From sequence record MN445185.1: DNA of 64,000 nucleotides; one strand, given 5' to 3'. Of this stretch, positions 1 to 64,000 are shown one piece after another. The notes beneath the pieces are model-generated. The model had not been told where the DNA came from, did not search any database, and was given only the letters and a program-made list of their open reading frames with translations. The position numbers were made by a program, and so were the translations under genes. Source of the stretch: Escherichia phage vB_EcoM_EC001. Each line of letters opens with the position of its first letter. Position 1 is the stretch's first letter.

Positions 1-92
1 TAGCATCGATTACACCGAACGAGGGTGACTTCTTTGTTGCGCCGATAGGCGACCATCGCCACGGTCTGTTTAACATCACTGCCGTTACCCGA

Positions 93-977
93 ATGTCGAA
101 CAACAAAATTGCAACGTACCAGATACGTTACACGATGTTGTACGAGATTACACCGCAGATTGCAGAGACGATTCGTCTGTGCACTGTGAGAACGCTCCAT
201 TACGTCCGTGAGCGCGCGTGGACCGGTGGTGATACCTTACTGACCCCCAACGAGTATCGTACGTTCCTGGAGCTGGGAGACCGCATTAAGGACATTGAGA
301 CGACGTTTGTTCGCCGTTTCTACGATACCAGTTTAGAAACCCTCGCCTATCCACGTGACTGGAAACTCGACGGGTTAAAGGCGGGGGGTTATTACGACGT
401 TTTCTTGGCGATGTTTGTGAAGGCTATTGGTCTTCGAACCGTTGGTAAAGATATCCGTATTTACCCGCACCCGCCGAAACCCGTGCAAGATATCGAAACG
501 CTGTTCACGGTGTTGTTAAATCAACAGCCAGAACTGCTACCTTACGTCGAGAAAGAATGCAGCGCAGTTAACCCGCGCACGTTCAGAACGATGCAGACCC
601 GCAACACTATTGCATGGTCACAGTTCAGTTCGACGCGTTACTTTACATCACAGATTCGTCAGTTGGCAACGTACGATGGGGAGTGGCCAGAGTTCGAAGC
701 ATTCGAACCGGTTATGTTCCCTGAGTATCATGGCAACGCAGGCGAGGATATGGTGGCTTTTCTGCCGTTGACGTATAAACCCTACCTGTTAAGCGAAACG
801 TTCTATAGCGGCTCGTACAGCTCGGTTCTGGAGCATTGTTTGTACCTGTATCTGAACAAACAACCAGTACCTAGTGAAGTGGCTGCGCGTTTAGCAGAAT
901 TGGTGCTGGCTTTACCGAAGGACAGTCAGTTCTATTACGTCCCGATGGTCTACGTGATTTTGAAATACGCGAGGTAG
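93..977 (+). CDS. hypothetical phage protein; reading frame is open back to the window start, so the gene may be 5'-truncated by the window
   Basis: 294-aa ORF; no stop in this frame between nt 3 and the ATG at 93; packed against following ORFs. Confidence 0.6.
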   Translation: MSNNKIATYQIRYTMLYEITPQIAETIRLCTVRTLHYVRERAWTGGDTLLTPNEYRTFLELGDRIKDIETTFVRRFYDTSLETLAYPRDWKLDGLKAGGYYDVFLAMFVKAIGLRTVGKDIRIYPHPPKPVQDIETLFTVLLNQQPELLPYVEKECSAVNPRTFRTMQTRNTIAWSQFSSTRYFTSQIRQLATYDGEWPEFEAFEPVMFPEYHGNAGEDMVAFLPLTYKPYLLSETFYSGSYSSVLEHCLYLYLNKQPVPSEVAARLAELVLALPKDSQFYYVPMVYVILKYAR

Positions 978-979
978 TA

Positions 980-1519
980 ATGTCGGAGAAGAAGCGCAGT
1001 GCAGCATTTATGCTGTTTAAAGCGTGGGTGTTCTTCCGGGTACCGGAATACGCAACCATCACAACCTACGCCAGTCAGGAACACGGATTGTTCTTGCCAG
1101 AAGACCCGAAGAAACGACAAGCGTTGTTACTGAACATGAAGCCTATCTATCTGCACCCCTCAGAAGCTGCCGAGTATTTAGCGACCGGTGGTGCGTTAGA
1201 TGTACACGACCCGCATGACGGGATTAAAGTGTACGGGTGGATTATGGAACACCTTGCGGACTGGCTGAACTATCTGGAGAACCCGACGCTGATTTACCGG
1301 GAAGTCCCTATCGAAGGGTTGCGTCAGTTCAATGTGCTGGCTTCGAAACTGTTTCCTGTGGCTAACCGCTACGGGTATTTCAAGAAACCCACTGCAACGA
1401 TGGCGGACTGTGTTCAGTCGTTATTTGGGCAGGTCCGCCTGGAGTCTAAACTCCACCGTTTTAATGATACGATTATGAAACGTATTGAGTACGCTTATAG
1501 AGCCCGAGGAGGTCGCTAA
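980..1519 (+). CDS. hypothetical phage protein
   Basis: 179-aa ORF starting 3 nt after upstream stop; operon-like packing. Confidence 0.6.
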   Translation: MSEKKRSAAFMLFKAWVFFRVPEYATITTYASQEHGLFLPEDPKKRQALLLNMKPIYLHPSEAAEYLATGGALDVHDPHDGIKVYGWIMEHLADWLNYLENPTLIYREVPIEGLRQFNVLASKLFPVANRYGYFKKPTATMADCVQSLFGQVRLESKLHRFNDTIMKRIEYAYRARGGR

Positions 1520-2832
1520 TGTCGTTTGGTCGGTTACAACAGATGGCGAACGGTCACATCGCTAATGCTCGGGGGTTACCGGCTATCGACTACGGGATAT
1601 TCCTCACGGTACACGGTGCCCCAGTGACGGTGTTGAAGATGCTGTCTATCATTCACACCGGTCACTTTACGCGTGATATCTGTTTATTGACACATCTCAC
1701 CTTGGCTATACCCTACAGCCACATGCGAATGATCACGTCGTCCGCAGAAGGGGATTTGAAGGTAAAGCTGTTATTGCGTCGTGGACAGAAAATCGCGGGG
1801 GTCTTTAACTACCGCGGCATCGTGATAAATAACCGCGACCACAACGCGGAAACACCGACGATGTTCTTGAGTCAGTCTGATGAGAAATCTATCGCTTTGG
1901 TAACATTGGAGCTGATGGATGAGTCGATGTGGTTCCTGCGTAATCGTCAAGTGGGCGGCATCTACCACGAAACAGATGGGTTAACAGTGGCACGCTCGAT
2001 ACTGGCGGATACGTTGCCGGAAGGGGTGGCTGCAGAGGGGCAGTTGAAAGGGATTGAATACGATGAAGAAGAACAGCAGGCATATCGGGACATCGTTATA
2101 CCAGACTCCGAAGACTTCTTAAGCGTGTTTGATTATCTGCAGAACCATTACGGTGTTTACAGCAAAGGTATTGGGGTCTTCCAATACCTACAACGTTGGT
2201 ATCTGTATCGACCTTGGGACTCGTTGAAGTTTAATAACACAACGAAGCCTAAACTGGTCATTTATAACTTGCCTCGTGAACAGGCTGCTCACATTGACCG
2301 CACCACCGATATCGCGGGTAATGTTATCTATCTGATTTGTGGCGGCGACACCAGTAGTTTGGAATACCGTGACCAGACCGCGCTTAACCAGGGTACGGGT
2401 TACCGGGTAGGGTCTGTACGTGTGTTGGATGGGCGTAGTAGTTCATTTACGCCTGGCGACATCAGTATGACCACACCTGATAAATTTGTGGCACAGGCCG
2501 ACCCTGCTGCGTATCCAGGTGGTGTGGTTAACGCACCAATCGATCCTGATAAGCACTTTAGCGATACCGATAAGCCGCAGCGGTCTAAACTGGAGATGGG
2601 TCTGGGTACGATTGTGCAAACAACCTGGAACCGTTCAACGCACGGCATCCTATATCCTGGTATGCCAGTAAAATACGTTTTTGCCAACGAGTATGGGGTC
2701 TATACCCGCTACGGCACGTTGGTGGGGGAGGTGTTCCAGTCTGCTATCGACGGTCAAACGATGGCGTCCGGGCGCTATAACACCCAATCTCAACTGAGCC
2801 TTTGGCTCAAAGATGAAAAATTTACAGCTTAG
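1519..2832 (+). CDS. hypothetical phage protein (possibly virion-associated)
   Basis: 437-aa ORF; start overlaps upstream stop (TAATG). Confidence 0.65.
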   Translation: MSFGRLQQMANGHIANARGLPAIDYGIFLTVHGAPVTVLKMLSIIHTGHFTRDICLLTHLTLAIPYSHMRMITSSAEGDLKVKLLLRRGQKIAGVFNYRGIVINNRDHNAETPTMFLSQSDEKSIALVTLELMDESMWFLRNRQVGGIYHETDGLTVARSILADTLPEGVAAEGQLKGIEYDEEEQQAYRDIVIPDSEDFLSVFDYLQNHYGVYSKGIGVFQYLQRWYLYRPWDSLKFNNTTKPKLVIYNLPREQAAHIDRTTDIAGNVIYLICGGDTSSLEYRDQTALNQGTGYRVGSVRVLDGRSSSFTPGDISMTTPDKFVAQADPAAYPGGVVNAPIDPDKHFSDTDKPQRSKLEMGLGTIVQTTWNRSTHGILYPGMPVKYVFANEYGVYTRYGTLVGEVFQSAIDGQTMASGRYNTQSQLSLWLKDEKFTA

Positions 2833-2875
2833 TCATCTAGTATGACCCGTAAGTAACCTTAAGGAAAATATTGCA

Positions 2876-3673
2876 ATGAAAGCGATTCACACCTTTCGCA
2901 TGACCGGCCAAACTGTTCTCGACATTGATGCGTATGAAGCCGCTAACTTCACCAAACCGACCAAGCTCTGGGATCGCTTGGTTAAGGTACTGCCGCAAAG
3001 CGGTGAGGTGCAGTTGGATTTTGTCATGGCATCGACGTTGGATAAAACAGTGGCAGTTATTTATACTGCTGACGGTGTGCAGAGTAAGAAGGACCTGGCA
3101 ATCGAAGATAAAGGCGGGCTGGGTTATCACTTGTTCCTGCACTGCGTAACCACTGCACCGATTTCAGCTGCGCTGGCGGGACAGTACGGTTTCGCGAATG
3201 CGTATTTCCTGGCACAGAAACTCGCCGTGAATGTTATTCCGGGTGACGTGACCACTTACCCTGAATACGTACAGCGTATCCTGCCAGAGCACTTCGCTGC
3301 AGACGACTACGATTTCAACGTGTTCCGTTTCGCATTGATCGGCGAATCGCGCGATCCAGAATACACCGTTGGCTTGCGTGCCTGTCTGCGTCACTCCGTT
3401 ATCTCTTCGGATGAAGGGATGTCGAATAACGTGAACGAAGTGTTCCCGATGATGCAAGTCGGTCCGTATATCACTTTCAACTCGTACATTCCGTTCCCGG
3501 CACAGATTCTGCCGCCGCAGAACGATAACAGTGTACTGCCAATCGCCGACAAGTATTCACTGCGTGCGAGCGAAGCAGTTGAAGTGATTAACGATCGTCG
3601 CTTTACATTGTCAGTGACCAGCGGCATCAGTGAACCGGAAGTTGCGGTCTCTCAGAGCCTGGATTTGATGTAA
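2876..3673 (+). CDS. hypothetical phage protein
   Basis: 265-aa ORF; AAGGAAAA ribosome-binding site upstream; followed directly by terminator. Confidence 0.65.
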   Translation: MKAIHTFRMTGQTVLDIDAYEAANFTKPTKLWDRLVKVLPQSGEVQLDFVMASTLDKTVAVIYTADGVQSKKDLAIEDKGGLGYHLFLHCVTTAPISAALAGQYGFANAYFLAQKLAVNVIPGDVTTYPEYVQRILPEHFAADDYDFNVFRFALIGESRDPEYTVGLRACLRHSVISSDEGMSNNVNEVFPMMQVGPYITFNSYIPFPAQILPPQNDNSVLPIADKYSLRASEAVEVINDRRFTLSVTSGISEPEVAVSQSLDLM

Positions 3674-3680
3674 AAGTGTG

Positions 3681-3715
3681 CCTGGTCTCCTTGTGAGACC
3701 AGGTCTCTTTATTTT
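3681..3715 (+). terminator. rho-independent terminator
   Basis: stem CCTGGTCTC/GAGACCAGG followed by TCTCTTTATTTT. Confidence 0.8.
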
Positions 3716-3717
3716 AG

Positions 3718-3820
3718 CCCTCTAAACGCACTCACAACCTTCTAAAGCCTCTCTAACGGTAGAACGACCCTCTAAAGTGATAAAAGCTCTCAAAACGCGT
3801 TTGAGAGCGTTATAGAGGGT
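3718..3820. repeat. iteron-like cluster: four direct copies of CYYTCTAAM plus a 9-bp inverted repeat GCTCTCAAA/TTTGAGAGC with 5-nt spacer
   Basis: copies at 3718, 3738, 3748, 3768; inverted repeat at 3786-3808; sits between terminator and promoter-like element. Confidence 0.55.
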
Positions 3821-3838
3821 ATACTCTGAATAAAAATA

Positions 3839-3867
3839 ATTTCAGATATATATTACCTAGGTGATAG
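3839..3867 (+). promoter_or_regulatory. conserved promoter-like element, variant A (ATTTCAGATATATATTACYTAGGTGA)
   Basis: one of three near-identical ~80-bp copies (also 32871, 52661) ending in a conserved ribosome-binding site and ATG. Confidence 0.55.
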
Positions 3868-3915
3868 AAGACAATCTATCAACTCAATCGACTATTAATC
3901 TAAAGGAGTATTGCC

Positions 3916-4059
3916 ATGTTAACTCGTAACCATAAACGTGCCATCTTCGCCATCGTTGCTGTTGTTGCTTTCGCGGTATTGTCTATCACTGTAACTCAAG
4001 ATTACAACAAATGCATCGATAACGGTAACTCTGTTGCCATGTGTACAGGTCGCGGCTAA
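3916..4059 (+). CDS. small hydrophobic protein (47 aa, one predicted transmembrane helix)
   Basis: AAAGGAG ribosome-binding site 7 nt upstream of ATG; hydrophobic stretch AIFAIVAVVAFAVLSI; below ORF-track size cutoff. Confidence 0.45.
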   Translation: MLTRNHKRAIFAIVAVVAFAVLSITVTQDYNKCIDNGNSVAMCTGRG

Positions 4060-4241
4060 TGGACTTTTCTGATACGCAGTTTGCCGAGTTCTTATCTCAC
4101 CCGCGTGTTAAACGTGAGTGGGATAATCTCACTAACGGTGTTCGTCATCAGGACGAAGAAGAAATTGTTCACGTTACCGCGCAAGTCTTACTCGTCTCAC
4201 CGACAGGTAATGTGTTTCCAATGCAGCAGGAGATTTACTAA
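4059..4241 (+). CDS. hypothetical small protein
   Basis: ATG overlaps upstream stop (TAATG); ORF track 4041 start is an upstream GTG. Confidence 0.4.
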   Translation: MDFSDTQFAEFLSHPRVKREWDNLTNGVRHQDEEEIVHVTAQVLLVSPTGNVFPMQQEIY

Positions 4242-4429
4242 TGGGCGTTTTAGTTAATTACGATGGTAAAAACGGAATCGTGCTTCGCGAAGTGGAAGAT
4301 AACGAAACAGTAGAGGTGAATCCGCAAACCTCAGAACGTACGTTTATCGTGGGGCCGAAAAGCGCATTACCGAAGCCGGACTGGAAAGAAGAGCTGGCGA
4401 AGTTCCGTGGGGAACTCGGGAAGAAGTAG
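4241..4429 (+). CDS. hypothetical small protein
   Basis: 62-aa ORF, ATG overlaps upstream stop; followed by terminator. Confidence 0.45.
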   Translation: MGVLVNYDGKNGIVLREVEDNETVEVNPQTSERTFIVGPKSALPKPDWKEELAKFRGELGKK

Positions 4430-4442
4430 TATAGATAATTTA

Positions 4443-4470
4443 ATACCACCTACGGGTGGTATTATTTTTT
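4443..4470 (+). terminator. rho-independent terminator
   Basis: stem ATACCACC/GGTGGTAT, loop TACG, then TATTTTTT. Confidence 0.7.
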
Positions 4471-4487
4471 GCCTAAGGAACATGAAA

Positions 4488-4904
4488 ATGATTAATGAGA
4501 AGCTCCAAAAGTATTTAAAGAACGACACTGACTGGATGGTTCTTGACCAGTACGGACGATTTGTTCCGCTATCCAAGGATTCCCCTATACCCCGTGACAA
4601 GGCGATTTATATTCCTGACGGTAAGGGTGGCTATCGTTTCTGGGAAGGCCAGGAAGTAAAAGAGGAAATGTTCTACATGGAGCCGAAGTTCCGTGCAGCG
4701 TTCCCATCGAAAAATATTAACGGATATGTTTACAACGCAATTCCGCCAATCACGCATCCTAACTTTGAGGTTGTGAACTACCCCGCAACTGTTCTGGATT
4801 GGCAACGTGCCATTAGTGAACACTACACGATTCCGCTTGAAGGTGTTTACTTCCCATTCCGTGATATTAGTTTAGATGACTTTATTAACTCTCTTAAGGA
4901 CTAA
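4488..4904 (+). CDS. hypothetical protein
   Basis: AAGGA 8 nt upstream of ATG at 4488; ORF-track start 4407 would overlap the terminator. Confidence 0.6.
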   Translation: MINEKLQKYLKNDTDWMVLDQYGRFVPLSKDSPIPRDKAIYIPDGKGGYRFWEGQEVKEEMFYMEPKFRAAFPSKNINGYVYNAIPPITHPNFEVVNYPATVLDWQRAISEHYTIPLEGVYFPFRDISLDDFINSLKD

Positions 4905-4908
4905 AAAA

Positions 4909-5769
4909 ATGTACAGCATTACTGATTTTATCAAAAGTTCAGATTTCCCCCTACCTCCAGACCACGAAGTATTGGCTAGCGATCCGTTAACCGATGCGGC
5001 CATTGTCCAGCTGGACCGTGACAAACGTCGTACTTACGTCGTGTTGGTCGAAGGAAAGAGCTACGGCCTGTCTTCTTACGACCTGGAGCAGCAAGAGCGC
5101 TTCCTCGATGAAAACCGCAAAACGTCAATGTATAGCGCTATCTCGCGCGCGTTGTGCAAGGTAATGGCGACGATCACGGACAGCAAAAAGCGCGTCGCCG
5201 TGCTACAGGGTATCAATGCGCTAACGACCAAAATCCAACAACTTGAAGGTTTCCATTGCCCACGATTGGAAGCCGCACAGAAGGATGCTAAGGGTGATGA
5301 GGCCATGGTGCTGTTTGGAGGCAATACTGTCTTTGCAACAGCTGAAGCTTGTTATCTCACCTATCCAACCTTTAACTATACGCCAATCAGCGACACCGTA
5401 GACGGGATTAAAGTAGAGAACGTCGTGCAATGGGGTCGCGCAAATCTCAAGTTTGTGATGTCCCATGAAGAAGAAAATCAAGACGGCCTTGGCCAGAAGA
5501 TTCAACGTTGGTTCACGGCACGTTTGGACGCCGACTGGGAAGCGCATGTTAACGCACAGCTTCGTAAATTTCACGCGGTGGTCGCATTGTTAAAAGAAAA
5601 TACTCCTGCCCCGAAACAATCGAAGGCACCGGTGGTTGGCTGGACGTGTTCCGGCTGTAACCGCAACCATGTCGCCACAGTACCGAGAACCCATCGCTAC
5701 ACTTCGCAGACGATGAACATTGCTTGTCCGGCTTGCGGCAAGATCAACGAAGTTGATTATAAACCGTAG
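4909..5769 (+). CDS. hypothetical protein with C-terminal zinc-ribbon (CSGC...CPAC)
   Basis: AAGGA 8 nt upstream of ATG; four Cys in CxxC...CxxC arrangement at C-terminus. Confidence 0.6.
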   Translation: MYSITDFIKSSDFPLPPDHEVLASDPLTDAAIVQLDRDKRRTYVVLVEGKSYGLSSYDLEQQERFLDENRKTSMYSAISRALCKVMATITDSKKRVAVLQGINALTTKIQQLEGFHCPRLEAAQKDAKGDEAMVLFGGNTVFATAEACYLTYPTFNYTPISDTVDGIKVENVVQWGRANLKFVMSHEEENQDGLGQKIQRWFTARLDADWEAHVNAQLRKFHAVVALLKENTPAPKQSKAPVVGWTCSGCNRNHVATVPRTHRYTSQTMNIACPACGKINEVDYKP

Positions 5770-5774
5770 TAGTA

Positions 5775-5815
5775 CCCCCTCTTACCTTCGGGTAAGAGGG
5801 TTTTATATTTATTTT
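5775..5815 (+). terminator. rho-independent terminator (UUCG loop)
   Basis: stem CCCCTCTTACC/GGTAAGAGGG then TTTTATATTTATTTT; same stem reused at 32790. Confidence 0.8.
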
Positions 5816-5820
5816 CCGAA

Positions 5821-5857
5821 AAGAAAATAAAAGGCGCTCTCTCCCGAAGGAGAGAGC
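5821..5857 (-). terminator. rho-independent terminator on minus strand
   Basis: minus-strand reading GCTCTCTCC-TTCG-GGAGAGAGC followed by GCCTTTTATTTTCTTTT; convergent with the plus-strand terminator. Confidence 0.6.
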
Positions 5858-6175
5858 TTATTCACATCCACTTAGAGGTTAACATGAATACCTTTATGCA
5901 ACAACTGCGTCAGCAACAGCTGAAACAAGTCGCTTTTCAACAACGTCTGCAAGAGGTTACCCGCCAACCGCAGACTTCCACCCGTACCATTAAAGGACTA
6001 GGAGGTGAGATAATACTCAACAAGAGATAACATGAATATTTGCATGGACTAACTGTACCCGAGTGTTCACAGCACTCGGGTTATTCCATGCATATAAATA
6101 GTTCGTCGTATTTTTTTTTGATCTTGGCAGGACGCATAAACTGCCCGTAGGGGAGCTTAGGCTCCCCAGTGTTCG

Positions 6176-7738
6176 TTAGAACAAATCATCACCCATTCCA
6201 CCGGTGAAGAAGTTGATAGACGACGCTGTTACGGTTTCTTCTTTATCACAATCCCAAGGCAGGATGCCAACATCCTGGAAAGGTATCACTGTGTAGTGAT
6301 AAGATTCTTTAGTATCGATAATGGTGCGGTGCTTACCGCGTTGAACTTCTAAGAAGCTATGGCCGTTGACCACACGCTTGTTAAAATACATTTCACCATC
6401 GGCCTCGTTATCAAGGCTCGAACAACTATCGTAAAGACCACGACCAGGTAAGTTCTTACAGAAACCTACCGGGTCTAACGCTTTTAAGCGCTTACCTTCT
6501 GGGGAAATCTGGTGTGGGGCAATTAAGAACCCACGGTTGCGTACCACTTGGATGTTACGAGCAATACGATAAATTTCTTTGATATCACTCCCGGCAATAC
6601 CGTTGCCGTGTCCTGCTTTGCTGATTGTGCCTAAGTAGTCTGCGCGAATGCCAACAACATGATAACCGCGACGACGTAAGTCGAGAATAAGGTCGTTGAT
6701 GTAGTGCACTTTAAAATCGGAGTTGGTGTGCTTTTGGAAAACGTAGTCCCAACCGTTTGCGCGAATCTTACCACAGAGGTAATCAGACATTGCTGTTGTG
6801 TGTGCTAACTTCTCTTCAGCGGTTGCATCCTGTGCAATGGTCATCTGTGGAACTTGTCCTTCAAAATGACCGTACAGTGCTTGATAGCCGTAAGCTAAGT
6901 TAACGTCGAGTTCGTTTTCTAAACTCAAGTCAAGAATAATTGGTTGCAGTGTGCCCTTCACATCCGCCATTACTTTCTCAGGCGTGTTGAAGATAGGAAT
7001 CGACAAGCTCAGTAAGAGACTGAACAAAGACTTACAGTTAAAAGGTAACGCCGGCATTAGCCACAGTTCTTCGGTAATCCCTTTGTTACAACCGAGCATT
7101 TGGTTAATGGCTTTCCAGCCCGTCTGCAAACCATTACCTGCTGCTTTCTTGTTAATCGAGTCGAACACTTTAACAAACGGAGCCCGATTATCTGTAACCA
7201 GCTCACCGACCAGCGATGGAATCTTATTATGAGAGCGTTCACCGAACGTAGATAGCGCCTCTTTGAGTTCGAGCACTGCGGTGTTCAGATCAACACGTGT
7301 CTCAGTTCCATTCAATGCTCCGAACGCGCGACCCATTTTTGTTTTGAGTTCGACGCTCTGTAAACATTGACGTAATTGGAAATAATATTGAGACAGTTGT
7401 CGATTAAGATGCTCGGTACGTTTGTCTTCTTCCTCGGGCAAATCGTCTTCGAGGAATTTGGTAATCGTATCGTATAGAGGACGTACTTGAGTGGTGGCCA
7501 GCTTCAAGCGCTTCATAACGCTCGCGTGGTCGTATTCCATGCCGCCGTCTATGATAGATGTGATAATGTCCTTGATCTCGATGAGTGCAAAGCGCTCTTC
7601 GCCATCTTCCGCATATTCCGGAAGCTTGATCTGCATCAGAACTTTTCTTATGACATCATGATCCTTGCTAGGGTCCGTCAGCATAGATTCTGTATACAGT
7701 GCGGCTAAGGCGGTTATCAACATCATTTTACTATTCAT
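6176..7738 (-). CDS. hypothetical protein (520 aa), function unknown
   Basis: long minus-strand ORF; no recognisable catalytic motif. Confidence 0.65.
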   Translation of the reverse strand: MNSKMMLITALAALYTESMLTDPSKDHDVIRKVLMQIKLPEYAEDGEERFALIEIKDIITSIIDGGMEYDHASVMKRLKLATTQVRPLYDTITKFLEDDLPEEEDKRTEHLNRQLSQYYFQLRQCLQSVELKTKMGRAFGALNGTETRVDLNTAVLELKEALSTFGERSHNKIPSLVGELVTDNRAPFVKVFDSINKKAAGNGLQTGWKAINQMLGCNKGITEELWLMPALPFNCKSLFSLLLSLSIPIFNTPEKVMADVKGTLQPIILDLSLENELDVNLAYGYQALYGHFEGQVPQMTIAQDATAEEKLAHTTAMSDYLCGKIRANGWDYVFQKHTNSDFKVHYINDLILDLRRRGYHVVGIRADYLGTISKAGHGNGIAGSDIKEIYRIARNIQVVRNRGFLIAPHQISPEGKRLKALDPVGFCKNLPGRGLYDSCSSLDNEADGEMYFNKRVVNGHSFLEVQRGKHRTIIDTKESYHYTVIPFQDVGILPWDCDKEETVTASSINFFTGGMGDDLF

Positions 7739-7752
7739 GGAGCATCCTTAAA

Positions 7753-8277
7753 ATGCAAATTCGTTTTAGTCCACCGTGGGAAGTTCAATCTAACATAGAT
7801 AAAGGGGCTGGCGTTAAAAAGTTGGAGGAACTCCAAGCAAGCTTCTTTAACTGGTTATATGACTGCTCGTCGGGCTTTAGTTCCATCATACTGCCAGTGA
7901 GTGACCCTATTTCGATTTATAAATCGATTATGGCACCACCTGCACTTCCGACTCTTTATTATGACCAGGTCTTAAACCTGGTTGAGAAAGGTACGAATGA
8001 AACCCTTGCTGATTTATATGGGGAATCATTCGACGGTCGTTTACGTTGGGTGTTCTCACAACGTGGCGATGTTGTTGTGGCGTCTTTTGCAGAAGCTAAA
8101 TCCGGACCGGGTTTTTCTTTAAGTGAAGACCACGCTGCGAAAAAGATGTTCTGCGCAGAACTTTTTAAATATATGCGTCCCAAGACTCGTGTCGTGGATG
8201 ATACGTTCAGTACGTCGACGCAGTTTGCTGCGCACGAAGTGCTGACGCAGTTGTACGCATGTCATTTATCTAAATAA
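7753..8277 (+). CDS. hypothetical protein immediately upstream of the abundant structural gene
   Basis: ATG at 7753 in frame with ORF-track 7699 ORF; only 14 bp from the divergent minus-strand start. Confidence 0.45.
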   Translation: MQIRFSPPWEVQSNIDKGAGVKKLEELQASFFNWLYDCSSGFSSIILPVSDPISIYKSIMAPPALPTLYYDQVLNLVEKGTNETLADLYGESFDGRLRWVFSQRGDVVVASFAEAKSGPGFSLSEDHAAKKMFCAELFKYMRPKTRVVDDTFSTSTQFAAHEVLTQLYACHLSK

Positions 8278-8289
8278 GGTAAACTTGAA

Positions 8290-10590
8290 ATGAAAGATAC
8301 CCGTATCGCTAGTCTGGACCAGCTGGTTCAGCAGGGCAATGCTCTGGTCGCTGCTGCCAAGGCAGGCTCTTCCGCTAATGACGTATGGCAAACCGTAGCC
8401 GTTGGCGAATCTGTACGTAAAAATGCTGCCGGCTTCACCAACCTGCGTGACACTGCTCAGCAGCACTACGAAGCTGTAAACCCTGGCAAAACCATGAGCC
8501 ACGCTGCTCAGGTTGCTTCTGCGATGATTCTGGCTGCTGCCGGTCACGAAGACGACTTCATGACCCGTGTTGCTGCCGAGAGCGCGAAGCCGGAATACGC
8601 CAGCTACATGCCGATCGCTATTTCTGGTGCAGCATCTCTGGCTGCTGACTACGGTAAAACTCCGCTGGTCGCAACTGAATACTACACCAACAAAGACCTG
8701 GACAAAAACCTGGGTCTGACCTGGACGCTGAACGTGCGTGCTCTGGAAACTCAATCCAAGTTTGCAGAAACCCTGTTCCCGACCATCACTGTGGACACCA
8801 ACGACGTCGGCATCACCGTTCGTACCAAAGTTACTACTGTATCTCGTGGTATCCTGAACGCCCTGCTGACCAAAGACGTGGTTGAAGACAACCGTCAGCC
8901 GCTGCATAACGCGCTGTCTAACCACAAAGTCCTGCAGGACGATGCTATCCGTATCGTACCTTACGTGATGGAAACCGGTGAGAACGCGAAGTTCTTCGTA
9001 TCCGAAGACATCATCGAAAACGAAAACGTTCAGCTGGGTCGTGTGCCGGCGTATCCGACCAACTACCTGAGCTTCTCTGAACGTCGTCTGAACCTGTTCC
9101 AGCTGTCTGCCCATCCGGGTATCGTGCAGGAAGGTTACGATGAAACCGACGAAATCGCACCGGGTGCAGCGCTGGGTAGCCTGCTGCTGTCTGTGCGTAA
9201 GCCGACTGAAGAAGCGAAAGATGGCGCGCTGATCAAACTGAACGTACGCGACATGCAGTTCGCTACCTTCCAGCGTCCTCCTGAAGGTGATGGCCGTGAG
9301 CTGGTCCTGCAGTTCCGTCGCACTGTGTTCTCCCTGAACGCCAAGTCTCTGGACTGGAAAGGTGCTGAAATCCCGGCACTGGCCGCTCTGGCACAGAACG
9401 ATTACACCATTCGTTATTCCATGAACATCAGCATGTCTCTGTTCACCAACGGTCAGTTCTCTGGTCGTGTTGACGTGACTGCACCGTCTCTGGAAATCGA
9501 AGGTCTGTACGACGCAACTGGTACTGCTGTTGATATCGAAAGCGGCACCGGTAAAGTTATCATCGACAACCTGAAACTGGAGCTGCTGGGCTGGCGCTTC
9601 GACGGTACTCGTACCAACGAGAACCGGAGAACCCAGGGCCTTCTGCTCGACCCGATTTGGGAACAAGAGAACTACAAACTGCAGTACGGTTCTCCGATCA
9701 TGACCAAATCTCCGGTTGGCGTTGAATACGACGACACCGAACGTCTGGACGACCTCGTTTCTGCGGTTAACATCCGTAACGAAATGCTGGCTATCACTCA
9801 GACTCTGTCTTACACCGAAGCGGTTAAGAACGCAGCTGCGTCCATGATCACTCCGTGGGACAAACCTGCTATCCGCGGCCTGGGCCGTCACTGGGTTGCT
9901 CCGTGGTACAGCGAAAGCGACTACGAAGTGGACAAAGTGATCCAGTCTCTGGATACCAAAGATGCGCTCATCAACGCCCGTCAGGGTCTGGTACAGCGTA
10001 TCGGCGACCAGGTAACTCGTGCTATCCAGGATTCTCGTTTCATGCCGGCTCTGCGCCTGCTGACTGCGGACCCGAACGCACTGCCGAAAGTTGTTATCGC
10101 AACTGACGAACCGACTGCTGCAATGCTGCTGCTGGTTCAGGGTGACCAGCGTCTGCTGGGCGATCGCTACGAGTACGAAGTTATCACCACCAACGATGAC
10201 CGCTGGCGTGTGAAGAACGAAGCTGACGGCAGCTGGACTCGCCGCCTGCAGTGGGTTCTGAAAGTTCCAACCGCTGATGACGGTTCTTACTGTGTTCTGA
10301 ACTGGGGTAACCACTTCTGGTCTCCGATCATGGTAACCAACATCAACATCCAGCGTAACGGCGCTACCAGCAAAGAGCTGGCAGTACAGCCTCGTAACGC
10401 GCACATCTGCCACTGCCCGATCACTGGTCTGATCTGGATTAAAGGTATCACCAAGTTCGTGGAAGAGAAACTGGCGTTCAACGTCACTACTACTTCCAAC
10501 GGTACTGGCGGTACTAATGGCGGTAATGCGGGTGATGTTGGCGGCGGCGCTACCCAGCCAGGTACTGGCGGTGAAGGCGCTGGCGGCTAA
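8290..10590 (+). CDS. abundant virion structural protein, 766 aa; major capsid protein candidate (tail sheath not excluded)
   Basis: extreme bias to enterobacterial optimal codons (CTG, CGT, GGT, ACC, AAA); size in range of jumbo-phage capsid proteins; Gly-rich C-terminal tail; strong terminator after. Confidence 0.5.
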   Translation: MKDTRIASLDQLVQQGNALVAAAKAGSSANDVWQTVAVGESVRKNAAGFTNLRDTAQQHYEAVNPGKTMSHAAQVASAMILAAAGHEDDFMTRVAAESAKPEYASYMPIAISGAASLAADYGKTPLVATEYYTNKDLDKNLGLTWTLNVRALETQSKFAETLFPTITVDTNDVGITVRTKVTTVSRGILNALLTKDVVEDNRQPLHNALSNHKVLQDDAIRIVPYVMETGENAKFFVSEDIIENENVQLGRVPAYPTNYLSFSERRLNLFQLSAHPGIVQEGYDETDEIAPGAALGSLLLSVRKPTEEAKDGALIKLNVRDMQFATFQRPPEGDGRELVLQFRRTVFSLNAKSLDWKGAEIPALAALAQNDYTIRYSMNISMSLFTNGQFSGRVDVTAPSLEIEGLYDATGTAVDIESGTGKVIIDNLKLELLGWRFDGTRTNENRRTQGLLLDPIWEQENYKLQYGSPIMTKSPVGVEYDDTERLDDLVSAVNIRNEMLAITQTLSYTEAVKNAAASMITPWDKPAIRGLGRHWVAPWYSESDYEVDKVIQSLDTKDALINARQGLVQRIGDQVTRAIQDSRFMPALRLLTADPNALPKVVIATDEPTAAMLLLVQGDQRLLGDRYEYEVITTNDDRWRVKNEADGSWTRRLQWVLKVPTADDGSYCVLNWGNHFWSPIMVTNINIQRNGATSKELAVQPRNAHICHCPITGLIWIKGITKFVEEKLAFNVTTTSNGTGGTNGGNAGDVGGGATQPGTGGEGAGG

Positions 10591-10620
10591 TAATCCGTAA
10601 GGATTACGTTGCCTAAGATT

Positions 10621-10659
10621 AGCTTACTCCCTTCGGGGAGTAAGCTTTTTCTTTTTTTC
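10621..10659 (+). terminator. rho-independent terminator (UUCG loop)
   Basis: AGCTTACTCCC-TTCG-GGGAGTAAGCT then T-run. Confidence 0.85.
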
Positions 10660-10666
10660 TAAAAAT

Positions 10667-10694
10667 TTATAGATAGATATTATCTTAGGGAGAG
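10667..10694 (+). promoter_or_regulatory. conserved promoter-like element, variant B (ATAGATAGATATTATCTTAGGGAGA)
   Basis: shares core with 31176 copy; directly follows terminator. Confidence 0.5.
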
Positions 10695-10725
10695 AGTCAT
10701 TCGGTTTTAACTTAAGGAGACAGTA

Positions 10726-10809
10726 ATGGAAGTCAATTTAGAGAGATCAAGACTAGTTGCACCGATGTTTGATGGGCGCGGTTTTATGGCGAACGGTCAC
10801 CACGTTTGA
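10726..10809 (+). CDS. possible 27-aa micro-protein
   Basis: AAGGAGA ribosome-binding site 7 nt upstream of ATG; lies between two promoter-like copies. Confidence 0.25.
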   Translation: MEVNLERSRLVAPMFDGRGFMANGHHV

Positions 10810-10865
10810 TACCCTAAAGTTTTTTACGTTAAGGGCACTGGGTATGAACCCGTGCCCAAAGTAAT

Positions 10866-10890
10866 CTGAGATAGATATTATCTACGTGAA
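10866..10890 (+). promoter_or_regulatory. conserved promoter-like element, variant B
   Basis: CTGAGATAGATATTATCTACGTGAA. Confidence 0.45.
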
Positions 10891-10922
10891 TAATTCTTTT
10901 GGTATTATTACTGGGATGTTCA

Positions 10923-11927
10923 ATGAACCGTTATGATTTAGACGTTCAGCCAACGCTAACCCAGCGGCCCATGCACCGTGGTGCCGTGTCGAAGACTATC
11001 ACGTACGAAAATAATACCGGGTTTCCCATATACGTCACTGAACTCAGTGGCGGGCATTTTGTTTTAGCCCCGTCGTCCACCACAGCGGCGGAATTTGGGA
11101 TTGTGATTTACGTGACCTATACGGTGTTTGCGAACGGTGCTAACCTATCTGGTTTGCGCGACGCACATTCGCCAAAGCAGTATGCGCAGATATGTAAGGA
11201 ATTAACTACGAACGGCGAAACAACGCTGATGTATGTAGTTGATGATATCGGAGCGTTAATGCGAGGCGACTTGGTGGTGTTGAAGAAGCTAGGAATGGCT
11301 TTCTCTACCCAACCAGTAAAACTCGATTCTGAGGTTATTGGTAAGCCAGGAGGGGATCGTAAAGAATTTGCCTTGGGCGTGGTAGTTGTACAGAAGTACG
11401 AAGACCCAGCACCTTTAAAGTGGCTGAGGTTCTATACAACGATGTTGGAAGTCGAACCGATTCGATCGAAGTATTACGACGAGGGTATATACATGGTAAT
11501 CGGTGGTGCGGAGTGCGTCGAAGGGGGTAAGATGATAATGTACTCTTTCGATGACCCGATGTCCCCGTTCCGGGCGTTTGCATCTGAAGATGAAGCGAGG
11601 CGTTATCGGTGGCTCGATAACATTCCAGAGTTGCGAGATGTTCGTGCGAAGCTGGAAGCCACGTATCAGGCCAAGTTGCAAGATCTCGATGAGAAAAAGA
11701 ATCGGCAAGACCTCGATTATCGTACACAACTTAATAATCTGGCGCTAGAGAAGGAGAGGATTAACACCCTTAACACAATCCAGACGAATGAGCTTAAGTT
11801 GCGTTCCGATGTTCGTAAAGACCAATACGAGTCCCGAGCTTATCAGCGAAAAGATAGCTCGGAGTTCTTGAAATCCATTCCCGCGTATTTGGCTGCAGGG
11901 GTAGCACTCGTTGGGATGATTCTCTGA
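10923..11927 (+). CDS. hypothetical protein with coiled-coil region and C-terminal hydrophobic anchor
   Basis: ORF-track ORF begins at TTG 10899; first ATG at 10923; C-terminus IPAYLAAGVALVGMIL. Confidence 0.55.
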   Translation: MNRYDLDVQPTLTQRPMHRGAVSKTITYENNTGFPIYVTELSGGHFVLAPSSTTAAEFGIVIYVTYTVFANGANLSGLRDAHSPKQYAQICKELTTNGETTLMYVVDDIGALMRGDLVVLKKLGMAFSTQPVKLDSEVIGKPGGDRKEFALGVVVVQKYEDPAPLKWLRFYTTMLEVEPIRSKYYDEGIYMVIGGAECVEGGKMIMYSFDDPMSPFRAFASEDEARRYRWLDNIPELRDVRAKLEATYQAKLQDLDEKKNRQDLDYRTQLNNLALEKERINTLNTIQTNELKLRSDVRKDQYESRAYQRKDSSEFLKSIPAYLAAGVALVGMIL

Positions 11928-11938
11928 GGGAGGCCGGT

Positions 11939-13717
11939 GTGTTTAAAGATGCGATTAGGAAGATTAAAGAGGCAGGCGAAATAGTGCCTTTTAATCGTGC
12001 AATTGCAGAAGGAGTTGGGTACACACAAGCTAAAGACGGGATACATGATCGTGTGGCAACCATTCTACGTCGTGAGTTGACGTATGATGAAATCGATAAC
12101 CCGAAATTACCAGAAGGGTTAACGGTATTAGGTTGTCGCCAAATGTCGCCGTTTGAAGCTTTTATCTTTAAGTTATCGAAGTCGGATAACAATTCACGAA
12201 ATAATCGTGGCCGGTCAATTATTAACATCTCATCCACTGATACGTATATGGTAATGGCCTCGTTCCGAGTTCCAGGCGATCCTCGCCCGGTGCAACGACC
12301 AATGAGCTTACCATTTATTCGTCGTGGCGGCTTAATGAACTACTACGGTACAACGTACCACGTAGCACCTGTAATCCACCAACCTGGTATTTGTCGTGAG
12401 CACGGTGGTATCTTTATTAACTTTGACTTCACCCGCAAGGTGTCTATCAAGTTCTGTAAGAAACCAACGAAGATTCTGGTGAATGGTCGCCCTGAGCAGC
12501 TGTTCTTGCCAGGTACATCGAATCTGTTTGTCTCAACCGGACAGATTGGACACGACACCGATGAGAAGCCGTTGATGTATTGGCTCTTCGGGCGCTACGG
12601 CTTTAAACAAGCTGTGAAGCGTTATGCGGGTGTTGATGTGGCGATTTGGCCAGCGATTAAAGTACGTGATGTGGACTTAACGAAGTATGTGGTGATTCAG
12701 TCCGGTGAGCCACAACTCGCGAAGACCATCCAGTACGTACTGTTGGTTAAACGTGAAGATATGCCTAACACCGATGCAGGGCGTTGGGATCAGAATGAAC
12801 ATCTGTTGCTGGTAGCGACTGCCGCATTCTTCAAAGCAGCGCACTACTACGCAGGTAAACAGAACAGTAAGAACGGTCGTGCACCAACACTGCCGGGGCT
12901 GTTTACACAGATTAACGAAATGGCAATGGACGAAGATATTGCGAACCTCAATTCTGCAGCCTCCTGGCGCGAAGTGTTGGGTCGTAGTATTCGCGGACTG
13001 AAGCCTTCGGATATCGAACTGAGTCGCAGTATGGACAGCCACTTCCAGGAATGTGAACGCTATGTCAACAGCACCTTCCGTGGTGAGCTGATGGCAAACG
13101 ATCCGTCCATCCCTGATGATTTGGATATGTTTGATTTCCTCTGGTACACCACGCAGCTGATGGTGCGTACTCGTCTTACCAAACAAGATGATATTCCGTC
13201 TATGTACGGAAAACGTCTCACGGTAACCGATTACTTACTGTTGGGCCAACGTGGCTTTACCACAACGATCTCGAAAATACGTTGGAAGCTGGGGCAGTTG
13301 GAACATCGGACTCCAGAGACAGCGGCGAAGTCTATTCGAGACGCACTGAACAAACAGATCGTGCTCAATCTGGTGATGCGCACCATTACGAGCAACGGCG
13401 GTATCAGTTTCTTCAATGCCTCTACAGAATCAATGGTATTGGCAGTGTCTACGCACGCCATCGGTCAAACCGAAACCGATGCTAAGCGTTCGAAGAAAGG
13501 AGGCAAGACCGTTAACTTGAACGACCGTACTAAGCACGCATCTGCGTCGCATCTGGAATGTGGTAACGTCTACTATATTCCTAAGTCGGCACCGTTTAAG
13601 GCAAACATCCTCAACCCGTACATGAAGACCAACCCAAGTTTGGTAATGATGCGGAACCCTAAACTGGACCCGTACATCAGACCGACCGAAGAAGACATTG
13701 CTAAAATCGGCCGCTAA
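11939..13717 (+). CDS. hypothetical protein (592 aa), likely virion or morphogenesis protein
   Basis: GTG start preceded by GGGAGG; lies between capsid-like and portal-like genes. Confidence 0.6.
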   Translation: MFKDAIRKIKEAGEIVPFNRAIAEGVGYTQAKDGIHDRVATILRRELTYDEIDNPKLPEGLTVLGCRQMSPFEAFIFKLSKSDNNSRNNRGRSIINISSTDTYMVMASFRVPGDPRPVQRPMSLPFIRRGGLMNYYGTTYHVAPVIHQPGICREHGGIFINFDFTRKVSIKFCKKPTKILVNGRPEQLFLPGTSNLFVSTGQIGHDTDEKPLMYWLFGRYGFKQAVKRYAGVDVAIWPAIKVRDVDLTKYVVIQSGEPQLAKTIQYVLLVKREDMPNTDAGRWDQNEHLLLVATAAFFKAAHYYAGKQNSKNGRAPTLPGLFTQINEMAMDEDIANLNSAASWREVLGRSIRGLKPSDIELSRSMDSHFQECERYVNSTFRGELMANDPSIPDDLDMFDFLWYTTQLMVRTRLTKQDDIPSMYGKRLTVTDYLLLGQRGFTTTISKIRWKLGQLEHRTPETAAKSIRDALNKQIVLNLVMRTITSNGGISFFNASTESMVLAVSTHAIGQTETDAKRSKKGGKTVNLNDRTKHASASHLECGNVYYIPKSAPFKANILNPYMKTNPSLVMMRNPKLDPYIRPTEEDIAKIGR

Positions 13718-13748
13718 TTATTACATCTCTTAAGGAGTATTATTTACA

Positions 13749-15419
13749 ATGAGCATTACTGTTGAACAAATCAAAAACGTCATCGTTAAACACCTCGATC
13801 AGGACGCGGTACTGTCGCAGCTGAATAATGTGATGCGCAGCCGTAGCATTCCGCCAGATCAGGCGTTAAAGATTGCGACGTATGTTGCGGCATGGGCAGC
13901 ATCCAAAGGGGGTAGTGAAGCACAGGTTATCGCATATGCGGTCGATGCGTATAAAGCAGCTGCCTATCAGCAGGTGCATAACGCAGGCGACGCGTATAAC
14001 GACGATCGTCACACCAAACTGGTTAATGCTTGGGAACAAGTCGGTAAGATTCTTGCCGAAATTCGTTCTCAGCAGTCTGGCGGTTTGGGTGGCAGTGGTG
14101 GTTTAGGTGGTGGTAGCAACGCAGGTGGGTTACTGGGCGGTAACAGTTCTGGCGGTGTTCGTGTTACTGATGGCCTGACCATGTCTTCTGCGCCATCTGG
14201 TGGTGTTAAGATTGGTAACACAGATGCGGCACTAACCGTGATTGCTGGCGGTGAAGGTCTTAACCTGGTCAATGATCCTATTCTGAACCCACAACCGGCG
14301 CAAGTAGCCCCAGCACAACAGCCCCGGCCTGAACCAGCACCGGTGCCTGTACAACCAATGCCGGTGTCTAATGCTACAGTTAATAACCCAGTGCTTTCCC
14401 CACTCGGCGCAACAGAAGAAACCGAGAAGGACACTATCAATGGCCCAATTAACAACATTCTGCAGGAGATTGATTTGATGGAAGACTACGCACTTCACGA
14501 GCTGAAAACCCCCGAGCTTAAAATGTCGATTCCAGCGAAGGAAGCTAACAGTCGCATTAAGCAATCTGTTTACGCGGAAACTCGTGATTGGGCTACACCG
14601 TTGCAAGATATCTTTAACGGTAATGAAGAGGTTGTTTTCTACGACGGGGCTGACCTGATTGTGCGTGCACGTGATAGCTATCGCGCGTATCTGGTCGGTG
14701 TTAACACTGACATGTGCGAACGCATGAAACAATTCGTTGCTAAGCACGATGCGCTGAAATCCGATCTCGACAACCTGGCACTGGTAGAAGATGTTGAAAC
14801 TATCATGGCTAAGGTGAAGCGTACGATCGATGAACTGCGTAAGAACACGAAAGAACTGCACGAATATGCGATTGCGAACAGCAGCGAAGCAGAAGTGGTT
14901 ATCAGTGAAATTTCTCGCTTTGCTAATGCGTACCTGGCGAATATCACTTTCCTGGTACACAACGCGCTGTCGCTGGGCACTAAGCGTGGTAAAGATGTGC
15001 CGAAGTTCAAAGCTATCGATTTCGAACGGAAAATCAGCGATATTGATTTCTTCGTAAAAGATCTGTTCACAGCAACCGCTGGCGACAACGGTGTAAGTGA
15101 ATATGAAGACTGGTTCCGTGACCTGTTCCTGATGGTAGCAAACTCTCTGCGCAAACTGACTATCAAGCTGAGCGATTCTGGCAAGGTGGTTAATCTGATT
15201 CAGAGCCAGTTCACCATCGTGATTCCAGGCATGTACCATTCTGTTGATAAACACGACGTAGTTACGGTAGCGTCTCTGGGCAATACCGCAGACCCAGTTG
15301 TGTCTATCTACGAAGCAGTACAGGAAAACGTGCCACATGCAATTGTGTTAATGCAGCTGCCGCAGCGCACCTACCTGCTTCTGAGCAATGGTGAGAAAAC
15401 TGCACCAGTGTTGTACTAA
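13749..15419 (+). CDS. hypothetical protein with Gly-rich and Pro/Ala/Gln-rich linker (scaffold or internal head protein candidate)
   Basis: AAGGAG ribosome-binding site; low-complexity GGLGGSGGLGGG and PQPAQVAPAQQPRPEPAPVPVQP segments. Confidence 0.6.
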   Translation: MSITVEQIKNVIVKHLDQDAVLSQLNNVMRSRSIPPDQALKIATYVAAWAASKGGSEAQVIAYAVDAYKAAAYQQVHNAGDAYNDDRHTKLVNAWEQVGKILAEIRSQQSGGLGGSGGLGGGSNAGGLLGGNSSGGVRVTDGLTMSSAPSGGVKIGNTDAALTVIAGGEGLNLVNDPILNPQPAQVAPAQQPRPEPAPVPVQPMPVSNATVNNPVLSPLGATEETEKDTINGPINNILQEIDLMEDYALHELKTPELKMSIPAKEANSRIKQSVYAETRDWATPLQDIFNGNEEVVFYDGADLIVRARDSYRAYLVGVNTDMCERMKQFVAKHDALKSDLDNLALVEDVETIMAKVKRTIDELRKNTKELHEYAIANSSEAEVVISEISRFANAYLANITFLVHNALSLGTKRGKDVPKFKAIDFERKISDIDFFVKDLFTATAGDNGVSEYEDWFRDLFLMVANSLRKLTIKLSDSGKVVNLIQSQFTIVIPGMYHSVDKHDVVTVASLGNTADPVVSIYEAVQENVPHAIVLMQLPQRTYLLLSNGEKTAPVLY

Positions 15420-15426
15420 GTAATAC

Positions 15427-15462
15427 GGAGACCTTCGGGTCTCCTATTATTATTTTTTATTC
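15427..15462 (+). terminator. rho-independent terminator (UUCG loop)
   Basis: GGAGACC-TTCG-GGTCTCC then TATTATTATTTTTTATT. Confidence 0.85.
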
Positions 15463-15484
15463 TATCATGAAAAGGAGTATTAAA

Positions 15485-15751
15485 ATGTCTAGTGTTGAAG
15501 CAGTAATCTATTTTGAAAACGATGGGGTCGCAGGGTGTGGCTTCCCGAAGACAACAGGGGTTAAATCTCTGTTGGCAAAGTATAAAGAAGAGCTTAAGAA
15601 AACGGCAGGGCAGAACCCTGGCGTGCCACTGCGTAGTGTTTTTCCTGAGATGGAGAAGGCCGCAAAAACTGATCCGGTGTTGGATATGTTCTGCGGGATG
15701 ATCAAAGAGCGATTCCCTGACATTGATAAGTACCACATTACGCTGGCGTAA
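15485..15751 (+). CDS. hypothetical small protein
   Basis: AAAAGGAG ribosome-binding site then ATG at 15485 (the ORF-track ATG 15467 is inside the ribosome-binding site). Confidence 0.55.
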   Translation: MSSVEAVIYFENDGVAGCGFPKTTGVKSLLAKYKEELKKTAGQNPGVPLRSVFPEMEKAAKTDPVLDMFCGMIKERFPDIDKYHITLA

Positions 15752-15785
15752 TTATTATAGAGTAGCTCTATAATGAGGTTCGAGC

Positions 15786-16088
15786 ATGGTAAAGTTCATT
15801 GTTGTCAACATGGATTTTGAGCGTAGTGTGCGTTTTCGCTTTGAGTTACCTGAAAACAAAGCGACTGAAGCTTTCTTAGCCGACTTCCACAAAGCCAAAA
15901 CAGCGATCAGTCATGGACGTCGCTGGCAAATCTTCTATAACGCCCGTAAAGGCCTCCTGAAGGCGTTAAAAGCAGCAAAGGATACAAAGGTATTGGAAAA
16001 GCTAGAACCTTTCCAGAACGACCCTCTGGCGATTGGTATCATGCTCGACGAACTGGTTAATAAACCCAAAGCTGCTACAGAAGATTAA
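15786..16088 (+). CDS. hypothetical small protein
   Basis: 100-aa ORF; preceded by palindrome TATAGAGTAGCTCTATA. Confidence 0.5.
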   Translation: MVKFIVVNMDFERSVRFRFELPENKATEAFLADFHKAKTAISHGRRWQIFYNARKGLLKALKAAKDTKVLEKLEPFQNDPLAIGIMLDELVNKPKAATED

Positions 16089-16101
16089 AAAAAGAAAAGG
16101 T

Positions 16102-16150
16102 ACCTCTCCCCGAAGGGAGAGGTAAACCTTATTTCTTTTTCTTTTTTTGT
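16102..16150. terminator. bidirectional terminator between convergent genes
   Basis: ACCTCTCCC-CGAA-GGGAGAGGT flanked by A-run upstream and T-run downstream. Confidence 0.8.
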
Positions 16151-18895
16151 TTAGAGGACGTTGTCTGGGTTGTCGTCGGTAGTTCCTTCACCACCTTCTG
16201 TGCCTTCCGTTCCCTCGGTAGTTGTTTCCGTGGTTTCGGTCGACTCAGTCGTTTCCCCTGTACTATCCCCGTCGGTTCCGTTATCCGTATCGAAATCGAG
16301 GTCTAAATCATCGTCACCCCCACCACCGAGATCTCCTTCGCCACCACCGGTGTCACCGCCCGCATCAAAACCACCGCTGAATCCGCCAGCAGATTCGTTA
16401 GGGTCAAGGTCAGCATTTTTCGCCAACGTTTCCAGACGACCTGTAAAACGTTTCGCCAACTGAATCAGCGTCTTCGAAGCAGCCATCGCTTCATCAGTCA
16501 TCATGGTGATGTTGTCTTGACGAGATTTATCGTCGTAAACCAGATCGAAGAAGTCAGTTTCAATGCCTTGTTTACGCAGCCAGTTGCGCGTATAGAAGGA
16601 TTTGATCATCGTCTTCAGATCGTTCGGGTCCATCGAGATGCCTTCTTGCTGGAGTTGCGCAGCAATGTCATCCGTTACAACCAGATCAGCCAGCTTCTCA
16701 AAGAACTCCGTACGTTTATCGAACAGCTCCATCTGCGAAGCTGCTGCAGAGGTGTCTGGCGGTGGTAAGGTTACTTTCATACCGTTGATAAACGCAGCCA
16801 GGTACTCAGAGACCTTTTTCGTAATCTGGTCAGTAGTCATCCCATTGCCGTTAGCATTGATATACTCTGCAATGATTTTAATCATCGCTGATTGCAACGA
16901 CGGGGAGGCCAACATCCCATTAACTACGTAACGTGTCAGTGGCTTAGAGAGAATCTCTTGCTTCTTAACAACTTGTTGCGTGACCAGCAACGATTTAGAG
17001 AAAATCTGTGAAGCGAATTCGATGTTCTCGGGGGTCATTACCAGGTCGGGGTCAACGCCAGCGATGTGACAAGTGCGACGTAACAGACCTTCGTCGAAAT
17101 CCTTATCCGGGTATTTATAATCCGGCGTAGTATCCGACACAGACACTTTGGTACTACCGTAGTAGTCGTTACCAATAACGTTAAACGCAATACCTGCGTT
17201 TGTCGTCATTGCCCAGGTGTCGTTCATGTCCCCCCACATCGGTTGACGACGGTTATAGGAGTTCATGATGTCTGTTTTCAGCTGGTCAATTGTTTTCTGA
17301 CCGTTCATGTCGTCTGGTGCCAACTCAATGTCGTACTGCATGTGACGTGCAGAGTTCAACACCGCAGAGTTCATGGTAGCGAACAACAGCGCCATACGGA
17401 CAGTAGAGATAACGAACGAGCGTTCGGTAATAGACACACCGATACCATCTTCATCAAAGTCCGTGGCAAAATAGCAAAGGTTTTCCGCAGGAATATAGAT
17501 AACCTGCGTGTGGCGTTTTGCCAGATGGCGCGCCAGCATGATACGGCTGAACGTTTCGGTTACCGTCATGCTAATCTCAGCACCACCCAACGCCTCACCC
17601 AACGCTTTTGTCAGCTGGTCTTCAGCAATCTCACCATAACGCGCTGTTAAGCGGTTAGCAATGTCTGGTGTGATTCGGGTTGTGTTGCCCATCCCCAGAT
17701 TCGCGCGGTTGATTGTCGAATCTACCATACCGTCGTTGTTCAGGTAGTTCATGAAGTTCGCATCCCCGTAAAGTGTGGAACGCGAGTTAATGAAGTTACC
17801 CATTTCGTCAACGATGGCCAGATAACCTATGGGGTTACGAACATCGTCACCGATAACGAGTGGGAGTGTGGACTCTGCTGGCAGTAATCGTTCCGTGTAT
17901 TCGATTTTGTTGGCATCGGAGAAACTCATCTTCGGTACTTCGCCGTAAAGCTTTTGCTCAGGCGTTTTCTGGTACGCTTCGTTGAGGTCGCCGATGTTGA
18001 TTAAACCGAGTTTTGCCTTCTCTTGTTCACTGTCTGTGAACTGGTCAGCGTTATACTCTGACGCACCTGTCGGCGTAGAAGGTTGTTCATATGCGTACTG
18101 CTCTAACTGACCGAACAGGCCGGTGCGAGCATTCTCCTGTGCTACACGGCGATAAGCCTCCGGTAGCAGGGTAATACGCGGGTTGTCGGTGATAACGATA
18201 TCCAGGGAAGCTAACATACCGTCTGCTTTAAACGGACTGTTAGGGGCTGCTGCAAAGTTAAGTTTAATGGTTTGTGGCTTGGTGGGCTTGTCAGCTCCAC
18301 GTGCACGACCCAGAATACTTTCTACACCAACCTTCGGTTTGTTCTCACCACCAATCTTGCCTAAAATACCCAACTGACGTTCAAAGAAGTCAGATTGGCT
18401 ACGGCGCAACGATTCGGTTGCAACAGACGGCTTTAAGCCGAAGAGTTCATCGAATCCGGTATCTGAAATCAGCAACACCGGGCTCGCGCCTTTGGATTTC
18501 AGTGCATCGTAAATCCACTGATACAGTTTGTTGGGTAACTGGCGCGTGTGGTCATGGAATTCACGCACAGGTTCCAACAACTGTTGACGCAGGTCGATCG
18601 GGATATCAGCCACGTTGTCGTAAATCAGCGTGGTGTTAATCAAATCTTTTGTGGACAGGAGTGAGGAGGTCGCGATGGTAACAATGACCTCTAACTCAGG
18701 GAGCGCATCAAAGATACGTTCGGCATTTTTAACGGTGCGAATGCGGCTACTCGCAATGCCCGTGAGTTCTGTACGGGTTGGTGTAACGCCACCATCTTCA
18801 CGCTTACCGCGTTGCTGCTGAGCCGACGGGCTCGTGGACTTACGCAGTATGGCAGCTACCGCGGGGTCGCCCGTTAATTTACTAATATCTTCCAT
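16151..18895 (-). CDS. large virion protein, 914 aa; portal protein candidate
   Basis: size typical of jumbo-phage portals; acidic Gly/Thr-rich C-terminal tail; no Walker A, so not terminase. Confidence 0.35.
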   Translation of the reverse strand: MEDISKLTGDPAVAAILRKSTSPSAQQQRGKREDGGVTPTRTELTGIASSRIRTVKNAERIFDALPELEVIVTIATSSLLSTKDLINTTLIYDNVADIPIDLRQQLLEPVREFHDHTRQLPNKLYQWIYDALKSKGASPVLLISDTGFDELFGLKPSVATESLRRSQSDFFERQLGILGKIGGENKPKVGVESILGRARGADKPTKPQTIKLNFAAAPNSPFKADGMLASLDIVITDNPRITLLPEAYRRVAQENARTGLFGQLEQYAYEQPSTPTGASEYNADQFTDSEQEKAKLGLINIGDLNEAYQKTPEQKLYGEVPKMSFSDANKIEYTERLLPAESTLPLVIGDDVRNPIGYLAIVDEMGNFINSRSTLYGDANFMNYLNNDGMVDSTINRANLGMGNTTRITPDIANRLTARYGEIAEDQLTKALGEALGGAEISMTVTETFSRIMLARHLAKRHTQVIYIPAENLCYFATDFDEDGIGVSITERSFVISTVRMALLFATMNSAVLNSARHMQYDIELAPDDMNGQKTIDQLKTDIMNSYNRRQPMWGDMNDTWAMTTNAGIAFNVIGNDYYGSTKVSVSDTTPDYKYPDKDFDEGLLRRTCHIAGVDPDLVMTPENIEFASQIFSKSLLVTQQVVKKQEILSKPLTRYVVNGMLASPSLQSAMIKIIAEYINANGNGMTTDQITKKVSEYLAAFINGMKVTLPPPDTSAAASQMELFDKRTEFFEKLADLVVTDDIAAQLQQEGISMDPNDLKTMIKSFYTRNWLRKQGIETDFFDLVYDDKSRQDNITMMTDEAMAASKTLIQLAKRFTGRLETLAKNADLDPNESAGGFSGGFDAGGDTGGGEGDLGGGGDDDLDLDFDTDNGTDGDSTGETTESTETTETTTEGTEGTEGGEGTTDDNPDNVL

Positions 18896-18906
18896 TGGGG
18901 TCTCCG

Positions 18907-21090
18907 ATGCAGAGATTTAACATTTTTCGTGACCAGGCTATCCAGTTAGCGAAATCCCTGATTGTCAAATCAGAGAGCATCGCACAACAGATGAACCTGG
19001 CAATAACCAAAAACGGCGGTTTCGTTTCCGAGAACCGTGAGACGTGGCGGTATTACCTACACTTAGCAGGTAAACGACATGCAATCGACAAGCCGATATA
19101 CATTACGTCACTCGACACGCAAGAGCAGATAGAGTTAACGACGCAGAACCTCTCCCGTCATAAAAAGACCTCAAACGTATATCGTTCTAACCCGGAGTAT
19201 ATCGACGACTTAATCGCCGAGTATCCGGACTACGCAGTATATATTCGAGGCACTTTCAATCCGATTGATATTGCATACGCGATACGTGTCGATGACTGCT
19301 CAATTTTGTATTACGATCCTGCTTTAGTTGAACCGCAGGAGACGTCGTTAATTACACATATTGAGAACTTTATTCGTGCGGCACATGTGCGGTTCATGGC
19401 CGATGGCTGGAAAGTTCACAACGACTGTTTCGTACTGGCCTTTTACATGCAACAGTACCCGGTGTGGCCGGGGCTTATCATGTACATCCGCAAACGGTTA
19501 CAGTTTACGACCGAAACGCACTCCTACTACGTGACCGAGTTCTTGGCTTCACACCAAGAACTGCACGAGTTCATGCCGTACCTGACCCTCAAGCAGAAAT
19601 TCACACTGTATCGCAATATCCGTTACTGGGAACGTAACTCTGGTAAGGAAGAAATCTTTACCTGGATGATTGACACCCTGCTGACGGGTTGGGGTATGCC
19701 TGCTGTTGGATATAAGGTCGCCCAGCAGATTCACGACCCGACGACGGGCAGTGATGATGACCTGACACCACTCCCGATCGGCTACCAGTCATCGCTTAAC
19801 TATACTGAACGTGACTCGGGTCGTGACCTGGACATTGTTAGCACAACTGACATCATCCGGAAAGAAATCAATCTGGCGTACAATAACCCAGTGCACGAAC
19901 CTGACTATCAGGAAGACCTCGATCGGCGTTTGAGCTTGACGCAGTATCCGAACCTGCCAACGAAGTTAGTTGAGGTAACGGCGATTGACCCAGAGGCCAT
20001 CGAACGTTGGGAATTTATGCATGGCTTGTTCAACGAGTGGATGCATATCGTGGCACGTGGACAGTACAACATTTACCACGAAATTCTTAACCCAACGAAC
20101 GGGGATACGCTAAAGCTCACTTCAAAAGAGCTGCTGGCACTGTTCTTGTATGCGAGCTTCAAAGGTTATTCTGGCGTAGCACTGGATAAGATCCCGGTGT
20201 GGAACGTGTTTGGTGTGTTAATCAAACGCTGGGTTGGTTTTGATGAGATGGAGCAGTATCTGCCAAGCTCATGGCCCGGTCGTTTTAATGCGTTGATTAA
20301 CTATTACACGGACACGCATCATGAAGTTATCGGTAATTTGACGTCTGCAGATGAGTTGTACGATGAAATCAGCGAAATCATGGTGCAGAAGCGTCGTCGT
20401 TACCGTTACTCGTATAATCGACACAAGCTAGCCGACCGTGCTGCCGGCACAATGTTGTTTACCTACCACTACCGTGACTATAAGTGCGATCTTGACCTAC
20501 CTTACCGCGATTACGACGAGTTCTTCAAAACGTTTGGTTTTGATTACAAGTTAGTCTCCGCGGAAACCTGGCAGGACATCGCCACCGACGCTTTAAACGT
20601 GGCCACTAATCTGGAAACACGTGCGTCTGTCTCACAAGCTGAAATACAACGCGCGATGGTGCGGTTAATGACGAAACTCTCGTCGTATACTGTCCATTTT
20701 GCCGCACGTATGGGTTCTGACACCTACGATGTCACCGACCCAGTCATCCCGATTCTGGATGATATTCTCGCAGAGGCTGCCGATACAACAAATATCATTT
20801 ACCCTCTGACAGACGTGCAGCGTGTGAGCCGTAGTTCATTCATGACGACGGATAAGCCCATCCCTGTCGCTCCCGTGATAAAGGAAATGGCAATCCCGCA
20901 ACGTATTAAGTTGCGGATGAATGTCTACCCTGGTATCCGCGTGAAGGTCGAGCAGGATGTTGTGGTCGATATGGTACAGCCGCCTATTGATATTATCCGT
21001 GTGCGGACGTCATTTGAGGAGTGGACGCTTGCCGAGCGCGTGGCCGACCGTGACATGGATGGCTTCCGGTTAGACCAATTACCAAAGTGA
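18907..21090 (+). CDS. large hypothetical protein (about 728 aa), probably structural
   Basis: first ATG at 18907 (ORF-track ORF starts at TTG 18895); divergent from portal candidate with about 11 bp spacing; no ATPase motifs. Confidence 0.55.
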   Translation: MQRFNIFRDQAIQLAKSLIVKSESIAQQMNLAITKNGGFVSENRETWRYYLHLAGKRHAIDKPIYITSLDTQEQIELTTQNLSRHKKTSNVYRSNPEYIDDLIAEYPDYAVYIRGTFNPIDIAYAIRVDDCSILYYDPALVEPQETSLITHIENFIRAAHVRFMADGWKVHNDCFVLAFYMQQYPVWPGLIMYIRKRLQFTTETHSYYVTEFLASHQELHEFMPYLTLKQKFTLYRNIRYWERNSGKEEIFTWMIDTLLTGWGMPAVGYKVAQQIHDPTTGSDDDLTPLPIGYQSSLNYTERDSGRDLDIVSTTDIIRKEINLAYNNPVHEPDYQEDLDRRLSLTQYPNLPTKLVEVTAIDPEAIERWEFMHGLFNEWMHIVARGQYNIYHEILNPTNGDTLKLTSKELLALFLYASFKGYSGVALDKIPVWNVFGVLIKRWVGFDEMEQYLPSSWPGRFNALINYYTDTHHEVIGNLTSADELYDEISEIMVQKRRRYRYSYNRHKLADRAAGTMLFTYHYRDYKCDLDLPYRDYDEFFKTFGFDYKLVSAETWQDIATDALNVATNLETRASVSQAEIQRAMVRLMTKLSSYTVHFAARMGSDTYDVTDPVIPILDDILAEAADTTNIIYPLTDVQRVSRSSFMTTDKPIPVAPVIKEMAIPQRIKLRMNVYPGIRVKVEQDVVVDMVQPPIDIIRVRTSFEEWTLAERVADRDMDGFRLDQLPK

Positions 21091-21097
21091 GAGACTT

Positions 21098-21625
21098 ATG
21101 GGATACCGTATAGATTTATCAAAAACCCCGAAACAGATTCTGGTTGAGAGAATCAATTACGTTTTTAAGTTATCGTATAGTGAAAATAACTACGAGTTTA
21201 ACCCACGTGGGGTGTGGCCGTTAACCCAAGCAGAGCGACGCGCTAAAGGTGTGGAGTCTAAAGTTGCGGCGCGCTTTGTAAATGGGGTACACGGCACTCA
21301 AGAGTTTTACCTGACTCGTGCGGACTTAAACAAGTTACTTAAAGACGTAACGGTTGAAGTCCCGAAGGGTGCGGCAGAATGGAGCCATGAATTAGTTCCG
21401 TATATTGTCGATGAGCTGGGTCTCCAGCTTGACACCTACGATATCATGGTTGAACCGATTACCCCGGAAATGGAATCGTATGAGGCGCGCTTAATCCCGC
21501 ACCATCTATCTTTCAAAGGCACGATTGCGATTACTTTTGTTGACCCAACTCCCCGTAAGCTGGCGCAGCTGGTAACTAAACGGGCACTCGACGGGTTTCG
21601 CCCAGGAGAATTTTTAAATGGCTAA
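21098..21625 (+). CDS. hypothetical protein
   Basis: 175-aa ORF tightly following upstream gene. Confidence 0.55.
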   Translation: MGYRIDLSKTPKQILVERINYVFKLSYSENNYEFNPRGVWPLTQAERRAKGVESKVAARFVNGVHGTQEFYLTRADLNKLLKDVTVEVPKGAAEWSHELVPYIVDELGLQLDTYDIMVEPITPEMESYEARLIPHHLSFKGTIAITFVDPTPRKLAQLVTKRALDGFRPGEFLNG

Positions 21626-22505
21626 CACCAAAGTTTACGACGGTAAACTGTCAACAGTGACTCTTAACGCGATGCGACTTACGACCGCGCTATTGACAGG
21701 TGCTGACGTGCAGTACCCACAGAAATCCACGATGAATGAGTTTTATAAACTCATGACCGCGAAGGTTCCCGATGGCGCTACACGTCCGCATTTAGGATAC
21801 ATGTGCGTGGGTAACCGTGGTCACATCGTTGATCAGTCTGATGTTGTGGCAGACGTTGTTCCCGTCGCGAAATCCCCGATTGCGTCAGGGATGTTCTCGC
21901 GCGTTCCATTGGTACTGCGTACGTTGGATAATGACTTGTCTGATGAGCAACGTAAACAGTACGCTTTCCGTACTCGTGAAACTATCGGCGCGCGGGATTA
22001 CTGGGCGTATTATCTGAAACGTATCGACATGCGCGCAGTGAAGACCACTGACCTGGATATCACTCGCGAAAACGGTGTTGAAACCGTCAAAGATTTCGTC
22101 TATACCGATGCGGAACTGAACCCGGTACCGAAAGAACTCCCAGACTACGATTACGACGATGACGGCACTGTAGAGATCCCCGACGGTCGTTATGTTGAAT
22201 CGGGCGCAGACCTGGTGATTCCATGGACTGAGTTTGATGTTCAGGAATACATGAACGTGACGGCGATTCTACGTGGTACGCCACGCAGTTCGATTATCTC
22301 TGAAATTGCGCTGTGCTCTGGCGTTGATACCCCTGAAACGGGTGAGTCGGCTACCGGTTCACAGTTCAGCTACGACGAAGCTATCGGTGTGCAGGCGTTG
22401 TACTACATCTCCCTGTTCACTAACCTGGCACAGACCAACGATCGTCTGTCACTGACCATCCGTATCGGCCAGCCGGCACCGTGGTTCTTAGGGACAGCTA
22501 ACTGA
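21618..22505 (+). CDS. hypothetical protein
   Basis: 295-aa ORF; GGAG ribosome-binding site; overlaps upstream stop. Confidence 0.55.
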   Translation: MANTKVYDGKLSTVTLNAMRLTTALLTGADVQYPQKSTMNEFYKLMTAKVPDGATRPHLGYMCVGNRGHIVDQSDVVADVVPVAKSPIASGMFSRVPLVLRTLDNDLSDEQRKQYAFRTRETIGARDYWAYYLKRIDMRAVKTTDLDITRENGVETVKDFVYTDAELNPVPKELPDYDYDDDGTVEIPDGRYVESGADLVIPWTEFDVQEYMNVTAILRGTPRSSIISEIALCSGVDTPETGESATGSQFSYDEAIGVQALYYISLFTNLAQTNDRLSLTIRIGQPAPWFLGTAN

Positions 22506-23155
22506 TGCTGATTCCTGAGCCGAGGTTACCCGACAGTATGGTGAGGATTGCGGCTGTTGACCCCGGTACTGCCCATCTTGGGATGGCGGTTATCGACTGG
22601 GAATTTGGCCAACCTCAAGGTGAAGTTGTCTGGGCGGGCACGGCTCATGTTGCGGACCCTACGCACAATGGCTCTTTTGGTGAGTGCGTAGGGAAACGCG
22701 ATGCGCGTTTGGTAGAATTAGAAGAACGCTTTCGTGAGTTTTTAAAACTGGCAAGGCCGACTTTTGTCGCTACCGAAACTCCGTTCATGCGAAGAGCTAA
22801 GCTCTCAGCGTACGAGTCTGGGGTGGAGTTGCAACTGATGTTGCGGCGAACGCTTTGGGACGTGTTTCCCGAAAAATATCTCCATGGGTTTAATCCTATT
22901 ATTGTGAAGTCGTACGTTGGTGTGGAAGCAAAGGGTACAGATAAATCGCATATGCAGCAAGCGGTTACCAAGCTCTACGCTAACCATACCCGGTGCGACT
23001 TATCGGTATTGGATGAACACAGTATCGATGCCGTGGCGGTGGGTAATATCTTCGTCAGGGTCAACTTATTAAACCTAAATAGTCTCCTTCCGCCCAAGGT
23101 TAAAGTTCCTAAAGCTAAGGCTGGTAAGCGGAAAGGAAGACGCCGGAGGAAATAG
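22505..23155 (+). CDS. RuvC-family Holliday junction resolvase homologue with polybasic C-terminal tail
   Basis: manual alignment to E. coli RuvC: IAAVDPGTAHLGMAV vs ILGIDPGSRVTGYGV, ATETPFM vs AIEQVFM, KSHMQQAV vs KSQVQHMV, DEHSIDAVAVG vs ADAADALAIA; tail KAKAGKRKGRRRRK. Confidence 0.7.
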   Translation: MLIPEPRLPDSMVRIAAVDPGTAHLGMAVIDWEFGQPQGEVVWAGTAHVADPTHNGSFGECVGKRDARLVELEERFREFLKLARPTFVATETPFMRRAKLSAYESGVELQLMLRRTLWDVFPEKYLHGFNPIIVKSYVGVEAKGTDKSHMQQAVTKLYANHTRCDLSVLDEHSIDAVAVGNIFVRVNLLNLNSLLPPKVKVPKAKAGKRKGRRRRK

Positions 23156-23157
23156 CG

Positions 23158-23730
23158 ATGTCGCAGTCTTTGCAAGAAGCCTCGACGGATGTGTTGGATG
23201 TTCTTATCCAGGCGGGCACCAATAAATTAAGCCTGGAAGAGAGTAAACGACTAAAAACAGCCGCCCAGACCGCCTTGGGAAGTGATGTTGAAATTGATGT
23301 CACTAAACCTGCTAACGTGATTCTTACTTCTTTACGCCCCCTCATCCTTGAGCAGGTGGGGAACATGGCGAAAACGTTTGAATCGCAAGCAAAAGCCGCC
23401 GTAGAAAGCATGGATGAAAAGCTCGCCAAAGAAACGTTATTGACCCTGTGGCCAAATTTGAAAGGTCCGCAGAAAGTCCTTATCGTTTTGTTGGTGCTGA
23501 CCACTGTGGTGATTACTGGCGTGATGGCCTGGGACACACACCTGCATTATCCACAAGAGTTAACGGATGTGCTGGTTGTGGCGCTCTTACCTTTGTTTGC
23601 TCAGGCCGTGTTCTTTACATGGCCGATTAAGACGCTTGCTTATAACTCGATGGCCATTGGTGCCAAAGTTGTTGAATACAAGCTGAATAAGAGCAACGCG
23701 AAGCAACAGACTACCGCACCTAAAGTGTAA
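23158..23730 (+). CDS. membrane protein (two or more predicted transmembrane helices)
   Basis: hydrophobic segments VLIVLLVLTTVVITGVMAW and VLVVALLPLFAQAVFF. Confidence 0.55.
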   Translation: MSQSLQEASTDVLDVLIQAGTNKLSLEESKRLKTAAQTALGSDVEIDVTKPANVILTSLRPLILEQVGNMAKTFESQAKAAVESMDEKLAKETLLTLWPNLKGPQKVLIVLLVLTTVVITGVMAWDTHLHYPQELTDVLVVALLPLFAQAVFFTWPIKTLAYNSMAIGAKVVEYKLNKSNAKQQTTAPKV

Positions 23731-23732
23731 TT

Positions 23733-23772
23733 AAGCCCTCTTCTCCTCCGGGGGAAGAGGCTTCTTATTTTT
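23733..23772 (+). terminator. rho-independent terminator
   Basis: CCTCTTC...GAAGAGG stem then CTTCTTATTTTTTTTATT. Confidence 0.75.
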
Positions 23773-23827
23773 TTTATTACGTCTACGTAAATTACTGTGT
23801 AAGCACGACCCAAAAGGAATATAAAAA

Positions 23828-24466
23828 ATGCAATTACAATTTCGTCAACGGTCTGTACTACTACCGTTTAGCGCTATATTAGGTTCGTTTACCAAAATGC
23901 TGTCTGTGGATTTTACTGCAGCTGAGAAAGAAGCGCTGTTATTGGCGGCAGTCGAAGAAGTATTGTGGGAGGCATTTTACGTAGTGCCGTTTCGTAGCTG
24001 CTTAAACGCCCCGTATGTTGAAGGGCAGTTTGTCAGCGCGCTTTCCGCCGCGATTACCAAACGTAAACTAAATGCCATGGCGCATGTCAAAGAGATCACC
24101 GCGCAACGAGGACGGATATTCGCTGCCGTCAGAAATGTGTTAATTAAAGAAGGGTTTCTTGCAGATGCGTTAGGTCCCGAAGTTCCTTGGGAACCAGGCC
24201 ATCCGCCGCGTCAGTTTGACCACGGGTACAAGTTAAATATAATTATGCCACGCGGTAAGCGTGACGTCTCATTGGGGAAATGGTTACAGATAAGTTGGGT
24301 TCGTCCTACTATCGATTGGCAAGAAATGTCGGTCAATCGCTATCTGGAACACCTGGCAAAAACACCGGCACAGTTTCACCGTTCAACAATCCTGCCGCTA
24401 CACATGCTGTTAAAACCGTCCCTGTCATTGGCAGAAGCCAGATACCTGCTTAGTGGAGAGAAGTGA
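23828..24466 (+). CDS. hypothetical protein
   Basis: 212-aa ORF; start may be a downstream in-frame ATG. Confidence 0.5.
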   Translation: MQLQFRQRSVLLPFSAILGSFTKMLSVDFTAAEKEALLLAAVEEVLWEAFYVVPFRSCLNAPYVEGQFVSALSAAITKRKLNAMAHVKEITAQRGRIFAAVRNVLIKEGFLADALGPEVPWEPGHPPRQFDHGYKLNIIMPRGKRDVSLGKWLQISWVRPTIDWQEMSVNRYLEHLAKTPAQFHRSTILPLHMLLKPSLSLAEARYLLSGEK

Positions 24467-24948
24467 TGCTTGTTATTAATGTGGTCGAGGATAAGATTCC
24501 CGCGAATGTTTATCCTGAACTGGTTGAATGGGTGCGCGACTTAAACAGTATCCGCGAGGAGCCTATTAAACTCACGATGTTTGTTGAGGATGATATCGTG
24601 CGTGGAATCATGGCATGGGAACCTGGCCATTTGGTCTATATGGTAGTGCCCGAAGAATCGCGGCGGGGCGGTGTCGGCAGATTTATGCTTAAGTATCTTC
24701 AGCAGAACTCCGATCGTAAACACATCAGCTGTCGTGTTCACCCGACCAACATTCCCGCGCTAGGATTCTTTCACCAACAAGGCTTCCAGATTGACCGATG
24801 GTATATTGCTGCTGACGGCCAACGGTATTTTCGTATGACGAACTACAATGTTATTTCGTCACACACGCCACCGGAGGAAAAGCTTTTAACTCATTACGCT
24901 GAAAGCGTTCCCATTTTTCTCTCGATGGCAGAAGGTCATTTCGTCTAA
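24463..24948 (+). CDS. GNAT-family N-acetyltransferase
   Basis: motif A VPEESRRGGVGRFML and motif B NIPALGFFHQQGF. Confidence 0.65.
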   Translation: MMLVINVVEDKIPANVYPELVEWVRDLNSIREEPIKLTMFVEDDIVRGIMAWEPGHLVYMVVPEESRRGGVGRFMLKYLQQNSDRKHISCRVHPTNIPALGFFHQQGFQIDRWYIAADGQRYFRMTNYNVISSHTPPEEKLLTHYAESVPIFLSMAEGHFV

Positions 24949-24965
24949 ACGAGCGAGAGTGTATA

Positions 24966-25442
24966 ATGATACGTGTTGCTTACGAAACACGAGATACGGA
25001 TGGAACCCGTATAAACGTCATCCGCCGTGTGGAGCTTGTTCCTCAGCATGAACTGAATATTGCAGACAGTTCGCTTAGGGGCACTCCTGTTAAGATTCTG
25101 AATCTTACGAGACGTTCTTTTCATCACAGTAAGACTTCACCAGCAATACGGTCCAGTAAAAGAAAAAGTTATGCCGATTTAAAACATCGGTTGTCCCGGC
25201 ATTTTCGTCGGAGTGCCTGGAAGGCTTTAGTTGAGATTTTGGTTGACGAACACCTTATCCAGAAGTTGGAATGGGAAGAGGTTCTCAAGGAAGCGGGCTA
25301 TCCAACTAAACCTTTCTCTTATCACTGGCATCACTTCAAAAAACAGTTCCATGATACTTTACAGGTATCGCCAAACACTCGCAACATGATTCACCGTTTG
25401 GAGAAAATGGACTGGCTTCTACCCTATCTGGAAGAGGACTAG
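24966..25442 (+). CDS. hypothetical basic protein
   Basis: 158-aa ORF. Confidence 0.5.
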   Translation: MIRVAYETRDTDGTRINVIRRVELVPQHELNIADSSLRGTPVKILNLTRRSFHHSKTSPAIRSSKRKSYADLKHRLSRHFRRSAWKALVEILVDEHLIQKLEWEEVLKEAGYPTKPFSYHWHHFKKQFHDTLQVSPNTRNMIHRLEKMDWLLPYLEED

Positions 25443-25444
25443 AT

Positions 25445-25834
25445 ATGATGCGTGCTGTATTAGCTGTGTTTATAATTTGCGTTACTACGTCAGTATACGC
25501 GTTTACTGTTCAGGACTTCCCGCAATACAAACCAATGTGGGAAACTGACGCACCTGTGAAATTCAGCGACAAAGATGAACCAGTCGTGTCGGTGGAGAAG
25601 GGTGAGTTTGCCGTGGTCAACTACGGACGTTCTGAACTGTGTCCAGGCGGTGGCTTTTATCTCATTAACACAAAGCGTAAGACGTACCAGCCGATAGATG
25701 CCGGTACGTGTTCGCCGAAAGTTAAAGCGACAATTGTCCCGTCAGTACGAACACATCGCAGCGTTAATACCCACCAGTTAACTTTTTGGGTAGGTAAAGA
25801 AATTTCCGCGCGGTATCCTTTGTACGATTACTAA
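25445..25834 (+). CDS. secreted or periplasmic protein with N-terminal signal peptide
   Basis: N-terminus MMRAVLAVFIICVTTSVYA then polar mature region. Confidence 0.55.
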   Translation: MMRAVLAVFIICVTTSVYAFTVQDFPQYKPMWETDAPVKFSDKDEPVVSVEKGEFAVVNYGRSELCPGGGFYLINTKRKTYQPIDAGTCSPKVKATIVPSVRTHRSVNTHQLTFWVGKEISARYPLYDY

Positions 25835-25852
25835 ACACAGCGTATAGGGGCT

Positions 25853-25880
25853 TCGGCCCCTATACTGTTTATTATTTTCC
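25853..25880 (+). terminator. rho-independent terminator (UUCG loop)
   Basis: TATAGGGGC-TTCG-GCCCCTATA then T-rich tract. Confidence 0.8.
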
Positions 25881-25924
25881 TGTGAAGTATTATGACCCCC
25901 TTAATCAAATACCAGGAGCGAGGC

Positions 25925-26542
25925 ATGTCTTTTGTTATTGACTTTAACCACCATCATAGTCAAACCTTGCTCGATTTAGTCAATGCTTTTAATGCTGAAA
26001 CCGTTTATACGCCCCTGACCACAGAACGTATCCGAGTGGAGAGTTATGGTCCACCGGAACCGGACGGTCGTGTAAGTGCTTTGCTGACTAATAAGAGTAA
26101 GCCAGATGACTATGTGGTTGTGCGTTACCGCAAATTGAGCTTAAATGATATAATCACGTTGAAGCCTGAACATCTCACATGGTTTGATTTGTCGAAAGGT
26201 AAACCGGCCGATTTGCGCGTATGGTCTGAACCTGCAATGGCCAGTTTTGAATCGGCGTGTGCAGAACGTGGCATCGTTGTAAGTAAGGCGTGGGAAAACC
26301 CCGCGCAATGCCACGTAGAGTACGACATCCCGACTGATCGATACGTCCTCGTCTATGAATGTGAATCATTTGTTTACGAATCGCGCACACGCATTACGCT
26401 ACCGTACCATATCGGCCAAGACTTAACCAAGACAACGTTGCCTGGTCTGGAATACGACTTGGCTGGTTTCTGGGGGCATAAGCTGTTAGAAGAAGTGACT
26501 ATCACGAAGCTTAACGGTTTTCGTTATCGTGAGTTTGTTTAA
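25925..26542 (+). CDS. hypothetical protein
   Basis: AGGAG 6 nt upstream of ATG 25925; ORF-track start 25892 lacks a ribosome-binding site. Confidence 0.55.
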   Translation: MSFVIDFNHHHSQTLLDLVNAFNAETVYTPLTTERIRVESYGPPEPDGRVSALLTNKSKPDDYVVVRYRKLSLNDIITLKPEHLTWFDLSKGKPADLRVWSEPAMASFESACAERGIVVSKAWENPAQCHVEYDIPTDRYVLVYECESFVYESRTRITLPYHIGQDLTKTTLPGLEYDLAGFWGHKLLEEVTITKLNGFRYREFV

Positions 26543-26549
26543 GACACTA

Positions 26550-26590
26550 CCCTCGCCCGTTTAGCGAGGGTAGGTATTTATTTTTTTCTT
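26550..26590 (+). terminator. rho-independent terminator
   Basis: CCCTCGC...GCGAGGG stem then TATTTATTTTTTT. Confidence 0.8.
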
Positions 26591-26623
26591 ACGAATCGTC
26601 CACTCCGTATAGGAGGTAAGTCC

Positions 26624-27223
26624 ATGAAAAAGATTTATAAAATTGCGGTAATCGGTTCTCGGAAGACCGATGAAGATACCATGTCTGAAATGTACATGCG
26701 ATTGTTACGTGGGTTTAATGCGCTGCACGCCAAAGATTACACGATTCGTTTTTCTTCTGGCGGCTGCTGGTGTGGTCCAGACCAATTGCAATTCCGATTT
26801 GCCCGACAGTGGGCGAATACAATAGACCAAGATACCGGCAAGAAAGTGGCGTGGGATGATGAGTTCATTTGTTACCTACCCGATGAGAAAAAGCTCTGGC
26901 TCAGGAAACAGAATCCCAACGTAGAGTTCCGTGTAATCCCTCAGGATGACCGCTATCGTGAGATAGTAGGTAAGCTTCATCCCGCGCCAGAAAAGCTCCA
27001 GGAGTTCGCCTGGGCGCTTCACGGGCGTAATCTGAATATAATTATGGGCGATGATTTAGCAACGCCTGTAGACGCAGTCTATTACTCTGCGCCTTTAGAT
27101 AAACAAGGTAATCCGACCGGCGGTACTGCAATGGGCGTAAAATACGCTAAGCAGTGTGGTATTCCTTGTTACCACCATGCGCTTGAAGGACATCTGTGGC
27201 TTGAGAGCTTGTGCTTATTATGA
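26624..27223 (+). CDS. SLOG/DprA-like Rossmann-fold protein (tentative)
   Basis: N-terminal AVIGSR and downstream SSGGCWCGPD resemble the GSR ... SGG.G.D pattern of the SLOG superfamily. Confidence 0.35.
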   Translation: MKKIYKIAVIGSRKTDEDTMSEMYMRLLRGFNALHAKDYTIRFSSGGCWCGPDQLQFRFARQWANTIDQDTGKKVAWDDEFICYLPDEKKLWLRKQNPNVEFRVIPQDDRYREIVGKLHPAPEKLQEFAWALHGRNLNIIMGDDLATPVDAVYYSAPLDKQGNPTGGTAMGVKYAKQCGIPCYHHALEGHLWLESLCLL

Positions 27224-27253
27224 CCACGTTGCCTTTAATCAGAGGTCGCTATT

Positions 27254-27526
27254 ATGCAAACAACCGGTTTAGCTCGTCGTTTGTGGGAAGCCTTCTTCCC
27301 CACGCCATCAAAACCCATTAAGAAGGTGACTAGCCTTCGCTTGTTCCCAGGCACCGAGGATGAGTTCTTCGATTACCTGGAACGGCATGGTTTTGATTCG
27401 AAAGTTGCACCGCAGGAAAATGACCCAATTCAGACGGTCTACACTACACCGGATACGGGTGAAATATTTGCTTTGTGTGTTCGCTGGCCACATCGTAATT
27501 ATTACTACACTTTGACGCAGATATAA
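27254..27526 (+). CDS. hypothetical small protein
   Basis: 90-aa ORF. Confidence 0.5.
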   Translation: MQTTGLARRLWEAFFPTPSKPIKKVTSLRLFPGTEDEFFDYLERHGFDSKVAPQENDPIQTVYTTPDTGEIFALCVRWPHRNYYYTLTQI

Positions 27527-27536
27527 GGAGCAGGGG

Positions 27537-28670
27537 ATGTCGACGCTCGATTTAGATTTAGAAGTCCTGACTGACGACTACGATCGCCTGGTCGCACTCG
27601 AAGGTCTGGGAGTTAAGCCCGACTTCCCTGCGGTTTGCGCGATTCGTCAGCGTTGGTGCTTAACCGACGACGGTGAAGATATGTTGGTTGCTCGTGAATC
27701 GCGTGAAGCGATGGAGCGTGCTCAGTTTATGACTGATACCGACCCGCGAGCTGGTATCCATCGCGCAGCAGGGCGCATTACTGCGAAGGCTGTTAAAGGC
27801 GCTGGAAAGTTAGTGGGTGCTGGACTAGGTGCAACCGCAAAGGGTGCGGGTAAACTTTCGAAAAAGCTCGCATTACGCTTTTACGATTTCGCGGAAGCGC
27901 TAGCGAAAGAACAAGCCGACCGTTTGAAAGAAATAACTTCGAAAGCTGCTTTCATGGAACGTAAGCTCAATAAGCTTAAAACGCGAATGTCGCTGCTAGA
28001 TGAGCACAAAACACTCGCTGCAGTTGACGTTCACACTAGCAGCTGGACGTCTAAAATTTGTTTTGAAGATCGACCCGATTTTGAAGCGTGTGTTCGGTTT
28101 TCTAAACAAACAAATGCGTACGAAGGCGTCGTGCAAAAGTACACGGTTTACACACGCACTGCTCTGAAGAAAAGCAAAGCATTCGAAGGGCCGGGCTTAA
28201 AACAAATCAGCAAGTCCACAAACTGGGCAGTTAAGCGTGCCGCTGGATTGCTTGGCATCATCGATCCCTTTAAAAAGGTGGAAGCTTTTCCTGTTCCTGG
28301 AAATATCGTTGTGGTTGAGCACCATAGTGGTAAGATCAGTTGGGCAATTGCGCGTGACGGCGATTATGGTGAAACCATTAAATCGCTGGATATGCATCAG
28401 TGTGGGAAAGCAATAGAGGCTGTGGAAGCACTTATCAAATCTATTGCTGCGCGCGGAACAAAGAACCGTGTTGTAGGCTACACTGGTATCTACGAAGAAG
28501 TGGAAGCGATGAAGTCCGAGCTTAAGAACCTGGAAGGGGATGAGCTGAAAGAAGCCACTTTGCGCTACCGCAATGCAATGGCGATGGAAGACGCTTTTAC
28601 CACGGCATTGGTACGTGTGGCGGAGGGTCTAATGGAATGGACGAAGCAATCGCTGGCCGAGGTGAACTGA
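27537..28670 (+). CDS. hypothetical protein with Gly/Ala/Lys-rich repeat
   Basis: GGGGATG start context; internal KGAGKL repeats. Confidence 0.55.
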   Translation: MSTLDLDLEVLTDDYDRLVALEGLGVKPDFPAVCAIRQRWCLTDDGEDMLVARESREAMERAQFMTDTDPRAGIHRAAGRITAKAVKGAGKLVGAGLGATAKGAGKLSKKLALRFYDFAEALAKEQADRLKEITSKAAFMERKLNKLKTRMSLLDEHKTLAAVDVHTSSWTSKICFEDRPDFEACVRFSKQTNAYEGVVQKYTVYTRTALKKSKAFEGPGLKQISKSTNWAVKRAAGLLGIIDPFKKVEAFPVPGNIVVVEHHSGKISWAIARDGDYGETIKSLDMHQCGKAIEAVEALIKSIAARGTKNRVVGYTGIYEEVEAMKSELKNLEGDELKEATLRYRNAMAMEDAFTTALVRVAEGLMEWTKQSLAEVN

Positions 28671-29131
28671 TGAAGATTATTACCATAGTGGGGCCAGACA
28701 CGGCTAACGGCAGGAAATATTCCACAGATATCCTCGCGCTTTATAACGAGCTGGACAAAAGCGAAATAGAAAGCTATCGAAAAGAGACGGGTATTAATGT
28801 CCGTTTTACGCCGGCTAAATCGTTAGCCGAGCGCTTCCGGGGTCGTTTACTGGCGGTCGTGGACGACGGTGTCTTGTATGGCTTTGCGCAATACCGCACG
28901 ATGACTGAAGAGGGTGTGACGATGATGTCGGTATCCTCACTGGTCGTTAGCAGCAGCGCACGTGGTAAAGGTTACGGCACCGCGTTGATGGATGCGGTAA
29001 AGAAATCCGCAACGGAAAAAGGGTGTACAGTTGTTCACCTGTCCGTGAACGCCGGTAACGCTGCCGCGAAGTCGCTCTACGACAAAGCTGGCTTTAAGGT
29101 AGGTGCTTACCAGATGTATTGGAGGGTGTGA
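28670..29131 (+). CDS. GNAT-family N-acetyltransferase (tandem paralogue 1)
   Basis: motif A SSARGKGYGTALMDAV, motif B NAGNAAAKSLYDKAGF; N-terminus MKIITIVGPDTANGRKY parallels the next gene. Confidence 0.7.
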   Translation: MKIITIVGPDTANGRKYSTDILALYNELDKSEIESYRKETGINVRFTPAKSLAERFRGRLLAVVDDGVLYGFAQYRTMTEEGVTMMSVSSLVVSSSARGKGYGTALMDAVKKSATEKGCTVVHLSVNAGNAAAKSLYDKAGFKVGAYQMYWRV

Positions 29132-29595
29132 TGAAAATTGTTTTTGTCACCAAGCCCAACTCTCCGTATGGAAAGAAATACTACGCGGACTTGTTAGGAC
29201 TACACAACAAGTTATACGACGATCAGAAAATAAAACTTGCCGACTTAAACGGTCGTGAAGGGTTTAATCAAATCTCAAAACTGGAGGAGGTTTGGGGTGA
29301 AGGTACGCTGTGCGCTTGCGCCGTTGATGACCGTGGTGTGGCTGTTGGTTTCATCACCTTTGGCTACACCAAAAAGGGACAACGTTTCCTCTGGGTATAT
29401 AACTTTTTTGTAGATGAATCGGTTCGTTCACAAGGCGTTGGCCATGAACTGATCGAAGCCGTAGAGAACTATGGCAAATCAAAAGGCTGCGCATGGATGC
29501 AGCTTAACGTGCTCGGTAATAACGACCGTGCTATTGCGTTTTATGAACGTTTCGGATTCCGAACTGAATACCAGGATATGGTAAAGGAGCTTTAA
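29131..29595 (+). CDS. GNAT-family N-acetyltransferase (tandem paralogue 2)
   Basis: GGAGGG ribosome-binding site; motif A VRSQGVGHELIEAV, motif B NDRAIAFYERFGF; N-terminus MKIVFVTKPNSPYGKKY. Confidence 0.7.
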   Translation: MKIVFVTKPNSPYGKKYYADLLGLHNKLYDDQKIKLADLNGREGFNQISKLEEVWGEGTLCACAVDDRGVAVGFITFGYTKKGQRFLWVYNFFVDESVRSQGVGHELIEAVENYGKSKGCAWMQLNVLGNNDRAIAFYERFGFRTEYQDMVKEL

Positions 29596-29596
29596 C

Positions 29597-30205
29597 ATGG
29601 TGGCTGTCCGCAGCGTGCCACATCAGACTGGCTCGCGATATACTTTTTGTGTAAAGCGTTTCGGGGCAAGAAATCGCCCTGGTTGGAAGGTGGTACGTGC
29701 GATGGGACAGTTCTGGCAATTACCACCTGGCACGTTAAAATATTTTTCAGTAGACAGAATAACCCGGTTCTTAAACGCGGCTGACCCAAGTCAACGCTCC
29801 AGTTTTATGGCAGGGATCGTTTGTCGTCCCGATGGGAAAACACGCGATGCAACCACTCGTGGAATCTACTGGACAGGACAGAACGCGTTTCAGGTTGGCT
29901 TACCTTGCCTGAAGTGTGAAGTGACACCGTTTAATGGTCCCTACGCCGATGCGCACTTCACCGGTATCTTTGTGTCGTTCCCAGACGACCCGTCTTTAAA
30001 CTACTTTTTATCAGTGGACAAAGACGTCAGTATTGATACCTTTTACAAATACTTGTTGTTTTACAGCCGGTATATCCGCGTGACTCCTGTGCATGAAGAT
30101 TGGTATTATAAAAATCCCTTGAACTATGGGAGGGACAGGAGACTAGAAGGATGTTCTATCGAGAGCTTCAACTCTGTACCGCAGCGCTCCATGGCGCTAA
30201 TGTGA
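29597..30205 (+). CDS. hypothetical protein
   Basis: AAGGAG ribosome-binding site; 202 aa. Confidence 0.55.
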   Translation: MVAVRSVPHQTGSRYTFCVKRFGARNRPGWKVVRAMGQFWQLPPGTLKYFSVDRITRFLNAADPSQRSSFMAGIVCRPDGKTRDATTRGIYWTGQNAFQVGLPCLKCEVTPFNGPYADAHFTGIFVSFPDDPSLNYFLSVDKDVSIDTFYKYLLFYSRYIRVTPVHEDWYYKNPLNYGRDRRLEGCSIESFNSVPQRSMALM

Positions 30206-30522
30206 GCAAGAACGGGGACCTGGAAGACGTCGCGCAAGCCTTACGGGCTGTGTCGGAGGTTGACCAGGTCGACATCGACGCTAAGTATTTAGGCGGCGGT
30301 GTAAAGCGTATTCAGTTGACCGTGCGAGCCAAACATGGCAGCTGCTCGTTACATTTTCGAGTCAGTGCGGATTATTTCCTGGTACTGCGCTCCACATTCA
30401 GTCACGATGGTCGGACTCACCGGGTTCGGTGGATGCACGACATTACTAAATTTGGCTACCCGCTTGCAGAACAACGTAAAGTCGTACATGACTTTATGGC
30501 TGCAGTCGTTGCGGGGTTTTAA
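30151..30522 (+). CDS. hypothetical protein
   Basis: 123-aa ORF overlapping upstream gene by about 55 nt. Confidence 0.4.
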   Translation: MFYRELQLCTAALHGANVSKNGDLEDVAQALRAVSEVDQVDIDAKYLGGGVKRIQLTVRAKHGSCSLHFRVSADYFLVLRSTFSHDGRTHRVRWMHDITKFGYPLAEQRKVVHDFMAAVVAGF

Positions 30523-30534
30523 GGGGAGACTGTG

Positions 30535-31131
30535 ATGTCTGAGATGATTCTCGATTCGCTGTTTTTGATTACGGTTGCAAACATCAATAAAAACGGCAAT
30601 CTTCCAGAATACGTAGACATAAGTCGTCATGGCTTTAAGCGTCGTTATCAAATCGGTAAGGTACTAGAGATTGCCTGCTTAGTAACGAACATGCGTAGAC
30701 CGGTGGAAGGCTGTAGCGTTAAACATGCACAGATGATACTCGGGCGTGCTATTTCAGAAGTACGTCGTAAGCGTCGTCGTGCACCGTATCGCTTTTATCC
30801 TAACTCCACCAAACAGGTGGTCGGTGAGGGGGAAGGTGTGGTTGATTTGCGTGAGGCCAGTTGTAATGTAGGCGGTATTGCACGTGACTGGTTAATGAGC
30901 ATTATCAGTAAGCATCCACGTACACCTACGCCGCAAGAAGGACAGGCGGTACTCGCACTTATGCGTAAGACCCATTTGGTGATTACTGATACACCAAACC
31001 AGGCAGCACGAATGCAGCACTATTTGGCATGTCGTGGCTTCACCACACTTGCAGTACCTTCTGAATACACAGCTGATATTAAACTTCCGCCAGTCCCAGA
31101 TTGGTCTGAACCGACAGTTGATCATCAGTGA
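30535..31131 (+). CDS. hypothetical protein
   Basis: AAGGGGA ribosome-binding site; ATG at 30535. Confidence 0.55.
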   Translation: MSEMILDSLFLITVANINKNGNLPEYVDISRHGFKRRYQIGKVLEIACLVTNMRRPVEGCSVKHAQMILGRAISEVRRKRRRAPYRFYPNSTKQVVGEGEGVVDLREASCNVGGIARDWLMSIISKHPRTPTPQEGQAVLALMRKTHLVITDTPNQAARMQHYLACRGFTTLAVPSEYTADIKLPPVPDWSEPTVDHQ

Positions 31132-31136
31132 GTTAT

Positions 31137-31175
31137 ACCCACTCCTTCGGGAGTGGGTCGACTCTATTTTTTTTG
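31137..31175 (+). terminator. rho-independent terminator (UUCG loop)
   Basis: ACCCACTCC-TTCG-GGAGTGGGT then T-run. Confidence 0.85.
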
Positions 31176-31200
31176 GATAGATGTTATCTTAGGGAGACGT
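31176..31200 (+). promoter_or_regulatory. conserved promoter-like element, variant B
   Basis: GGATAGATGTTATCTTAGGGAGACG immediately after terminator. Confidence 0.5.
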
Positions 31201-31291
31201 GCAAAAATTACGTTTCATCCTTAGCATATGCTAGAAGCCGTTGTGAGTCGGTTAAAACTCACCAACTTAAACTTAAAAGCGAGTAAACAAA

Positions 31292-32056
31292 ATGTCAAAA
31301 CTCAATAAAGCAGCAACCAAAGAATGGCTTTCCGTACCTACCGCAGATGGTCAGTATCGCTACGTATTCACGTATGACGAAAATGACCTGACGGCAAAAG
31401 GTATTCCGCACATGTTAAGTCACAAACTGATTAACAGCGTGACCGGTGCCACCTTAGTAGGTTCCGGCGGAAGGACAATCTTTTGTGCCCCCAGTTGGGA
31501 TCAAACTGAACTGACCAAGAAAATGCTCGGTGAACTCCGGGCGGTTTCCGCACGTCTGTTCTTTAAGCTGATTGCCAGAAAACCGGCGCTATGGGATGCA
31601 TGGTCTCAACACAATCTCGAGGCATTGCGTGGGGAGTGTCTGAATTACGTATTGGTCGAAGAAGTGATTGATAACTTCTTCGCTAACGTGATGAAAACCG
31701 AACGACTGCGTAAGCCGAACACCGACGGTTATTCGTTTGTCTCCGTTAAGAGCAGCGAACTGATTCGGGGTGAGTTTGCAGGGCATGTCCTTTCGGTAAC
31801 TCGGAACCTGAGTTTCTTTGGCCAGCCTTTCAGTGAGCCAGTTGTTCAGGTAACTTATGATTTCCGTTTACCGTTTACTGTTCGGAATGAGTTTGACCCA
31901 GGTCAAGTTTCGTTGAAGTTTTTATATCCTCTCCAGTCATGGCCGTTATTGAAGAGGTTCTTAGCTGAGCCCCGTGTAGCTGCGGTGCTGCAAGCGTGGA
32001 TTGATTCATGGCCAGAAGGCATTGAGGAAAAATCGAAAACGCGAGTTGACTTCTAA
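31292..32056 (+). CDS. hypothetical protein
   Basis: 254-aa ORF. Confidence 0.55.
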   Translation: MSKLNKAATKEWLSVPTADGQYRYVFTYDENDLTAKGIPHMLSHKLINSVTGATLVGSGGRTIFCAPSWDQTELTKKMLGELRAVSARLFFKLIARKPALWDAWSQHNLEALRGECLNYVLVEEVIDNFFANVMKTERLRKPNTDGYSFVSVKSSELIRGEFAGHVLSVTRNLSFFGQPFSEPVVQVTYDFRLPFTVRNEFDPGQVSLKFLYPLQSWPLLKRFLAEPRVAAVLQAWIDSWPEGIEEKSKTRVDF

Positions 32057-32063
32057 GTAAGCT

Positions 32064-32098
32064 AGGCACTCTTCGGAGTGCCTATTATTTTTTTTCTT
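32064..32098 (+). terminator. rho-independent terminator (UUCG loop)
   Basis: AGGCACTC-TTCG-GAGTGCCT then TATTATTTTTTTT. Confidence 0.85.
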
Positions 32099-32159
32099 TA
32101 CGTATGCTCGCTATATTGTGACACCACTACAATTAATTAAACTTTTGGGGAAGAATAAA

Positions 32160-32783
32160 ATGTTAAACTCAGTGGCGCTGGATGGTCCAGATTTTTCTGG
32201 CAAATCAACACTCGCGAAAATGATTCAAGCGATGTTGCGCTCCGCTGGCGTTAATGTCATCATCGTCAATCACCCGACGAATACCACTGAAGCCGGTATT
32301 AGTGCACGTTCTCTGGTTATCCAGCACGCTTCTAACGAACGCATTGCTAAAGCGATGTGTCTGGATTTCCAATACACGATGGATTTCGTTGTACCAGAGC
32401 ACGATGTCGTTATTTTTGACCGTTTTTGTCAATCGACTATTGTCTACCAGGGCGTCGATGGTAAAGGGGAAGTTTTCCGTTCGCGGGTATTAGACCACAT
32501 TAACGCACCAAAGCTTTACGTGGCAACCGATGTATCTTACGAAACCGCCACAGAACGCTTTAAGAAGCGCGTAGAGGCACAAGGTAAGAACTGGGATGAT
32601 GAGGTACTGACAGCGAAGTATCTGCGCTCACAGACCGATTGGGACGCCTTACGCGACCATTACCGTTTTGCTTTCCACATCACCACAGATGGCGGCGATA
32701 AGTTCCCGCTGATGCGTGTTACGGCTGACGACGATATAGCGTTACAAGCCGCGCGTATCGTTGAACGTATTCTGGCAGGTTAG
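32160..32783 (+). CDS. tmk: thymidylate (dTMP) kinase-like nucleotide kinase
   Basis: P-loop LDGPDFSGKST; IFDRFCQSTIVYQG matches Tmk motif IGDRHDLSTQAYQG; start taken at ATG 32160 rather than upstream GTG. Confidence 0.65.
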   Translation: MLNSVALDGPDFSGKSTLAKMIQAMLRSAGVNVIIVNHPTNTTEAGISARSLVIQHASNERIAKAMCLDFQYTMDFVVPEHDVVIFDRFCQSTIVYQGVDGKGEVFRSRVLDHINAPKLYVATDVSYETATERFKKRVEAQGKNWDDEVLTAKYLRSQTDWDALRDHYRFAFHITTDGGDKFPLMRVTADDDIALQAARIVERILAG

Positions 32784-32789
32784 TTGTAC

Positions 32790-32828
32790 CCCTCTTACCT
32801 TCGGGTAAGAGGGTATTGTCTTTTTTTA
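32790..32828 (+). terminator. rho-independent terminator (UUCG loop)
   Basis: CCCCTCTTACC-TTCG-GGTAAGAGGG then T-run; same stem as 5775. Confidence 0.85.
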
Positions 32829-32870
32829 CAGATCAGAACAGTCTTATGCTTTTTGCTTCCACTCCACTAA

Positions 32871-32899
32871 ATTTCAGATATATATTACTTAGGTGAGAG
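32871..32899 (+). promoter_or_regulatory. conserved promoter-like element, variant A
   Basis: ATTTCAGATATATATTACTTAGGTGAGAG; conserved downstream AATCGACTATTAATCTAAAAGGAGTATT. Confidence 0.55.
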
Positions 32900-32947
32900 T
32901 TACTACTAAACTCTCTAATCGACTATTAATCTAAAAGGAGTATTCTA

Positions 32948-33313
32948 ATGCGTTTTAAACATCAAACCGTTGTGTTGGCAAAGAAAGCGTTTTTGGTTCG
33001 TCTTTCTTACATTATTACTCGTGTCACTGCGAAGGACGTTACGCAGAAAGACATTGCGTTATTAGTAGGCTGCTCACCGTCACAAATATCTGCGATTAAA
33101 AATGAACGTGAGAAGGCCGTGACTATCGAAACATTGATGCGGGTTGCTGATACACTGCGCCTGAATTACGAAATCGTCTACCGTTCCATCAACGGCAAAT
33201 GCCGCCATAGCTTTAAAATTGAATCATGCATCGATTACATGAACAACTGTCCTATCCGGGTACGAGAAACAGGACTTAAAGTCATGGCACGTAAACCTTC
33301 TGCAGTAATGTAG
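32948..33313 (+). CDS. helix-turn-helix (XRE/Cro-like) transcriptional regulator
   Basis: QKDIALLVGCSPSQISAIKNE ... TIETLMRVADTL matches helix-turn-helix pattern; first gene after promoter-like element. Confidence 0.5.
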   Translation: MRFKHQTVVLAKKAFLVRLSYIITRVTAKDVTQKDIALLVGCSPSQISAIKNEREKAVTIETLMRVADTLRLNYEIVYRSINGKCRHSFKIESCIDYMNNCPIRVRETGLKVMARKPSAVM

Positions 33314-33324
33314 GGAGCAAACGT

Positions 33325-33711
33325 ATGAATTGGTTTGTAAATGGTATCACCCGTCGCGTGATGACGGAAGAGGATGATCGATGTAAACATCTTAAAGTGG
33401 GCTCTATAGCCCCGCGCTATACGGCAGAGTGCGACCCATGGGGCCGCGAAACGTATTACATGTGCGAAGACTGCTGGGAAAAACTGCAGGCTGCAATTGC
33501 GGCGGAAGAAGTGGTCTGCGACGACTGCAAAGGTACCTTCCCGAAACGGGATACCGTTGAGTGGAAATGGTACGACTTTGACCCCAGTCAAGGGGATAAA
33601 GAACTCTGTATCTGTAATAACTGTGTGTCGTTACCGGTACATTTAAACCGTGTAGAGAATGACCGTCGGGCATTTGAACACGACTTTCCAGAAGCAACTT
33701 TCTGGGATTAA
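33325..33711 (+). CDS. Cys-rich zinc-finger protein
   Basis: multiple CxxC pairs (CEDCW, CDDCK, CICNNC). Confidence 0.55.
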   Translation: MNWFVNGITRRVMTEEDDRCKHLKVGSIAPRYTAECDPWGRETYYMCEDCWEKLQAAIAAEEVVCDDCKGTFPKRDTVEWKWYDFDPSQGDKELCICNNCVSLPVHLNRVENDRRAFEHDFPEATFWD

Positions 33712-34243
33712 CTAGTGTAAACCTTAAGGAGTATATCATGGCGAAGGCCCCTAAAACTGTAGCAAAAGATTCAACGGCAAGCACCGCGACTAAATCTGCA
33801 AAAACGTCTACTACAGAATTTCCACGTTCACCTACCATTCCTAAACCGGATGTAATTGTACCAATCAGTGAACGTCTGAAAACGATTCACATCGAACGTG
33901 AATTTCCGATTGACCTTGGTCAGGAAATCGTTGCGGTTAATCTTGGTAGTGATGTCCGCTTTACTATCTACAAGGGATTAACTAGTGTAAACCTTAAGGA
34001 GTATATCATGGCGAAGGCCCCTAAAACTGTAGCAAAAGATTCAACGGCAAGCACCGCGACTAAATCTGCAAAAACGTCTACTACAGAATTTCCACGTTCA
34101 CCTACCATTCCTAAACCGGATGTAATTGTACCAATCAGTGAACGTCTGAAAACGATTCACATCGAACGTGAATTTCCGATTGACCTTGGTCAGGAAATCG
34201 TTGCGGTTAATCTTGGTAGTGATGTCCGCTTTACTATCTACAA
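33704..34243 (+). repeat. perfect tandem direct duplication, 2 x 270 bp (33704-33973 and 33974-34243)
   Basis: both copies read base-by-base as identical; unit includes ribosome-binding site AAGGAG, ATG and first 79 codons. Confidence 0.9.
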
Positions 34244-34664
34244 AGGCGCGCATCTGAACAACATGGTGCTAACCCGCGGTGATGAAGTTATCGGTCTGTC
34301 TCGTTACGACACGCAAATCGAAAACATCTATCCGGTGTTTGCAGTAGCGATGTTGCGTTTGTTCATGCAGGATAAAGCCGACCTTTGTGGTCAGCTTGCG
34401 GGTATGGCGGATCGTGTTGGTCATATTCTGCCGACGCTGGTGAAACTGTACCCAGTTACGATTGACGTGGCGTTTACTACTGTAGACAACAACCACGGTT
34501 ATATCGTGCTGACCAAAGACGGTAAAGTTATCGCTGGCAATCTGACTGATAACGAAGTGCAGAAACATATGGACAAATTTGCGTTCATGGTGAATCGCTT
34601 AGCGCACGTCAGTGTCAAACATTCCGAAACTTGGACGGCGCTTGCCTCCAAACCGGAACTGTAA
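33738..34664 (+). CDS. hypothetical protein carrying in-frame duplicated N-terminal region (alternative start at second ATG, 34008, gives the unduplicated protein)
   Basis: 308-aa ORF; residues 1-79 repeated at 91-169, joined by translated former leader LTSVNLKEYI. Confidence 0.6.
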   Translation: MAKAPKTVAKDSTASTATKSAKTSTTEFPRSPTIPKPDVIVPISERLKTIHIEREFPIDLGQEIVAVNLGSDVRFTIYKGLTSVNLKEYIMAKAPKTVAKDSTASTATKSAKTSTTEFPRSPTIPKPDVIVPISERLKTIHIEREFPIDLGQEIVAVNLGSDVRFTIYKGAHLNNMVLTRGDEVIGLSRYDTQIENIYPVFAVAMLRLFMQDKADLCGQLAGMADRVGHILPTLVKLYPVTIDVAFTTVDNNHGYIVLTKDGKVIAGNLTDNEVQKHMDKFAFMVNRLAHVSVKHSETWTALASKPEL

Positions 34665-34667
34665 TCA

Positions 34668-34705
34668 TTAAGGGGTCTTCGGACCCCTTAATTTTTTGTC
34701 TTTTT
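34668..34705 (+). terminator. rho-independent terminator (UUCG loop)
   Basis: TTAAGGGGTC-TTCG-GACCCCTTAA then T-run. Confidence 0.85.
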
Positions 34706-34753
34706 ACGCATTATCCTCATGTTGTGACAGCAATACCTTTTGAGGGCATTACA

Positions 34754-35752
34754 ATGAAAACTGTGGCTAAATTGTTTCGCACCAGCATCCGCACTGCCGA
34801 GTTCCGAAATAACGTCGGTACCGATACTGTACGAGCACGCCGCCTAAAAGAGTTTCTAAAGGACGAGACTTATTCTGTTTACGTGGTGAAGAATAAAGAA
34901 ACCTGGGAGGGTTATTTAGTGGCCACCTATCGACACGGTGACCCTACACTAACCTGTCACTATTTTGAGGAGTTTGTACCTGGGGCGTTCGATAAAGTTG
35001 GTTTGGCCCTTGTGCTCGACCATACCGGATTCGAATATATGTCGTGCCCAGCACCTACTGACGATGTTGAACAAAAACTGGTCGAAAAAGGGTTTGTTCT
35101 TTCAGATATCGTTTGGGCATGTCATTCCAAACTGTTTGACAAAGTAATAACCGCACCGGAAATCAAGATTATTTCTGGTGATGCATACGCAGAACTTACC
35201 AAGGATGATAAAGACGTTATCCTGAATTTGATTAGCGGTGCAATTTGCGAAGAGCTAGAATACGATATGCGTGGCTACTATACGCACATTGGTCCGTTAG
35301 CAGAAACAGTAATAGCAAGAATTCAGCACGCTAATGTGGAGACTGCAATTTGGCGAGACGGTCATGATATCGTCGGTATTGCCCAGATGCGCTTGGTTAC
35401 ACCAGGCGTCGTTGAACTTTCTGGTTTAACCGTTGCACCCACGCACCGTAAACGTGGCATTGGTCGCCGGCTAATGGGCGCGCTATTCGATTTCGCACAA
35501 CGTCATTCCGACCAAGTCTATATTGAAACAGCTGCTGATAATAATCCAGCAAATCACCTGTATGGCAACATCTTACGTTGCAAGCAGGTACTGCGTACAC
35601 TAACGTTGAAACGCGATCCTGAACTTATTAGCTGGAAACGGGTGAATGGAAACCGCGCCGATCGTGTGCTGAAAGAAGAACCTAGCTTTCCGGTGGAGAC
35701 TACAACCAGGCTGACTATTAGTGATATGTTTCAATCTGGCATGAGAGGATGA
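34754..35752 (+). CDS. two-domain protein: N-terminal unknown domain fused to C-terminal GNAT acetyltransferase
   Basis: ATG 34754 with GAGGG upstream; C-terminal motif A VAPTHRKRGIGRRLMGALFDFA and motif B NNPANHLYGNI. Confidence 0.6.
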   Translation: MKTVAKLFRTSIRTAEFRNNVGTDTVRARRLKEFLKDETYSVYVVKNKETWEGYLVATYRHGDPTLTCHYFEEFVPGAFDKVGLALVLDHTGFEYMSCPAPTDDVEQKLVEKGFVLSDIVWACHSKLFDKVITAPEIKIISGDAYAELTKDDKDVILNLISGAICEELEYDMRGYYTHIGPLAETVIARIQHANVETAIWRDGHDIVGIAQMRLVTPGVVELSGLTVAPTHRKRGIGRRLMGALFDFAQRHSDQVYIETAADNNPANHLYGNILRCKQVLRTLTLKRDPELISWKRVNGNRADRVLKEEPSFPVETTTRLTISDMFQSGMRG

Positions 35753-35758
35753 TAACGG

Positions 35759-36577
35759 GTGATAAGACCAATTTTAAAATGGATGGGTGGTAAGAGTCGT
35801 GTACTGCCCGAGCTGCTACAGGTGTTTCCGGATGCTGAGTATTTCGTTGAACCTTTTGTGGGCGCAGGGTCAGTGTTTTTAAACACTAAATACCCGAACT
35901 ATATTCTCGGCGACACGAACCCGGACTTAATCGAGTTACTGACCATGGCGCGCGATCGTCCGGAAGCGCTGATTCTGGAAGCAAAGGCGCTCTTTGCAAA
36001 TGGGACGGACCGCGGTCTGTACATGAAACGGCGTGAGGAATTTAACAGCGAGACAACCACGGGGAAACCTAATCTCCAGCGCGCCGCGATGTTCCTGTAT
36101 CTTACACGTCATGGTTACAATGGTTTGTGCAGATACAATCAGTCGGGTGGGTTTAACGTGCCCTATGGTCAACACCCGAACGGTGTCTATTTCCCTGAAG
36201 AGGAAATTCTGGCGTGGGCAAAACGTTGTTCGGAAACCAACGTCGAGCTGCTCTGCGCGGACTTCCGCGATATCCTAAATAAATGCCCATCTAACGCTGT
36301 GATATACGCTGACCCGCCCTATATCCCTCTTTCGGATACGGCTAAACACGCGCAGTATCACAGCAAAGAATTTTCACAAGCTGACCACCGCGAGTTAGCG
36401 AAACTTTTAAAACAACAAGCTGCCGATGGCAATAAGGTCGTTCTGTCAAACGCAGATACGTTACTCACACGCGATATTTATTACGGCTTTACTTGGCGCG
36501 AAGTTCAGGTAGGTCGATATATGTCTGCGGATGCGAATAAGCGTAAAGCGGTGACGGAGCTAATCGGCACCTTATAA
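35759..36577 (+). CDS. dam: DNA adenine methyltransferase (Dam family, expected GATC specificity)
   Basis: ILKWMGGK vs E. coli Dam FLKWAGGK; FVEPFVGAGSVFLN identical block; catalytic DPPY; LYLTRHGYNGLCRYN vs LFLYLNRYGYNGLCRYN. Confidence 0.85.
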   Translation: MIRPILKWMGGKSRVLPELLQVFPDAEYFVEPFVGAGSVFLNTKYPNYILGDTNPDLIELLTMARDRPEALILEAKALFANGTDRGLYMKRREEFNSETTTGKPNLQRAAMFLYLTRHGYNGLCRYNQSGGFNVPYGQHPNGVYFPEEEILAWAKRCSETNVELLCADFRDILNKCPSNAVIYADPPYIPLSDTAKHAQYHSKEFSQADHRELAKLLKQQAADGNKVVLSNADTLLTRDIYYGFTWREVQVGRYMSADANKRKAVTELIGTL

Positions 36578-36586
36578 GGTACCAAC

Positions 36587-37390
36587 ATGCAACTATTTAA
36601 TCTATACGGTATGGACAAAAATGACCTGACCGTAGAGTTTAGTGGTCGATTGACCACCTTGGGGCAACTCCGTGAACGGATTCAAGATTTGCGACCCGTC
36701 GCAGACCAAGAAGACGATCATTGGTTAGTGTTGAGCAATAGCGGTCGTGCGCAAATGTATTTTCGTGGATGTCGTTCAGGTATTGTTTACTACATCTACG
36801 AGTTGCACGTGCTTTCCGAGCCCCTGTTCCACGAGTGGAAGCGTTTAACGCGACTCCTGGAAGTGCAGATGCTCGATATTACCTGCTTTCCGCATGACAC
36901 TGAGCACGCAGCACTATACCAGCGCCTGGGGTTCGAAGCTGTAACGAAGCGTGTGGAGATTACTGTCAGTCCGAAATACGGCTTTACGTCAGACCCATCA
37001 GTTGTCCCGTTGGAGACATTGTCATTAGAACAAACCCAGGATGTTTGCTATCTGATGCGACCTACGCTAAAAGACGCAGGAACGCGTGAGATGTTGGGTG
37101 AATTAGCAAATGGTTTTGTCTCTGCGTTCGTGGGGTTGCACGGCCAGAAACCGTTTTCATTAATGCTTTATAAGGAATTCCCGAAGTGCATCATTACTGA
37201 GCAATTCTGCTGCCAAACTTTTGACCCGGTTGCTTACTCGGTAGAGTTTCTAAAACACTACCACGCTATTTTGCATTTGGCGGGACAGAAAGGTAAGAAG
37301 GTCAACATGGGTGTTGCGATAGAGCACGAGTTTCCTTCTATCGAAGGGTTAGAGTATCGTGTAATCACGCACCACTACACCCTTGCGTAA
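36587..37390 (+). CDS. hypothetical protein (weak GNAT-like motif)
   Basis: 267-aa ORF; HAALYQRLGFEAV resembles GNAT motif B only. Confidence 0.5.
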   Translation: MQLFNLYGMDKNDLTVEFSGRLTTLGQLRERIQDLRPVADQEDDHWLVLSNSGRAQMYFRGCRSGIVYYIYELHVLSEPLFHEWKRLTRLLEVQMLDITCFPHDTEHAALYQRLGFEAVTKRVEITVSPKYGFTSDPSVVPLETLSLEQTQDVCYLMRPTLKDAGTREMLGELANGFVSAFVGLHGQKPFSLMLYKEFPKCIITEQFCCQTFDPVAYSVEFLKHYHAILHLAGQKGKKVNMGVAIEHEFPSIEGLEYRVITHHYTLA

Positions 37391-37399
37391 GGAGAGAAT

Positions 37400-38212
37400 A
37401 TGCTGAGAGTTATCGAACGCACGGAGAGGATTCTGGACCGAACGTGGTTGGAAGACCGTAAGGCGTTATCGTTGTTAAATGATATCGATCCTTCCACGTT
37501 ACAAGATGAACGTCGTCTTTACTACCGAATCTTTGAAGTGTTCAGTCGGGACACGGTTGAGCCTGACGCGATCGTGCTCTGTCTGGACCACGGATACATG
37601 TTAGAAGTTATCAATATGGTTCGTGCTTTAGACGCCCAGTTAACCTCGCTTGCGGATTCCTTACTTCGTGCAGCTGGGCGTAACTACGCGATGCATTTTA
37701 CTCGTTCTGAAGGGGACGAATATGCACGCATGGGCTTTTGTTGCGAAACGATAAACTACCGCAAAATTAATACATTGGTGCCTAGCCACGATGAGGATTT
37801 CTGTGGGGATGTCAGTTCGTTGTTCGATAGTAAGAAAGCGTTCTTGGATTGGGTTAGAATGCTTTACGGTAAAAGCTCTATCTACTCAACGCTCGTTACG
37901 GGCGGGAGGCTGATGTCGTGGCGAAACGCTGATAGCTACAAGTTGACAGTGCTTTCGCACCGTGGGCATCGCTGGGTTATCGGTGGATGGTTTACCGCAG
38001 AAGGGGTGGTTACTCTAAGCCGAGAGGAGTTCGGGCTGTTGATGCACTGTATCCAGTCTGAATTACCAGTGGGGGATGAACTGATTTACACCTACCACCA
38101 ATATACTGGGGGGCCTGCCGCAATGTGGTTATTAGAAAACGGTTGGCTACCCGAAAGTTATGTCTACGGACGTGCCCTGAAAACTACTAATGGAGAAAAT
38201 AATGCAAATTAA
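37400..38212 (+). CDS. hypothetical protein
   Basis: GGAGAG ribosome-binding site; 270 aa. Confidence 0.55.
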   Translation: MLRVIERTERILDRTWLEDRKALSLLNDIDPSTLQDERRLYYRIFEVFSRDTVEPDAIVLCLDHGYMLEVINMVRALDAQLTSLADSLLRAAGRNYAMHFTRSEGDEYARMGFCCETINYRKINTLVPSHDEDFCGDVSSLFDSKKAFLDWVRMLYGKSSIYSTLVTGGRLMSWRNADSYKLTVLSHRGHRWVIGGWFTAEGVVTLSREEFGLLMHCIQSELPVGDELIYTYHQYTGGPAAMWLLENGWLPESYVYGRALKTTNGENNAN

Positions 38213-38480
38213 TCGTACAGTGTCGAAGTCTAAAGAAGTCGTTTACAACGTTGAAGACGGTGATGTAATGCAGTTCCGTGCCGTTATTGACGAACAGCAC
38301 GTACTCCAAGTTGTTTATTCGAAAGAAGAGATGACTCGTGCACATAGTCGCGTGTTGGAAAAACTCGTCGCGAAAGCCAAACAGCGCGACGGTATTAAAT
38401 CCTACAACGTCATGTACGGTTATCAGTTACGTGAGGTGGAAGGGGAGCTGTTAATCACCCCTGTTCCGGTAACGGCATAA
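38202..38480 (+). CDS. hypothetical small protein
   Basis: GGAG 6 nt upstream of ATG 38202. Confidence 0.5.
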   Translation: MQINRTVSKSKEVVYNVEDGDVMQFRAVIDEQHVLQVVYSKEEMTRAHSRVLEKLVAKAKQRDGIKSYNVMYGYQLREVEGELLITPVPVTA

Positions 38481-38520
38481 TTCGCCATTGTATGACCCTT
38501 AAATACCGTTGAGGTTAACT

Positions 38521-39003
38521 ATGGATATGATCGAATTAGGTCAGCTCCCTCAGCACGATTTTGATTTAGGCGTGCGTCATGAGGAAGGGGCCGACGCGAA
38601 CACACTAATGGCCCGCTACTACGAGCTACTGACCGGTCAACCGTTGGACGATGAACACATCAACCGTTTTGAAAAACTGTTGGCACAACTCATCACCTCT
38701 AACGCAGAACGCATTGGCATGTTAAACGAAATGAACTTTGCTGATGTGGAGCCGTCTGACGCTCAGAAGATTCTTATCGATGGTCCTGTACCAAGCGATG
38801 AGGTACAAGACCTTCTGGCAGGTATCCGTGCAGGCTTCGATGAAGCTGCTGAGAAATACGCGGAAGAGCTGGCAGATGTCGATTTGGCTGCGCCGGTTGA
38901 CCCGAATCCGTCTGCAGAGGAGACTGCAGCTGCGAAATTGAAACTCGCACGCTTTATCTGTGCTGCTGTCCTGACAGACGACCGCGAAGAAAACCAACTG
39001 TAA
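38521..39003 (+). CDS. highly acidic protein (160 aa)
   Basis: GAGGT ribosome-binding site; Asp/Glu-rich throughout. Confidence 0.55.
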   Translation: MDMIELGQLPQHDFDLGVRHEEGADANTLMARYYELLTGQPLDDEHINRFEKLLAQLITSNAERIGMLNEMNFADVEPSDAQKILIDGPVPSDEVQDLLAGIRAGFDEAAEKYAEELADVDLAAPVDPNPSAEETAAAKLKLARFICAAVLTDDREENQL

Positions 39004-39008
39004 GGTCT

Positions 39009-39046
39009 ACCTCCTTGCCCATGGGTAAGGAGGTCCCTTTTTATTT
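39009..39046 (+). terminator. rho-independent terminator
   Basis: ACCTCCTT...AAGGAGGT stem then CCCTTTTTATTT. Confidence 0.75.
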
Positions 39047-39099
39047 ACATCAGTCCACTAACTTATGTGAAACAACCCACGTAATGAGGAATTAAGAGA

Positions 39100-39417
39100 A
39101 TGTGGTTAAGTGCTATTCATCGTGACCTGCCAAAACGTGAAGTGACTCTTTCTGTCGATGCGGAACCGATTACCGTTGGTGTCGCAAACTTCGACCGTAT
39201 GGAAGAAGGACAGTATGTCGTGGTGGACAACGATGAAAACGAATTCATGTTATTCCATCCCGAAGTTGATGCGTCTGAAATCCGCGAGGGTTCTATCTTG
39301 TTTTCTTGGCAAGACAAAGAAACTAAACAGTGGATGTGGTGCGTTGCTAACACAACCAATGAAAAAGGTACCGCGTATGCCCCAGGACAGCTTCATGTCG
39401 AACCTAAACCCCATTGA
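39100..39417 (+). CDS. hypothetical small protein
   Basis: 105-aa ORF. Confidence 0.5.
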   Translation: MWLSAIHRDLPKREVTLSVDAEPITVGVANFDRMEEGQYVVVDNDENEFMLFHPEVDASEIREGSILFSWQDKETKQWMWCVANTTNEKGTAYAPGQLHVEPKPH

Positions 39418-39709
39418 GCCCACGCTGACGCACCAGGAACTGCACGTCCGTTTTATTCGGGCGTTCACACCCCCGTTAGGTGGTGAGGTACACGATCGTT
39501 CCGTGGTTGCAGAAGTTAAAGGTATCGGCGAAGAACTAATGACACTGTCTAATATTGTGACGGGTGTTGAGTTCACGTTACCGTTAAACGTATTTCGGTT
39601 TATTCCGCGCGTAAACGAAACGCTGCTCATCGACCGTGTACATCATCGGATTATGGCGCAGGTACATCCTAGCCGTAAAGAGTATGTGCGCTTAGAGATG
39701 ATGGTCTAA
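39377..39709 (+). CDS. hypothetical small protein (start uncertain; 39395 also possible)
   Basis: 3' part of ORF-track ORF 39158-39709 that does not overlap the 39100-39417 gene. Confidence 0.35.
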   Translation: MPQDSFMSNLNPIEPTLTHQELHVRFIRAFTPPLGGEVHDRSVVAEVKGIGEELMTLSNIVTGVEFTLPLNVFRFIPRVNETLLIDRVHHRIMAQVHPSRKEYVRLEMMV

Positions 39710-39716
39710 CGCACGA

Positions 39717-39745
39717 CTTTTCAGATAGATGTTATTTTACTGAAC
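39717..39745 (+). promoter_or_regulatory. conserved promoter-like element, variant B
   Basis: TTTTCAGATAGATGTTATTTTACTGAACC; near-identical to 48116 copy. Confidence 0.5.
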
Positions 39746-39771
39746 CTAACTGTAAAGAAAGGAAAAAGTAG

Positions 39772-40077
39772 ATGGCTAAACAATACATAATTGTTAAACG
39801 CGCAGGTACGACTCTGCTGTACGTGGAGAAAGGTTGTGAGAACACTGCAACCGCCAAGAAACTGAATCTGCAAGGGTTTCTGTATCAAGGTCTCCGCGCG
39901 GGTTTGACCATCACTTTTAAAGGCTTACCACAGGCGAAGAATCTGCGCGTCGTACGTGCAGACGGTGTAGAGCGTGCCTTGGTAGCCGACACCCCGGTTG
40001 ATACTATCCCTGCCAGTAAGAAGGCAGCGAAAGCAACCAAGAAAGTCGACGATAAACGCAAACGCGTTGTCGCTTAA
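39772..40077 (+). CDS. small basic protein with Lys-rich C-terminal tail
   Basis: C-terminus SKKAAKATKKVDDKRKRVVA. Confidence 0.5.
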   Translation: MAKQYIIVKRAGTTLLYVEKGCENTATAKKLNLQGFLYQGLRAGLTITFKGLPQAKNLRVVRADGVERALVADTPVDTIPASKKAAKATKKVDDKRKRVVA

Positions 40078-40083
40078 GTAGTC

Positions 40084-40123
40084 CCCTACCTAACTTCGGT
40101 TAGGTAGGGTTCTTTTTATTTTT
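40084..40123 (+). terminator. rho-independent terminator (UUCG loop)
   Basis: CCCTACCTAAC-TTCG-GTTAGGTAGGG then T-run. Confidence 0.85.
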
Positions 40124-40143
40124 AACCCTCTGAGGGATATACC

Positions 40144-40596
40144 GTGTTTCAATGTTCAGTCGTCAATGATGCGGAATTGGCCGTGTACAAGCAGCGCACA
40201 ATCCGGGCGCTGGATGCTGAAAAACCAGTCGATGTTAAAACGCGTGCAATCATTAGGGCATTTAGCGAATGGCCGAACATCGCAACCGTTTGGGCATTCA
40301 CGGGAGAAGTTCGCAAAGACGGAGACAAGCTTCGTACACGTAGACACCACAGCTTAACATTTGTGGCAACCGAGGCGGGTCTTAAAGACATTAACCATTT
40401 ATTAGAAGGATGGCAGCCGCACGAGTACGGGAAACGTTTTCAGTTAAACTTTACTTGGCTGCGTCAAGAAGGCAATGCGAATCTCTGTTATCCAAGCTGG
40501 ACGTTTAGACTCAACTATCGACCCGACCCAGATGTGGTGGAAAGTGTGATGGAGCACTGGCTCGCACTCGCAATTTTTACAGAACACAACCATTAA
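40144..40596 (+). CDS. hypothetical protein (possible paralogue of next gene)
   Basis: GTG start after GAGGGA; SEWPNIATVWAFTG resembles SYPGATTMWSCHG of the 40625 product. Confidence 0.45.
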   Translation: MFQCSVVNDAELAVYKQRTIRALDAEKPVDVKTRAIIRAFSEWPNIATVWAFTGEVRKDGDKLRTRRHHSLTFVATEAGLKDINHLLEGWQPHEYGKRFQLNFTWLRQEGNANLCYPSWTFRLNYRPDPDVVESVMEHWLALAIFTEHNH

Positions 40597-40624
40597 ATGA
40601 AGACACCCTTAAGGAGAATTAAAG

Positions 40625-41095
40625 ATGCCAGTTTTATACGGCGGCGTGGACCTGGATGTTCTGGGTCGGTTTAAACTACGAACGTCTAAGGCGCTCGTAA
40701 ACGGTTGGGTTGAGAAAGGCGTACGGGATGCGTGTGAGGTCATTTGTAGTTATCCTGGTGCCACGACAATGTGGTCGTGTCATGGACACGGACCATATTC
40801 TAAAAAGAACACACCGGGGGAATTTCATGTGGTGTTCGTTCTTGGCATCGGCTTTGAACACAAAGCACATGAGCTTGTCGCTGAGTTAATGAAAGCGGAT
40901 ATTCCGCCACTGTGGGATTTGTGCATGGCGAGACTCTTGTACCCTGATGAGGATTTCGTCTACGACCTCAGCGAGATCACCCTGAAGAACACGTATAACG
41001 CATGGAAAATAACGTATCGGCATCTGCATACCGAACAAACTCTTCGCGAAATTCGTAAAGTATTCCACACTGTCTGTAAAAAGGTTTTTAACTAA
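40625..41095 (+). CDS. hypothetical protein
   Basis: AAGGAG ribosome-binding site; 156 aa. Confidence 0.55.
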   Translation: MPVLYGGVDLDVLGRFKLRTSKALVNGWVEKGVRDACEVICSYPGATTMWSCHGHGPYSKKNTPGEFHVVFVLGIGFEHKAHELVAELMKADIPPLWDLCMARLLYPDEDFVYDLSEITLKNTYNAWKITYRHLHTEQTLREIRKVFHTVCKKVFN

Positions 41096-41793
41096 TGGCT
41101 AAGCAAAAGAAACCCCGTAACAAAAAGTATAACCCAAAAGCTGCTACAGAGCGTACAGCGCACACCATCGCTGAAAACGCGCTGAACCGCATCACCTTTA
41201 TTGGCAGCTCCATTCGTCGCCTCGGACCGTACGCGGGCCGTGGTTTTCACTTTACGGCAAGTCCTCGTATTCGTGCTATCGCCACAGATATGTTAGTCGG
41301 TGGGCTGTTCGACCAACCGCGACCATGGCATCTTTGGGTGATGCACCTCACTGAACTCGACACCGGTGAAATTGTAACAGAAACCGCAGTTGCCACACTT
41401 GACGATTATACTTTGGCGGACTTCTGTGAACACGCTGAGAAGTTAGTTAAATCGCTACGTCCTGAACAGGAAGAAGGGAAATATTTCGGTTATGCGTTTG
41501 TGGCCGCCCCGAACGAGCGGTACGACTTCAAAGCGGAAGAAGACCAACTCATTGAAAACTTCATGCATTCTGGACTACTTGATACGTCGTTACATCTGTC
41601 GGAAGAACAACAGTTCGTTAGTCGTGCAGAAATGGCCAACCTGCTCGTTGGTTATACTCGGAAGTTTGACGTGACCGTTGAACACGTCAAAGAAGTACCA
41701 GAGATTGTGAGCAAGAAAGACGAGGTGGTGCTTCCGGTTGACGAGGTTGTCAGTAAAGTAGCGACTGCGATAGGGGCAACGGGGGATTACTGA
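41095..41793 (+). CDS. hypothetical protein
   Basis: 232-aa ORF, start overlaps upstream stop. Confidence 0.55.
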   Translation: MAKQKKPRNKKYNPKAATERTAHTIAENALNRITFIGSSIRRLGPYAGRGFHFTASPRIRAIATDMLVGGLFDQPRPWHLWVMHLTELDTGEIVTETAVATLDDYTLADFCEHAEKLVKSLRPEQEEGKYFGYAFVAAPNERYDFKAEEDQLIENFMHSGLLDTSLHLSEEQQFVSRAEMANLLVGYTRKFDVTVEHVKEVPEIVSKKDEVVLPVDEVVSKVATAIGATGDY

Positions 41794-42002
41794 TGAATCT
41801 ACGTTGGCCGATCGCGGCTGCTGTGTTGTTTTGTATTTATATCGCCATCAGCACCAGTACCCGCACTGCAGAACGTCGCGAGACCGCAACCAGTACGTTT
41901 AGGATGTGCATTGACCGCGTAGACCCGAACAGTACCACTTATCCTGACGCGGTGAACGCGTGTCGCAAAGCGGTTGCTGAGATATTGAAAGAGGAAAAAT
42001 AA
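41793..42002 (+). CDS. small membrane protein
   Basis: hydrophobic N-terminus WPIAAAVLFCIYIAIST. Confidence 0.45.
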   Translation: MNLRWPIAAAVLFCIYIAISTSTRTAERRETATSTFRMCIDRVDPNSTTYPDAVNACRKAVAEILKEEK

Positions 42003-42229
42003 TGGAAAACCTTACGCCGATTGAGATAGTGGCGCTATTCGACCGTTACGTATACGGACAAACGCAGGCAAAGAAAATGCTGGCGATTGCGCTACGTAAT
42101 CGATATCGTGCCAATAAACTCAACGTAGTGGACCGTATGTCGGTCCACAAACAGAACCTTTTAATAGAAGGTCCAACAGGCACGGGTAAAACGGCGTTGA
42201 TGCGTGAAGAAAAACAGAAACAAAAGTGA
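42002..42229 (+). CDS. truncated HslU (ClpY)-like AAA+ ATPase N-terminal fragment, 75 aa, ending just after Walker A
   Basis: gap-free manual alignment to E. coli HslU residues 1-70 gives about 33/70 identities, including GQ..AK, AIALRNR and GPTG.GKT; no Walker B or later motifs follow; own AGAGGA ribosome-binding site. Confidence 0.7.
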   Translation: MENLTPIEIVALFDRYVYGQTQAKKMLAIALRNRYRANKLNVVDRMSVHKQNLLIEGPTGTGKTALMREEKQKQK

Positions 42230-42237
42230 GGTAAAGG

Positions 42238-43245
42238 ATGGCGAAGCTCGTTTCGTTTTCAGCAGGGTTGGATTCCACCTGGATAATGTATCAGCTGCTA
42301 TGCAAAGCACCGGCCAATGAAGCACGACATGTCCGTCCTGCGTATTTCTCCATGTGGAATGGAGGTAACGCGAACTTCATGGAAATTCTTTGTAGCGTGG
42401 CCATTGTTGAACGGTTGATGGATAGACACCATGCACAAACCGAACATGTTACATGGGCGGTGCTCGGGGAAGAGAACTTCCAGCCTGTCGTTACCGCTGG
42501 ATATGCTAACGGCTGGTCGCCTCTGGTTCAGCAGGGCAATGTTGTTAACGGTCTCGCTAAACTGATGTGTGGTATTACGCGCAAACAGCACCACGCCTAT
42601 GCAGTTGTTGGTTGGAATAAGCTAGATGCGTTGGAGAATAGTCTAGAGCTGGGAGATTGGACATTAGACGAGTACGCTCGCTTAAAGAACCTCTATAGCG
42701 AATTGATGTATTTCCAAGATCATGCCGGTCGCGTTCCACCGCTTCTAACACCTGCGTGGGATAAAGAGAAACTGGAAATGTGGCAGGAGTTGCCGGAAGA
42801 TATTCGTAGGTTGGTACAGGTCAGTAACAACAACAACTACGAATTCGCGATAGACCGTGAGAATAACGTGCTCATCGTTTATGCCCATCCGTCGGCAAAG
42901 TCGCAGAATTATCGTAGTCTTGGTATTACACCGTCAGTGGGATGGGAGATTAAAATCAACGATGCTTACAGACGGGTATGGTGTTCTGCTCTCGGTAGTG
43001 CTATTTCTGCTATGGGTTTGGGCGTACCGGCTTTTGCTAACTTTAAGGACCCGGAAAGAAACCACACGACCTTTACGGTAAGTGAAGATACTAACCGGTT
43101 ATGTATCACATCGTTTACCGCGGAAGAGTGGTGCGCGTATGCGCCACATTTTAAAGCGCTTCAGGAGAAAGAAAAAGAGATAGCGAAAAATGCCAAAGCA
43201 AGTAAAGCTGTGGACGCTCCAACTGGCGAAGTGGCGGATAGCTGA
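42238..43245 (+). CDS. PP-loop ATP pyrophosphatase-like protein (tentative)
   Basis: N-terminal SFSAGLDST resembles SGGxDS PP-loop; AAGG ribosome-binding site. Confidence 0.35.
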   Translation: MAKLVSFSAGLDSTWIMYQLLCKAPANEARHVRPAYFSMWNGGNANFMEILCSVAIVERLMDRHHAQTEHVTWAVLGEENFQPVVTAGYANGWSPLVQQGNVVNGLAKLMCGITRKQHHAYAVVGWNKLDALENSLELGDWTLDEYARLKNLYSELMYFQDHAGRVPPLLTPAWDKEKLEMWQELPEDIRRLVQVSNNNNYEFAIDRENNVLIVYAHPSAKSQNYRSLGITPSVGWEIKINDAYRRVWCSALGSAISAMGLGVPAFANFKDPERNHTTFTVSEDTNRLCITSFTAEEWCAYAPHFKALQEKEKEIAKNAKASKAVDAPTGEVADS

Positions 43246-43573
43246 AAAACGGAATTTGCCAAAGCTGGATATAACGGTTAAGTCGGGGCTGAAATATTTG
43301 GCACCCGACTGGGACTTTCTGATGGACTACAAGAAGTCTGACAAAGGCCCCGACGCAGAAGCTGCGTATACCAAACGCTACCTGCAGAAACTTAGTCGGT
43401 TGTTTGATGAAGACACTGATAAGTTGATAGAGATTCTCCGCCAGGGCGAGGTCGTACTAATGTGCTATTGCCCACCGGGGAAATTCTGTCATCGCCACTT
43501 GCTAGTTTCTTACCTTATTGAAATCGGTGAGTGGTTCGGTTATGAAGTAATTTACATGGGCGAGTTATCGTAA
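43190..43573 (+). CDS. small protein with CxC...CHRH motif
   Basis: VLMCYCPPGKFCHRHLL; I weakly recall a similar Cys/His pattern in the DUF488 family; start uncertain because of 56-nt overlap. Confidence 0.35.
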   Translation: MPKQVKLWTLQLAKWRIAEKRNLPKLDITVKSGLKYLAPDWDFLMDYKKSDKGPDAEAAYTKRYLQKLSRLFDEDTDKLIEILRQGEVVLMCYCPPGKFCHRHLLVSYLIEIGEWFGYEVIYMGELS

Positions 43574-43584
43574 GGAGAGTCCTC

Positions 43585-43980
43585 GTGAAATTGATTATGC
43601 CTAAAACCGTTCCTAATCAGGATATGGTTACGACTACACTGTTTTCTGAATCATTACGCAACTCTGTACGTCAGACCGCTTCACGTCTAGACGTGGCAGT
43701 TGAAGAACTCGACCCAGAAGTCTTCATGAAGTATGCGTTTATTGCAGAAGGTTACGCGATCGCCCTGAGTTATGCGCGGTATGTCGATGACGTGACAGAA
43801 GCTAAACGTTATTTAGAAGGCTGTTGTCAAGTTTTCCGTGAAGAAATCACCGAGATGGAGATGGTTGACCGTGGCTTACCTGAATTTGTAAAGGTGGGTT
43901 ACGATAAGCTGTTGCAATCCATCGCGGATGAGATCAAACGTCGCGGGTTAACTGTTGTGCACAGTGCTACACTGCACTAA
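43585..43980 (+). CDS. hypothetical protein
   Basis: AGGAG then GTG; 131 aa. Confidence 0.5.
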   Translation: MKLIMPKTVPNQDMVTTTLFSESLRNSVRQTASRLDVAVEELDPEVFMKYAFIAEGYAIALSYARYVDDVTEAKRYLEGCCQVFREEITEMEMVDRGLPEFVKVGYDKLLQSIADEIKRRGLTVVHSATLH

Positions 43981-43994
43981 CAGCGTACGAGTAG

Positions 43995-44033
43995 GCTACC
44001 ACACGATCATATGTGTGGTAGCTTATTTTTTTG
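43995..44033 (+). terminator. rho-independent terminator
   Basis: GCTACCACAC...GTGTGGTAGC stem then TTATTTTTTTG. Confidence 0.8.
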
Positions 44034-44048
44034 TTTCTGGAGGCGTTA

Positions 44049-44588
44049 ATGGCAGACCGCTATCAGCCCGACCTAACACTGAGTTCAAAAGCGCTAGTCT
44101 TAGCGCTTATCAATCATGACAATAATCTGTCACTTACTGATAAAGAGATTGTGATTAGGGATATTGATGCGAACGCTTCACCAGACATCATCCCGAAGAA
44201 CACACAGGCAAGCGTGGCCAAAGCACGTAAGCCAAATGGGAAAACCGTGACAGTCTATTATGACCGGTTAAGTGCGTCTACCGTGCTAGACAGTTTTCAG
44301 CCGCTATTGGTGTCCTTAGACGGAACCGAAACGGACATTCAGCAAATTGCCAGTGTGATTAACGGTTACTGCGGTACAAACTTGTCAGCAGCAGACTTAC
44401 AGTCTGCGCCAATCGTGGTCAGCGACGATTTTACCCTGGTGAATATCACTGGCGATTCCCCAGCATGGCTTGGGACATTTATCGCAACCCTGTTTACCAA
44501 AAATGAGTACGTTCTTTCAACTGACACTGACACGGTGCTGTGTCTGGATGAGAACACTGTGCTCGTACTGACTGACGAGGAAGAGTAA
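44049..44588 (+). CDS. outlying member of the N-module-A paralogue family (see 53644-64000)
   Basis: LVLALINHDNN ... TVTVYYDRLSASTVL matches the family N-module pattern. Confidence 0.55.
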   Translation: MADRYQPDLTLSSKALVLALINHDNNLSLTDKEIVIRDIDANASPDIIPKNTQASVAKARKPNGKTVTVYYDRLSASTVLDSFQPLLVSLDGTETDIQQIASVINGYCGTNLSAADLQSAPIVVSDDFTLVNITGDSPAWLGTFIATLFTKNEYVLSTDTDTVLCLDENTVLVLTDEEE

Positions 44589-45073
44589 TGGCCAGCCCAG
44601 TTAAAAAGCAAACATTTGAGAGCTTACCATTTTATACCGATATCACCAACGTGAAAGATGGGATGTTCTTGTTTATCAAAGATGGGAAAGCGTATCAGTA
44701 CCCGCTCGAGATGTTGGGTGTCCAGAAGGTTGCTCAGGGTGTCGTTATTCGTGATGCGGCGTATGAGTTGGAAGCGGCAGCAGCCACTGATTGGTACCTA
44801 GGACTGTCGCAACCGGAAACCGATCTCACTATTAAACCTGATGGAGTATTGGGGGCATTTCGGTACACGCTCAACCTGACTATTCTTCAGGGAACGGGAG
44901 CCAACAAAATTAACTGGCCTTCCAACGTGAAGTTCCCCCATGATGCATACCCGGTGCTGTCGTACCAGAAAGGGAAATCGGACATGATTACCCTGACTAC
45001 AATCGACGGCGGTTACACCTGGAAAGGTGGCGTTAGTGGAACAGGATATACAGAATGGGTAGAAACTCCTTAA
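44588..45073 (+). CDS. hypothetical protein, likely tail or fibre-associated
   Basis: 161-aa ORF between a family member and the 1005-aa protein. Confidence 0.5.
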   Translation: MASPVKKQTFESLPFYTDITNVKDGMFLFIKDGKAYQYPLEMLGVQKVAQGVVIRDAAYELEAAAATDWYLGLSQPETDLTIKPDGVLGAFRYTLNLTILQGTGANKINWPSNVKFPHDAYPVLSYQKGKSDMITLTTIDGGYTWKGGVSGTGYTEWVETP

Positions 45074-48072
45074 TCGCAGTACGGACAGGGATTAACAATG
45101 CCCTGTCGATGGCCTACGGTCATCAGGACTTCGTTCGTCGAAATACCGGCTTAACTAACGACGCCCACAATGACCATTATCTGATTAACCCAGAAGGGGT
45201 GCTATCTAATAACCGGCATTTCATTGCTGACTCCATGGCAGTGTATCAACCTAATGGTGACGCCACCACAGAAGGTCAATCGTTGCTGATTATTGGGTAT
45301 TGCCACATGTACATCGCTACCAAAAACCAGATGTGGTTAGATGCGGCGATTCGTGCATGGGAAGCGTACGCTACCTACTATTACGCAGGTCAGGCCATTC
45401 CTGAGTCACCGCAACGTTGGATTTGTAACTGGCTAGTTAACGGTAAAGAACCGGTGCTGTCAGACTATCCAGTGCATCCGTCCGAGCCAACCCACGGTGG
45501 TTACAAGTGTGTACCGGTGACGTTTACGAACGGGCGTTGCCAGATACCCCAAGGCGCACCATTCTTTGGTGAATATCTGAACAATTTCTTTTCTGCGCAT
45601 CGTGGCCATCCTACTTGGGGTGCGGTTAATGCCGACGTACAGAAAATTAAGGAATCGGAAGACGGGTTAATTGACTGGTCTAAAGTCCCTGATTACTTAA
45701 TCGTCAATCCAGAGAAACCTTACGATGTAAAAGCGTGGGTGGACTGGAACACGATGCTAAACGACCCAACCGGATATACACCAATGTGGGGCGGTTCTAC
45801 CTCGAAAGGTCCGTTGTACGAGCCTGACTGGTTTGTTGTGTGGACAGGTGAGAAGGTTCAGGATGGCGAGGTCATTGAATCTGGGTTGCCTGATGCCCAG
45901 AAAGGAACCGTACAATTAAAGGACACCAGTATCAACGGTGTGTATTTGATTAACTACGCTTCCCAGGTGCCAGTAGAGCACGGCGGGTATTTGTTTGGCC
46001 GTAATGAGCCATGGCACAACCGTCCTGTGCACACACCGTTAAAAGGCTCTGTCAACCAAATGGGTAACGCGGCAGATGCGGAAGTGTGGTTTATTGATGC
46101 CTGTTATCTGCTCTGGCGTATCACAGGTGAACCGCGCTATAAAGCCGCACTAGACTCTGTGTTCTATACAGCGCATGAATACACGTATATCGATGCGAAG
46201 GACAAGTTTTTCCGACGTTCTAAGCTAGCCGAAACACCATTTACAGATGGTATCTCGTACGACTATAAATACCCCAGCACTGTTGAGGTCGCTTACAGTC
46301 GTGATGAAAATGGTGATATTGTGTTCCGTTCTGAGAAAGCTGTGCAGAACTTTATGGAACAGCAAGCCGTGCGTTTCAGGATAAACAGTCAATCGAAGTT
46401 ACGTGTGACGTATGGCGGTGTTTGCGACAACGGTGATGCGCTTGCGTGTAAAGTGATGGTGGATATCAACCCCGTTAAAGCGGATACTGAAGAAGTAAAC
46501 TGGTACGGCTGTACGCTTCCAGGATCAACATCGATGGAAGTAAAACAGCATGACATCGGTTTAGGGCATCTGGCCAGAATGACTAATCCGGCCAACGGCG
46601 AAGATTACATCATTGCCGATGCGCGAGCATGTTCAGATTACGGTGGGTGTACGTGGCAGGAGAAGTTTGAGAGCAACATCTACGATGGTCGTTCAGGCAC
46701 AATCGTAGAAGCGTTATTCCCGAACGACGATGCGGGTTTCATTATCGGTTTCTGGTTAACCGATGCCGGTGTTGCACCCCCACAGTCAATTGTCTATCGT
46801 GCCGATGGTGATTTCAACTTCCGTTTCGAAGATACCGACAAGTGGCGTTGGTGGTGGATGTTGCCCGCGACTAACGGGGAATGGAAACAGGTTATTATTC
46901 GCCCTGAAGACGCAACACTCTCGGGCTATCAACCCGACCACGATACCGACGTCGAACCAAAACCGGCTGCGCCAAACTATACAACTATCGATCGGGTAAC
47001 CATACTGCCCGATTCGGCTGTGGAGAATGCGCACTTTAGCTGGTATTGCGTAAACGATGTTCCGCCACTGTTTAATGGAGACGATGGTTGGACGTTAACG
47101 TTCCGTATTGTAATTCGGGGAGGTTCTGCATTTACGGGTAAAGTGGGCGATTGTACGATAAAAGATTACCGTCTTGACTCGCTCGCGTATTGTCCAGGAA
47201 CGATACCGTTCTCGAACATTTATTCGGAAGGAACGTATCAGCTAGGTGCATGGCACGGGATGCCGTATCCTGGCTATCAGTATCCGTTTATGTACACCAT
47301 ACACACCGATGATCGCTACAAAGTCTGGCTCTTAAATCAGATTCGGTTTATGCACGATTCACAAACCAACTACCAGGCGCAGCTAGGTGAGTTAGGTCCA
47401 GGTTGTGCGGCGTATATTTGGAACCGTTGGGATAACTACTCTTACGGCCCGGCAGATACGTGGACAACGTTCCATTGGGGAGATGGACATCCGTGGGCAG
47501 GTTATCAGCCGCGCGCGTATAACGCCGCTGCGCGTTGTTGGTACGAATTAGTTGTGCGTGGTAAAGAGGTTCCACCTGAGCTAGTAGTGTACGTTGAAAA
47601 TTGGGCTAAGTGGCTCGTAGGGTTCTTAGACCGCTTTGACAACCACACTCCGAATGAATTCCCTACAGCACCAAATAAACCGGTATGGGTAGAGAACGAT
47701 TTCACAGCACATATGTGTGCGCTCTGGATAGCAGGCAGCGCTTATGCGGCAATGGCTGGCTGTACAGTGGAAGGGTTGAGCCGTATTATGGATATGGGGA
47801 TGAAAGAGATGGGTGACAACTTCACCGTCACAGACATTCCAGGAAAAGCCATTAACGGTGCCTGGTCTCCGTGGGCAAACCCTACCACGGATAACGGTCA
47901 GGCTTTTGGGTTTTATACTGGAGAAGCGATGCGTGCAATCGGGTTGTATCTCCTCTATAAAGAACACGGCCCAGGACATGATATTTATCGTGACTTGGCA
48001 ATACCCGACCACACAACAGCTTCACTCGATATAACGTTTACTATCCCAGACGATCCGCTCGAAACTAATTAA
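45055..48072 (+). CDS. large Trp/Tyr-rich protein (1005 aa); tailspike or carbohydrate-active enzyme candidate
   Basis: long ORF rich in aromatic residues; no nucleotide-binding motifs. Confidence 0.5.
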   Translation: MGRNSLIAVRTGINNALSMAYGHQDFVRRNTGLTNDAHNDHYLINPEGVLSNNRHFIADSMAVYQPNGDATTEGQSLLIIGYCHMYIATKNQMWLDAAIRAWEAYATYYYAGQAIPESPQRWICNWLVNGKEPVLSDYPVHPSEPTHGGYKCVPVTFTNGRCQIPQGAPFFGEYLNNFFSAHRGHPTWGAVNADVQKIKESEDGLIDWSKVPDYLIVNPEKPYDVKAWVDWNTMLNDPTGYTPMWGGSTSKGPLYEPDWFVVWTGEKVQDGEVIESGLPDAQKGTVQLKDTSINGVYLINYASQVPVEHGGYLFGRNEPWHNRPVHTPLKGSVNQMGNAADAEVWFIDACYLLWRITGEPRYKAALDSVFYTAHEYTYIDAKDKFFRRSKLAETPFTDGISYDYKYPSTVEVAYSRDENGDIVFRSEKAVQNFMEQQAVRFRINSQSKLRVTYGGVCDNGDALACKVMVDINPVKADTEEVNWYGCTLPGSTSMEVKQHDIGLGHLARMTNPANGEDYIIADARACSDYGGCTWQEKFESNIYDGRSGTIVEALFPNDDAGFIIGFWLTDAGVAPPQSIVYRADGDFNFRFEDTDKWRWWWMLPATNGEWKQVIIRPEDATLSGYQPDHDTDVEPKPAAPNYTTIDRVTILPDSAVENAHFSWYCVNDVPPLFNGDDGWTLTFRIVIRGGSAFTGKVGDCTIKDYRLDSLAYCPGTIPFSNIYSEGTYQLGAWHGMPYPGYQYPFMYTIHTDDRYKVWLLNQIRFMHDSQTNYQAQLGELGPGCAAYIWNRWDNYSYGPADTWTTFHWGDGHPWAGYQPRAYNAAARCWYELVVRGKEVPPELVVYVENWAKWLVGFLDRFDNHTPNEFPTAPNKPVWVENDFTAHMCALWIAGSAYAAMAGCTVEGLSRIMDMGMKEMGDNFTVTDIPGKAINGAWSPWANPTTDNGQAFGFYTGEAMRAIGLYLLYKEHGPGHDIYRDLAIPDHTTASLDITFTIPDDPLETN

Positions 48073-48077
48073 GTGTA

Positions 48078-48118
48078 TACCAGCTATCCTTCGGGGTGGC
48101 TGGTACGCTTTATTTTAT
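48078..48118 (+). terminator. rho-independent terminator (UUCG loop)
   Basis: TACCAGC...GCTGGTA stem with inner TTCG then CGCTTTATTTTATTT. Confidence 0.75.
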
Positions 48119-48146
48119 TTCAGATAGATGTTATCTCAGTGAACCT
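48119..48146 (+). promoter_or_regulatory. conserved promoter-like element, variant B
   Basis: TTCAGATAGATGTTATCTCAGTGAACC. Confidence 0.5.
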
Positions 48147-48199
48147 CTGAAATTTACGTTTCAATCAGAGCTTATGTCATGTATTAAGGAGCACTTAAA

Positions 48200-48532
48200 A
48201 TGTCTAAAGTCTATCACATTGCGGTATTGCGTCAGGCAACTGACCTTGAAAGCGACCGTGAACTTCGAATGCAGGAAGCCATTCTGAGCACTGTTAAAGA
48301 ACTTAACCAAGCAAACAATTTCGATGCACGCTTCGAAGCGTTACCAGTAAGCCGCAGTGCTTTCTACGGCAGTCAAATACTGGCAACCCAGTATGCGATG
48401 GCTTTAAGTGACTTGCGCAATAACCCTAGCCCAGAGACCGCGGCGAAGATGAACAAACTGTCGCTATGGATGAATAACCTGGATGTCCCCGCAGCATCCA
48501 CTGTAAGCGGTTTGGGGGTGGTCAATGGGTAG
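48200..48532 (+). CDS. hypothetical protein
   Basis: AAGGAG ribosome-binding site; 110 aa. Confidence 0.55.
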   Translation: MSKVYHIAVLRQATDLESDRELRMQEAILSTVKELNQANNFDARFEALPVSRSAFYGSQILATQYAMALSDLRNNPSPETAAKMNKLSLWMNNLDVPAASTVSGLGVVNG

Positions 48533-48860
48533 AGTAATCCGTGTTGCCAGACCAATGCGTCTCAATAGGACACCAATGATAAATCGTGATATCGGTGAAG
48601 CTGTAAAACAGTTGTCGAATATCGACGGTTACACCTTTAAAGTGATAACACTGTACGACTACCCAGAAGGCAAAGTTCCGCAAGAGGCGCTGGATAAATT
48701 CGTTAATGTATTAGACGATTGCCTTAAGAGCCCAACGGACGTAAATCTTATCAAACTAAACACCATGTCCCTTGAACTGTACCGGCTGCGTAAAATGGGC
48801 ATTCATGCTCGCATCGGTAAAGGTGACCAAACGTTGGCCGAATACTGGGCTAAACAATAA
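48525..48860 (+). CDS. hypothetical protein
   Basis: 111-aa ORF overlapping upstream stop. Confidence 0.5.
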   Translation: MGRVIRVARPMRLNRTPMINRDIGEAVKQLSNIDGYTFKVITLYDYPEGKVPQEALDKFVNVLDDCLKSPTDVNLIKLNTMSLELYRLRKMGIHARIGKGDQTLAEYWAKQ

Positions 48861-48887
48861 GCTATTTTAAATCCTAAGGAGCATTAA

Positions 48888-49406
48888 GTGAATATTATCA
48901 TGAACCTGTATACCAAACGGGAACGTAACGTTTTAGAATCTGGCGTTGCCCCGGAAGTATTGGCTGCGGGGGATATTAGTATCGACCCATTGAAAGTGAA
49001 AGTCGCAGAACTGTTCCCTCGCGACGAATGGGACATCTGGTATTTCCGTTGTTCGTCGGTATTGAATGCAATCAAACAACTGTCTGATTATCAACCTGGT
49101 CCGTATATCGGTACTTGGCACTGGTACGTTCCACGCACACCAAACTTCCTTTACCTGCACGACGATGATAAACGTACTCATATTCGCACTGTAGCGACGC
49201 CTGCGCGTTTGGAGCGTTATCTGGAGCTAATCCACGACCGGCCTCGTAACGAGCTGCAAAGCATCGTAGAGGTGCTCAGACAGGTACCTTTAGACGGTAT
49301 CCTGGAACTGGACATGAAAATCGCCGATCGTCCGAGACATTACTGGGAATTTTCCTGGGTAGACGCGAAGTACGAAAACCATAACGTTATCTATCTGAAG
49401 CGTTAA
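48888..49406 (+). CDS. hypothetical protein
   Basis: AAGGAG 6 nt upstream of GTG 48888. Confidence 0.5.
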   Translation: MNIIMNLYTKRERNVLESGVAPEVLAAGDISIDPLKVKVAELFPRDEWDIWYFRCSSVLNAIKQLSDYQPGPYIGTWHWYVPRTPNFLYLHDDDKRTHIRTVATPARLERYLELIHDRPRNELQSIVEVLRQVPLDGILELDMKIADRPRHYWEFSWVDAKYENHNVIYLKR

Positions 49407-49416
49407 GGGGGACAGG

Positions 49417-49737
49417 ATGTTGAACCGGTTACTTGCGCTGATTAACAAGCGACAAAAACAACTGTACGAAGAAAATCGAGAATTAGCTGCCGCTATCCGT
49501 CGTGTACAGGCCGATAACTTGCAGTTAAGACACGACCTCGCGAAACTAGGTGTTAACGCGAGTAGGCTTTGCACGCACATTAGCCGCTGCCACGATATCA
49601 TCGAACGTATTGGACACTACCATCTTACGTCTCCTGCGCGTCGCGTCTATGACGCGGCCGTCCAGGGATTAAAAGATACCAGGAATGCGTACGACGAGAT
49701 GTTAGAAGAGTTTAGCAAACGTGAGGATAAATACTAA
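49417..49737 (+). CDS. hypothetical protein
   Basis: GGGGGA ribosome-binding site; 106 aa. Confidence 0.5.
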   Translation: MLNRLLALINKRQKQLYEENRELAAAIRRVQADNLQLRHDLAKLGVNASRLCTHISRCHDIIERIGHYHLTSPARRVYDAAVQGLKDTRNAYDEMLEEFSKREDKY

Positions 49738-50120
49738 TGGAAATGCCAACGAACACCGACTTAGCACTGGCAATCGAACACATGAAAAACCATCAGCTGA
49801 CGTTACTGAATGCAGGCACAGAAGGGCAACGTCAAGGGTATGCGCTCGTTGCAAAAGCAGCGTTAGAACTTAACAAGATTCTACTCGCTAAACTTTACGG
49901 GCTGGAAAACAGCGTGCTCCATGCGTCGCACCTGGGCGAAGCCAGCGAGTTAGTTACGAATGTGCGGCTGTATGCAAGTCGTGAAATGGAACGTTTAACC
50001 AACGAATGGAATGTCCAGTGTAACGGCGAGCGTGCTGATAAAGATCCGCGTAAAGTCGCACTGACGCCGGGCGTGTACATCAAAGACGGCACCATTGACG
50101 AATACAGCGGATTTAACTGA
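49737..50120 (+). CDS. hypothetical protein
   Basis: 127-aa ORF, overlaps upstream stop. Confidence 0.5.
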   Translation: MEMPTNTDLALAIEHMKNHQLTLLNAGTEGQRQGYALVAKAALELNKILLAKLYGLENSVLHASHLGEASELVTNVRLYASREMERLTNEWNVQCNGERADKDPRKVALTPGVYIKDGTIDEYSGFN

Positions 50121-50143
50121 TCGGCGGATAAGGGTGATTGTGA

Positions 50144-50569
50144 ATGGTAACCATAGACGTAGCTATCTCTATCGAGCTTCAACGCATCGGTGTAGGTACA
50201 CTAAAACTTCGTTATCGTGATTTACCGCATTACAACAAGATGTTTGATGTTGGGGTGATAAAGTTTTATAACCGGTACGGGCCAAGAGAACTATGTCTAT
50301 GGTTTGTCGAGTTAGCGATAACTTATGGCGAGTTTTATCATCCTAATGTACCGCATGTCGAACATGTGTCAAGAGGGCACCTGGAAACTTCCAGAGAGTT
50401 CTATCAGCGATTGTATGGCGCGATGGAGGAGTCCGCACCCATCGACTACGACGTACCACCTGAACTGTTATTAATCGACCATGAAGGAGAAGCCGGTGTC
50501 TATTTCATTACGGGGACTGACTATTCACGAGATTCAGAAATATTTACTCGAGGGCGGGAAACTGACTGA
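50144..50569 (+). CDS. hypothetical protein
   Basis: 141-aa ORF. Confidence 0.5.
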   Translation: MVTIDVAISIELQRIGVGTLKLRYRDLPHYNKMFDVGVIKFYNRYGPRELCLWFVELAITYGEFYHPNVPHVEHVSRGHLETSREFYQRLYGAMEESAPIDYDVPPELLLIDHEGEAGVYFITGTDYSRDSEIFTRGRETD

Positions 50570-50801
50570 CGACTATCAAACCGCAGATATGTTGCTACAG
50601 TCATTTGTACCGTTACGTGCTGAGTATTACGAAATCGCGTTCCTGGGCGATGAATATTGTGTCCGCACGCAAGGGCGTGAATACGAAGCAGTACGCGTTC
50701 CACGCACACTCGGTGGGGTGATGATGCTCATCGCTAATATCGAAGCACTCAATGCGAAATGTGCGTTATACATCGCACAGGGAGGCCGCAATGGATTTTA
50801 A
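50496..50801 (+). CDS. hypothetical protein (start uncertain)
   Basis: AAGGAG 6 nt upstream of in-frame GTG 50496; overlaps upstream gene by about 74 nt. Confidence 0.4.
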   Translation: MSISLRGLTIHEIQKYLLEGGKLTDDYQTADMLLQSFVPLRAEYYEIAFLGDEYCVRTQGREYEAVRVPRTLGGVMMLIANIEALNAKCALYIAQGGRNGF

Positions 50802-50866
50802 GTGGGAAGTGTTATCGTTAGCAGAAGTTCGTAACAGAATCGATAGAGCTATTGCAAGGAGAAAAC

Positions 50867-51268
50867 ATGTTCGGCCTGTTTCAGGAGAAAAAACAGTTGC
50901 GTCGCCAATTAGAAATACTGGAATTGGAACTCAGCCTATCAAAGACTGAGTTGGAAATTTCGAAAGAAGCGTGGAAAAGAAATCTTGATGAATCTTTCGA
51001 AGAACGCCGTAAGCTTACACGACTACTTTCTGAGGAACAGTCTAAGAACCGGAAACTCGAAGATGAGCTACGAGATGCCCGACGAGATGCGGATCTGCGT
51101 GACAAGATGTTAGGACGGAACCTGGGTGCCCTAATCTATTTCATAGAGCAACGTTGGGAACCAAAAACACTCCTTGAGTTGCTCTATGAAAAACTCTCCT
51201 GTGTAGGTAAACGTTCTGCGGCCATCGAGTATTTCCGTAGTCACGGTTTCGAGGTAAAAGATGAGTAA
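50867..51268 (+). CDS. coiled-coil protein
   Basis: AGGAGAAAAC then ATG; heptad-like charged sequence ELELSLSKTELEISKEAWKRNLDES. Confidence 0.5.
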   Translation: MFGLFQEKKQLRRQLEILELELSLSKTELEISKEAWKRNLDESFEERRKLTRLLSEEQSKNRKLEDELRDARRDADLRDKMLGRNLGALIYFIEQRWEPKTLLELLYEKLSCVGKRSAAIEYFRSHGFEVKDE

Positions 51269-51346
51269 ATTAGAGGTTGGCAGGCTGTTCGTTAATCCTT
51301 AAAAAACAACAGTTTCAAATTAGTTACGACCATAAGGAGTATTAAA

Positions 51347-52150
51347 ATGTTAAAGCCACGCAAACAGAAAAGATTACAGTTTGTCAAAATAGTACATCCA
51401 CAGTCCCGTCGTGTTACAGGTGGACGTCTCTACGTGGGTAAACACCGTAGTCGTCTTATCACCTGGTCGGCAATGGCCAACGTAGCCACCCAACTCCAGG
51501 CAATGGTTGAAGACCGTTGCCAGTTAAAAGGGGATTTCTTTCAAGAGAAGAAACCCTATCGTGATATCTTCCGTACACTAAAAGCGTGCTGGGTACTCAG
51601 CTGGGTGCCTGGCCGCGAACAACTTTATTTTCTGCGTAAGTTCCCACGCCCTATGCCGAAGGAAAACATTAGCGTTTTCTTAGACAAACTAAAACGCTTT
51701 AATGACATCGGCATAAACGCTAATAAAGAGCAGGTTTCTGCTACAGTAGCAGCCCGAAAACACTTACGCGATTATGTGGCCGATCGAGATGTTGAGTTCG
51801 CTTATATGACGCCGACTGTACCGCTGCTAAACGGTGATGCATCGAAAGCGAAGATGGAAGAGATCGCGTTGAAGTTTCCTAACATCAGACACATCGCACC
51901 AGACGCGGTACTACAGCTGAACACTGAAGGCTGCACGCGTTTACCGACAGTCTCTGACACGGTGTTAGTATCAACACCTGATGTTCCTGATGGAAAGTCG
52001 TTCCTTGAAATGATAAAGAAACGTACAGAGGGTGGATATCAACCGATCTTTCTGGATTCCCTTTCACAACATCCTGAAGTAGAACAAGAATTTAACATGA
52101 ACACTAACAGCCCTTACGACTCCCTATACAAGGACGATAATGATGCTTAA
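51347..52150 (+). CDS. hypothetical protein
   Basis: AAGGAG ribosome-binding site; 267 aa. Confidence 0.55.
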   Translation: MLKPRKQKRLQFVKIVHPQSRRVTGGRLYVGKHRSRLITWSAMANVATQLQAMVEDRCQLKGDFFQEKKPYRDIFRTLKACWVLSWVPGREQLYFLRKFPRPMPKENISVFLDKLKRFNDIGINANKEQVSATVAARKHLRDYVADRDVEFAYMTPTVPLLNGDASKAKMEEIALKFPNIRHIAPDAVLQLNTEGCTRLPTVSDTVLVSTPDVPDGKSFLEMIKKRTEGGYQPIFLDSLSQHPEVEQEFNMNTNSPYDSLYKDDNDA

Positions 52151-52532
52151 GCCTAAGAAACGTAAAGATGGTGCGGTCATTTTCTCTCCGAGAATCGCTG
52201 TAGCAGTTGGTAAGAAATTACTGGTCCAGGACGGTAAGTGGGTCAGTGACGGATTCAGTCAGTACACCTCGCTATGCATCTCTTCCGAGATGAATCAGAT
52301 GCACGGGAAGAAAGTACGTGACCGACGATCTCAGATGCCAAAAGTTATCCGTGTTGTGGCCGGCTGGTATAAGCGATACATGAAAAAGAACTTCCCACAC
52401 GCAGCGCCGCCGTTTGAAGAAGGGTCTTTTGTTCGTACAGAACCCACCGAAGCGGGTGGCGAATTACCGGTGCGTACCGGCACGGCGTATTCGACGCTGA
52501 CTTCCTTGTGTCGTCAGTCGTACGAAAAGTAG
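52140..52532 (+). CDS. hypothetical basic protein
   Basis: 130-aa ORF. Confidence 0.5.
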   Translation: MMLKPKKRKDGAVIFSPRIAVAVGKKLLVQDGKWVSDGFSQYTSLCISSEMNQMHGKKVRDRRSQMPKVIRVVAGWYKRYMKKNFPHAAPPFEEGSFVRTEPTEAGGELPVRTGTAYSTLTSLCRQSYEK

Positions 52533-52604
52533 AAGGCGTTGAAGGACACTCTACTCCACATCAACTAGGATGACGCTTATCCCAAGGGTAGCGAATAAAG
52601 CAGT

Positions 52605-52641
52605 ACCCTACTCCTTCGGGAGTAGGGTTTCTTCTTTTTTG
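52605..52641 (+). terminator. rho-independent terminator (UUCG loop)
   Basis: ACCCTACTCC-TTCG-GGAGTAGGGT then T-run. Confidence 0.85.
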
Positions 52642-52660
52642 CCTAGTCCGATTACAATTA

Positions 52661-52690
52661 TTTTCAGATATATATTACTTAGGTGAGAGT
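52661..52690 (+). promoter_or_regulatory. conserved promoter-like element, variant A
   Basis: TTTTCAGATATATATTACTTAGGTGAGAG with conserved leader AATCGACCATTATCTTAAGGAG. Confidence 0.55.
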
Positions 52691-52738
52691 TAACAATTAA
52701 CTCTTATCTAATCGACCATTATCTTAAGGAGTTTTAAC

Positions 52739-53185
52739 ATGTACATTCTGAATAACGAACTTACTAAATACGCTAGCAAAAACCCGATTATGGTTTCTTT
52801 CCTAATCGTGATGGCGGCCAACAAACAAGACCCTAGCGAATTCACTACTGAGGACTTCGAAGAGATTATCGCCAACGCCAAAGAAGCCACGTTCCAGACT
52901 ACGGAACCCACACGTGACGAGTTCCCTCTAGGTGAAGCCGGTGACGTAATGTTTAACGACATGGTTGCTTCGTATTACATCAGTAGACGTGGTATGGAAA
53001 TCGAATACGACGAACTTCCTACTAGCAGCTTTGCTGAAATGATTCGTGATTATCGTCGTCAAGTTGTCTCTGACGATGTTGTAAAGAAATACATGGCACA
53101 AATCAGTCCATTCAGTCTTGAATTCGAAAACCGCGCGGTTGCCTTAGCGACGCATCGCCTGCGTTTAGAAAAAGAAGTACACTAA
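52739..53185 (+). CDS. hypothetical acidic protein
   Basis: first gene after promoter-like element; 148 aa. Confidence 0.55.
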   Translation: MYILNNELTKYASKNPIMVSFLIVMAANKQDPSEFTTEDFEEIIANAKEATFQTTEPTRDEFPLGEAGDVMFNDMVASYYISRRGMEIEYDELPTSSFAEMIRDYRRQVVSDDVVKKYMAQISPFSLEFENRAVALATHRLRLEKEVH

Positions 53186-53246
53186 TAATAACCCGGCGGG
53201 CAAAGTCCCGCCAATTCACCCGCAATCTACAAAAAAGGAATATCCC

Positions 53247-53465
53247 ATGCGCAACCTGTTCTCCAAATCTGAAATCAAACCTGTTGTTGAAACCGCAGCC
53301 AAACGTAAGCCCGACATGATTGACCTGCTGCTGAAAATGTCTGCAGCAGAAGCCAAAGCTTTCATGAATACAATGAAAGACGACGAAAAAAAGATTGACA
53401 ATGTTGAAGTAACCTATGGTGTTAAAGACCGCCCAAAGAATAACGACCTTGTGTGGGTCTGTTAA
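53247..53465 (+). CDS. small (72 aa) protein with codon usage of a very highly expressed gene
   Basis: AAAGGAA ribosome-binding site; near-exclusive optimal codons; followed by strong terminator. Confidence 0.55.
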   Translation: MRNLFSKSEIKPVVETAAKRKPDMIDLLLKMSAAEAKAFMNTMKDDEKKIDNVEVTYGVKDRPKNNDLVWVC

Positions 53466-53497
53466 TCGACGATTGAGGATATAGTCGTGAAGAAAAG

Positions 53498-53524
53498 GGA
53501 GCTTCGGCTCCCCTTCTTTTTTTG
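53498..53524 (+). terminator. rho-independent terminator (UUCG loop)
   Basis: GGGAGC-TTCG-GCTCCC then CTTCTTTTTTTG. Confidence 0.85.
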
Positions 53525-53643
53525 TTTCCTTTTCTTTTTTGTTTGCTCTTGTTCAGATTCTGGTACGCGCTACGCTTTTAATATGCTGGCAGGAGGTCTA
53601 AAAATCTTACGACCTCAATAATCCCTTAACTCGAGTTAACGCG

Positions 53644-54441
53644 ATGTCTTTTACTTCAAAACAGAATCTGCTAAAACTCATCAACGAAGAGAATAAGATA
53701 AGCCCACCGCTTACCTTTGACGATGTTGATATCGGACTGCCGGAGGTTGTGTCAGTAGACGGTCGTGATTCGGAGGTGGTACTAACCTCGAAAATGCGCG
53801 GTGATGAAGGTACGCAAGTGATTGTGGACTACCATCGTCGTCCATTAGAGGACTACCTTACAGGCGATGTTGCCTTTGGCGATGAAGATGTGCATACCAC
53901 GCACGACTTACTCGCGGCGATTAACGAGCGTTTTAATCTGTCTATCTTACCTGAGGATATCGAAGATAACCCCATTGAAGGACAGACGCACACAGTCGTT
54001 GCTGTTGAAACTTCCCACGAGTGGAGAAGTCAAGCGGTCATCGAGCTGAAACCTGCTACACCTCTGGCAGAAGTAATAACCAATACAGAGTTGAGCGGTC
54101 TTCTGTACCCGGATCACCAGGACATCCAGTTGGGTCAGGCGTATATCTATTCGCGCGACATCGATTGTAGCCACATCTCTCGTTTCCTGAGCCTCTTAGC
54201 GGTCGGTATCGAAGTAGATGACACGGCGTTAGCAATCGAACTCAACAAATGTGTTCCTGAGATTTGGGTGGCTGAAGATACCCCATCCCCGTATAACTTG
54301 CGTGGTGCTACTGTCGTATTCGACGGCGTACCTGCAGACTTACCGGGAGCAAATACGGCGTTCGCGAAAGTCGTGTCAGTGCAACTGACCGATAAATGTA
54401 CGAACTTCCAGGGCAGCCTCAACTTACACTTTAACAACTAG
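53644..54441 (+). CDS. paralogue-family protein P1 (N-module A + LHYN-type C-module)
   Basis: shares N-terminal pattern and C-terminal CTNFQGSLNLHFNN with neighbours. Confidence 0.6.
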   Translation: MSFTSKQNLLKLINEENKISPPLTFDDVDIGLPEVVSVDGRDSEVVLTSKMRGDEGTQVIVDYHRRPLEDYLTGDVAFGDEDVHTTHDLLAAINERFNLSILPEDIEDNPIEGQTHTVVAVETSHEWRSQAVIELKPATPLAEVITNTELSGLLYPDHQDIQLGQAYIYSRDIDCSHISRFLSLLAVGIEVDDTALAIELNKCVPEIWVAEDTPSPYNLRGATVVFDGVPADLPGANTAFAKVVSVQLTDKCTNFQGSLNLHFNN

Positions 54442-54451
54442 GAGGGTATAG

Positions 54452-55294
54452 GTGTCTATTTACGATAAGCCCTCGAAAGAGATGTTGTTAGATGCTATTA
54501 ACCGACAGAACGGATTAACGGCCAATCCACTCACATGGGAGCAGGTTGCAACTGGCTTCCCTGAGTCTGTCCAAACGCCTGGCGCTGACCGGAATACACG
54601 TGTACTCTTATACGGGTTGAACGGCAAGGGCTACAAAGGCAACGTTACGCTCGAATACGACCGTATCGAAATGGAAATTCTGTTCAGGAACGTAATACCG
54701 GTAGTCGTTGCCGACCCGGTAAATAAACTCTCTGAGTTGTTGCCGTTTCTGAATGCGAAATACGGCTTGTCTTTAGTTGCCGATGATATCGTTGACCAGT
54801 CAGTAAAAGATTTGGGAGAAAGCTGGTTAATCGATGTGACTATTAAGCCCGGTTGCTTGGCCTGGCAAGGTGGTTTCCGTTTACGCTTTGCGAAGTTCTT
54901 CCCGAACCTGGCGGATGTGGTGACGGATGTTGACCTCAGCGCAATTATCGCACCGTTCGTGGTTGCTAGTAAACCGCAGGCTGAATATGTGGCGTATGGT
55001 TACGATTGGACTGAACTGCAAAAACAGTTCACTACCGATTGGGCTTACAACCGTGCAATCACTGCAGCGGATGTTGAGTTGTTGAATGAAGTGGTGCCAT
55101 TAAAGTTTGCATATGTGACGGGGGCGAATGCGCAACCTGAACAAATTGCACTCCAAGGTGCACGATTTATGGGGATAACTTCAGTCACACCGAACGATAG
55201 TTACAACCCCGATTATCAGCGTGTGGCGATTATCAAGCTAGCTGCGGACAGCAACTACGCCGGTAATCTCATCCTTCATTATCTCCCGATATAA
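54452..55294 (+). CDS. paralogue-family protein P2
   Basis: AGGAGGG ribosome-binding site, GTG start; NRQNGL ... LNAKYGLSL ... NLILHY. Confidence 0.6.
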   Translation: MSIYDKPSKEMLLDAINRQNGLTANPLTWEQVATGFPESVQTPGADRNTRVLLYGLNGKGYKGNVTLEYDRIEMEILFRNVIPVVVADPVNKLSELLPFLNAKYGLSLVADDIVDQSVKDLGESWLIDVTIKPGCLAWQGGFRLRFAKFFPNLADVVTDVDLSAIIAPFVVASKPQAEYVAYGYDWTELQKQFTTDWAYNRAITAADVELLNEVVPLKFAYVTGANAQPEQIALQGARFMGITSVTPNDSYNPDYQRVAIIKLAADSNYAGNLILHYLPI

Positions 55295-55304
55295 GGATTT
55301 TGAC

Positions 55305-56150
55305 ATGCCACTTTTAGCCACAGCTGAAAAGATTATTATCGCGGAGGTTAACGTCGAAAACAATCTCGACTTAAAAGTCGAGGATGTTGTTTTTGGTGTC
55401 CCTGCGATTCCAACGTCTGACGAAGACTTGGCAAAAGCTAACGGTCACAACGCGATGGTGCGTATTCAGGCATTGGCCACGGCTAATGCTATCGGTGCCA
55501 CTACCGTGTACTACGATCGTGTTGACTTCGCAGACATGTTTACCGATCCGGACGGGATTCAACCTTTACGTGTTCCTGCACGTCTCGATGCTGTTTACCA
55601 GATGCATGACGTGGTCGGGTTAATTAACCAGTATTACGGTCTCAGCCTTAAACCTGCAGATGTGGTGAATACCGAAATCGACAGGAAGACATGGCGTGTG
55701 GATCTGATTGCCACGCCCTCTTCTTTAGGTTGGATAGGGCAACAACAGGTACAGCTGTTACCAGGCGATGCGTTGCTTCCTGCAAACTTCGAACCCTTAA
55801 CAGTGATGCCTTACGAGTATCCGTATTTCAACATCAAGGTCGGTCAAGGTGCAGTTTATTCGTATCCCTGGCGCTTTGATAATTTCGCGGAGGAATTTCA
55901 ACGACTAGGTGCTGCGATAACCACAGAACGTCTGGCACAGATTCTCAAAACGGTCACCGGTGATAACTGGACAACATACCGTAACCCTATCGACTTTAAC
56001 CTTCGTGAAGCCGTCGTCGTCTATAACGGGCGTAACAAAGCGGAATTACCAACCAACCCAGCAGTCGACAACGTGCTGATTGTGGAGCTGTCGTTGTACT
56101 GTCTGAATTTTGGCGGGCGTTTGTATTTGCATTACAACGACCCTGATTAA
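55305..56150 (+). CDS. paralogue-family protein P3
   Basis: TTVYYDRVDFADMF, LINQYYGLSL, LYCLNFGGRLYLHYN. Confidence 0.6.
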   Translation: MPLLATAEKIIIAEVNVENNLDLKVEDVVFGVPAIPTSDEDLAKANGHNAMVRIQALATANAIGATTVYYDRVDFADMFTDPDGIQPLRVPARLDAVYQMHDVVGLINQYYGLSLKPADVVNTEIDRKTWRVDLIATPSSLGWIGQQQVQLLPGDALLPANFEPLTVMPYEYPYFNIKVGQGAVYSYPWRFDNFAEEFQRLGAAITTERLAQILKTVTGDNWTTYRNPIDFNLREAVVVYNGRNKAELPTNPAVDNVLIVELSLYCLNFGGRLYLHYNDPD

Positions 56151-56171
56151 TCCTGAGTAAAGGAAGTAAGA

Positions 56172-57083
56172 ATGAAACCTTTAAACAAAACGTCCGATAA
56201 GCTGGTTCTGGATTTTATTAATGAGAAAAACCCAGACGCAGAACTGGAACTTTCTAAAATAACGCTCGGCACACCGACCCCTATTACCGATGAAGGTGCT
56301 GATCGCAATACCAGCATGACCCTGACTGCGAAAAAGAACTCCGGGTACATCGGTACTCAGGACGTGACTTATAATCGCCTGGAAGGCGGTGCGCTGTTCC
56401 GTAATGTAACCGCATACCTCGACGTTAAACTGCCGAAAACCACCACCGACCTGCTGACGACCCTGAACACCCAATACGGATTGAAGCTGACCGAAGACGA
56501 TATCGTTCCGGCGGCTATTCCGGAAAATACCAACCCGCCGCTGACTAACCCGAACGATCCGGACCCAGCACCGGTTGACCACGTCATTACCTTCAAAGAA
56601 GACTGCTACGCTTATCTGGGCAGCATCCCGGTTAAAATCGGTGCTAAGCCTCAGGTTGGTGAACGTCTGAGTCTGGTGGTAACACAAACCAAGCTCGACG
56701 GCTTGGTTTACCCAGATGGTCCAAGCGAAGCGAAGGGTCAGGGCTACATCTACTCTTACGGTGTAGACTGCACAGCAATCGCAGCATTCCTGAAAGTACA
56801 GGCGAAAGGTGTTATCGCTGGCGACTCTGCATTCCCGGTTGAGCTGAATAAAGTTGTGCCGGAACTGTGGGTTGCATCTGATGAGCCTGCGGATTATAAC
56901 CTGAAAGGCGCTAACGTGTTGTACGTTGGTTCTACTACTGACGATGGCACTGCTTCAGGCGACGAACCTAAGAAACCGGTTGAAGGTGCAAACACTGCTT
57001 ACAACCAGGTTCTGCTGCTGCAGCTGGATGACACTCTGTGCACCAACTTCCAGGGTATCATGTACCTGCACTTTAATGCCTAA
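56172..57083 (+). CDS. paralogue-family protein P4, the strongly codon-optimised (likely most abundant) member
   Basis: AAAGGAAG ribosome-binding site; heavy optimal-codon bias; CTNFQGIMYLHFNA; own terminator downstream. Confidence 0.65.
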   Translation: MKPLNKTSDKLVLDFINEKNPDAELELSKITLGTPTPITDEGADRNTSMTLTAKKNSGYIGTQDVTYNRLEGGALFRNVTAYLDVKLPKTTTDLLTTLNTQYGLKLTEDDIVPAAIPENTNPPLTNPNDPDPAPVDHVITFKEDCYAYLGSIPVKIGAKPQVGERLSLVVTQTKLDGLVYPDGPSEAKGQGYIYSYGVDCTAIAAFLKVQAKGVIAGDSAFPVELNKVVPELWVASDEPADYNLKGANVLYVGSTTDDGTASGDEPKKPVEGANTAYNQVLLLQLDDTLCTNFQGIMYLHFNA

Positions 57084-57096
57084 TTAGGCCTCGCTG

Positions 57097-57137
57097 GGAG
57101 GAGGAAATCCTCCTCCTGGCTACTCCTTTCTTTTTTG
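57097..57137 (+). terminator. rho-independent terminator
   Basis: GAGGAGG-AAAT-CCTCCTC then CTGGCTACTCCTTTCTTTTTTGG. Confidence 0.7.
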
Positions 57138-57152
57138 GCCGAGGAGGCTATT

Positions 57153-57992
57153 ATGGCTTTATATAGTCTGTCTCAGCGACAATATCTGTACGATGCGATT
57201 AATGCCGAAAACCCGGATGCTGTGCTACCGATGGGTTTAGACAATGCTATCATCGGCACGCCGAAAGCAATCACACCGACAGCAAGCGGTGCCAATACTG
57301 AGATTATCATTCGTGGTCGTCAAGGTCGTGGCTATATCGGTCCTCAGACGTTCCGTTATAAGCGCTTGTCGCTGAACGACTTATTTAAGAACATGACACC
57401 TCAGGTAACTGCACCGAATGCCTACGGTTGGTTGAACGTGGAGTCGAAACGTACTGCGTTTGCGCAGAACCTGAACGGTCGTTATGGATTAAACCTGGTT
57501 GCAGATGATATCCCAGAACAATACGTTTATCTGAACGTAAACAACACGATGCGTATTAACGCTAGCTGTATCCAATACACTGGCAGCATCACCTTTATGT
57601 CTATCCGGGGTAAGAATAGCCTCGAAGACCTCGTGGTAAACGACATCTTGTTGGCTTTGAACCACCCTGCAGCAGCAAGCACTGGTAAGAAATACATGGG
57701 CTTCTTGACGTACGGGGAAGACTTTACTGACGAAGTGCAGGTTATGGCCTCGTTTAAGAACGGGCGAATGGACGTAGGAAGTAACTTTGATTTGGGTTAC
57801 ACGTCCAATCTGATGGCCACATTGGTCGCACGTGGGGTACCGTCGTTTGATCCGACGAACTGCACAATTACCCGCTACAAAACGAGTGAGTTGGCGACCG
57901 CCAATAAAGCGTACGATAACGTATTGCTGATTACCGGCATTCAGAACGACCCGAAAGTAATCGGCGAGTGTATGTTGCACTACAACAACTAG
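57153..57992 (+). CDS. paralogue-family protein P5
   Basis: GAGGAGG ribosome-binding site, ATG 57153; LNGRYGLNLVADDI; ECMLHYNN. Confidence 0.6.
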   Translation: MALYSLSQRQYLYDAINAENPDAVLPMGLDNAIIGTPKAITPTASGANTEIIIRGRQGRGYIGPQTFRYKRLSLNDLFKNMTPQVTAPNAYGWLNVESKRTAFAQNLNGRYGLNLVADDIPEQYVYLNVNNTMRINASCIQYTGSITFMSIRGKNSLEDLVVNDILLALNHPAAASTGKKYMGFLTYGEDFTDEVQVMASFKNGRMDVGSNFDLGYTSNLMATLVARGVPSFDPTNCTITRYKTSELATANKAYDNVLLITGIQNDPKVIGECMLHYNN

Positions 57993-58002
57993 GAATTAGC
58001 GA

Positions 58003-58890
58003 ATGGCTATTTATCAACCTTCTAAAGACGTCCTGTTGGCAGCAGTGAACGCACAGAACTCGCTTGCTGTTAAGATGACTGACATCATCTGGTCCTCGCC
58101 AAAGGACATCCGTGGTACGGAGAAGGAAACGCTGACTAACCGTAACACGCAAATTAAAATTACGGCAGATGGGGTAACGGGCTCTACCTGGTCGGGTAAG
58201 AAAAATGTCTTCTACAACCGCATGAAAGTCGAAGACTTGTTAGTGCTGATCGGTGACACGTTGGCGATCGGCCCATCCAACGAAACCTTGTATGCGGCCA
58301 TTCCTGGACTGAACCAACGTTACGGTTTTGTTCTGGAAGAAGCTGACCTGCAGGACGCAGATATCGAATGGAACGGTGATAAGACCGAAGGAACTGTGCG
58401 CGTTGTTGCACATCCGGAGTCTATCGGTTGGGTTGGACAGGCGACATTTAAAGTCGTGAAAGGTGATGAGTCGTTAGTCTCTGCAGTCACCACTAACGTC
58501 CTGACCGGTCTGAAATACCCGAACGGTCAGATGGGTTCCGAAAATGTTACTGCGGTCATTGCAGAGGTTTATTCCTACCCGTACAACTTCACCAAATACC
58601 GTGATACTCTGCTGGCATACACGCCAGGTATTCTGTCCGGACAGCCGTTGACGGATATGGTTAACATGCTGAAATATATTACGGGTACGGCATGGGTAGC
58701 GACCACCTCCGCTTCCTACGGTTTGGCGGGTGCGGAGGTTATCAGCGTTGGTCTGAATGACCCTGTTGCAATGCCGACAAACGCGAAGTACAAGTATGCG
58801 CTGGTGTTGAAACTGCCTGTTACCTGTACCACCATCGTCGGAACGTTGTATCTCCAGTTCAACGATCTGGACGATCCAAGCGAGGTATAA
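58003..58890 (+). CDS. paralogue-family protein P6
   Basis: LNQRYGFVL; CTTIVGTLYLQFND. Confidence 0.6.
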   Translation: MAIYQPSKDVLLAAVNAQNSLAVKMTDIIWSSPKDIRGTEKETLTNRNTQIKITADGVTGSTWSGKKNVFYNRMKVEDLLVLIGDTLAIGPSNETLYAAIPGLNQRYGFVLEEADLQDADIEWNGDKTEGTVRVVAHPESIGWVGQATFKVVKGDESLVSAVTTNVLTGLKYPNGQMGSENVTAVIAEVYSYPYNFTKYRDTLLAYTPGILSGQPLTDMVNMLKYITGTAWVATTSASYGLAGAEVISVGLNDPVAMPTNAKYKYALVLKLPVTCTTIVGTLYLQFNDLDDPSEV

Positions 58891-58893
58891 TTG

Positions 58894-59721
58894 ATGATCA
58901 ACTATGCTAAGCCGTCAAACGAGTTGGTCTTTGACCTCATTAACCGGGATAACCCAAACCTACCTATTAAAGCGTCGCCGGCAAACTGCTACGTGGAGAA
59001 AGTGACGCAGGTTCCCGTTAATGCAGCTTCCAACAACCGCAATACGTCGGCACGCTTGCGCGGTATTCAGGGTTCCGGATTTCGAGACGCAATCACCGTT
59101 TACTACGACCGTGTGAACTTAGCGCGGTTATTGCCGTGGGGTCCTTCTGTTCAGGCGCAGTTCGTCACGTTTGACGCGCCCAACCTCCACTCAGCCTTTT
59201 CGGTGCTCTTGGATACTTACGGAGTAAACTTCTCTGCAATCGATATCTATAACCTCCCACTGGCGGGTCCCAATACCCCAAATTACACCAATACACAGAA
59301 CATCGTAGCGCTATCGACATCTCCGGCTTATATCGGTTCTGCGACGTTGCGTTATAACCGTGGTTTACCGGTACTAGATACTTCGGTGAAAACGGATGTC
59401 TTGAATGCGATTCAAGAGCCTATTTCACCGTCTCTCGGTAAGAAGTGTATTGATTTGTTGACGTACGGTATTGACTTTACCGCGTATAAAAACCTACTGA
59501 CAGTAGATGCTTCTGGCCTACCGCAGTGGGCTGGTTTGCGTAAGGTGTTGGATGACCTGGGTATTCCGAACTACGCGGGGCCACTGAACAGTAACACCGT
59601 TCAGGATGTGCCGACATCCACCGCTCAGTTCGCTAACAAATCGTACGACCGCGTGGTTGTCCAAACGGGTATCGATGAGGAAGGCGTGAAAGGCGTGGCG
59701 TACTACCACTATAACAGCTAA
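58894..59721 (+). CDS. paralogue-family protein P7
   Basis: ITVYYDRVNLARLL; GVAYYHYNS. Confidence 0.6.
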   Translation: MINYAKPSNELVFDLINRDNPNLPIKASPANCYVEKVTQVPVNAASNNRNTSARLRGIQGSGFRDAITVYYDRVNLARLLPWGPSVQAQFVTFDAPNLHSAFSVLLDTYGVNFSAIDIYNLPLAGPNTPNYTNTQNIVALSTSPAYIGSATLRYNRGLPVLDTSVKTDVLNAIQEPISPSLGKKCIDLLTYGIDFTAYKNLLTVDASGLPQWAGLRKVLDDLGIPNYAGPLNSNTVQDVPTSTAQFANKSYDRVVVQTGIDEEGVKGVAYYHYNS

Positions 59722-59726
59722 GTGTA

Positions 59727-59752
59727 GGGGCTCTTCGGAGCCCCCTCTTTTG
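59727..59752 (+). terminator. rho-independent terminator (UUCG loop)
   Basis: GGGGCTC-TTCG-GAGCCCC then CTCTTTTGG. Confidence 0.7.
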
Positions 59753-59768
59753 GCGATGCGGAGTCCCT

Positions 59769-61181
59769 ATGCTATTTTACTCGAAGGAGTCGGCACTGCT
59801 TGTATACGACCAAGTCAATCGGGATAACCCTGATTTAGTTGTTAAGCTGACGCCGGCTATCGCTGCTTTAACCAGTGGCCCAACTTCAGTTACGTTAAAC
59901 CAACGTAACACCAAAGCTGTTTTCACCGGGTATCCAGGGACAGGTGTACAAGGTAATGTTACCGTGTACTACGACCGGATTAACCTGGCCTCTTTATTTA
60001 ATTTTGTGCCGACTGTGGCTATCAAAGATACAGTCTTAACGGTACGAGACGCGCTACCTGCAATAAACAACGCTTTGGGGCTTACATTAGTTGCTTCTGA
60101 TTTGCAGTCACCTGACGCAAGTTTACCTAAACCGAGCGCTTCGCCGCAGACGTTGAAATTAAATATCTCAGGTAATTGCCCTGCGTTTACAGGCAGCTTA
60201 ACGATACGTTATACCGTCCCGAGCGGTGCAATTTACCCCGATTCTGGACCTGGCCCTAAAACGTTGCTGCAAGGTAACACTATCGCGGGTTATTTCGGAA
60301 CAACCACAATTGCAGAGTTGTTTACACACTCTCAACTTCTTAATGCCACTATATCGGCCGGTGCGTTACCACCGGTACATTCTGGTGCCGAAGGTTGGTA
60401 CAAGTTCTTTTACCAGGGTAGGGTTATTTACCTTCCGATCAGTCCTGTCGCTAGCTCCATCTCCTGGAATACGTTATATACAAACGGACTCGTTTACGGA
60501 ACAGATGATAATGGTAAATACCCTGCGGCGACGCCCGTTAACCAGGGACGCATCATTAGCTTTACAGGCGCAGACAACAAAAGGTTTTACTTCCGTGTTC
60601 GTCTACCTAGTGCCGGGAAAGACCCATACGTCAGCGGCACCCCAACTGCCGCTGAGTTAGCAGGTAGTGAGTTTGAGATGTTCAACTTTCTGTATAATGG
60701 AACGTGGGACAAACCGATTAACAGTTACTGGACGCTGTTCTGTTTATTGAAAGATACACTGAAGACCAACGTCGCCAATCATCGCATGGCGACGTTGTCT
60801 GGAGCAAGTTGGACAAACTTAGAAAAATCATCGAGTGCGGGCAACTACTACTGGTTCCCGGTGCTGGAGTTGGTGGATAAGTCCACAGTTACCTTGGGTT
60901 TAGAAGATATCCATGGTGCGGTAGATTACAGTCTCCAACCGTGCAGCGTGTCCGCAGAAAACACATTTAGTCTCAAGCCGTTAGTGCTCGGTAATCCGGA
61001 TACTACCGATTTCGAACCGGTAGTTGTTACTTCAGAAAACAGTTTCGCACTGCATCCGCCTGCTTTAATGCTGCCGAAGACAGTCGACTTCCAACCTATT
61101 GCGGCTACCGCTGAAATGTATACGCCCCCTGACAAGACAACGTTAACGTCTCTTAACGGTGAACTGGACGGCTTTAAGTAG
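59769..61181 (+). CDS. paralogue-family protein P8: N-module A + GPGP/GYFG C-module B + C-terminal short repeats; fibre or receptor-binding candidate
   Basis: VTVYYDRINLASLF; YPDSGPGPKTLLQGNTIAGYFG; YYWFPVLELV; repeated xENxFxLxP...DFxP units. Confidence 0.6.
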   Translation: MLFYSKESALLVYDQVNRDNPDLVVKLTPAIAALTSGPTSVTLNQRNTKAVFTGYPGTGVQGNVTVYYDRINLASLFNFVPTVAIKDTVLTVRDALPAINNALGLTLVASDLQSPDASLPKPSASPQTLKLNISGNCPAFTGSLTIRYTVPSGAIYPDSGPGPKTLLQGNTIAGYFGTTTIAELFTHSQLLNATISAGALPPVHSGAEGWYKFFYQGRVIYLPISPVASSISWNTLYTNGLVYGTDDNGKYPAATPVNQGRIISFTGADNKRFYFRVRLPSAGKDPYVSGTPTAAELAGSEFEMFNFLYNGTWDKPINSYWTLFCLLKDTLKTNVANHRMATLSGASWTNLEKSSSAGNYYWFPVLELVDKSTVTLGLEDIHGAVDYSLQPCSVSAENTFSLKPLVLGNPDTTDFEPVVVTSENSFALHPPALMLPKTVDFQPIAATAEMYTPPDKTTLTSLNGELDGFK

Positions 61182-61192
61182 AGGTATCATCT

Positions 61193-62191
61193 ATGTCTTT
61201 TACTTTGCGTTGGAAAAATCCAAACGTAATCCCTACGGTAGTAAAAATCTACCGTGACGTTAAAGATATCACACCAAGCGCTTTGCCTGAACCGATTGCA
61301 ACGCTCTCAAATGGCGAGACAGAATGGCGTGATGCCACCGCCAAACCAGGCGCAATCTATTATTACCTTCTAACGGTAACCGCCAACGGTAAAACAGTAG
61401 CGTCGTCTAGCCAGAAATATACTGTTGAGGTAAAACGCGGGATAGGCCCAATGACTATTCTAAACGGTAACGACCGTTTAGGGTTTATGGGTGAGGTTCC
61501 TTACGACGAACAATGGCTTCCGTCGCAAATGCCACCTGCATTTTTGGCGATGTTCCCTAATCTATTAACCGATCGCGTGGCGTTGTATAAATTTACCCGA
61601 AACGGGAAGATCTATTACATGCTATCTAACACGTCGCAGTTCCCGAATACGCCTGTGGACTGGGCTTCCCTCTATCAAGCTGGTTTAGTCTATGGTACGG
61701 GCGATGCTGGCCCAGAGAACGGCCATGGAACGCTACCGGCCACTCCACAAGACGCTAAGATAGTCCACAAAGGGGATACGTACATCATGCGTCTTCCTCG
61801 CGGCCTGACGATGTCTAGCGAGCCTCCTGCGTATCCTTTCGTAGCTGACTATAATGGGAAAACCCATGATGAAATCGCTTCTCTAACCAACCCGTGTGAG
61901 TATAACGATTTACTTTACACGATGGTTAACGAGGTGCCGTGGAAACAGCGTTGGGCTAACTGGGCAACGAACAGTTATACTTTTCTGGGGCAGGGTACTT
62001 TGGGAACCTCGGCAACGTATTTCGGCGGTGGTGTTCTCTGTATGGAACACGACACCACGGAAGACCGTGTGCTCCATCGTGGTATTTTTAACAATGCCGG
62101 CGGAACACCCGTATCCGCGATTCAGCGTATAAACTATTTATCACCCACCACGAAAGGGCGTTACTACCCTATCTTTGAACTGGTCGAGTAA
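61193..62191 (+). CDS. fibronectin-III-like N-domain + C-module B protein P9
   Basis: AIYYYLLTVTANGKT; LNGNDRLGFMGEVPY; GLVYGTGDAGP; YYPIFELVE. Confidence 0.55.
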   Translation: MSFTLRWKNPNVIPTVVKIYRDVKDITPSALPEPIATLSNGETEWRDATAKPGAIYYYLLTVTANGKTVASSSQKYTVEVKRGIGPMTILNGNDRLGFMGEVPYDEQWLPSQMPPAFLAMFPNLLTDRVALYKFTRNGKIYYMLSNTSQFPNTPVDWASLYQAGLVYGTGDAGPENGHGTLPATPQDAKIVHKGDTYIMRLPRGLTMSSEPPAYPFVADYNGKTHDEIASLTNPCEYNDLLYTMVNEVPWKQRWANWATNSYTFLGQGTLGTSATYFGGGVLCMEHDTTEDRVLHRGIFNNAGGTPVSAIQRINYLSPTTKGRYYPIFELVE

Positions 62192-62200
62192 GGGGCAGTC

Positions 62201-63124
62201 ATGACTATACGGTTAAGCTGGCCGTCCCAAGCCAGCAAAGGTCTTACCGCGATTGAAATCTACCGCAAGGAAGGTTGGAACGCAACAATCGACGTTTACA
62301 ATCCAGGCGCACCCCACGCAACTTTATCGGGCAACGCGGTAGAGTTCGTAGATAATATCGATACCCTGACGAAGAACACAACCTATCGTTATTGGGTAGC
62401 TGCTGTGAAGGACAGTGAACGACTTATCGGCAATCCGATTACGCAAGGATTCTATCCGGACACCGGGCCGGGTCCGCAAACTATTTTGCGTGGTGACTGG
62501 GCTTCAGGTTATTTCGGTACAGTACCGAATACAGAGTTCTTTAATACTGCCGAGTTAAAACTCATGTTAACTGCGCAGCAGGGAAACATGTTTGTCTACG
62601 ACCCTCAGGAATGGCACAAGTTTATTTTCCGTGGGAGAATTGTCTTCTTCCCAGCGACGATGCATTCGAAAACCAACTCGGTACAAATGGCGTATCAGTA
62701 CGGTATGATGTACGGGACCGATGATGTCGGAAGTATTGTTCCGCAGGGAGCCACAGCGACTAAACAAGATTGTAAGGTCACGAAGGATGGTCGTACGTAC
62801 CGTATCCGATTACCTTACGCAGTCCCGTACGACGCTGTTCTCTCAGGACAGGATTACAACAACGGTGAATGGCGAAACACAATGGGCCGTTTGTATCCTG
62901 TCGCTGCACAGTTCGCAGCCCTCGGTCTTGGTGCGATTGACTCACTTGCAAGACAAGGCGCGACTGCGCAGCCGAATGAGTCAGGTGCCGCTGTATTAGC
63001 TCCTTTGTGGAGCAACAATATATTCGCTTATGCGTATGGCACCGTGCCTATGGGGATTAGTAACACCGCAGGTGTCGGGAACTCGGCCACGATATTCTTT
63101 GCTTTTGAATTAGTCTTACCGTAA
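62201..63124 (+). CDS. fibronectin-III-like N-domain + C-module B protein P10
   Basis: TTYRYWVAAV; YPDTGPGPQTILRGDWASGYFG; MMYGTDDVG; FFAFELVLP. Confidence 0.55.
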   Translation: MTIRLSWPSQASKGLTAIEIYRKEGWNATIDVYNPGAPHATLSGNAVEFVDNIDTLTKNTTYRYWVAAVKDSERLIGNPITQGFYPDTGPGPQTILRGDWASGYFGTVPNTEFFNTAELKLMLTAQQGNMFVYDPQEWHKFIFRGRIVFFPATMHSKTNSVQMAYQYGMMYGTDDVGSIVPQGATATKQDCKVTKDGRTYRIRLPYAVPYDAVLSGQDYNNGEWRNTMGRLYPVAAQFAALGLGAIDSLARQGATAQPNESGAAVLAPLWSNNIFAYAYGTVPMGISNTAGVGNSATIFFAFELVLP

Positions 63125-63137
63125 CGGAGTAAAAGCC

Positions 63138-64000
63138 ATGGGGTTGTATACAGAACCTTCAATGGAACTGCTCTGCCAACAAATTGTGCGTGACAATCCC
63201 GGTTTAGCAGGAAAAATCACCGCTGACTCCATTGGGGTCAGGGGTGTTCCTGTTGCGAGAAACGTTAACGGACGAAACACACAGATTACGTTGGTAGGAA
63301 AACCCGGTAAAGGATTTGCTGGGGAAATAACGGTATATTACGACCGGTTGAATCTGGCCAGTCTGTTCAAGTCTGGCCCGAATATGGTGAGTATTCCACG
63401 TAGCGCACAAACCCATGCGGAAGCGTTACCGGCGTTCAATGAATTGAACGGGTTGAACTTAACCGCGAGTGATATCACCAGTCCAAACGTTGCATTAATG
63501 AAATACGCTACGCCGGAAACTGTAACTCTGACGGCGCACGCTAACTCCTTGTGCTATACCGGGTCATGCAAGATGACCTATGTTTACGAACCGATTGCGA
63601 TGTATCCGAAGTCGGGTCCTGGGCCAAAAGGATTAATGGCTGGTAATGAGTTATACGGATTCTTTGGGCTGGTAAGCGCGGAAGAGTTATTCACATCTGA
63701 TGAAATGGTGTATGCACTCTATAACGGCACCAACTGGCCTAACCGCTACGCTATCAAGTGGCTCAAATTCTTTCTGAATGGGGCGGTAGTGTTTGTTCCG
63801 ACCCGTGCGATTTGCAACGTTACCTGGGCAGACCTGTACAACAATGGTGCAATATTTGATTCCGGAGACGCAGGACCTCGCCCGAAGTCGACTTACACAC
63901 CTGTCGATGTTGAACAGTTGAAATACATGGTAAAACGGGATGATGAAGGAACGCATTATTTCAGAATGTCTATCCCGTATTACACCGAGAACGCCGCCGC
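63138..64000 (+). CDS. paralogue-family protein P11 (N-module A + C-module B), 3'-truncated by window end
   Basis: ITVYYDRLNLASLF; YPKSGPGPKGLMAGNELYGFFG; no stop before window end. Confidence 0.55.
   Translation, partial: MGLYTEPSMELLCQQIVRDNPGLAGKITADSIGVRGVPVARNVNGRNTQITLVGKPGKGFAGEITVYYDRLNLASLFKSGPNMVSIPRSAQTHAEALPAFNELNGLNLTASDITSPNVALMKYATPETVTLTAHANSLCYTGSCKMTYVYEPIAMYPKSGPGPKGLMAGNELYGFFGLVSAEELFTSDEMVYALYNGTNWPNRYAIKWLKFFLNGAVVFVPTRAICNVTWADLYNNGAIFDSGDAGPRPKSTYTPVDVEQLKYMVKRDDEGTHYFRMSIPYYTENAA

What the first reader, a model, noticed from the sequence alone, without database searches (positions are those of the whole stretch)
3718..3820. Iteron-like array of CTCTAAA repeats plus an inverted repeat between a terminator and a promoter-like element
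About 100 bp contain four direct copies of CYYTCTAAM (3718, 3738, 3748, 3768), then a 9-bp inverted repeat GCTCTCAAA-ACGCG-TTTGAGAGC (3786-3808) and a partial inverted copy TTATAGAGGG. Clustered short direct repeats next to a palindrome are typical of replication-origin iterons or multi-site operators. This is the only promoter-like copy in the window with such an array.
Basis: seen in the sequence. Interest (0 to 1): 0.5.

Follow-up and report, generated by a model that had tools for sequence, protein, structure and literature searches.

The report
Conserved 10-bp repeat array upstream of promoter
A real cluster of seven short repeats in a non-coding gap of a SPN3US-type giant Salmonella phage is built around a roughly 40-bp three-unit DNA element that is conserved in related giant phages and also turns up, unannotated, in T5-like and FelixO1-like phages and IncX plasmids; it is most likely a protein-binding site whose binder and function are still unknown.

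Summary
The repeats exist as described (the third copy starts at 3749, not 3748) in the 243-bp gap between a terminator (3680-3712) and an early-type promoter/leader cassette (3838-3915) of a SPN3US-like jumbo phage. The true unit is about 10-12 bp, GCGTTnnAGAGG (reverse complement CCTCTnnAACGC).

- **Two layers.** The array has a conserved core block (3782-3822: an A-run plus about three tandem 10-bp units). It also has four inverted-orientation copies (3716-3777) found only in close SPN3US relatives.
- **Conservation of the block.** It is kept at this site in four jumbo-phage genera and recurs at a second locus (SPN3US about 137.5 kb). It is absent from both loci in Derbicusvirus.
- **Wider distribution.** Essentially the same block occurs in 618 phage records and about 1,240 plasmids, nearly always in non-coding DNA. 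A shuffled control finds nothing.
- **Origin and promoter link.** GC skew and DnaA boxes give no support for an origin. The block is not tied to the promoter: spacing varies, a gene can be inserted between them, and the second locus has no cassette.

Best reading is a cooperative DNA-binding array at a transcription-unit boundary, binder unknown (confidence about 0.4). Rivals are a replication-associated site, an RNA/5'-UTR element, a decoy or recombination junction, and neutral slippage.

The parts
3680..3712 (+). Intrinsic-terminator-like hairpin (10-bp stem, 5-nt loop) plus T-run. It ends the upstream operon (gp65-like ORF 2876-3673).
   Evidence: stem 3680-3704, tail CTCTTTATTT. Only 1 of 33 sites varies among 5 close relatives. 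A hairpin is present at the same place in all relatives.
3716..3729 (-). Unit copy 1, AGCCCTCTAAACGC. This is the exact reverse complement of GCGTTTAGAGGGCT and is the best inverted copy of the unit.
   Evidence: D3. Unit PWM score 12.7 bits on the minus strand. Invariant 9-mer core in close relatives. Absent in other genera.
3738..3746 (-). Unit copy 2, CCTTCTAAA (reverse complement TTTAGAAGG).
   Evidence: PWM 7.5 bits. Invariant core among close relatives.
3749..3757 (-). Unit copy 3, CTCTCTAAC (reverse complement GTTAGAGAG). This is the weakest and least conserved copy.
   Evidence: PWM 7.4 bits. All four variable sites found inside the upstream 9-mers fall in this copy (3749-3752).
3768..3776 (-). 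Unit copy 4, CCCTCTAAA. ACCCTCTA (3767-3774) is complementary to TAGAGGGT (3813-3820).
   Evidence: I8. Invariant core.
3782..3822 (+). Conserved core block: A-run (3782-3785), then GCTCTCAAAAC (3786-3796, a degenerate or inverted first unit), GCGTTTGAGA (3797-3806), GCGTTATAGAGGG (3807-3819) and TAT. It contains the 9-bp-arm palindrome at 3786-3808.
   Evidence: PWM 14.4 and 10.9 bits on the plus strand, 9.1 on the minus strand. Homologous blocks lie at the syntenic site in SPAsTU, pEa29, ChrisDB, Caitlin, Huxley, pEa4, pEa6, Asesino, phiEaH2, Wellington and L014. Further copies lie at a second locus and in unrelated phages and plasmids.
3823..3831 (-). Possible eighth, degenerate inverted copy, ACTCTGAAT. 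It forms the overlapping palindrome TTATAGAGGGTATAC / GTATACTCTGAATAA.
   Evidence: I1, 80% complementary. Weak, and below the PWM threshold.
3838..3867 (+). Core of the promoter-like cassette, AATTTCAGATATATATTACCTAGGTGATAG. It is the probable early promoter used by the virion RNA polymerase.
   Evidence: Three copies in the window and at least seven in SPN3US. Conserved in Erwinia and Cronobacter relatives. It fits the published description of jumbo-phage early promoters as an AT-rich, roughly 10-nt motif centred near -10 (PMC7598289). Promoter activity is inferred, not shown.
3859..3915 (+). Conserved leader: a hairpin (arms 3859-3868 and 3875-3884), then AATCGACTATTAATCTAAAGGAGT (3886-3909, Shine-Dalgarno AGGAG at 3904-3908), running up to the ATG at 3916.
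   Evidence: (I5). Only 2 of 78 sites vary among close relatives.
3916..4059 (+). First gene of the downstream operon: a 47-aa protein with a hydrophobic segment (phrog_8574, function unknown).

Best explanation
The array is a cluster of seven, possibly eight, copies of one 10-12-bp recognition unit, GCGTTnnAGAGG, at a boundary between transcription units.

**Anatomy (shown).**
- The right-hand part (3782-3822: an A-run plus about three head-to-tail units at 10-bp spacing) is an old, conserved non-coding element of SPN3US-type jumbo phages. It is present at two loci per genome.
- The SPN3US lineage has added four more copies in the opposite orientation (3716-3777). This gives a roughly 105-bp dyad-symmetric field.

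**Mechanism (inferred).**
- The most likely mechanism is cooperative binding of a sequence-specific DNA-binding protein along one face of the helix.
- At this position, just after a terminator and 27 nt before an early-type promoter motif, a bound complex would act as a boundary or operator. It would modulate or insulate initiation from the adjacent promoter, or block read-through.
- Protein binding, the identity of the binder and any effect on transcription are all inferred. The phage's own Xre-type HTH protein is a weak candidate. A factor shared by many mobile elements is the alternative.
For: - **Non-random clustering.** (6 unit-PWM hits against 0.98 expected, 0 of 500 shuffles).
- **Geometry.** 10-bp head-to-tail spacing in the block and about 10/20-bp spacing of the upstream copies.
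- **Not coding.** Conservation is 10-periodic, not 3-periodic. Invariant AGAGCGTT cores are separated by two free positions, which argues against a coding origin.
- **Deep conservation.** The block is kept at the syntenic site in Seoulvirus, Machinavirus, Erskinevirus, Wellingtonvirus and an uncultivated relative, while the surrounding spacer is unalignable.
- **Second locus.** A conserved second locus exists in at least nine lineages, with 2-versus-3-unit variation by exactly one 10-bp unit.
- **Concerted absence.** Both loci lack the block in Derbicusvirus. No homolog of the Xre HTH is detectable in Cronobacter phage CR5.
- **Rarity.** The whole SPN3US genome has only these two intergenic tandem sites.
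- **Intergenic bias elsewhere.** 25 of 36 non-redundant pattern hits are intergenic. 11 of the 20 with an ORF called on both sides lie at convergent or divergent junctions.
- **Unit excess in unrelated elements.** Unit matches are in excess in the ORF-free regions of FelixO1, an E. coli island and an IncX replication region.
Against: - **No binder identified.** No protein encoded near the block in other elements has a homolog in SPN3US.
- **Poor fit of the candidate.** Xre-type HTH proteins usually bind palindromes, not direct repeats. The HTH is also absent from the T5-like and FelixO1-like phages and the plasmids that carry the block.
- **Loose link to the promoter.** The block-to-promoter distance varies, and a 135-aa ORF sits between them in four phages. 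The second locus has no cassette. The other promoter cassettes lack any array.
- **Weak constraint.** The array is less constrained than its neighbours among close relatives: 15 of 110 variable sites against 1 of 33 and 2 of 78.
- **Palindrome not conserved.** Its left arm varies even among close relatives.
- **Access of host factors.** In a nucleus-forming jumbo phage a host factor may not reach the DNA. This rests on established knowledge of phiKZ-like phages and was not tested here.
Confidence: 0.4

Rival explanations
1. Replication-associated site: iterons or a helicase-loading site resembling the binding sites of lambda O-type initiators.
For: - The anatomy is iteron-like, next to a low-GC stretch (0.39). 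A DnaB-like helicase gene lies about 3 kb downstream.
- The same block lies about 100 nt after DnaD/O-like and lambda-P-like replication genes in a lambdoid contig group.
- It lies about 660 nt from a replication-initiator gene in L030.
- It lies inside the replication region of IncX plasmids, next to pir iterons and a ColE1-like primosome-assembly sequence.
- It lies next to DnaA-box pairs in a T5-like phage.
- The units resemble the lambda O iteron half-site. Two array units match a lambda-derived pattern where 0.11 is expected. The jumbo-unit PWM finds 2 hits in the lambda iterons against 0.25 expected, reached by 28 of 1000 shuffles.
Against: - No GC-skew inflection and no DnaA-box excess.
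- There are two loci per genome.
- Iterons are normally specific to one initiator, yet this element is shared by replicons with unrelated initiators.
- No O/P homolog is detectable in SPN3US by blastp.
- The lambda-derived pattern is unspecific overall: 66 matches against 80 expected.
- Packaging-type neighbours (TerS, HNH) occur in other lineages.
- The other low-GC spots in the genome are simply promoter cassettes.
Confidence: 0.15
2. RNA-level element. Either it is the 5' untranslated / translation-initiation region of a gene that this phage has lost, or at the second locus it is part of a short RNA ending at the terminator.
For: - In SPAsTU, pEa29, pEa4 and pEa6 the block ends 8-12 nt before the ATG of a stand-alone Nlig-Ia-domain ORF. 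Its last unit supplies the Shine-Dalgarno sequence.
- The same arrangement occurs before unrelated ORFs in L083, L060 and L042.
- At locus 2 the block is followed within about 15 nt by a terminator hairpin.
- A conserved ATTTATCGTCTTA motif 8-15 nt upstream in 8 of 14 copies could be a promoter.
Against: - The block is retained in at least seven lineages that lack the ORF.
- There is no Rfam match.
- There is no conserved secondary structure, and the palindrome is not conserved.
- Orientation relative to co-directional genes is not significantly biased: 6 against 3.
- The upstream motif is not a recurrent promoter motif: 2 plus-strand matches in 240 kb.
- The four extra copies are in the opposite orientation, which an RNA-level reading does not explain.
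Confidence: 0.15
3. A generic mobile-element sequence with no role in this phage's own gene expression. It could be a DNA decoy for a host or prophage defence or regulatory protein, or a conserved junction that promotes exchange of gene modules by recombination.
For: - The same block occurs in 618 phage records (T5-like, FelixO1-like, Vibrio phages, a Xanthomonas jumbo phage) and about 1,240 plasmids. In E. coli genomes most places are on plasmids (1,299 of 1,699), and the one chromosomal copy examined lies in an inserted element. A shuffled control gives no hit.
- No neighbouring gene family is shared.
- It lies at module boundaries.
- There is a presence/absence polymorphism of the Nlig-Ia ORF exactly between the block and the promoter cassette.
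- DNA-based decoy elements have a precedent in aba/BstA (PMC8585504).
Against: - No defence or host protein is linked to it.
- aba is unrelated in sequence.
- Concerted loss at both loci in one genus is more easily explained by a phage-encoded partner.
- Nothing here tests recombination.
Confidence: 0.15
4. Neutral product of local duplication or slippage in a tolerant intergenic spacer. The four upstream copies would have no function.
For: - The upstream copies are confined to close relatives.
- The array is the most variable part of the gap, and copy 3 is decaying.
- A 27-bp tandem duplication of the promoter in SPFM2 shows that such events occur here.
- One of 12 shuffled windows reaches the same repeat density.
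Against: - Copies 1, 2 and 4 are invariant in their cores while 7 of 37 spacer sites vary.
- The copies are inverted relative to the source block and are separated by unrelated spacers, which simple slippage does not produce.
- The core block is clearly under long-term constraint.
Confidence: 0.1

Closest known systems
Lambda ori iterons (binding sites of the O initiator)
   Same: Short units with a pyrimidine run followed by AAAACG. Window CCCTCTAAACG and GCTCTCAAAACG compare with lambda TCCCTCAAAACG and TCCCCTAAAACG at 10 of 12 identities. Several copies cluster in about 100 bp next to AT-rich DNA. In some lambdoid contigs the block lies next to O/P-type genes.
   Different: Lambda iterons are 18-19-bp inverted repeats spaced about 20-24 bp apart, inside gene O. 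Here the units are 10-bp direct repeats in intergenic DNA. No O or P homolog is found in the phage. The statistical similarity is marginal.
Multi-site operators and centromere-like arrays bound by ribbon-helix-helix or winged-helix proteins (for example ParR/parC of plasmid R1, omega of pSM19035, OmpR/PhoB-family sites)
   Same: Tandem 7-11-bp units at roughly one helical turn, in direct and inverted orientation, next to a promoter. This comparison comes from general knowledge, not from a test here.
   Different: Those arrays are specific to one replicon and lie next to the gene for their binder. This element is shared by unrelated replicons, and no binder gene is adjacent.
Non-coding repeat regions of the T5 terminal repeat (Davison, bioRxiv 10.1101/866236)
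   Same: In the T5-like phage SuperGirl the block lies in the ORF-free, DnaA-box-rich pre-early region next to a DnaA-box pair. Davison proposes such conserved non-coding repeats as protein-binding sites.
   Different: T5 itself has no good copy in 4500-10600. The published T5 repeats (IRC, IRD, DRA-DRE) are different sequences. Their function is also unproven.
Promoter-early stem-loop (PeSL) cassettes of T4-type phages
   Same: A terminator hairpin, a repeated early promoter and a conserved leader recur between gene modules. Gene presence/absence polymorphism occurs exactly at these junctions. This comparison rests on my own knowledge of Arbiol et al. 2010, which I did not read here.
   Different: It applies to the neighbouring promoter cassette rather than to the repeat array. 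The promoter type differs: jumbo-phage virion RNA polymerase rather than host sigma-70.
aba (anti-BstA) DNA element of prophages (PMC8585504)
   Same: A short non-coding DNA element with direct repeats that works as DNA and is carried by mobile elements.
   Different: aba is 63 bp with terminal CCCGCC repeats. It lies inside its cognate bstA locus and is specific to one BstA variant. There is no sequence similarity and no bstA gene here.

Membership tests
Replication-origin iterons (lambda-type or plasmid-type) | Several copies of a repeat clustered next to an AT-rich unwinding region | tested here: met
   7-8 copies in about 105 bp. The gap has GC 0.39 and is among the lowest-GC spots of the genome. 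However, the other low-GC spots are simply promoter cassettes.
Replication-origin iterons (lambda-type or plasmid-type) | A cognate initiator gene in the same replicon, usually adjacent | tested here: not met
   No homolog of the O-like, P-like or Rep proteins found next to the block in other elements is detectable among SPN3US ORFs (blastp, E below 1e-4). Adjacent genes are small proteins of unknown function. This is blastp sensitivity only.
Replication-origin iterons (lambda-type or plasmid-type) | Strand-compositional (GC-skew) switch or DnaA boxes at the site | tested here: not met
   Cumulative skew follows gene strand, with no inflection at 65 kb. DnaA-box consensus gives 14 matches against 14.7 expected, none within about 2 kb of the gap. 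Skew is a weak criterion for such phages.
Replication-origin iterons (lambda-type or plasmid-type) | Origin activity (initiation maps to the site) | not testable with these tools
   Needs marker-frequency analysis or 2D gels.
Operator of the adjacent promoter | Fixed position or phase relative to the promoter | tested here: not met
   The block ends 27 nt before TATATTAC here and roughly 25-65 nt before it in relatives. It is separated from it by a 400-bp ORF in four phages.
Operator of the adjacent promoter | Sites accompany the regulated promoter class | tested here: not met
   None of the other cassette copies in the window or in SPN3US has the array. The second block locus has no cassette.
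Operator of the adjacent promoter | A sequence-specific binder exists | not testable with these tools
   There is only weak co-distribution with the Xre HTH. The HTH is present in block-bearing genera, with no hit in Cronobacter phage CR5.
Structured non-coding RNA / known RNA family | Match to a curated family, or a conserved structure with covariation | tested here: not met
   No relevant Rfam hit at E up to 10 at either locus. The palindrome is not conserved outside close relatives. The favourable fold (z = -2.6 and -3.5) comes from the lineage-specific inverted copies.
Protein-coding sequence (small ORF or gene remnant) | Three-base periodicity of conservation and an open frame | tested here: not met
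   Conservation across 36 instances is 10-periodic, with two free positions per unit. Frames are interrupted differently in different copies. Matches inside ORFs (mobV; 11 of 36 hits) look incidental.
aba (anti-BstA) element | Terminal CCCGCC direct repeats within a bstA locus | tested here: not met
   Neither feature is present.

The most novel reading that the evidence does not exclude
The core block (an A-run plus three 10-bp GCGTTnnAGA units) may be an undescribed DNA element shared across unrelated mobile elements of Enterobacterales and Vibrio. Carriers include SPN3US-type jumbo phages, T5-like, FelixO1-like and lambdoid phages, IncX plasmids and chromosomal islands. A common factor, either a host protein or a widespread defence or regulatory protein, would recognise it. 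The element would then be used as a boundary, replication-accessory or decoy site. The SPN3US array would be a locally amplified version of it.
Probability: 0.3. Interest if true: 0.75.

Novelty: new variant of a known kind. Interest (0 to 1): 0.55.

Why it matters
- **Jumbo-phage regulation.** Regulatory DNA is almost uncharted in nucleus-forming jumbo phages. Apart from the early promoter motif, no cis-acting site is known for SPN3US-type phages. A conserved two-locus element that is lost in concert in one genus gives a concrete handle for finding a DNA-binding regulator or a replication/boundary factor by pull-down with a 41-bp probe.
- **Wider mobile elements.** The same roughly 40 bp lies unannotated in hundreds of T5-like and FelixO1-like phage genomes and in more than a thousand IncX-type resistance plasmids, inside their replication region. 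If one factor recognises all of them, it would be a new shared node in phage-plasmid-host interactions.
- **If not.** Otherwise the finding is a modest lineage-specific repeat cluster.

Tried and rejected
1. **CTCTAAA as the motif.** It is not enriched window-wide. It was replaced by the 10-12-bp unit.
2. **Origin tests.** Whole-genome GC skew and DnaA boxes give no support.
3. **Rfam at both loci.** Nothing relevant.
4. **Common neighbouring gene.** All-against-all clustering of ORFs around 59 viral-contig hits found only within-lineage clusters.
5. **Shared binder.** 2,408 ORFs from non-jumbo loci were compared with SPN3US ORFs. The only hits came from two contigs that are themselves distant jumbo phages.
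6. **Orientation bias relative to transcription.** Uninformative: 6 against 3.
7. **"Miniature of the FelixO1 repeat field".** The strict CYYTCTAAM pattern is not enriched in FelixO1, the E. coli island, the T5-like or the IncX regions. The FelixO1 field is dominated by a different unit, CTTAACA. Only the unit PWM shows an excess.
8. **Mapping onto published T5 repeats.** T5 proper has no copy. The BF23 paper gives no nick consensus.
9. **Upstream ATTTATCGTCTTA motif as a promoter class.** It is not recurrent in the genome.
10. **Lambda O-iteron membership.** The resemblance is only marginally significant, and no O/P homolog is present.
11. **Coding explanation.** Rejected on periodicity. The hit in a 2.2-kb MobV plasmid lies inside mobV and is probably incidental.
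12. **Literature search for the sequence strings.** No relevant paper.
13. **aba element.** Unrelated.
14. **Sigma-70 promoter.** The scan found none in the array. By eye, a TAT follows the block but no -35 element lies at a workable spacing.
15. **RNAalifold on the promoter leaders.** No consensus structure, because MAFFT did not align the variable stems.

Full report
**Context.** The window is a SPN3US-type jumbo phage (Seoulvirus, phiKZ-related). Region 3000-4500 is 99.5% identical to Salmonella phage SPFM4 and 98.3% identical to SPN3US. The finding lies in the 243-bp gap between a gp65-like ORF (2876-3673, phrog_8163, function unknown) and a 47-aa ORF (3916-4059), about 3 kb upstream of the DnaB-like helicase gene.

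**Observation check.**
- The four CYYTCTAAM copies are at 3718, 3738, 3749 and 3768. Window-wide the pattern occurs 9 times against 3.3 expected, reached by 0 of 100 shuffles.
- The palindrome GCTCTCAAA-ACGCG-TTTGAGAGC is at 3786-3808, and TTATAGAGGG is at 3810-3819.
- A terminator-like hairpin with a T-run precedes the array at 3680-3712.
- The exact heptamer CTCTAAA is not enriched (5 against 6.4).
- In an unbiased scan this stretch is the most repeat-dense of 3,195 windows, with 7 copies. The scan took the best 7-mer, allowing one mismatch, on both strands, in 110-nt windows. One of 12 Markov-shuffled windows reaches the same value, so the statistic alone is only suggestive.

**What the unit really is.**
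- Copy 1 with its flanks (AGCCCTCTAAACGC, 3716-3729) is the exact reverse complement of GCGTTTAGAGGGCT.
- The right side of the array reads GCGTTTGAGA (3797-3806) and GCGTTATAGAGGG (3807-3819) on the plus strand.
- All copies are therefore one 10-12-bp unit, GCGTTnnAGAGG. Four to five copies point one way and two to three point the other way.
- A unit PWM built only from other phages scores 6 hits in 3705-3835 against 0.98 expected, reached by 0 of 500 shuffles.

**The neighbouring promoter cassette.**
- AATTTCAGATATATATTACYTAGGTGAG, followed by a hairpin and AATCGACTATTAATCTAAAGGAG before the ATG, recurs at 3838, 32870 and 52660 in the window. It occurs at least seven times in SPN3US, each time after a terminator.
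- It is conserved in Erwinia and Cronobacter relatives.
- It fits the published description of jumbo-phage early promoters as an AT-rich, roughly 10-nt motif near -10 (PMC7598289).

**Conservation splits the array in two.** I compared the syntenic gap downstream of the gp65 homolog in 14 relatives.
- The four upstream copies exist only in close SPN3US relatives.
- A block of an A-run plus three to four tandem 10-bp units (GCGYTTAGAR, GCGTYnnAGR, GCGTTWTAGAGG, GTAT) is present in the following. Seoulvirus: SPAsTU, pEa29. Machinavirus: ChrisDB, Caitlin, Huxley, pEa4, pEa6. Erskinevirus: Asesino, phiEaH2. Also Wellington and an uncultivated phage. The rest of the spacer is unalignable.
- Derbicusvirus (Phobos, CR5, EarlPhillipIV) lacks the block. 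There the terminator abuts the promoter cassette.
- In SPAsTU, pEa29, pEa4 and pEa6 a stand-alone Nlig-Ia-domain ORF of about 135 aa lies between the block and the cassette. The last unit serves as its Shine-Dalgarno sequence.

**A second locus.**
- Scanning the whole SPN3US genome finds only one other intergenic tandem site, at 137,545-137,582 (GCTTTTAGAGA, GCGTTACAGA, GCGTTTTAGAGG, GTAAAT). It lies between convergent genes, immediately before a bidirectional terminator.
- That locus is conserved in SPAsTU, phiEaH2 and five uncultivated relatives. Copy number varies between 2 and 3 units, a difference of exactly one 10-bp unit.
- It is missing in Phobos and in two more distant contigs.
- The block is therefore lost from both loci in Derbicusvirus, which hints at a trans-acting partner.
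It has no detectable homolog in Cronobacter phage CR5. This is a single, phylogenetically non-independent correlation.

**Beyond jumbo phages.**
- *T5-like copy.* The locus-2 block matched a 34-nt stretch (94% identity) in the T5-like phage SuperGirl. The copy lies in a 930-bp ORF-free, DnaA-box-rich region next to the A2 gene.
- *Record counts.* A 41-nt consensus finds 618 phage records and about 1,240 plasmids. The phage records include T5-like and FelixO1-like phages, Vibrio phages, a Xanthomonas jumbo phage and others. The plasmids are mostly conjugative or mobilizable enterobacterial plasmids of about 20-180 kb. The one I examined is IncX/R6K-like.
- *E. coli genomes.* Most places are on plasmids (1,299 of 1,699). 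The one chromosomal copy I examined lies in an inserted element. Nearly all matches are in unannotated DNA.
- *Control.* A dinucleotide-shuffled query finds nothing at E up to 1.
- *IncX context.* In an IncX plasmid two copies lie between the pir iterons plus a ColE1-like primosome-assembly sequence and a RelE/ParE toxin-antitoxin pair.
- *Other contexts.* In a lambdoid contig group the block lies about 100 nt after DnaD/O-like and lambda-P-like genes. Elsewhere it lies next to a replication initiator, a small terminase subunit or an HNH endonuclease.
- *FelixO1.* It lies in a 1.6-kb ORF-free repeat field.
- *Self-contained element.* There is no common neighbouring gene family. Aligning 36 non-redundant instances shows no conserved partner sequence outside about 40 bp, with 10-periodic rather than 3-periodic conservation.
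- *Position.* 25 of the 36 are intergenic. 11 of the 20 with an ORF called on both sides lie at convergent or divergent junctions.
- *Caveats.* The 16-base search pattern is expected to give some chance hits in a collection of that size. Hits inside ORFs, and the mobV hit, are probably incidental. T5 itself has no copy.

**Tests of function.**
- *Origin.* GC skew follows gene strand and shows no inflection at 65 kb. DnaA boxes are at chance level.
- *RNA.* There is no Rfam hit. The palindrome's left arm varies even among close relatives. The good fold energies (z = -2.6 and -3.5) come from the lineage-specific inverted copies.
- *Operator.* Spacing to the promoter is not fixed. Other cassettes lack the array, and locus 2 has no cassette.
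- *Lambda O iterons.* My recalled lambda ori sequence was verified as 100% identical to J02459 39034-39173. Two array units match a lambda-derived half-site pattern where 0.11 is expected. The jumbo-unit PWM finds 2 hits in the lambda iterons against 0.25 expected (28 of 1000 shuffles). However, the pattern is unspecific overall (66 against 80), and no O/P homolog is present. This is a resemblance, not membership.
- *Constraint.* Among five close relatives the array is more variable (15 of 110 sites) than the terminator (1 of 33) or the promoter-leader (2 of 78). Copies 1, 2 and 4 are invariant in their cores, while copy 3 carries all four core changes.

**Conclusion.**
- The iteron/operator reading is right in kind: a multi-copy recognition array. 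It is unsupported in its specifics: the array is not demonstrably an origin, and it is not tied to this promoter.
- The best-supported account is a cooperative DNA-protein binding array at a transcription-unit boundary. It is built on an old conserved block and locally amplified in the SPN3US lineage.
- The binder and the physiological role are unknown.
- The unexpected result is that the core block is shared by many unrelated mobile elements and seems never to have been described. Sequence-string searches of about 8 million papers found nothing.

Noticed in passing
window 3838-3915, 32870-32947, 52660-52742: Three copies of a promoter-plus-leader cassette: TTTCAGATATATATTACYTAGGTGAG, a hairpin, then AATCGACYATTAWYCTAAGGAG and the ATG. 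In each copy, and in relatives, the hairpin stem has a different sequence but stays self-complementary (for example GATAGA/TCTATC, GAGAGTT/AACTCTC, GAGCGTTA/TAACGC). This looks like covariation in a 5'-leader structure. RNAalifold on a MAFFT alignment found no consensus because the stems were not aligned.
   Followed up: partly
L010 (Salmonella phage SPFM2), about 405-431, syntenic to window 3845: SPFM2 carries a 27-bp tandem duplication of the promoter core (AGATATATATTACCTAGGTGATAGAAG twice), which gives two promoter motifs in tandem.
   Followed up: no
L007 1681-2085; L020 2455-2865; L019 2432-2845; L015 2449-2844: A stand-alone Nlig-Ia domain protein of about 135 aa (the NAD-binding domain Ia of DNA ligase, PF22745). 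It is inserted exactly between the block and the promoter cassette in some Seoulvirus and Machinavirus phages and is absent in their close relatives. This is a patchy, moron-like distribution.
   Followed up: partly
L004 37545-37582 (SPN3US 137,545-137,582), outside the window: Second genomic copy of the block, between convergent genes. It is followed by a conserved A-rich stretch (CAAAATAAA) and a bidirectional terminator. In uncultivated relatives it has 2 or 3 units (L093 against L094/L095).
   Followed up: yes
L005 19994-20025 (SPN3US 169,994-170,025), outside the window: A run of three unit-like 10/11-mers (GCGCCTGGGAG, GCGTTAGAGAA, GCGTTTACAGG) inside the SMC-domain gene. It could be chance or an embedded site.
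   Followed up: no
L091 1116-2737 (FelixO1 12.3-13.9 kb): A 1.6-kb ORF-free, tRNA-free region packed with short repeats in both orientations: CTTAACA 16 times, CTTGTTA 11 times, CTCTATA 9 times. One block copy is followed by a hairpin. I found no description of this region in the papers searched.
   Followed up: partly
L087 2440-3230 (IncX plasmid p53_D): Order of features: six 22-bp pir-type iterons, a DnaA box, a stretch nearly identical to the ColE1/pBR322 primosome-assembly region, two block copies about 190 bp apart with GCGTTAA-type repeats between them, and then a RelE/ParE toxin-antitoxin operon.
   Followed up: partly
L067 (IMG/VR contig 3300027792_000033), around the pattern match: At least five tandem 10-bp units (TACAGAGCGT-like) lie inside a 307-aa ORF. 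They are followed by CTGTAT/CTGAAT repeats that encode a Ser/Val-rich linker. The layout resembles lambda ori inside gene O, but the ORF has no Pfam or PHROG assignment.
   Followed up: partly
relatives L008, L017, L019, L020, L021, L026, L027 and SPN3US 137,522: A second conserved motif, ATT(T/C)ATCGTCTTA-like, lies 8-15 nt upstream of the block in 8 of 14 jumbo-phage copies, at both loci. In the window it is replaced by the CYYTCTAAM copies. It is not a genome-wide motif.
   Followed up: partly
window about 50901-51010, 27861-27990, 10481-10610: Three other 110-nt stretches hold six copies of a 7-mer within one mismatch (TTGGAAA, CGAAAGC and CTGGCGG respectively). They rank just below the array in the repeat-density scan.
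   Followed up: no
window 4441-4464: A perfect 10-bp-stem hairpin (TAATACCACC-TACG-GGTGGTATTA) with T-runs on both strands. It is a bidirectional-terminator-like site that ends the three-gene mini-operon starting at 3916.
   Followed up: no

What the first reader, a model, noticed from the sequence alone, without database searches (positions are those of the whole stretch)
3839..52690. Eight copies of a conserved promoter-like element placed immediately after terminators
Copies at 3839, 10667, 10866, 31176, 32871, 39717, 48119 and 52661 share the core CAGATA(T/G)AT(A/G)TTA(C/T). Variant A (three copies) is conserved over about 80 bp including the leader AATCGAC(T/C)ATTA..TCT.AAGGAG; variant B has two subtypes (GATAGATATTATCTTAGGGAGA and CAGATAGATGTTATYTYAGTGAACC). 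Each sits 0-40 bp after a rho-independent terminator and 40-110 bp before a start codon, giving insulated terminator-promoter cassettes. Variant A contains TATATTAC, which I recall as the early-promoter core reported for phiKZ-like jumbo phages, implying transcription by a phage RNA polymerase. Two different terminators (5775, 32790) also share an identical stem.
Basis: partly seen in the sequence, partly recalled or inferred. Interest (0 to 1): 0.55.

Follow-up and report, generated by a model that had tools for sequence, protein, structure and literature searches.

The report
Early promoters of a jumbo phage
The eight repeats are real and are most likely the early-gene promoters read by the RNA polymerase that this SPN3US-like giant phage carries in its virion: a known kind of signal, here with a few add-ons I found no description of.

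Summary
The window is a Seoulvirus (SPN3US-like, phiKZ-related) jumbo phage segment. All eight copies exist, all on the + strand and all in front of genes. A weight-matrix scan finds exactly these eight and nothing in between. The extended consensus AAAAA-TTTC-AGATA(G/T)AT(A/G)TTA(T/C)-N4-GTGA matches published predicted early promoters of phages OBP and N1M2 and contains the phiKZ/201phi2-1 core TATATTAC. In SPN3US the motif occurs 22 times, all on the + strand. No site has an annotated virion gene as its next gene, and three sit before non-virion RNA polymerase subunit genes. Sites and their A/B class are kept at orthologous positions in SPAsTU, Asesino and CR5 while flanks diverge.

The terminator claim is overstated: a canonical terminator lies within 62 nt upstream of only 5 of 8 copies.

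Extras:
- Variant A is a module of promoter, a 5' hairpin that covaries between copies, and a box AATCGACYATTA before the ribosome-binding site. The box flanks variable genes in a relative.
- A second, spacing-specific motif TTAC(G/A)-N14-T(A/G)TG is probably the middle-type promoter of the non-virion polymerase. It explains the conserved variant-B leaders.

No transcription start data exist for this phage group.

The parts
3831..3864 (+). Early-type promoter, class A (A-tract, TTTC, AGATATATATTAC, N4, GTGA); precedes three small genes starting at 3916
10658..10691 (+). Early-type promoter, class B, directly after the major capsid gene terminator; drives only a 28-aa ORF (10726-10812)
10856..10889 (+). 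Early-type promoter, class B; precedes gp76-gp77 (non-virion RNA polymerase beta-N)-gp78
31162..31195 (+). Early-type promoter, class B; weakest copy (TGGATAGATGTTAT, 23.8 bits). No early-motif hit at the orthologous position in Asesino
32863..32896 (+). Early-type promoter, class A; precedes the HTH DNA-binding protein gene at 32948
39710..39743 (+). Early-type promoter, class B; no terminator upstream
48109..48142 (+). Early-type promoter, class B, directly after the tail-protein gene terminator
52653..52686 (+). Early-type promoter, class A
10621..10646 (+). Intrinsic terminator stem (TTCG loop, T-run follows), 24 nt before the promoter core at 10671
31137..31158 (+). Intrinsic terminator stem, 16 nt before the core at 31175
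32790..32813 (+). Intrinsic terminator stem, 62 nt before the core at 32876; identical 24-mer to 5777-5800
48078..48105 (+). Intrinsic terminator stem, 16 nt before the core at 48122
52605..52628 (+). Intrinsic terminator stem, 37 nt before the core at 52666
5777..5800 (+). Terminator with the same stem as 32790-32813; not followed by an early-type promoter
3862..3881 (+). Class A leader hairpin (TGATAGA / TCTATCA), predicted to lie at the very 5' end of the transcript
32895..32915 (+). Class A leader hairpin (GAGAGTT / AACTCTC)
52683..52707 (+). Class A leader hairpin (GTGAGAGTTAA / TTAACTCTTAT, with G-U pairs)
3886..3897 (+). Box AATCGACTATTA before the ribosome-binding site AAGGAG
32917..32928 (+). 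Box AATCGACTATTA before the ribosome-binding site
52710..52721 (+). Box AATCGACCATTA before the ribosome-binding site
10824..10846 (+). Second-class motif TTACG-N14-TATG, 45 nt upstream of the early-type core at 10869
31208..31230 (+). Second-class motif TTACG-N14-TATG inside the leader of the 31175 copy; this is the conserved 'variant B leader'
32826..32848 (+). Second-class motif TTACA-N14-TATG between terminator 32790 and the early-type core at 32876
48154..48176 (+). Second-class motif TTACG-N14-TATG inside the leader of the 48122 copy
11939..13717 (+). [quoted passage not shown]

Best explanation
The eight elements are the early promoters of a SPN3US-like (Seoulvirus) phiKZ-related jumbo phage.

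Inferred mechanism. The multisubunit RNA polymerase packaged in the virion and injected with the DNA recognises a roughly 40-bp signal with three blocks: an A-tract near -30, TTTC near -20, and AGATA(G/T)AT(A/G)TTA(T/C) around -10. It starts at or next to the conserved GTG, 5-7 nt after the core. It then transcribes short blocks of mostly uncharacterised non-structural genes and the genes of the second, non-virion polymerase.

Terminators of the preceding late or middle units lie just upstream of most copies, so early units start cleanly between other units.

Two sub-classes exist.
- Class A (TATATATTAC) is a roughly 90-bp module in which the transcript would begin with a stem-loop, followed by AATCGACYATTA and a strong ribosome-binding site.
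- Class B (AGATAGATRTTAT) lacks both.

Four copies are paired within 50 nt with a second motif, TTAC(G/A)-N14-T(A/G)TG. This is probably a promoter of the non-virion polymerase that keeps those genes on after the early phase.

What is shown: the sequence pattern, its distribution, its conservation and its match to published consensus sequences. What is inferred: promoter activity, the start site, the timing and which polymerase reads it.
For: Identity of the genome. The window aligns without indels to Escherichia phage Lh1B 64001-128000 and is 96-98% identical to SPN3US.

The motif in the window. Five exact copies against 0.01 expected. Eight sites are cleanly separated by the weight matrix. 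AGATAGAT and ATATTATC are the top intergenic 8-mers that are not terminator T-runs or CTTCGG loops.

The motif in SPN3US. There are 22 sites, all on the + strand. No first downstream gene is annotated as a virion protein. Sites precede non-virion polymerase genes: 28969 before gp34/35, 15614 before the operon holding an annotated polymerase beta gene, and 72684 (window 10869) before gp76-gp77.

Conservation. Sites and their A/B class are kept at orthologous positions in SPAsTU, Asesino and CR5 while flanks diverge. In Asesino there are 13 sites in 146 kb, all on the + strand.

Match to published consensus sequences (PMC7058600 Table 2):
- N1M2: TBYAWWWWWTTTCARRYAKATATTATYWAAGTGWA
- OBP: BSHAWWWWWTTTYARRYAKATATTATYWWADTG
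- 201phi2-1: ...TATATTACDWHDGTG
- phiKZ: TATATTAC

phiKZ itself has 7 TATATTAC-N5-TG in its first 50 kb, all on the + strand and intergenic.

Literature on the class. Early motifs of polymerase-encoding jumbo phages are AT-rich, centred near -10, and validated by transcript mapping in phiKZ, AR9 and phiR1-37 (PMC7598289). In phiKZ and 201phi2-1 the -10, -20 and -30 regions are conserved and early promoters precede hypothetical genes (PMC11512511). The SPN3US virion polymerase is head-associated (PMC5105663).
Against: - No 5'-end mapping, timing data or rifampicin test for any Seoulvirus was found. The SPN3US proteomic time-course paper is not held.
- One copy (10671) drives only a 28-aa ORF.
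- The 31175 copy is weak, and no early-motif hit was found at the orthologous position in Asesino.
- In 201phi2-1 not all non-virion polymerase genes have a nearby early promoter, so that argument is supportive rather than decisive.
- As of 2017 no virion polymerase of this family had been purified (PMC5312081), so direct recognition has not been shown for any member I could read about.
Confidence: 0.85

Rival explanations
1. They are promoters for the host sigma-70 RNA polymerase, as for the early genes of T4 or T7.
For: The core contains TATTAT or TATTAC, which resembles a -10 hexamer. The sigma-70 scan flags one overlapping weak site at 10866-10894 (9 of 12 matches).
Against: There is no -35-like hexamer at 16-18 nt. 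Of the three sites in the scanned 1-20,000 stretch, only one is flagged, and the total number of sigma-70-like hits there equals the shuffle expectation (19 against 21). Conservation extends over about 40 nt, including positions that are irrelevant to sigma-70. The same consensus occurs in phages of Pseudomonas, Klebsiella, Erwinia and Cronobacter. phiKZ development does not depend on host polymerase.
Confidence: 0.04
2. They are promoters of the non-virion (middle/late) phage polymerase rather than of the virion polymerase.
For: Both polymerases are phage-encoded. Sequence alone cannot assign the enzyme. Some phiKZ-family genes are expressed continuously.
Against: The motif matches the early consensus, not the (-3)TATG(+1) late signature. 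It precedes genes of the non-virion polymerase itself. No annotated virion structural gene is the first gene after a site. A separate motif ending in TRTG is a better candidate for the non-virion enzyme.
Confidence: 0.07
3. They are primarily binding sites for a phage regulator, or recombination sites of mobile gene cassettes, and not start signals.
For: Variable genes in SPAsTU are bounded by the promoter cores, the leader boxes and terminators. An HTH protein gene follows one copy.
Against: The strict co-orientation with genes, the fixed distance to start codons, the three-block -30/-20/-10 layout and the identity with motifs validated as promoters in relatives are all explained by promoter function. 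A role in cassette exchange would be a by-product of repetition, not an alternative to promoter function.
Confidence: 0.04

Closest known systems
Early promoters of phiKZ and 201phi2-1, read by the virion multisubunit RNA polymerase
   Same: Shares the TATATTAC core (class A), the conserved blocks near -10, -20 and -30, and TG 6-7 nt after the core. Placement is the same: in front of small uncharacterised genes, scattered between late genes, and often right after intrinsic terminators.
   Different: Here the core is extended to AGATA(G/T)AT(A/G)TTA(T/C). Most copies (class B) have TTAT instead of TTAC. Start sites are not mapped.
Predicted early promoters of Pseudomonas phage OBP and Klebsiella phage N1M2 (PMC7058600 Table 2)
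   Same: The consensus is nearly identical across about 35 nt: A-WWWWW-TTTCA-RR-YAKATATTAT-YWAAGTG. Like this motif, they are bioinformatic predictions placed at the start of early operons, including before a polymerase beta subunit gene.
   Different: The phage genera and hosts differ. The split into two co-varying sub-classes, and the class A leader module, are not mentioned in the passages I read.
AR9 early promoters and AR9 genes carrying both early and late promoters
   Same: An AT-rich early motif near -10 was predicted first and then confirmed by 5'-end mapping. Some genes carry two promoter classes in tandem and are expressed continuously.
   Different: AR9 has uracil-containing DNA and a different consensus.
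PeSL cassettes of T4-type phages (early promoter plus stem-loop flanking variable ORFs; Arbiol et al. 2010, cited from memory, not checked here)
   Same: Repeated regulatory modules bound variable early genes. In SPAsTU the extra genes sit exactly between repeated promoter, leader-box or terminator elements.
   Different: PeSL promoters are read by host sigma-70 polymerase. No recombination products were examined here.
phiKZ non-virion polymerase promoters: late (-3)TATG(+1), and middle with a motif near -22
   Same: The second motif found here ends in T(A/G)TG. Its upstream half, TTAC(G/A), lies at -23 to -19 if the final G is +1.
   Different: In phiKZ no upstream consensus is recognised for late promoters, and middle and late promoters are said not to be predictable from sequence. 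Here a fixed 14-nt spacing makes the motif predictable.

Membership tests
phiKZ-family early promoters (virion RNA polymerase) | Highly conserved AT-rich core of about 10 nt matching the family consensus (TATATTAC / YAKATATTAT) | tested here: met
   Core AGATA(G/T)AT(A/G)TTA(T/C); published strings; phiKZ genome scan.
phiKZ-family early promoters (virion RNA polymerase) | Additional conserved blocks near -20 and -30 | tested here: met
   TTTC and an A-tract are conserved upstream of the core (information profile). The numbering assumes a start at the conserved GTG.
phiKZ-family early promoters (virion RNA polymerase) | Located upstream of and co-oriented with early operons, including non-virion polymerase genes, and not in front of virion genes | tested here: met
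   22 of 22 SPN3US sites and 13 of 13 Asesino sites are on the + strand. No first downstream gene is annotated as virion. Sites lie before gp34/35 and gp76-77. Early timing of these genes is itself inferred.
phiKZ-family early promoters (virion RNA polymerase) | The phage packages a multisubunit RNA polymerase in its virion | tested here: met
   Several polymerase beta-type genes are annotated in SPN3US. Head association of gp42/218/240/241/244 was shown by mass spectrometry (PMC5105663). This applies to the close relative, not to the window's own isolate.
phiKZ-family early promoters (virion RNA polymerase) | Primary 5' ends about 7-10 nt downstream of the core; transcription early, independent of new protein synthesis and resistant to rifampicin | not testable with these tools
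   No transcript data for Seoulvirus were found in the library.
Bacterial sigma-70 promoters | TTGACA-like -35 and TATAAT-like -10 hexamers spaced 16-18 nt | tested here: not met
   Of the three sites in the scanned 1-20,000 stretch, only one overlaps a weak 9-of-12 hit. The hit count equals the shuffle expectation. Positions upstream of the core are A-tract/TTTC.
T7/SP6-type single-subunit polymerase promoters | About 23-bp conserved promoter, and a single-subunit RNA polymerase gene in the phage | tested here: not met
   'TTAGGGAGA' and 'TTAGGTGA' look T7/SP6-like. However, the SPN3US annotation lists only multisubunit beta-type polymerase genes, and the upstream part does not resemble T7 or SP6. 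Absence was judged from annotation only.
N4 virion polymerase hairpin promoters | A DNA hairpin upstream of the start site is the recognition element | tested here: not met
   The hairpin occurs only in class A, lies downstream of the core, and contains G-U pairs that work only in the sense RNA. The N4 features are recalled from general knowledge.
Intrinsic (rho-independent) terminators upstream of each copy | GC-rich stem-loop followed by a T-run on the same strand, shortly before the promoter | tested here: inconclusive
   Met for 5 of 8 copies (16-62 nt upstream). Not met for 3844, 10869 and 39723.
PeSL-like mobile regulatory cassettes | Repeated promoter/stem-loop modules at the borders of genes that vary between related phages | tested here: inconclusive
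   Four indel or replacement events between the window and SPAsTU have borders at promoter cores, leader boxes or terminators. The sample is small and no recombination intermediates were examined.

The most novel reading that the evidence does not exclude
Beyond the known early promoter, Seoulvirus, Erskinevirus and CR5-type phages may carry two features I found no description of.

(a) A sequence-predictable promoter of the non-virion polymerase, TTAC(G/A)-N14-T(A/G)TG. It joins the TATG start signature to an upstream element at a fixed distance. This would give a handle on what specifies these promoters beyond four bases.

(b) A portable early-gene module made of the class A promoter, a 5'-terminal stem-loop that covaries between copies, and the box AATCGACYATTA before the ribosome-binding site. 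Its repeated parts would serve as junctions for gain and loss of early genes.
Probability: 0.4. Interest if true: 0.55.

Novelty: new member of a known kind. Interest (0 to 1): 0.35.

Why it matters
On its own the finding is a correct rediscovery. It lets early transcription units of SPN3US-like phages be annotated from sequence, and this group is used as a genetic model and in phage therapy.

The by-products matter more. A spacing-specific second motif could help explain how the non-virion polymerase chooses promoters; for phiKZ the structural paper calls this promoter poorly defined. The class A leader module suggests how early transcripts are protected and translated, and how early genes are exchanged between relatives. 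Both are cheap to test with one 5'-end sequencing experiment.

Tried and rejected
- Host sigma-70 promoters: rejected (and the layout of the motif).
- T7/SP6-like promoter, suggested by TTAGGGAGA and TTAGGTGA: rejected, because only multisubunit polymerase genes are annotated.
- Known RNA family in the leaders: none in Rfam at gathering thresholds.
- Thermodynamic support for the class A hairpins: weak. Whole-leader z-scores are only -0.4 to -1.3. The case rests on position and compensatory changes, not on energy.
- Literature: no Seoulvirus transcriptome or promoter paper was found. Ceyssens 2014, Lavysh 2016 and Weintraub 2019 are not held. I therefore could not check whether the SPN3US logo was already printed in Lavysh 2016, which the review cites for 'each jumbo phage'.
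- A full-text search for TATATTAC gave only unrelated papers among the 20 of 463 hits listed.
- Function of the box AATCGACYATTA: I considered a second promoter, a sigma-70 -10 element and a late TATG start. None fits the sequences, so it remains unexplained.
- The 2-mismatch hits at 19093 and 58669, and all minus-strand hits, lie in coding sequence, score at background level, and were dropped.


Full report
WHAT THE WINDOW IS

The 64 kb aligns without indels to Escherichia phage vB_EcoM_Lh1B (OK428535.1) positions 64001-128000. Over the first 49 kb compared there are 2.6% substitutions, some of them against N in the record. The window is 96-98% identical to Salmonella phage SPN3US and its relatives, genus Seoulvirus. 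These are phiKZ-related, nucleus-forming jumbo phages with two multisubunit RNA polymerases. One is packaged in the head: SPN3US gp42, gp218, gp240, gp241 and gp244, shown by mass spectrometry of mutants. The other is non-virion and includes gp34/35 and gp77 (PMC5105663).

THE OBSERVATION

The pattern CAGATAKATRTTAY has 5 exact matches, against 0.01 expected. The other three copies carry 1-2 mismatches. All eight are on the + strand and lie in gaps between genes.

A weight matrix built from the SPN3US sites scores the eight at 24-51 bits. The next-best position in the window scores 9, and shuffled sequence reaches 3-19. The matrix contains the orthologues of these eight, so the scores are partly circular. 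What the scan adds is that there are no further copies. The generic repeat finder returns the same families (D2, D3, D6). In an unbiased count of words enriched between SPN3US genes, AGATAGAT and ATATTATC rank directly behind terminator T-runs and CTTCGG loops.

The extended consensus is AAaaaaTTTC-AGATAGATATTAT-CTa.GTGAg.

Distances from core start to start codon are 49-117 nt.

The terminator part of the claim is only partly right.
- Canonical stems with a T-run end 16, 16, 24, 37 and 62 nt upstream of five copies.
- The copy at 3844 has a hairpin without a T-run on this strand, and a real terminator 139 nt upstream.
- The copy at 10869 has a hairpin without a T-run.
- The copy at 39723 has neither.

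At least a dozen strong + strand terminators in the window are not followed by this element. The two terminators at 5777 and 32790 do share an identical 24-nt stem-loop.

GENOME-WIDE PICTURE AND CONSERVATION

In the complete SPN3US genome, AGATAKATRTTAY with at most one mismatch occurs 22 times, all on the + strand. Twenty lie between genes. One lies at the 3' end of a gene, and one lies 280 nt inside the 3' part of a gene that is followed by another gene (annotation).

None of the first downstream genes is annotated as a virion protein. Most are small hypothetical proteins, as are the window's (PHROGs). Three sites lie upstream of non-virion polymerase genes:
- 28969, directly before gp34/35.
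- 15614, before the operon that holds an annotated polymerase beta gene.
- 72684 (window 10869), before gp76-gp77-gp78.

The window ORF 11939-13717 matches PHIKZ123, a subunit of the solved phiKZ non-virion polymerase (7ogp_E, E = 3e-20). [quoted passage not shown]

The sites are kept at orthologous positions in progressively more distant relatives, while the surrounding non-coding sequence changes. The relatives are SPAsTU (70-83% identity across aligned blocks), Erwinia phage Asesino (64-80%) and Cronobacter phage CR5 (65-76%). In 146 kb of Asesino there are 13 sites, all on the + strand. All are at positions that correspond to SPN3US sites and carry the same A or B type.

COMPARISON WITH WHAT IS KNOWN

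A review states that a conserved AT-rich motif of about 10 nt, centred near -10, can be found by sequence analysis upstream of presumed early operons in every polymerase-encoding jumbo phage. Wherever transcripts were mapped (phiKZ, AR9, phiR1-37) it proved to be the early promoter, read by the virion polymerase (PMC7598289). For phiKZ and 201phi2-1 the -10, -20 and -30 regions are conserved, and early promoters precede hypothetical genes (PMC11512511).

Published strings are listed in PMC7058600, Table 2:
- phiKZ: TATATTAC
- 201phi2-1: TTAWTAVAA_HYWTTTRARR_BTATATTACDWHDGTG
- OBP: BSHAWWWWWTTTYARRYAKATATTATYWWADTG
- N1M2: TBYAWWWWWTTTCARRYAKATATTATYWAAGTGWA

The window's consensus fits the OBP/N1M2 string almost base for base, and class A carries the phiKZ core. 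I checked phiKZ directly. Its first 50 kb holds 7 TATATTAC, all on the + strand, all intergenic, all preceded by an A-rich/TTT context and all followed by N5-TG. One lies upstream of PHIKZ054, which is reported to have an early promoter.

By the same token the element is a member of a known class. Whether the SPN3US logo itself has been printed (Lavysh et al. 2016, cited by the review) I could not check, because the paper is not held.

MECHANISM

Inferred by analogy: the injected virion polymerase binds the three-block signal and starts at or next to the conserved GTG, 5-7 nt after the core. This places TATATTAC at about -14 to -7. Upstream terminators end the preceding transcription units, so early units are separate from their neighbours. 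None of this is measured for Seoulvirus.

TWO SUB-CLASSES

Positions 6 and 13 of the core co-vary. Class A has T...C (AGATATATATTAC) and class B has G...T (AGATAGATRTTAT).

Class A is always followed by YTAGGTGAG and a stem-loop.
- 14 of 16 class A copies, taken from the window, SPN3US, SPAsTU, Asesino and CR5, have a perfect stem of at least 6 bp starting 4-13 nt (typically 6) after the core.
- The same is true of 6 of 21 class B copies and of 19% of random genome positions.
- The stems differ in sequence between copies (TGATAGA, GAGAGTT, AGATGAG, GAGATTGC, GAGCGTTA, GAGATTC, GAGAGA, GAGATA, GAATAAC), and each has its own complement.
- The mean own-stem length is 7.5 bp, against 3.9 bp when arms are swapped between copies. 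Only 4% of swapped pairs reach the own-stem length. Seven of 105 pairs are G-U, which fits a structure in the sense RNA.
- Stability is modest: -6.6 to -9.3 kcal/mol, and whole-leader z-scores of -0.4 to -1.3.

With the predicted start, the stem would sit at the very 5' end of the transcript. There a stem-loop is known to slow 5'-end-dependent decay in E. coli (Emory, Bouvet and Belasco 1992, cited from memory). That function is a proposal.

After the stem comes AATCGACYATTA, then 2-6 nt, then TAAGGAGTATT and the start codon. The box occurs 9 times in SPN3US with at most one mismatch. Eight of these lie within about 30 nt upstream of a start codon on the + strand. Some are before second or later genes with no promoter nearby (57146, 224197, 166644). 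The box therefore belongs to the translation start region, not to the promoter. Its function is unknown.

VARIABLE GENES AT THE MODULE BORDERS

Comparing the window with SPAsTU shows gene gains, losses and replacements that begin or end at these elements.
- Three genes lie between the two promoters after the capsid gene. In the window those promoters are 198 nt apart and enclose only a 28-aa ORF.
- A different gene lies between the core at 31175 and the terminator at 32063.
- One extra gene lies behind each of two class A leaders. In both cases the box and ribosome-binding site are present in front of the extra gene and again in front of the conserved gene.

This resembles the promoter/stem-loop cassettes of T4-type phages (from memory). 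The sample is four events.

A SECOND MOTIF

Many terminators without the early motif are followed by T-run-TTAC(G/A), then 14 nt, then T(A/G)TG.
- In the window, TTACG-N14-TRTG occurs 8 times against 1.3 expected, all on the + strand.
- With TTAC(G/A) there are 11 on the + strand and none on the - strand at spacing 14, against 0-2 per strand at spacings 10-18.
- Nine of the 11 lie 24-100 nt before a start codon.
- In SPN3US there are 35 at spacing 14, against 3-7 at other spacings. Twenty of these have a ribosome-binding site and an ORF within 70 nt, most often 24-40 nt.
- In Asesino there are 11 + 2 at spacing 14, against 1-5 (both strands) elsewhere. Both half-sites are kept at orthologous places and the spacers have diverged. 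CR5 has examples at orthologous places.

If the final G is +1, the upstream half lies at -23 to -19. phiKZ late promoters are defined by (-3)TATG(+1) with no recognised upstream consensus. phiKZ middle promoters have a weak motif near -22 to -24. The review states that middle and late promoters cannot be predicted from sequence.

Downstream genes here are non-structural: thymidylate kinase, an acetyltransferase, an SMC-like protein and a ribonuclease. I therefore read the motif as a middle-type promoter of the non-virion polymerase.

The motif also explains features of the finding. The conserved leaders of the copies at 31175 and 48122 (AAATTTACGTTTCA...TATG) are this motif. The copies at 10869 and 32876 have one 45-50 nt upstream. 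Four of eight early promoters are thus paired with the second class, as in the AR9 genes that carry both early and late promoters.

VERDICT

The element is a new member of a known kind. Interest is moderate to low for the finding itself. It is somewhat higher for the by-products, all of which a single 5'-end mapping experiment would test.

Noticed in passing
window 2822-2844, 10824-10846, 23777-23799, 31208-31230, 32098-32120, 32826-32848, 34704-34726, 39045-39067, 48154-48176 (plus intragenic 2447-2469 and 43752-43774): Spacing-specific bipartite motif TTAC(G/A)-N14-T(A/G)TG, + strand only, usually right after a terminator T-run and 24-100 nt before a start codon. It is enriched only at spacing 14 in the window, SPN3US and Asesino. 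It is kept at orthologous sites in SPAsTU, Asesino and CR5 with diverged spacers. Probably a middle-type promoter of the non-virion polymerase.
   Followed up: partly
window 3862-3881, 32895-32915, 52683-52707; also copies in L002-L006, L008-L010: Class A copies are followed by a stem-loop whose sequence differs between copies while pairing is kept. It is present in 14 of 16 class A copies, against 19% of random positions. It would sit at the 5' end of the transcript. Its stability is modest.
   Followed up: partly
window 3886-3897, 32917-32928, 52710-52721; SPN3US 57146, 166644, 167592, 224197; SPAsTU (L008) 14856, 15332, 45781, 46260 region: Box AATCGACYATTA lies 2-6 nt before TAAGGAGTATT and the start codon, including in front of genes with no promoter nearby. 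In SPAsTU it flanks both sides of two extra genes. Function unknown; it could be a translation signal and/or a junction for gene exchange.
   Followed up: partly
window 10726-10812: An unannotated 28-aa ORF with a good ribosome-binding site is all that lies between the two promoters after the capsid gene. SPAsTU has three genes there and Asesino has one. It is likely the remnant of a deleted cassette.
   Followed up: partly
window 33704-34243: Perfect 270-nt tandem duplication (two copies, 100% identical) in frame inside gene 33738-34664 (308 aa). The SPN3US orthologue is 218 aa. In the Lh1B record the two copies differ at 22 positions.
   Followed up: partly
window 1-49000 versus L001: Over the first 49 kb compared, the window and the Lh1B record align position for position without a single indel, yet differ at 2.6% of sites, and the record contains N. 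This is unusual for independent assemblies. One record may be a reference-guided consensus of the other lineage.
   Followed up: no
SPN3US (L005) 165687-165790 and 167506-167620: Two early-type promoters outside the window have a terminator-like hairpin with a T-run inside the leader, between the 5' stem and the box. These could be attenuators or sources of short 5'-UTR RNAs, as reported for 201phi2-1.
   Followed up: no
window 5777-5800 and 32790-32813; SPN3US about 180990: The terminator stem-loop CCCTCTTACCTTCGGGTAAGAGGG recurs identically at least three times in the genome. Terminators 31137 and 52605 are also 90% alike. Terminators, like the promoters, form repeat families.
   Followed up: partly

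Follow-up and report, generated by a model that had tools for sequence, protein, structure and literature searches.

We identified a compact cassette between a plus-strand operon and a convergent DnaB-like helicase gene, and we consider it likely that the locus is best explained as a whole by this cassette, the terminators beside it, an antisense overlap by helicase transcripts, and a small encoded protein that would dock onto a larger partner. The cassette would consist of a Shine–Dalgarno sequence, a 48-codon gene, and a closing hairpin (H3), and would stand alone between a split pair of one-directional terminators (T1 and T2) and the 3′ flank of the helicase gene. The locus is ordinary overall, a catalogued small gene with routine terminators between convergent genes, and the probable antisense overlap and a conserved block in the helicase flank are the only parts that add anything new. 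The features are listed here by position in the window, the whole 64,000-nucleotide stretch of DNA that was analyzed.

5777 to 5816, plus strand: T1, an intrinsic terminator with its stem at 5777-5800, a UUCG loop, and a T-rich tail that reaches about 5816
5808 to 5831, unstranded: A+T-only palindrome TATTTTC..GAAAATA between T1 and T2
5821 to 5857, minus strand: T2, an intrinsic terminator with its stem at 5857-5836 and its U-tract at 5835-5821
5875 to 5879, plus strand: Shine–Dalgarno sequence GAGGT, 4 nt ahead of the ATG
5884 to 6030, plus strand: gene for a 48-aa basic protein, homologue of SPN3US gp71/gp72 (PHROG 18219)
5999 to 6008, plus strand: TAGGAGGTGA, a strong Shine–Dalgarno-like sequence within the ORF, at codons L39-G40-G41-E42
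6058 to 6080, unstranded: H3, the hairpin CCCGAGTG-TTCACAG-CACTCGGG that closes the small-gene unit and is followed only by TTATTCC
6091 to 6101, unstranded: CATATAAATAG, a "T4 box" with an exact TATAAATA at 6093-6100
6111 to 6146, unstranded: conserved non-coding block, a T9 run at 6111-6119 and then GATCTTGGCAGGACGCATAAACTGCCC
6150 to 6167, minus strand: H4, the hairpin GGGGAGC-TTAG-GCTCCCC, 8 nt past the helicase stop codon and with no minus-strand U-tract after it
6176 to 7738, minus strand: DnaB-like replicative helicase gene, homologue of SPN3US gp73, convergent with the small gene

The small gene and its protein

About two dozen Seoulvirus genomes, JN03, SaP7, the SPFM series, SEGD1, and SPN3US among them, match positions 5400-6600 at 95-97% identity, and by this identity the window is that of an SPN3US-like (Seoulvirus) jumbo phage. 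SPN3US is a phiKZ-related giant phage with its own multisubunit RNA polymerases (PMC5105663, PMC7598289). The SPN3US counterparts of the genes around the locus are, in order, gp70, a hypothetical protein; gp71 and gp72, two 48-aa hypothetical proteins; gp73, a DnaB-like helicase on the minus strand; gp74; and gp75, the major capsid protein. In L010, a metagenomic relative with the same gene order as the window, the small ORF has as its neighbors genes for a PF20307 divDNAB helicase and a phiKZ-type major capsid protein. An earlier sequence-only reading had ended the minus-strand gene at 6176, which agrees with the helicase stop in the list of ORFs. A search of Rfam 15 at E <= 1 returned no valid match at the locus: the sole hit, to mir-4679, was driven by a palindrome, appeared on both strands, and scored 26.8 bits against a gathering score of 88.

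The same reading had proposed a 48-codon, glutamine-rich ORF at 5884-6030 with a GAGGT ribosome-binding site, had raised the possibility of a micro-protein locus, and had named conservation of the ORF in related phages as a check. The ORF and the GAGGT at 5875-5879 are both present, and conservation comes out in favor of the ORF. It matched PHROG 18219, a family of unannotated function, with E = 1.5e-26, residues 1-48 aligning to profile positions 1-48, and tblastn with the small protein found 41 phage records. Every homologue that we fetched from Seoulvirus and Machinavirus occupies the same locus, with the gp70-homologue operon on one side and the convergent DnaB-like helicase gene on the other. 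Among 1.8 billion representatives searched with a profile, only three clusters were true members, the third made up of metagenomic contigs with the gene order of the window, while the remaining matches were Gln-rich low-complexity proteins; a scan of IMG/VR added one further contig with a homologue. A 434-aa "member" of the peptide's cluster was discarded as a clustering artefact, being an unrelated permease, and no further copies of the KGLGG motif were found within the window.

Homologues in Seoulvirus, Machinavirus, L010, and L019 are 47-49 aa long, and 11 residues are invariant in their alignment (M1, Q20, R21, P29, K37-G-L-G-G41, I43, and K47). Membership of the window ORF in this family is seen in the full-length profile match, in a length within this range together with the Q20/R21/P29/K-G-L-G-G-x-I...K pattern, and in its position. 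The starts of most homologues are preceded by Shine–Dalgarno-like purine runs, some of them weak (AAGGAAA in pEa29, TAGGT in L010). Codon comparison found more third-position than second-position differences in every pair, second positions having the fewest, and dN/dS ranged from 0.09 to 0.56 with dS above 1 or saturated in most inter-lineage pairs. Judged by these codon patterns, ORF 5884-6030 is protein-coding and under purifying selection, and the micro-protein reading gains support from coding conservation in three phage lineages, purifying selection, and fixed synteny. The glutamine richness holds for the window, where 11 of the 48 codons are Gln, but is not a family trait, as the Huxley homologue has only 4 Gln. 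The gene is already known as a catalogued, lineage-restricted hypothetical protein in dozens of Seoulvirus and Machinavirus records; the exact peptide is on deposit under that name, for example from Escherichia phage vB_EcoM_EC001, and occurs in 161 contigs. The ORF is often missed in annotation (JN03 and SEGD1 are examples), and the comparisons made here provide evidence for a real gene under selection. The SPN3US literature that we searched makes no mention of gp71 or gp72 and contains no RNA-seq.

Copy number of the gene varies, with one copy in the window versus two in SPN3US. Two tandem paralogues about 46% identical to each other, gp71 and gp72 (SPN3US_0071/0072; YP_009153365/6), are found in SPN3US, Proteus phage 7, the SPLA phages, and MET_P1_082_240. 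Against SPN3US gp71 the window ORF has 92% identity and against gp72 46%, and it shares length, the C-terminal KGLGG, and position with both. At the nucleotide level, codons 1-39 and the upstream flank are 99% identical to the gp71 unit. The 3′ end of the ORF matches the gp72 unit better than the gp71 unit (84% vs 77%), as does the closing hairpin (72% vs 59%), and the flank downstream shares 97% identity with what follows gp72. With a gp71-like start and a gp72-like end, the window allele is thus a mosaic with its junction at the conserved GGAGGTGA (GGE) core. SPAsTU carries the reverse mosaic, with a gp72-like N-terminus and a gp71-like C-terminus, and the two opposite mosaics indicate that alleles have been shuffled at the GGAGGTGA core.

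The small protein has a mass of 5.7 kDa, a pI of 11.8, and a net charge of +6. Across all lineages pI stays at 10.6-11.8 and net charge at +5 to +7, so that charge is kept while Gln content is not, and GRAVY values of -0.76 to -0.95 accompany the lack of any membrane segment. In an AlphaFold2 model built from an eight-sequence alignment (mean pLDDT 67, about 54 in the C-terminal half), residues 2-26 form a helix, strands 35-38 and 41-44 form a beta-hairpin that turns at GG, and the linker joining the two is of low confidence. The heptad-like positions 1, 4, 8, 18, 22, and 25 are mostly hydrophobic. The helix is thus predicted to be amphipathic and the linker flexible, and the predicted C-terminal beta-hairpin holds the invariant KGLGG. 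Searches of Pfam, NCBIfam, PADLOC, and a PDB sequence profile with the peptide gave no significant match, and the sub-significant matches (SF1-HH, E = 0.053; HamA, 0.005, from one sequence only; uL29, 0.39) were set aside. We infer that the protein most likely docks onto a larger partner, either nucleic acid or protein, rather than acting as an enzyme. It may be a small adaptor or inhibitor, and its high positive charge would point to nucleic acid or to a nucleic-acid-bound machine as the partner.

Within the ORF, codon choice is restricted at the Shine–Dalgarno-like TAGGAGGTGA. In all nine distinct sequences Leu39 is encoded by CTA or TTA (24% of Leu usage) and Gly40 by GGA or GGG (26% of Gly usage), while Gly38 uses all four codons. 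This restriction suggests selection on the RNA sequence in addition to the protein. The minus-strand complement, TCACCTCCTA, resembles the 3′ end of 16S rRNA. In predicted folds of a putative antisense RNA this anti-Shine–Dalgarno motif was inconsistently exposed, with P(unpaired) of about 0.4, and its display in a loop of that RNA was rejected on this value.

Facing terminators and a probable antisense overlap

Terminators on the plus and minus strands had been described as facing each other upstream of the small ORF, and both were found with UUCG loops and T-rich tails. In the terminator scan T1 has 10 pairs, 6 of them G-C, with a tail of TTTTATATTT, and T2 has a 9-bp stem and a UUCG loop on the minus strand with a tail of GCCTTTTATTTTCTTTT. 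The A+T-only palindrome at 5808-5831, nearly invariant in sequence in all relatives compared, provides the U-tracts for both terminators. Folding of the 96-nt segment that holds them (5770-5865) was much stronger than that of shuffled sequences (z = -6.7 for the plus strand, -6.0 for the minus), and none of 200 shuffles folded as well.

Pairing in the T1 and T2 stems is kept despite changed sequence in SPAsTU, pEa_SNUABM_29, Machinavirus (Huxley, pSal-SNUABM-04, and pEa_SNUABM_43 were compared), and the metagenomic relatives, with compensatory changes in T1 of pEa29, Huxley, and L010. The G.U pairs in T1 of SPAsTU, Huxley, and pSal04 form in plus-strand RNA only (about -16.6 vs -11.6 kcal/mol), and the Machinavirus T2 stem reaches full pairing in minus-strand RNA only, as 12 bp with two G.U pairs (-17.9 vs -13.0 kcal/mol). 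These strand-specific G.U pairs indicate that T1 serves the plus-strand operon and T2 serves minus-strand transcription. Both have a G+C-rich stem-loop and an immediate U-tract on the transcribed strand, and in both compensatory change keeps the structure on the correct strand, plus for T1 and minus for T2. T1 and T2 are genuine, strand-specific intrinsic terminators, and T1 terminates the upstream plus-strand operon of gp66-gp70 homologues.

The small gene is tied to this split arrangement of terminators. No small ORF and only a single terminator hairpin lie between the operon and the helicase gene in Asesino, phiEaH2, and Stratton (Erskinevirus), Wellington, CR5, and pVa-21, and since the hairpin in Asesino is flanked by A-rich sequence on one side and T-rich sequence on the other, it is bidirectional. 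In the three ORF-bearing lineages two terminators, T1 and T2, take the place of this single hairpin, and the small gene lies between T2 and the helicase gene. By comparison of these loci, the small-gene cassette is an insertion relative to the sister genera.

Two further hairpins downstream had also been proposed, of which the first stands at 6058-6080 (H3) and the second lies at 6150-6167 (H4) rather than at 6158-6175, a span that holds only a 3′ arm and unpaired sequence. The outer stem of H3 in the window pairs 6041-6047 with 6084-6090; the stem differs in sequence in each lineage with pairing always kept, and the loop is reverse-complemented between close relatives. H4 has four different stem sequences among relatives, all of which pair, and in pEa29, Machinavirus, Asesino, and pEa_SNUABM_4 its minus-strand loop is UUCG. 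Because H3 and H4 lack a U-tract, they were not classed as intrinsic terminators, and H3 is at best a weak plus-strand terminator.

From 6175 to 5857 the scan found no other minus-strand terminator-like site, leaving T2 as the sole one downstream of the helicase gene, and for this reason the helicase transcript would run antisense across the small gene. With T1 stopping the upstream plus-strand operon and T2 stopping minus-strand transcription, helicase transcripts that pass H4 would cross the entire small gene in antisense and then end at T2, and the convergent units could interfere with each other through RNA duplex formation or polymerase collision. The stretch 5858-6175, earlier read as either a long 3′ UTR of the minus-strand gene or a separate unit, is probably both, a separate plus-strand coding unit that the helicase 3′ UTR overlaps, as the placement of terminators suggests. 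As a counterpoint, H4 might terminate or stabilize the helicase mRNA before the small gene, which would remove the overlap.

Promoter motifs and the helicase flank

Members of the phiKZ-related group transcribe with their own multisubunit polymerases (PMC7598289), and phiKZ promoters comprise an early AT-rich TATATTAC type, a middle type with AAanTTACc at -24, and a late type with TATG in which G is +1 (PMC4666361). We derived two promoter classes from the intergenic regions of the window. The early-type motif AGATAKATRTTAY, written (T)TTCAGATAKATRTTAYYTAGGTGA, has 8 strong plus-strand sites in the window and echoes the phiKZ early element. The other class, TTTACR-N14-TATG, occurs at 6 sites in the window against 0.33 expected, all on the plus strand and 5 of them intergenic; its two halves correspond to the TTAC element of phiKZ middle promoters and to the TATG, with G as +1, of the late ones (PMC4666361). 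Both classes are absent from 5700-6250 on either strand and from the homologous loci of relatives: the best position-weight-matrix score of the early-type motif in 5700-6250 is negative, while true sites score 29-53 bits, and TTTACR-N14-TATG does not occur there. Compared with the phiKZ classes, 5700-6250 has only bare, conserved minus-strand TATGs. A sigma-70 promoter for the small gene was likewise absent at the scan threshold. With no recognizable promoter, expression of the small gene would depend on T1 read-through or on a promoter of a type not defined here. This expression route is the weakest point of our explanation, and T1 looks like a strong terminator. The analysis does yield a working description of two promoter motifs and of terminator style in SPN3US-like phages, for which we found no transcript map in the literature searched.

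Downstream of H3, a TATAAATA near 6090 had been likened to the core of T4 late promoters. The sequence is there, at 6093-6100, but its reading as a T4 late promoter does not hold. The window has 5 sites of TATAAATA against 1.9 expected, a count reached in 6 of 100 shuffles, with sites on both strands and none of them at a gene start; CATATAAATA, with one mismatch, has 3 sites against 3.4 expected. Relatives read TAGAATAA, TAGTAAGA, and TATAAAGA where the window has TATAAATA, so the box is unconserved, and only CATA (6091-6094) of CATATAAATAG is invariant in relatives, reading TATG on the minus strand. The chance frequency of TATAAATA and its lack of conservation indicate that the T4-like box is coincidental. 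If this box started a small plus-strand RNA comprising the two hairpins downstream, the exact core and the hairpins themselves would speak for it, the second hairpin having been flagged as terminator-like on the plus strand. Against such an RNA stand the chance frequency of the box away from gene starts and its variation among relatives, the use of own multisubunit polymerases in this group (PMC7598289, PMC4666361) together with the different promoter motifs of the window, and the UUCG loops and G.U patterns that assign H4 to minus-strand RNA; we regard its existence as close to negligible in probability.

Adjoining the helicase stop, 6111-6167 holds 40-60 nt of unannotated non-coding conservation, most of it in a block that runs from the T9 run through GACGCATAAACTGCCC (6131-6146). 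The block is 76-89% identical to that of SPAsTU, pEa29, Asesino, Huxley, and pEa_SNUABM_4, while third positions of the helicase gene are 44-73% identical. It occurs as one copy per genome, and no second copy was found in the window. In the helicase sense its invariant core reads GG.AGTT(T)ATG.GT, with TATG at 6138-6135, and a second conserved minus-strand TATG, the complement of the CATA above, lies at 6094-6091; both TATGs are invariant in relatives, and neither has a TTTACR at the spacing of the clear sites. The block is also found in Erskinevirus (Asesino, phiEaH2, and Stratton), where there is no small ORF, and so belongs to the helicase flank rather than to the small gene. Two other explanations of the block were rejected. 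Read-through of the helicase frame into it is open in the window and closed at once in Machinavirus (TGA GCC TAA), which marks the block as non-coding, and a GGCAG/CTGCC hairpin at 6126-6145 is not kept in SPAsTU or Asesino, which makes the block a sequence motif and not a helix. The block may be a 3′-UTR element of the helicase mRNA. Since both TATGs lack an upstream TTTACR, we think it unlikely to be a start or processing site for minus-strand RNA. Whatever its role, this is a new, unannotated block at the helicase 3′ end, conserved beyond synonymous sites across three genera, and a reasonable target for cappable-seq or for antisense oligomers (PMC12571901), both now used on jumbo phages.

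Alternative readings and known systems

The locus could instead be mainly an RNA. A minus-strand promoter of the phiKZ TATG kind, with its G at 6135 and/or 6091, would produce an RNA of about 260-310 nt ending at T2, fully antisense to the small gene and silencing it late in infection, and in the ORF-less sister phages an A-rich RNA of about 75 nt ending at the shared terminator. The invariance of both minus-strand TATGs amid a variable alignment is consistent with this, as are the block's 76-89% identity where synonymous sites have 44-73%, the presence of two minus-strand TATGs within 145 nt when this motif is four-fold below chance (59 in 64 kb), and T2 as a dedicated minus-strand terminator. 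phiKZ late promoters are likewise TATG with G as +1 (PMC4666361), and a related giant phage has been found to produce small RNAs from intergenic regions (PMC11512511). However, neither TATG has TTTACR 14 nt upstream as the six clear sites of the window do, the A-run and the second TATG are 12 to 19 nt apart depending on the relative, TATG is four bases only, and a role in the helicase 3′ UTR could also explain the conservation of the block. We consider such an RNA improbable. Slightly less probable again is the fuller version, in which the TATG of the block is a start or processing site for the phage polymerase and the conserved small RNA, antisense to the small gene, carries the 16S-like anti-Shine–Dalgarno UCACCUCCUA. 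If true, it would mean that in nucleus-forming jumbo phages the replicative helicase unit is coupled to a switch made of a small protein and an antisense RNA, with codon choice in the ORF maintaining UCACCUCCUA.

The ORF might also be incidental and the stretch a long, structured 3′ UTR of the helicase mRNA, as T2 lies beyond the ORF, and as H4 and the block are next to the helicase stop and are present in Erskinevirus where the ORF is not. This is very unlikely, because length, frame, start codon, Shine–Dalgarno sequence, and 11 residues are kept at saturated synonymous divergence, dN/dS is below 0.6 in every pair, the two diverged paralogues of SPN3US keep the same protein pattern, and the stretch is entirely absent from sister genera. 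A module resembling type I toxin-antitoxin systems, in which a small toxic peptide is held in check by an overlapping antisense RNA, would fit a small ORF with hairpins on both sides, antisense transcription that may converge on it, and an insertion that resembles a cassette and is duplicated in tandem in some genomes. The peptide, however, is not a hydrophobic, membrane-active toxin: it is hydrophilic (GRAVY -0.76 to -0.95) with no membrane segment, unlike type I toxins, and has a net charge of +5 to +7. It has no match in PADLOC, Pfam, or NCBIfam, and sits at a single fixed locus in a lytic phage lineage rather than in a mobile multi-copy element. We therefore hold this module to be highly improbable, and continue to favor a small-gene cassette that helicase transcripts would overlap in antisense.

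"Excludon"-type convergent antisense overlap is known from Listeria. The cassette resembles it in that one gene's transcript would extend, through a long 3′ end, in antisense across its entire neighbor, and differs from it in that the overlap proposed here comes from terminator placement only and the two genes have no established opposition of function. Bidirectional terminators offer a second comparison, 15 of them having been mapped in the giant phage 201phi2-1 (PMC11512511), and within the window itself another convergent gene pair is separated by one two-way terminator (16089-16150). The locus shares with back-to-back or bidirectional terminators the G+C-rich hairpins with UUCG loops and U-tracts where convergent units meet. 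Unlike them, it has two separate hairpins, one per direction, and the minus-strand hairpin is placed so that the minus-strand unit would enclose the whole plus-strand gene.

Small-gene mosaicism and hairpin loops

In six related phages the small gene, which encodes a homologue of SPN3US gp71/gp72, is present as a pair of tandem paralogues, and a closing hairpin accompanies each of them. The window carries a single mosaic copy and SPAsTU the reciprocal mosaic; when the SPN3US paralogues (L001 3484-3889) were compared with window 5884-6085, recombination appeared to have taken place at a GGAGGTGA core. Within the small ORF, a Shine-Dalgarno-like TAGGRGGTGA (window 5999-6008) was present in all nine distinct homologues (9/9), whose sequences indicate that it is kept through restricted synonymous codon choice.

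Close relatives also differ in the hairpins H3, which closes the small-gene unit (window 6058-6080), and H4, near the stop of the convergent helicase gene (6150-6167). In a comparison of the window with SPN3US (L001), L004 and L008, their loops are exactly reverse-complemented between close relatives, for example TTAG in the window and CTAA in SPN3US, or TTACAG in Huxley and CTGTAA in pEa_SNUABM_43, and the stems are the same between relatives whose loops are inverted. Inverted loops on unchanged stems are the signature of inversion via template switching at palindromes. In a metagenomic relative with the same gene order (L010 1641-2037), ~250 additional non-coding bases separate the small gene and the helicase gene and hold more hairpins; this relative lacks the ACGCATAAACT block and retains the CATATAAAG...T-run segment.

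Neighbouring genes and shared terminators

The small-gene region is flanked on its 5' side by a gene whose SPN3US counterpart has been reported to encode an essential non-virion protein of unassigned function (PMC5105663).

4876-5769, plus strand: homologue of SPN3US gp70, directly 5' of the small-gene region

The C-terminus of this homologue contains a CxxC...CxxC pattern (WTCSGC...IACPACG), which suggests a zinc ribbon. On the other side, the SPN3US annotation places the helicase start ~14 nt from the start of the opposite-strand gp74 homologue, which in the window would correspond to starts at 7738 (minus strand) and ~7753 (plus strand) with a gap at 7739-7752, so that each unit's promoter must sit within its neighbour's coding sequence. 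A TTTAAC-N15-TATG sequence lies on the minus strand ~60 nt 5' of the helicase start.

The stem-loop of T1, the plus-strand terminator of the operon upstream of the small gene, has the sequence CCCTCTTACCTTCGGGTAAGAGGG, and an identical copy 27 kb away (~32790-32813) serves as another operon's terminator, directly followed by a TTTACA-N14-TATG site and an early-type motif. Another convergent gene pair in the window is separated by a simpler layout, which sister genera use at the helicase locus too.

16089-16150: one terminator serving both directions, with hairpin GGTACCTCTCCCCGAAGGGAGAGGTA between an A-run and a T-run

Two promoter-like classes and TATG strand bias

Intergenic regions of the window yielded two promoter classes.

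Promoter-like motifs and associated repeats in the window
3844, 10671, 10869, ~31175, 32876, 39723, 48122 and 52666 (starts), plus strand: early-type motif (T)TTCAGATAKATRTTAYYTAGGTGA, eight strong copies
3718-3820: three direct repeats, CCCTCTAAA or CCTTCTAAA, spaced 20 and 30 nt
2446, 2821, 10823, 32825, 39044 and 48153, plus strand: promoter-like class 2, exact TTTACR-N14-TATG sites

All strong copies of the early-type motif (8/8) are on the plus strand, and its exact core matches are all intergenic (7/7). Directly 5' of the copy at 3844, the direct repeats are accompanied by an inverted copy, TAGAGGGT, and may be protein-binding sites. The six exact TTTACR-N14-TATG sites compare with 0.33 expected; five lie shortly 5' of genes, often immediately 3' of a terminator. 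TATG itself occurs 186 times on the plus strand and 59 times on the minus strand of the whole window, where ~250 are expected per strand, a strong strand bias consistent with selection against stray phage-polymerase starts on the non-coding strand. The early-type motif resembles the phiKZ early TATATTAC element, and TTTACR-N14-TATG parallels the phiKZ middle TTAC element together with the late TATG.
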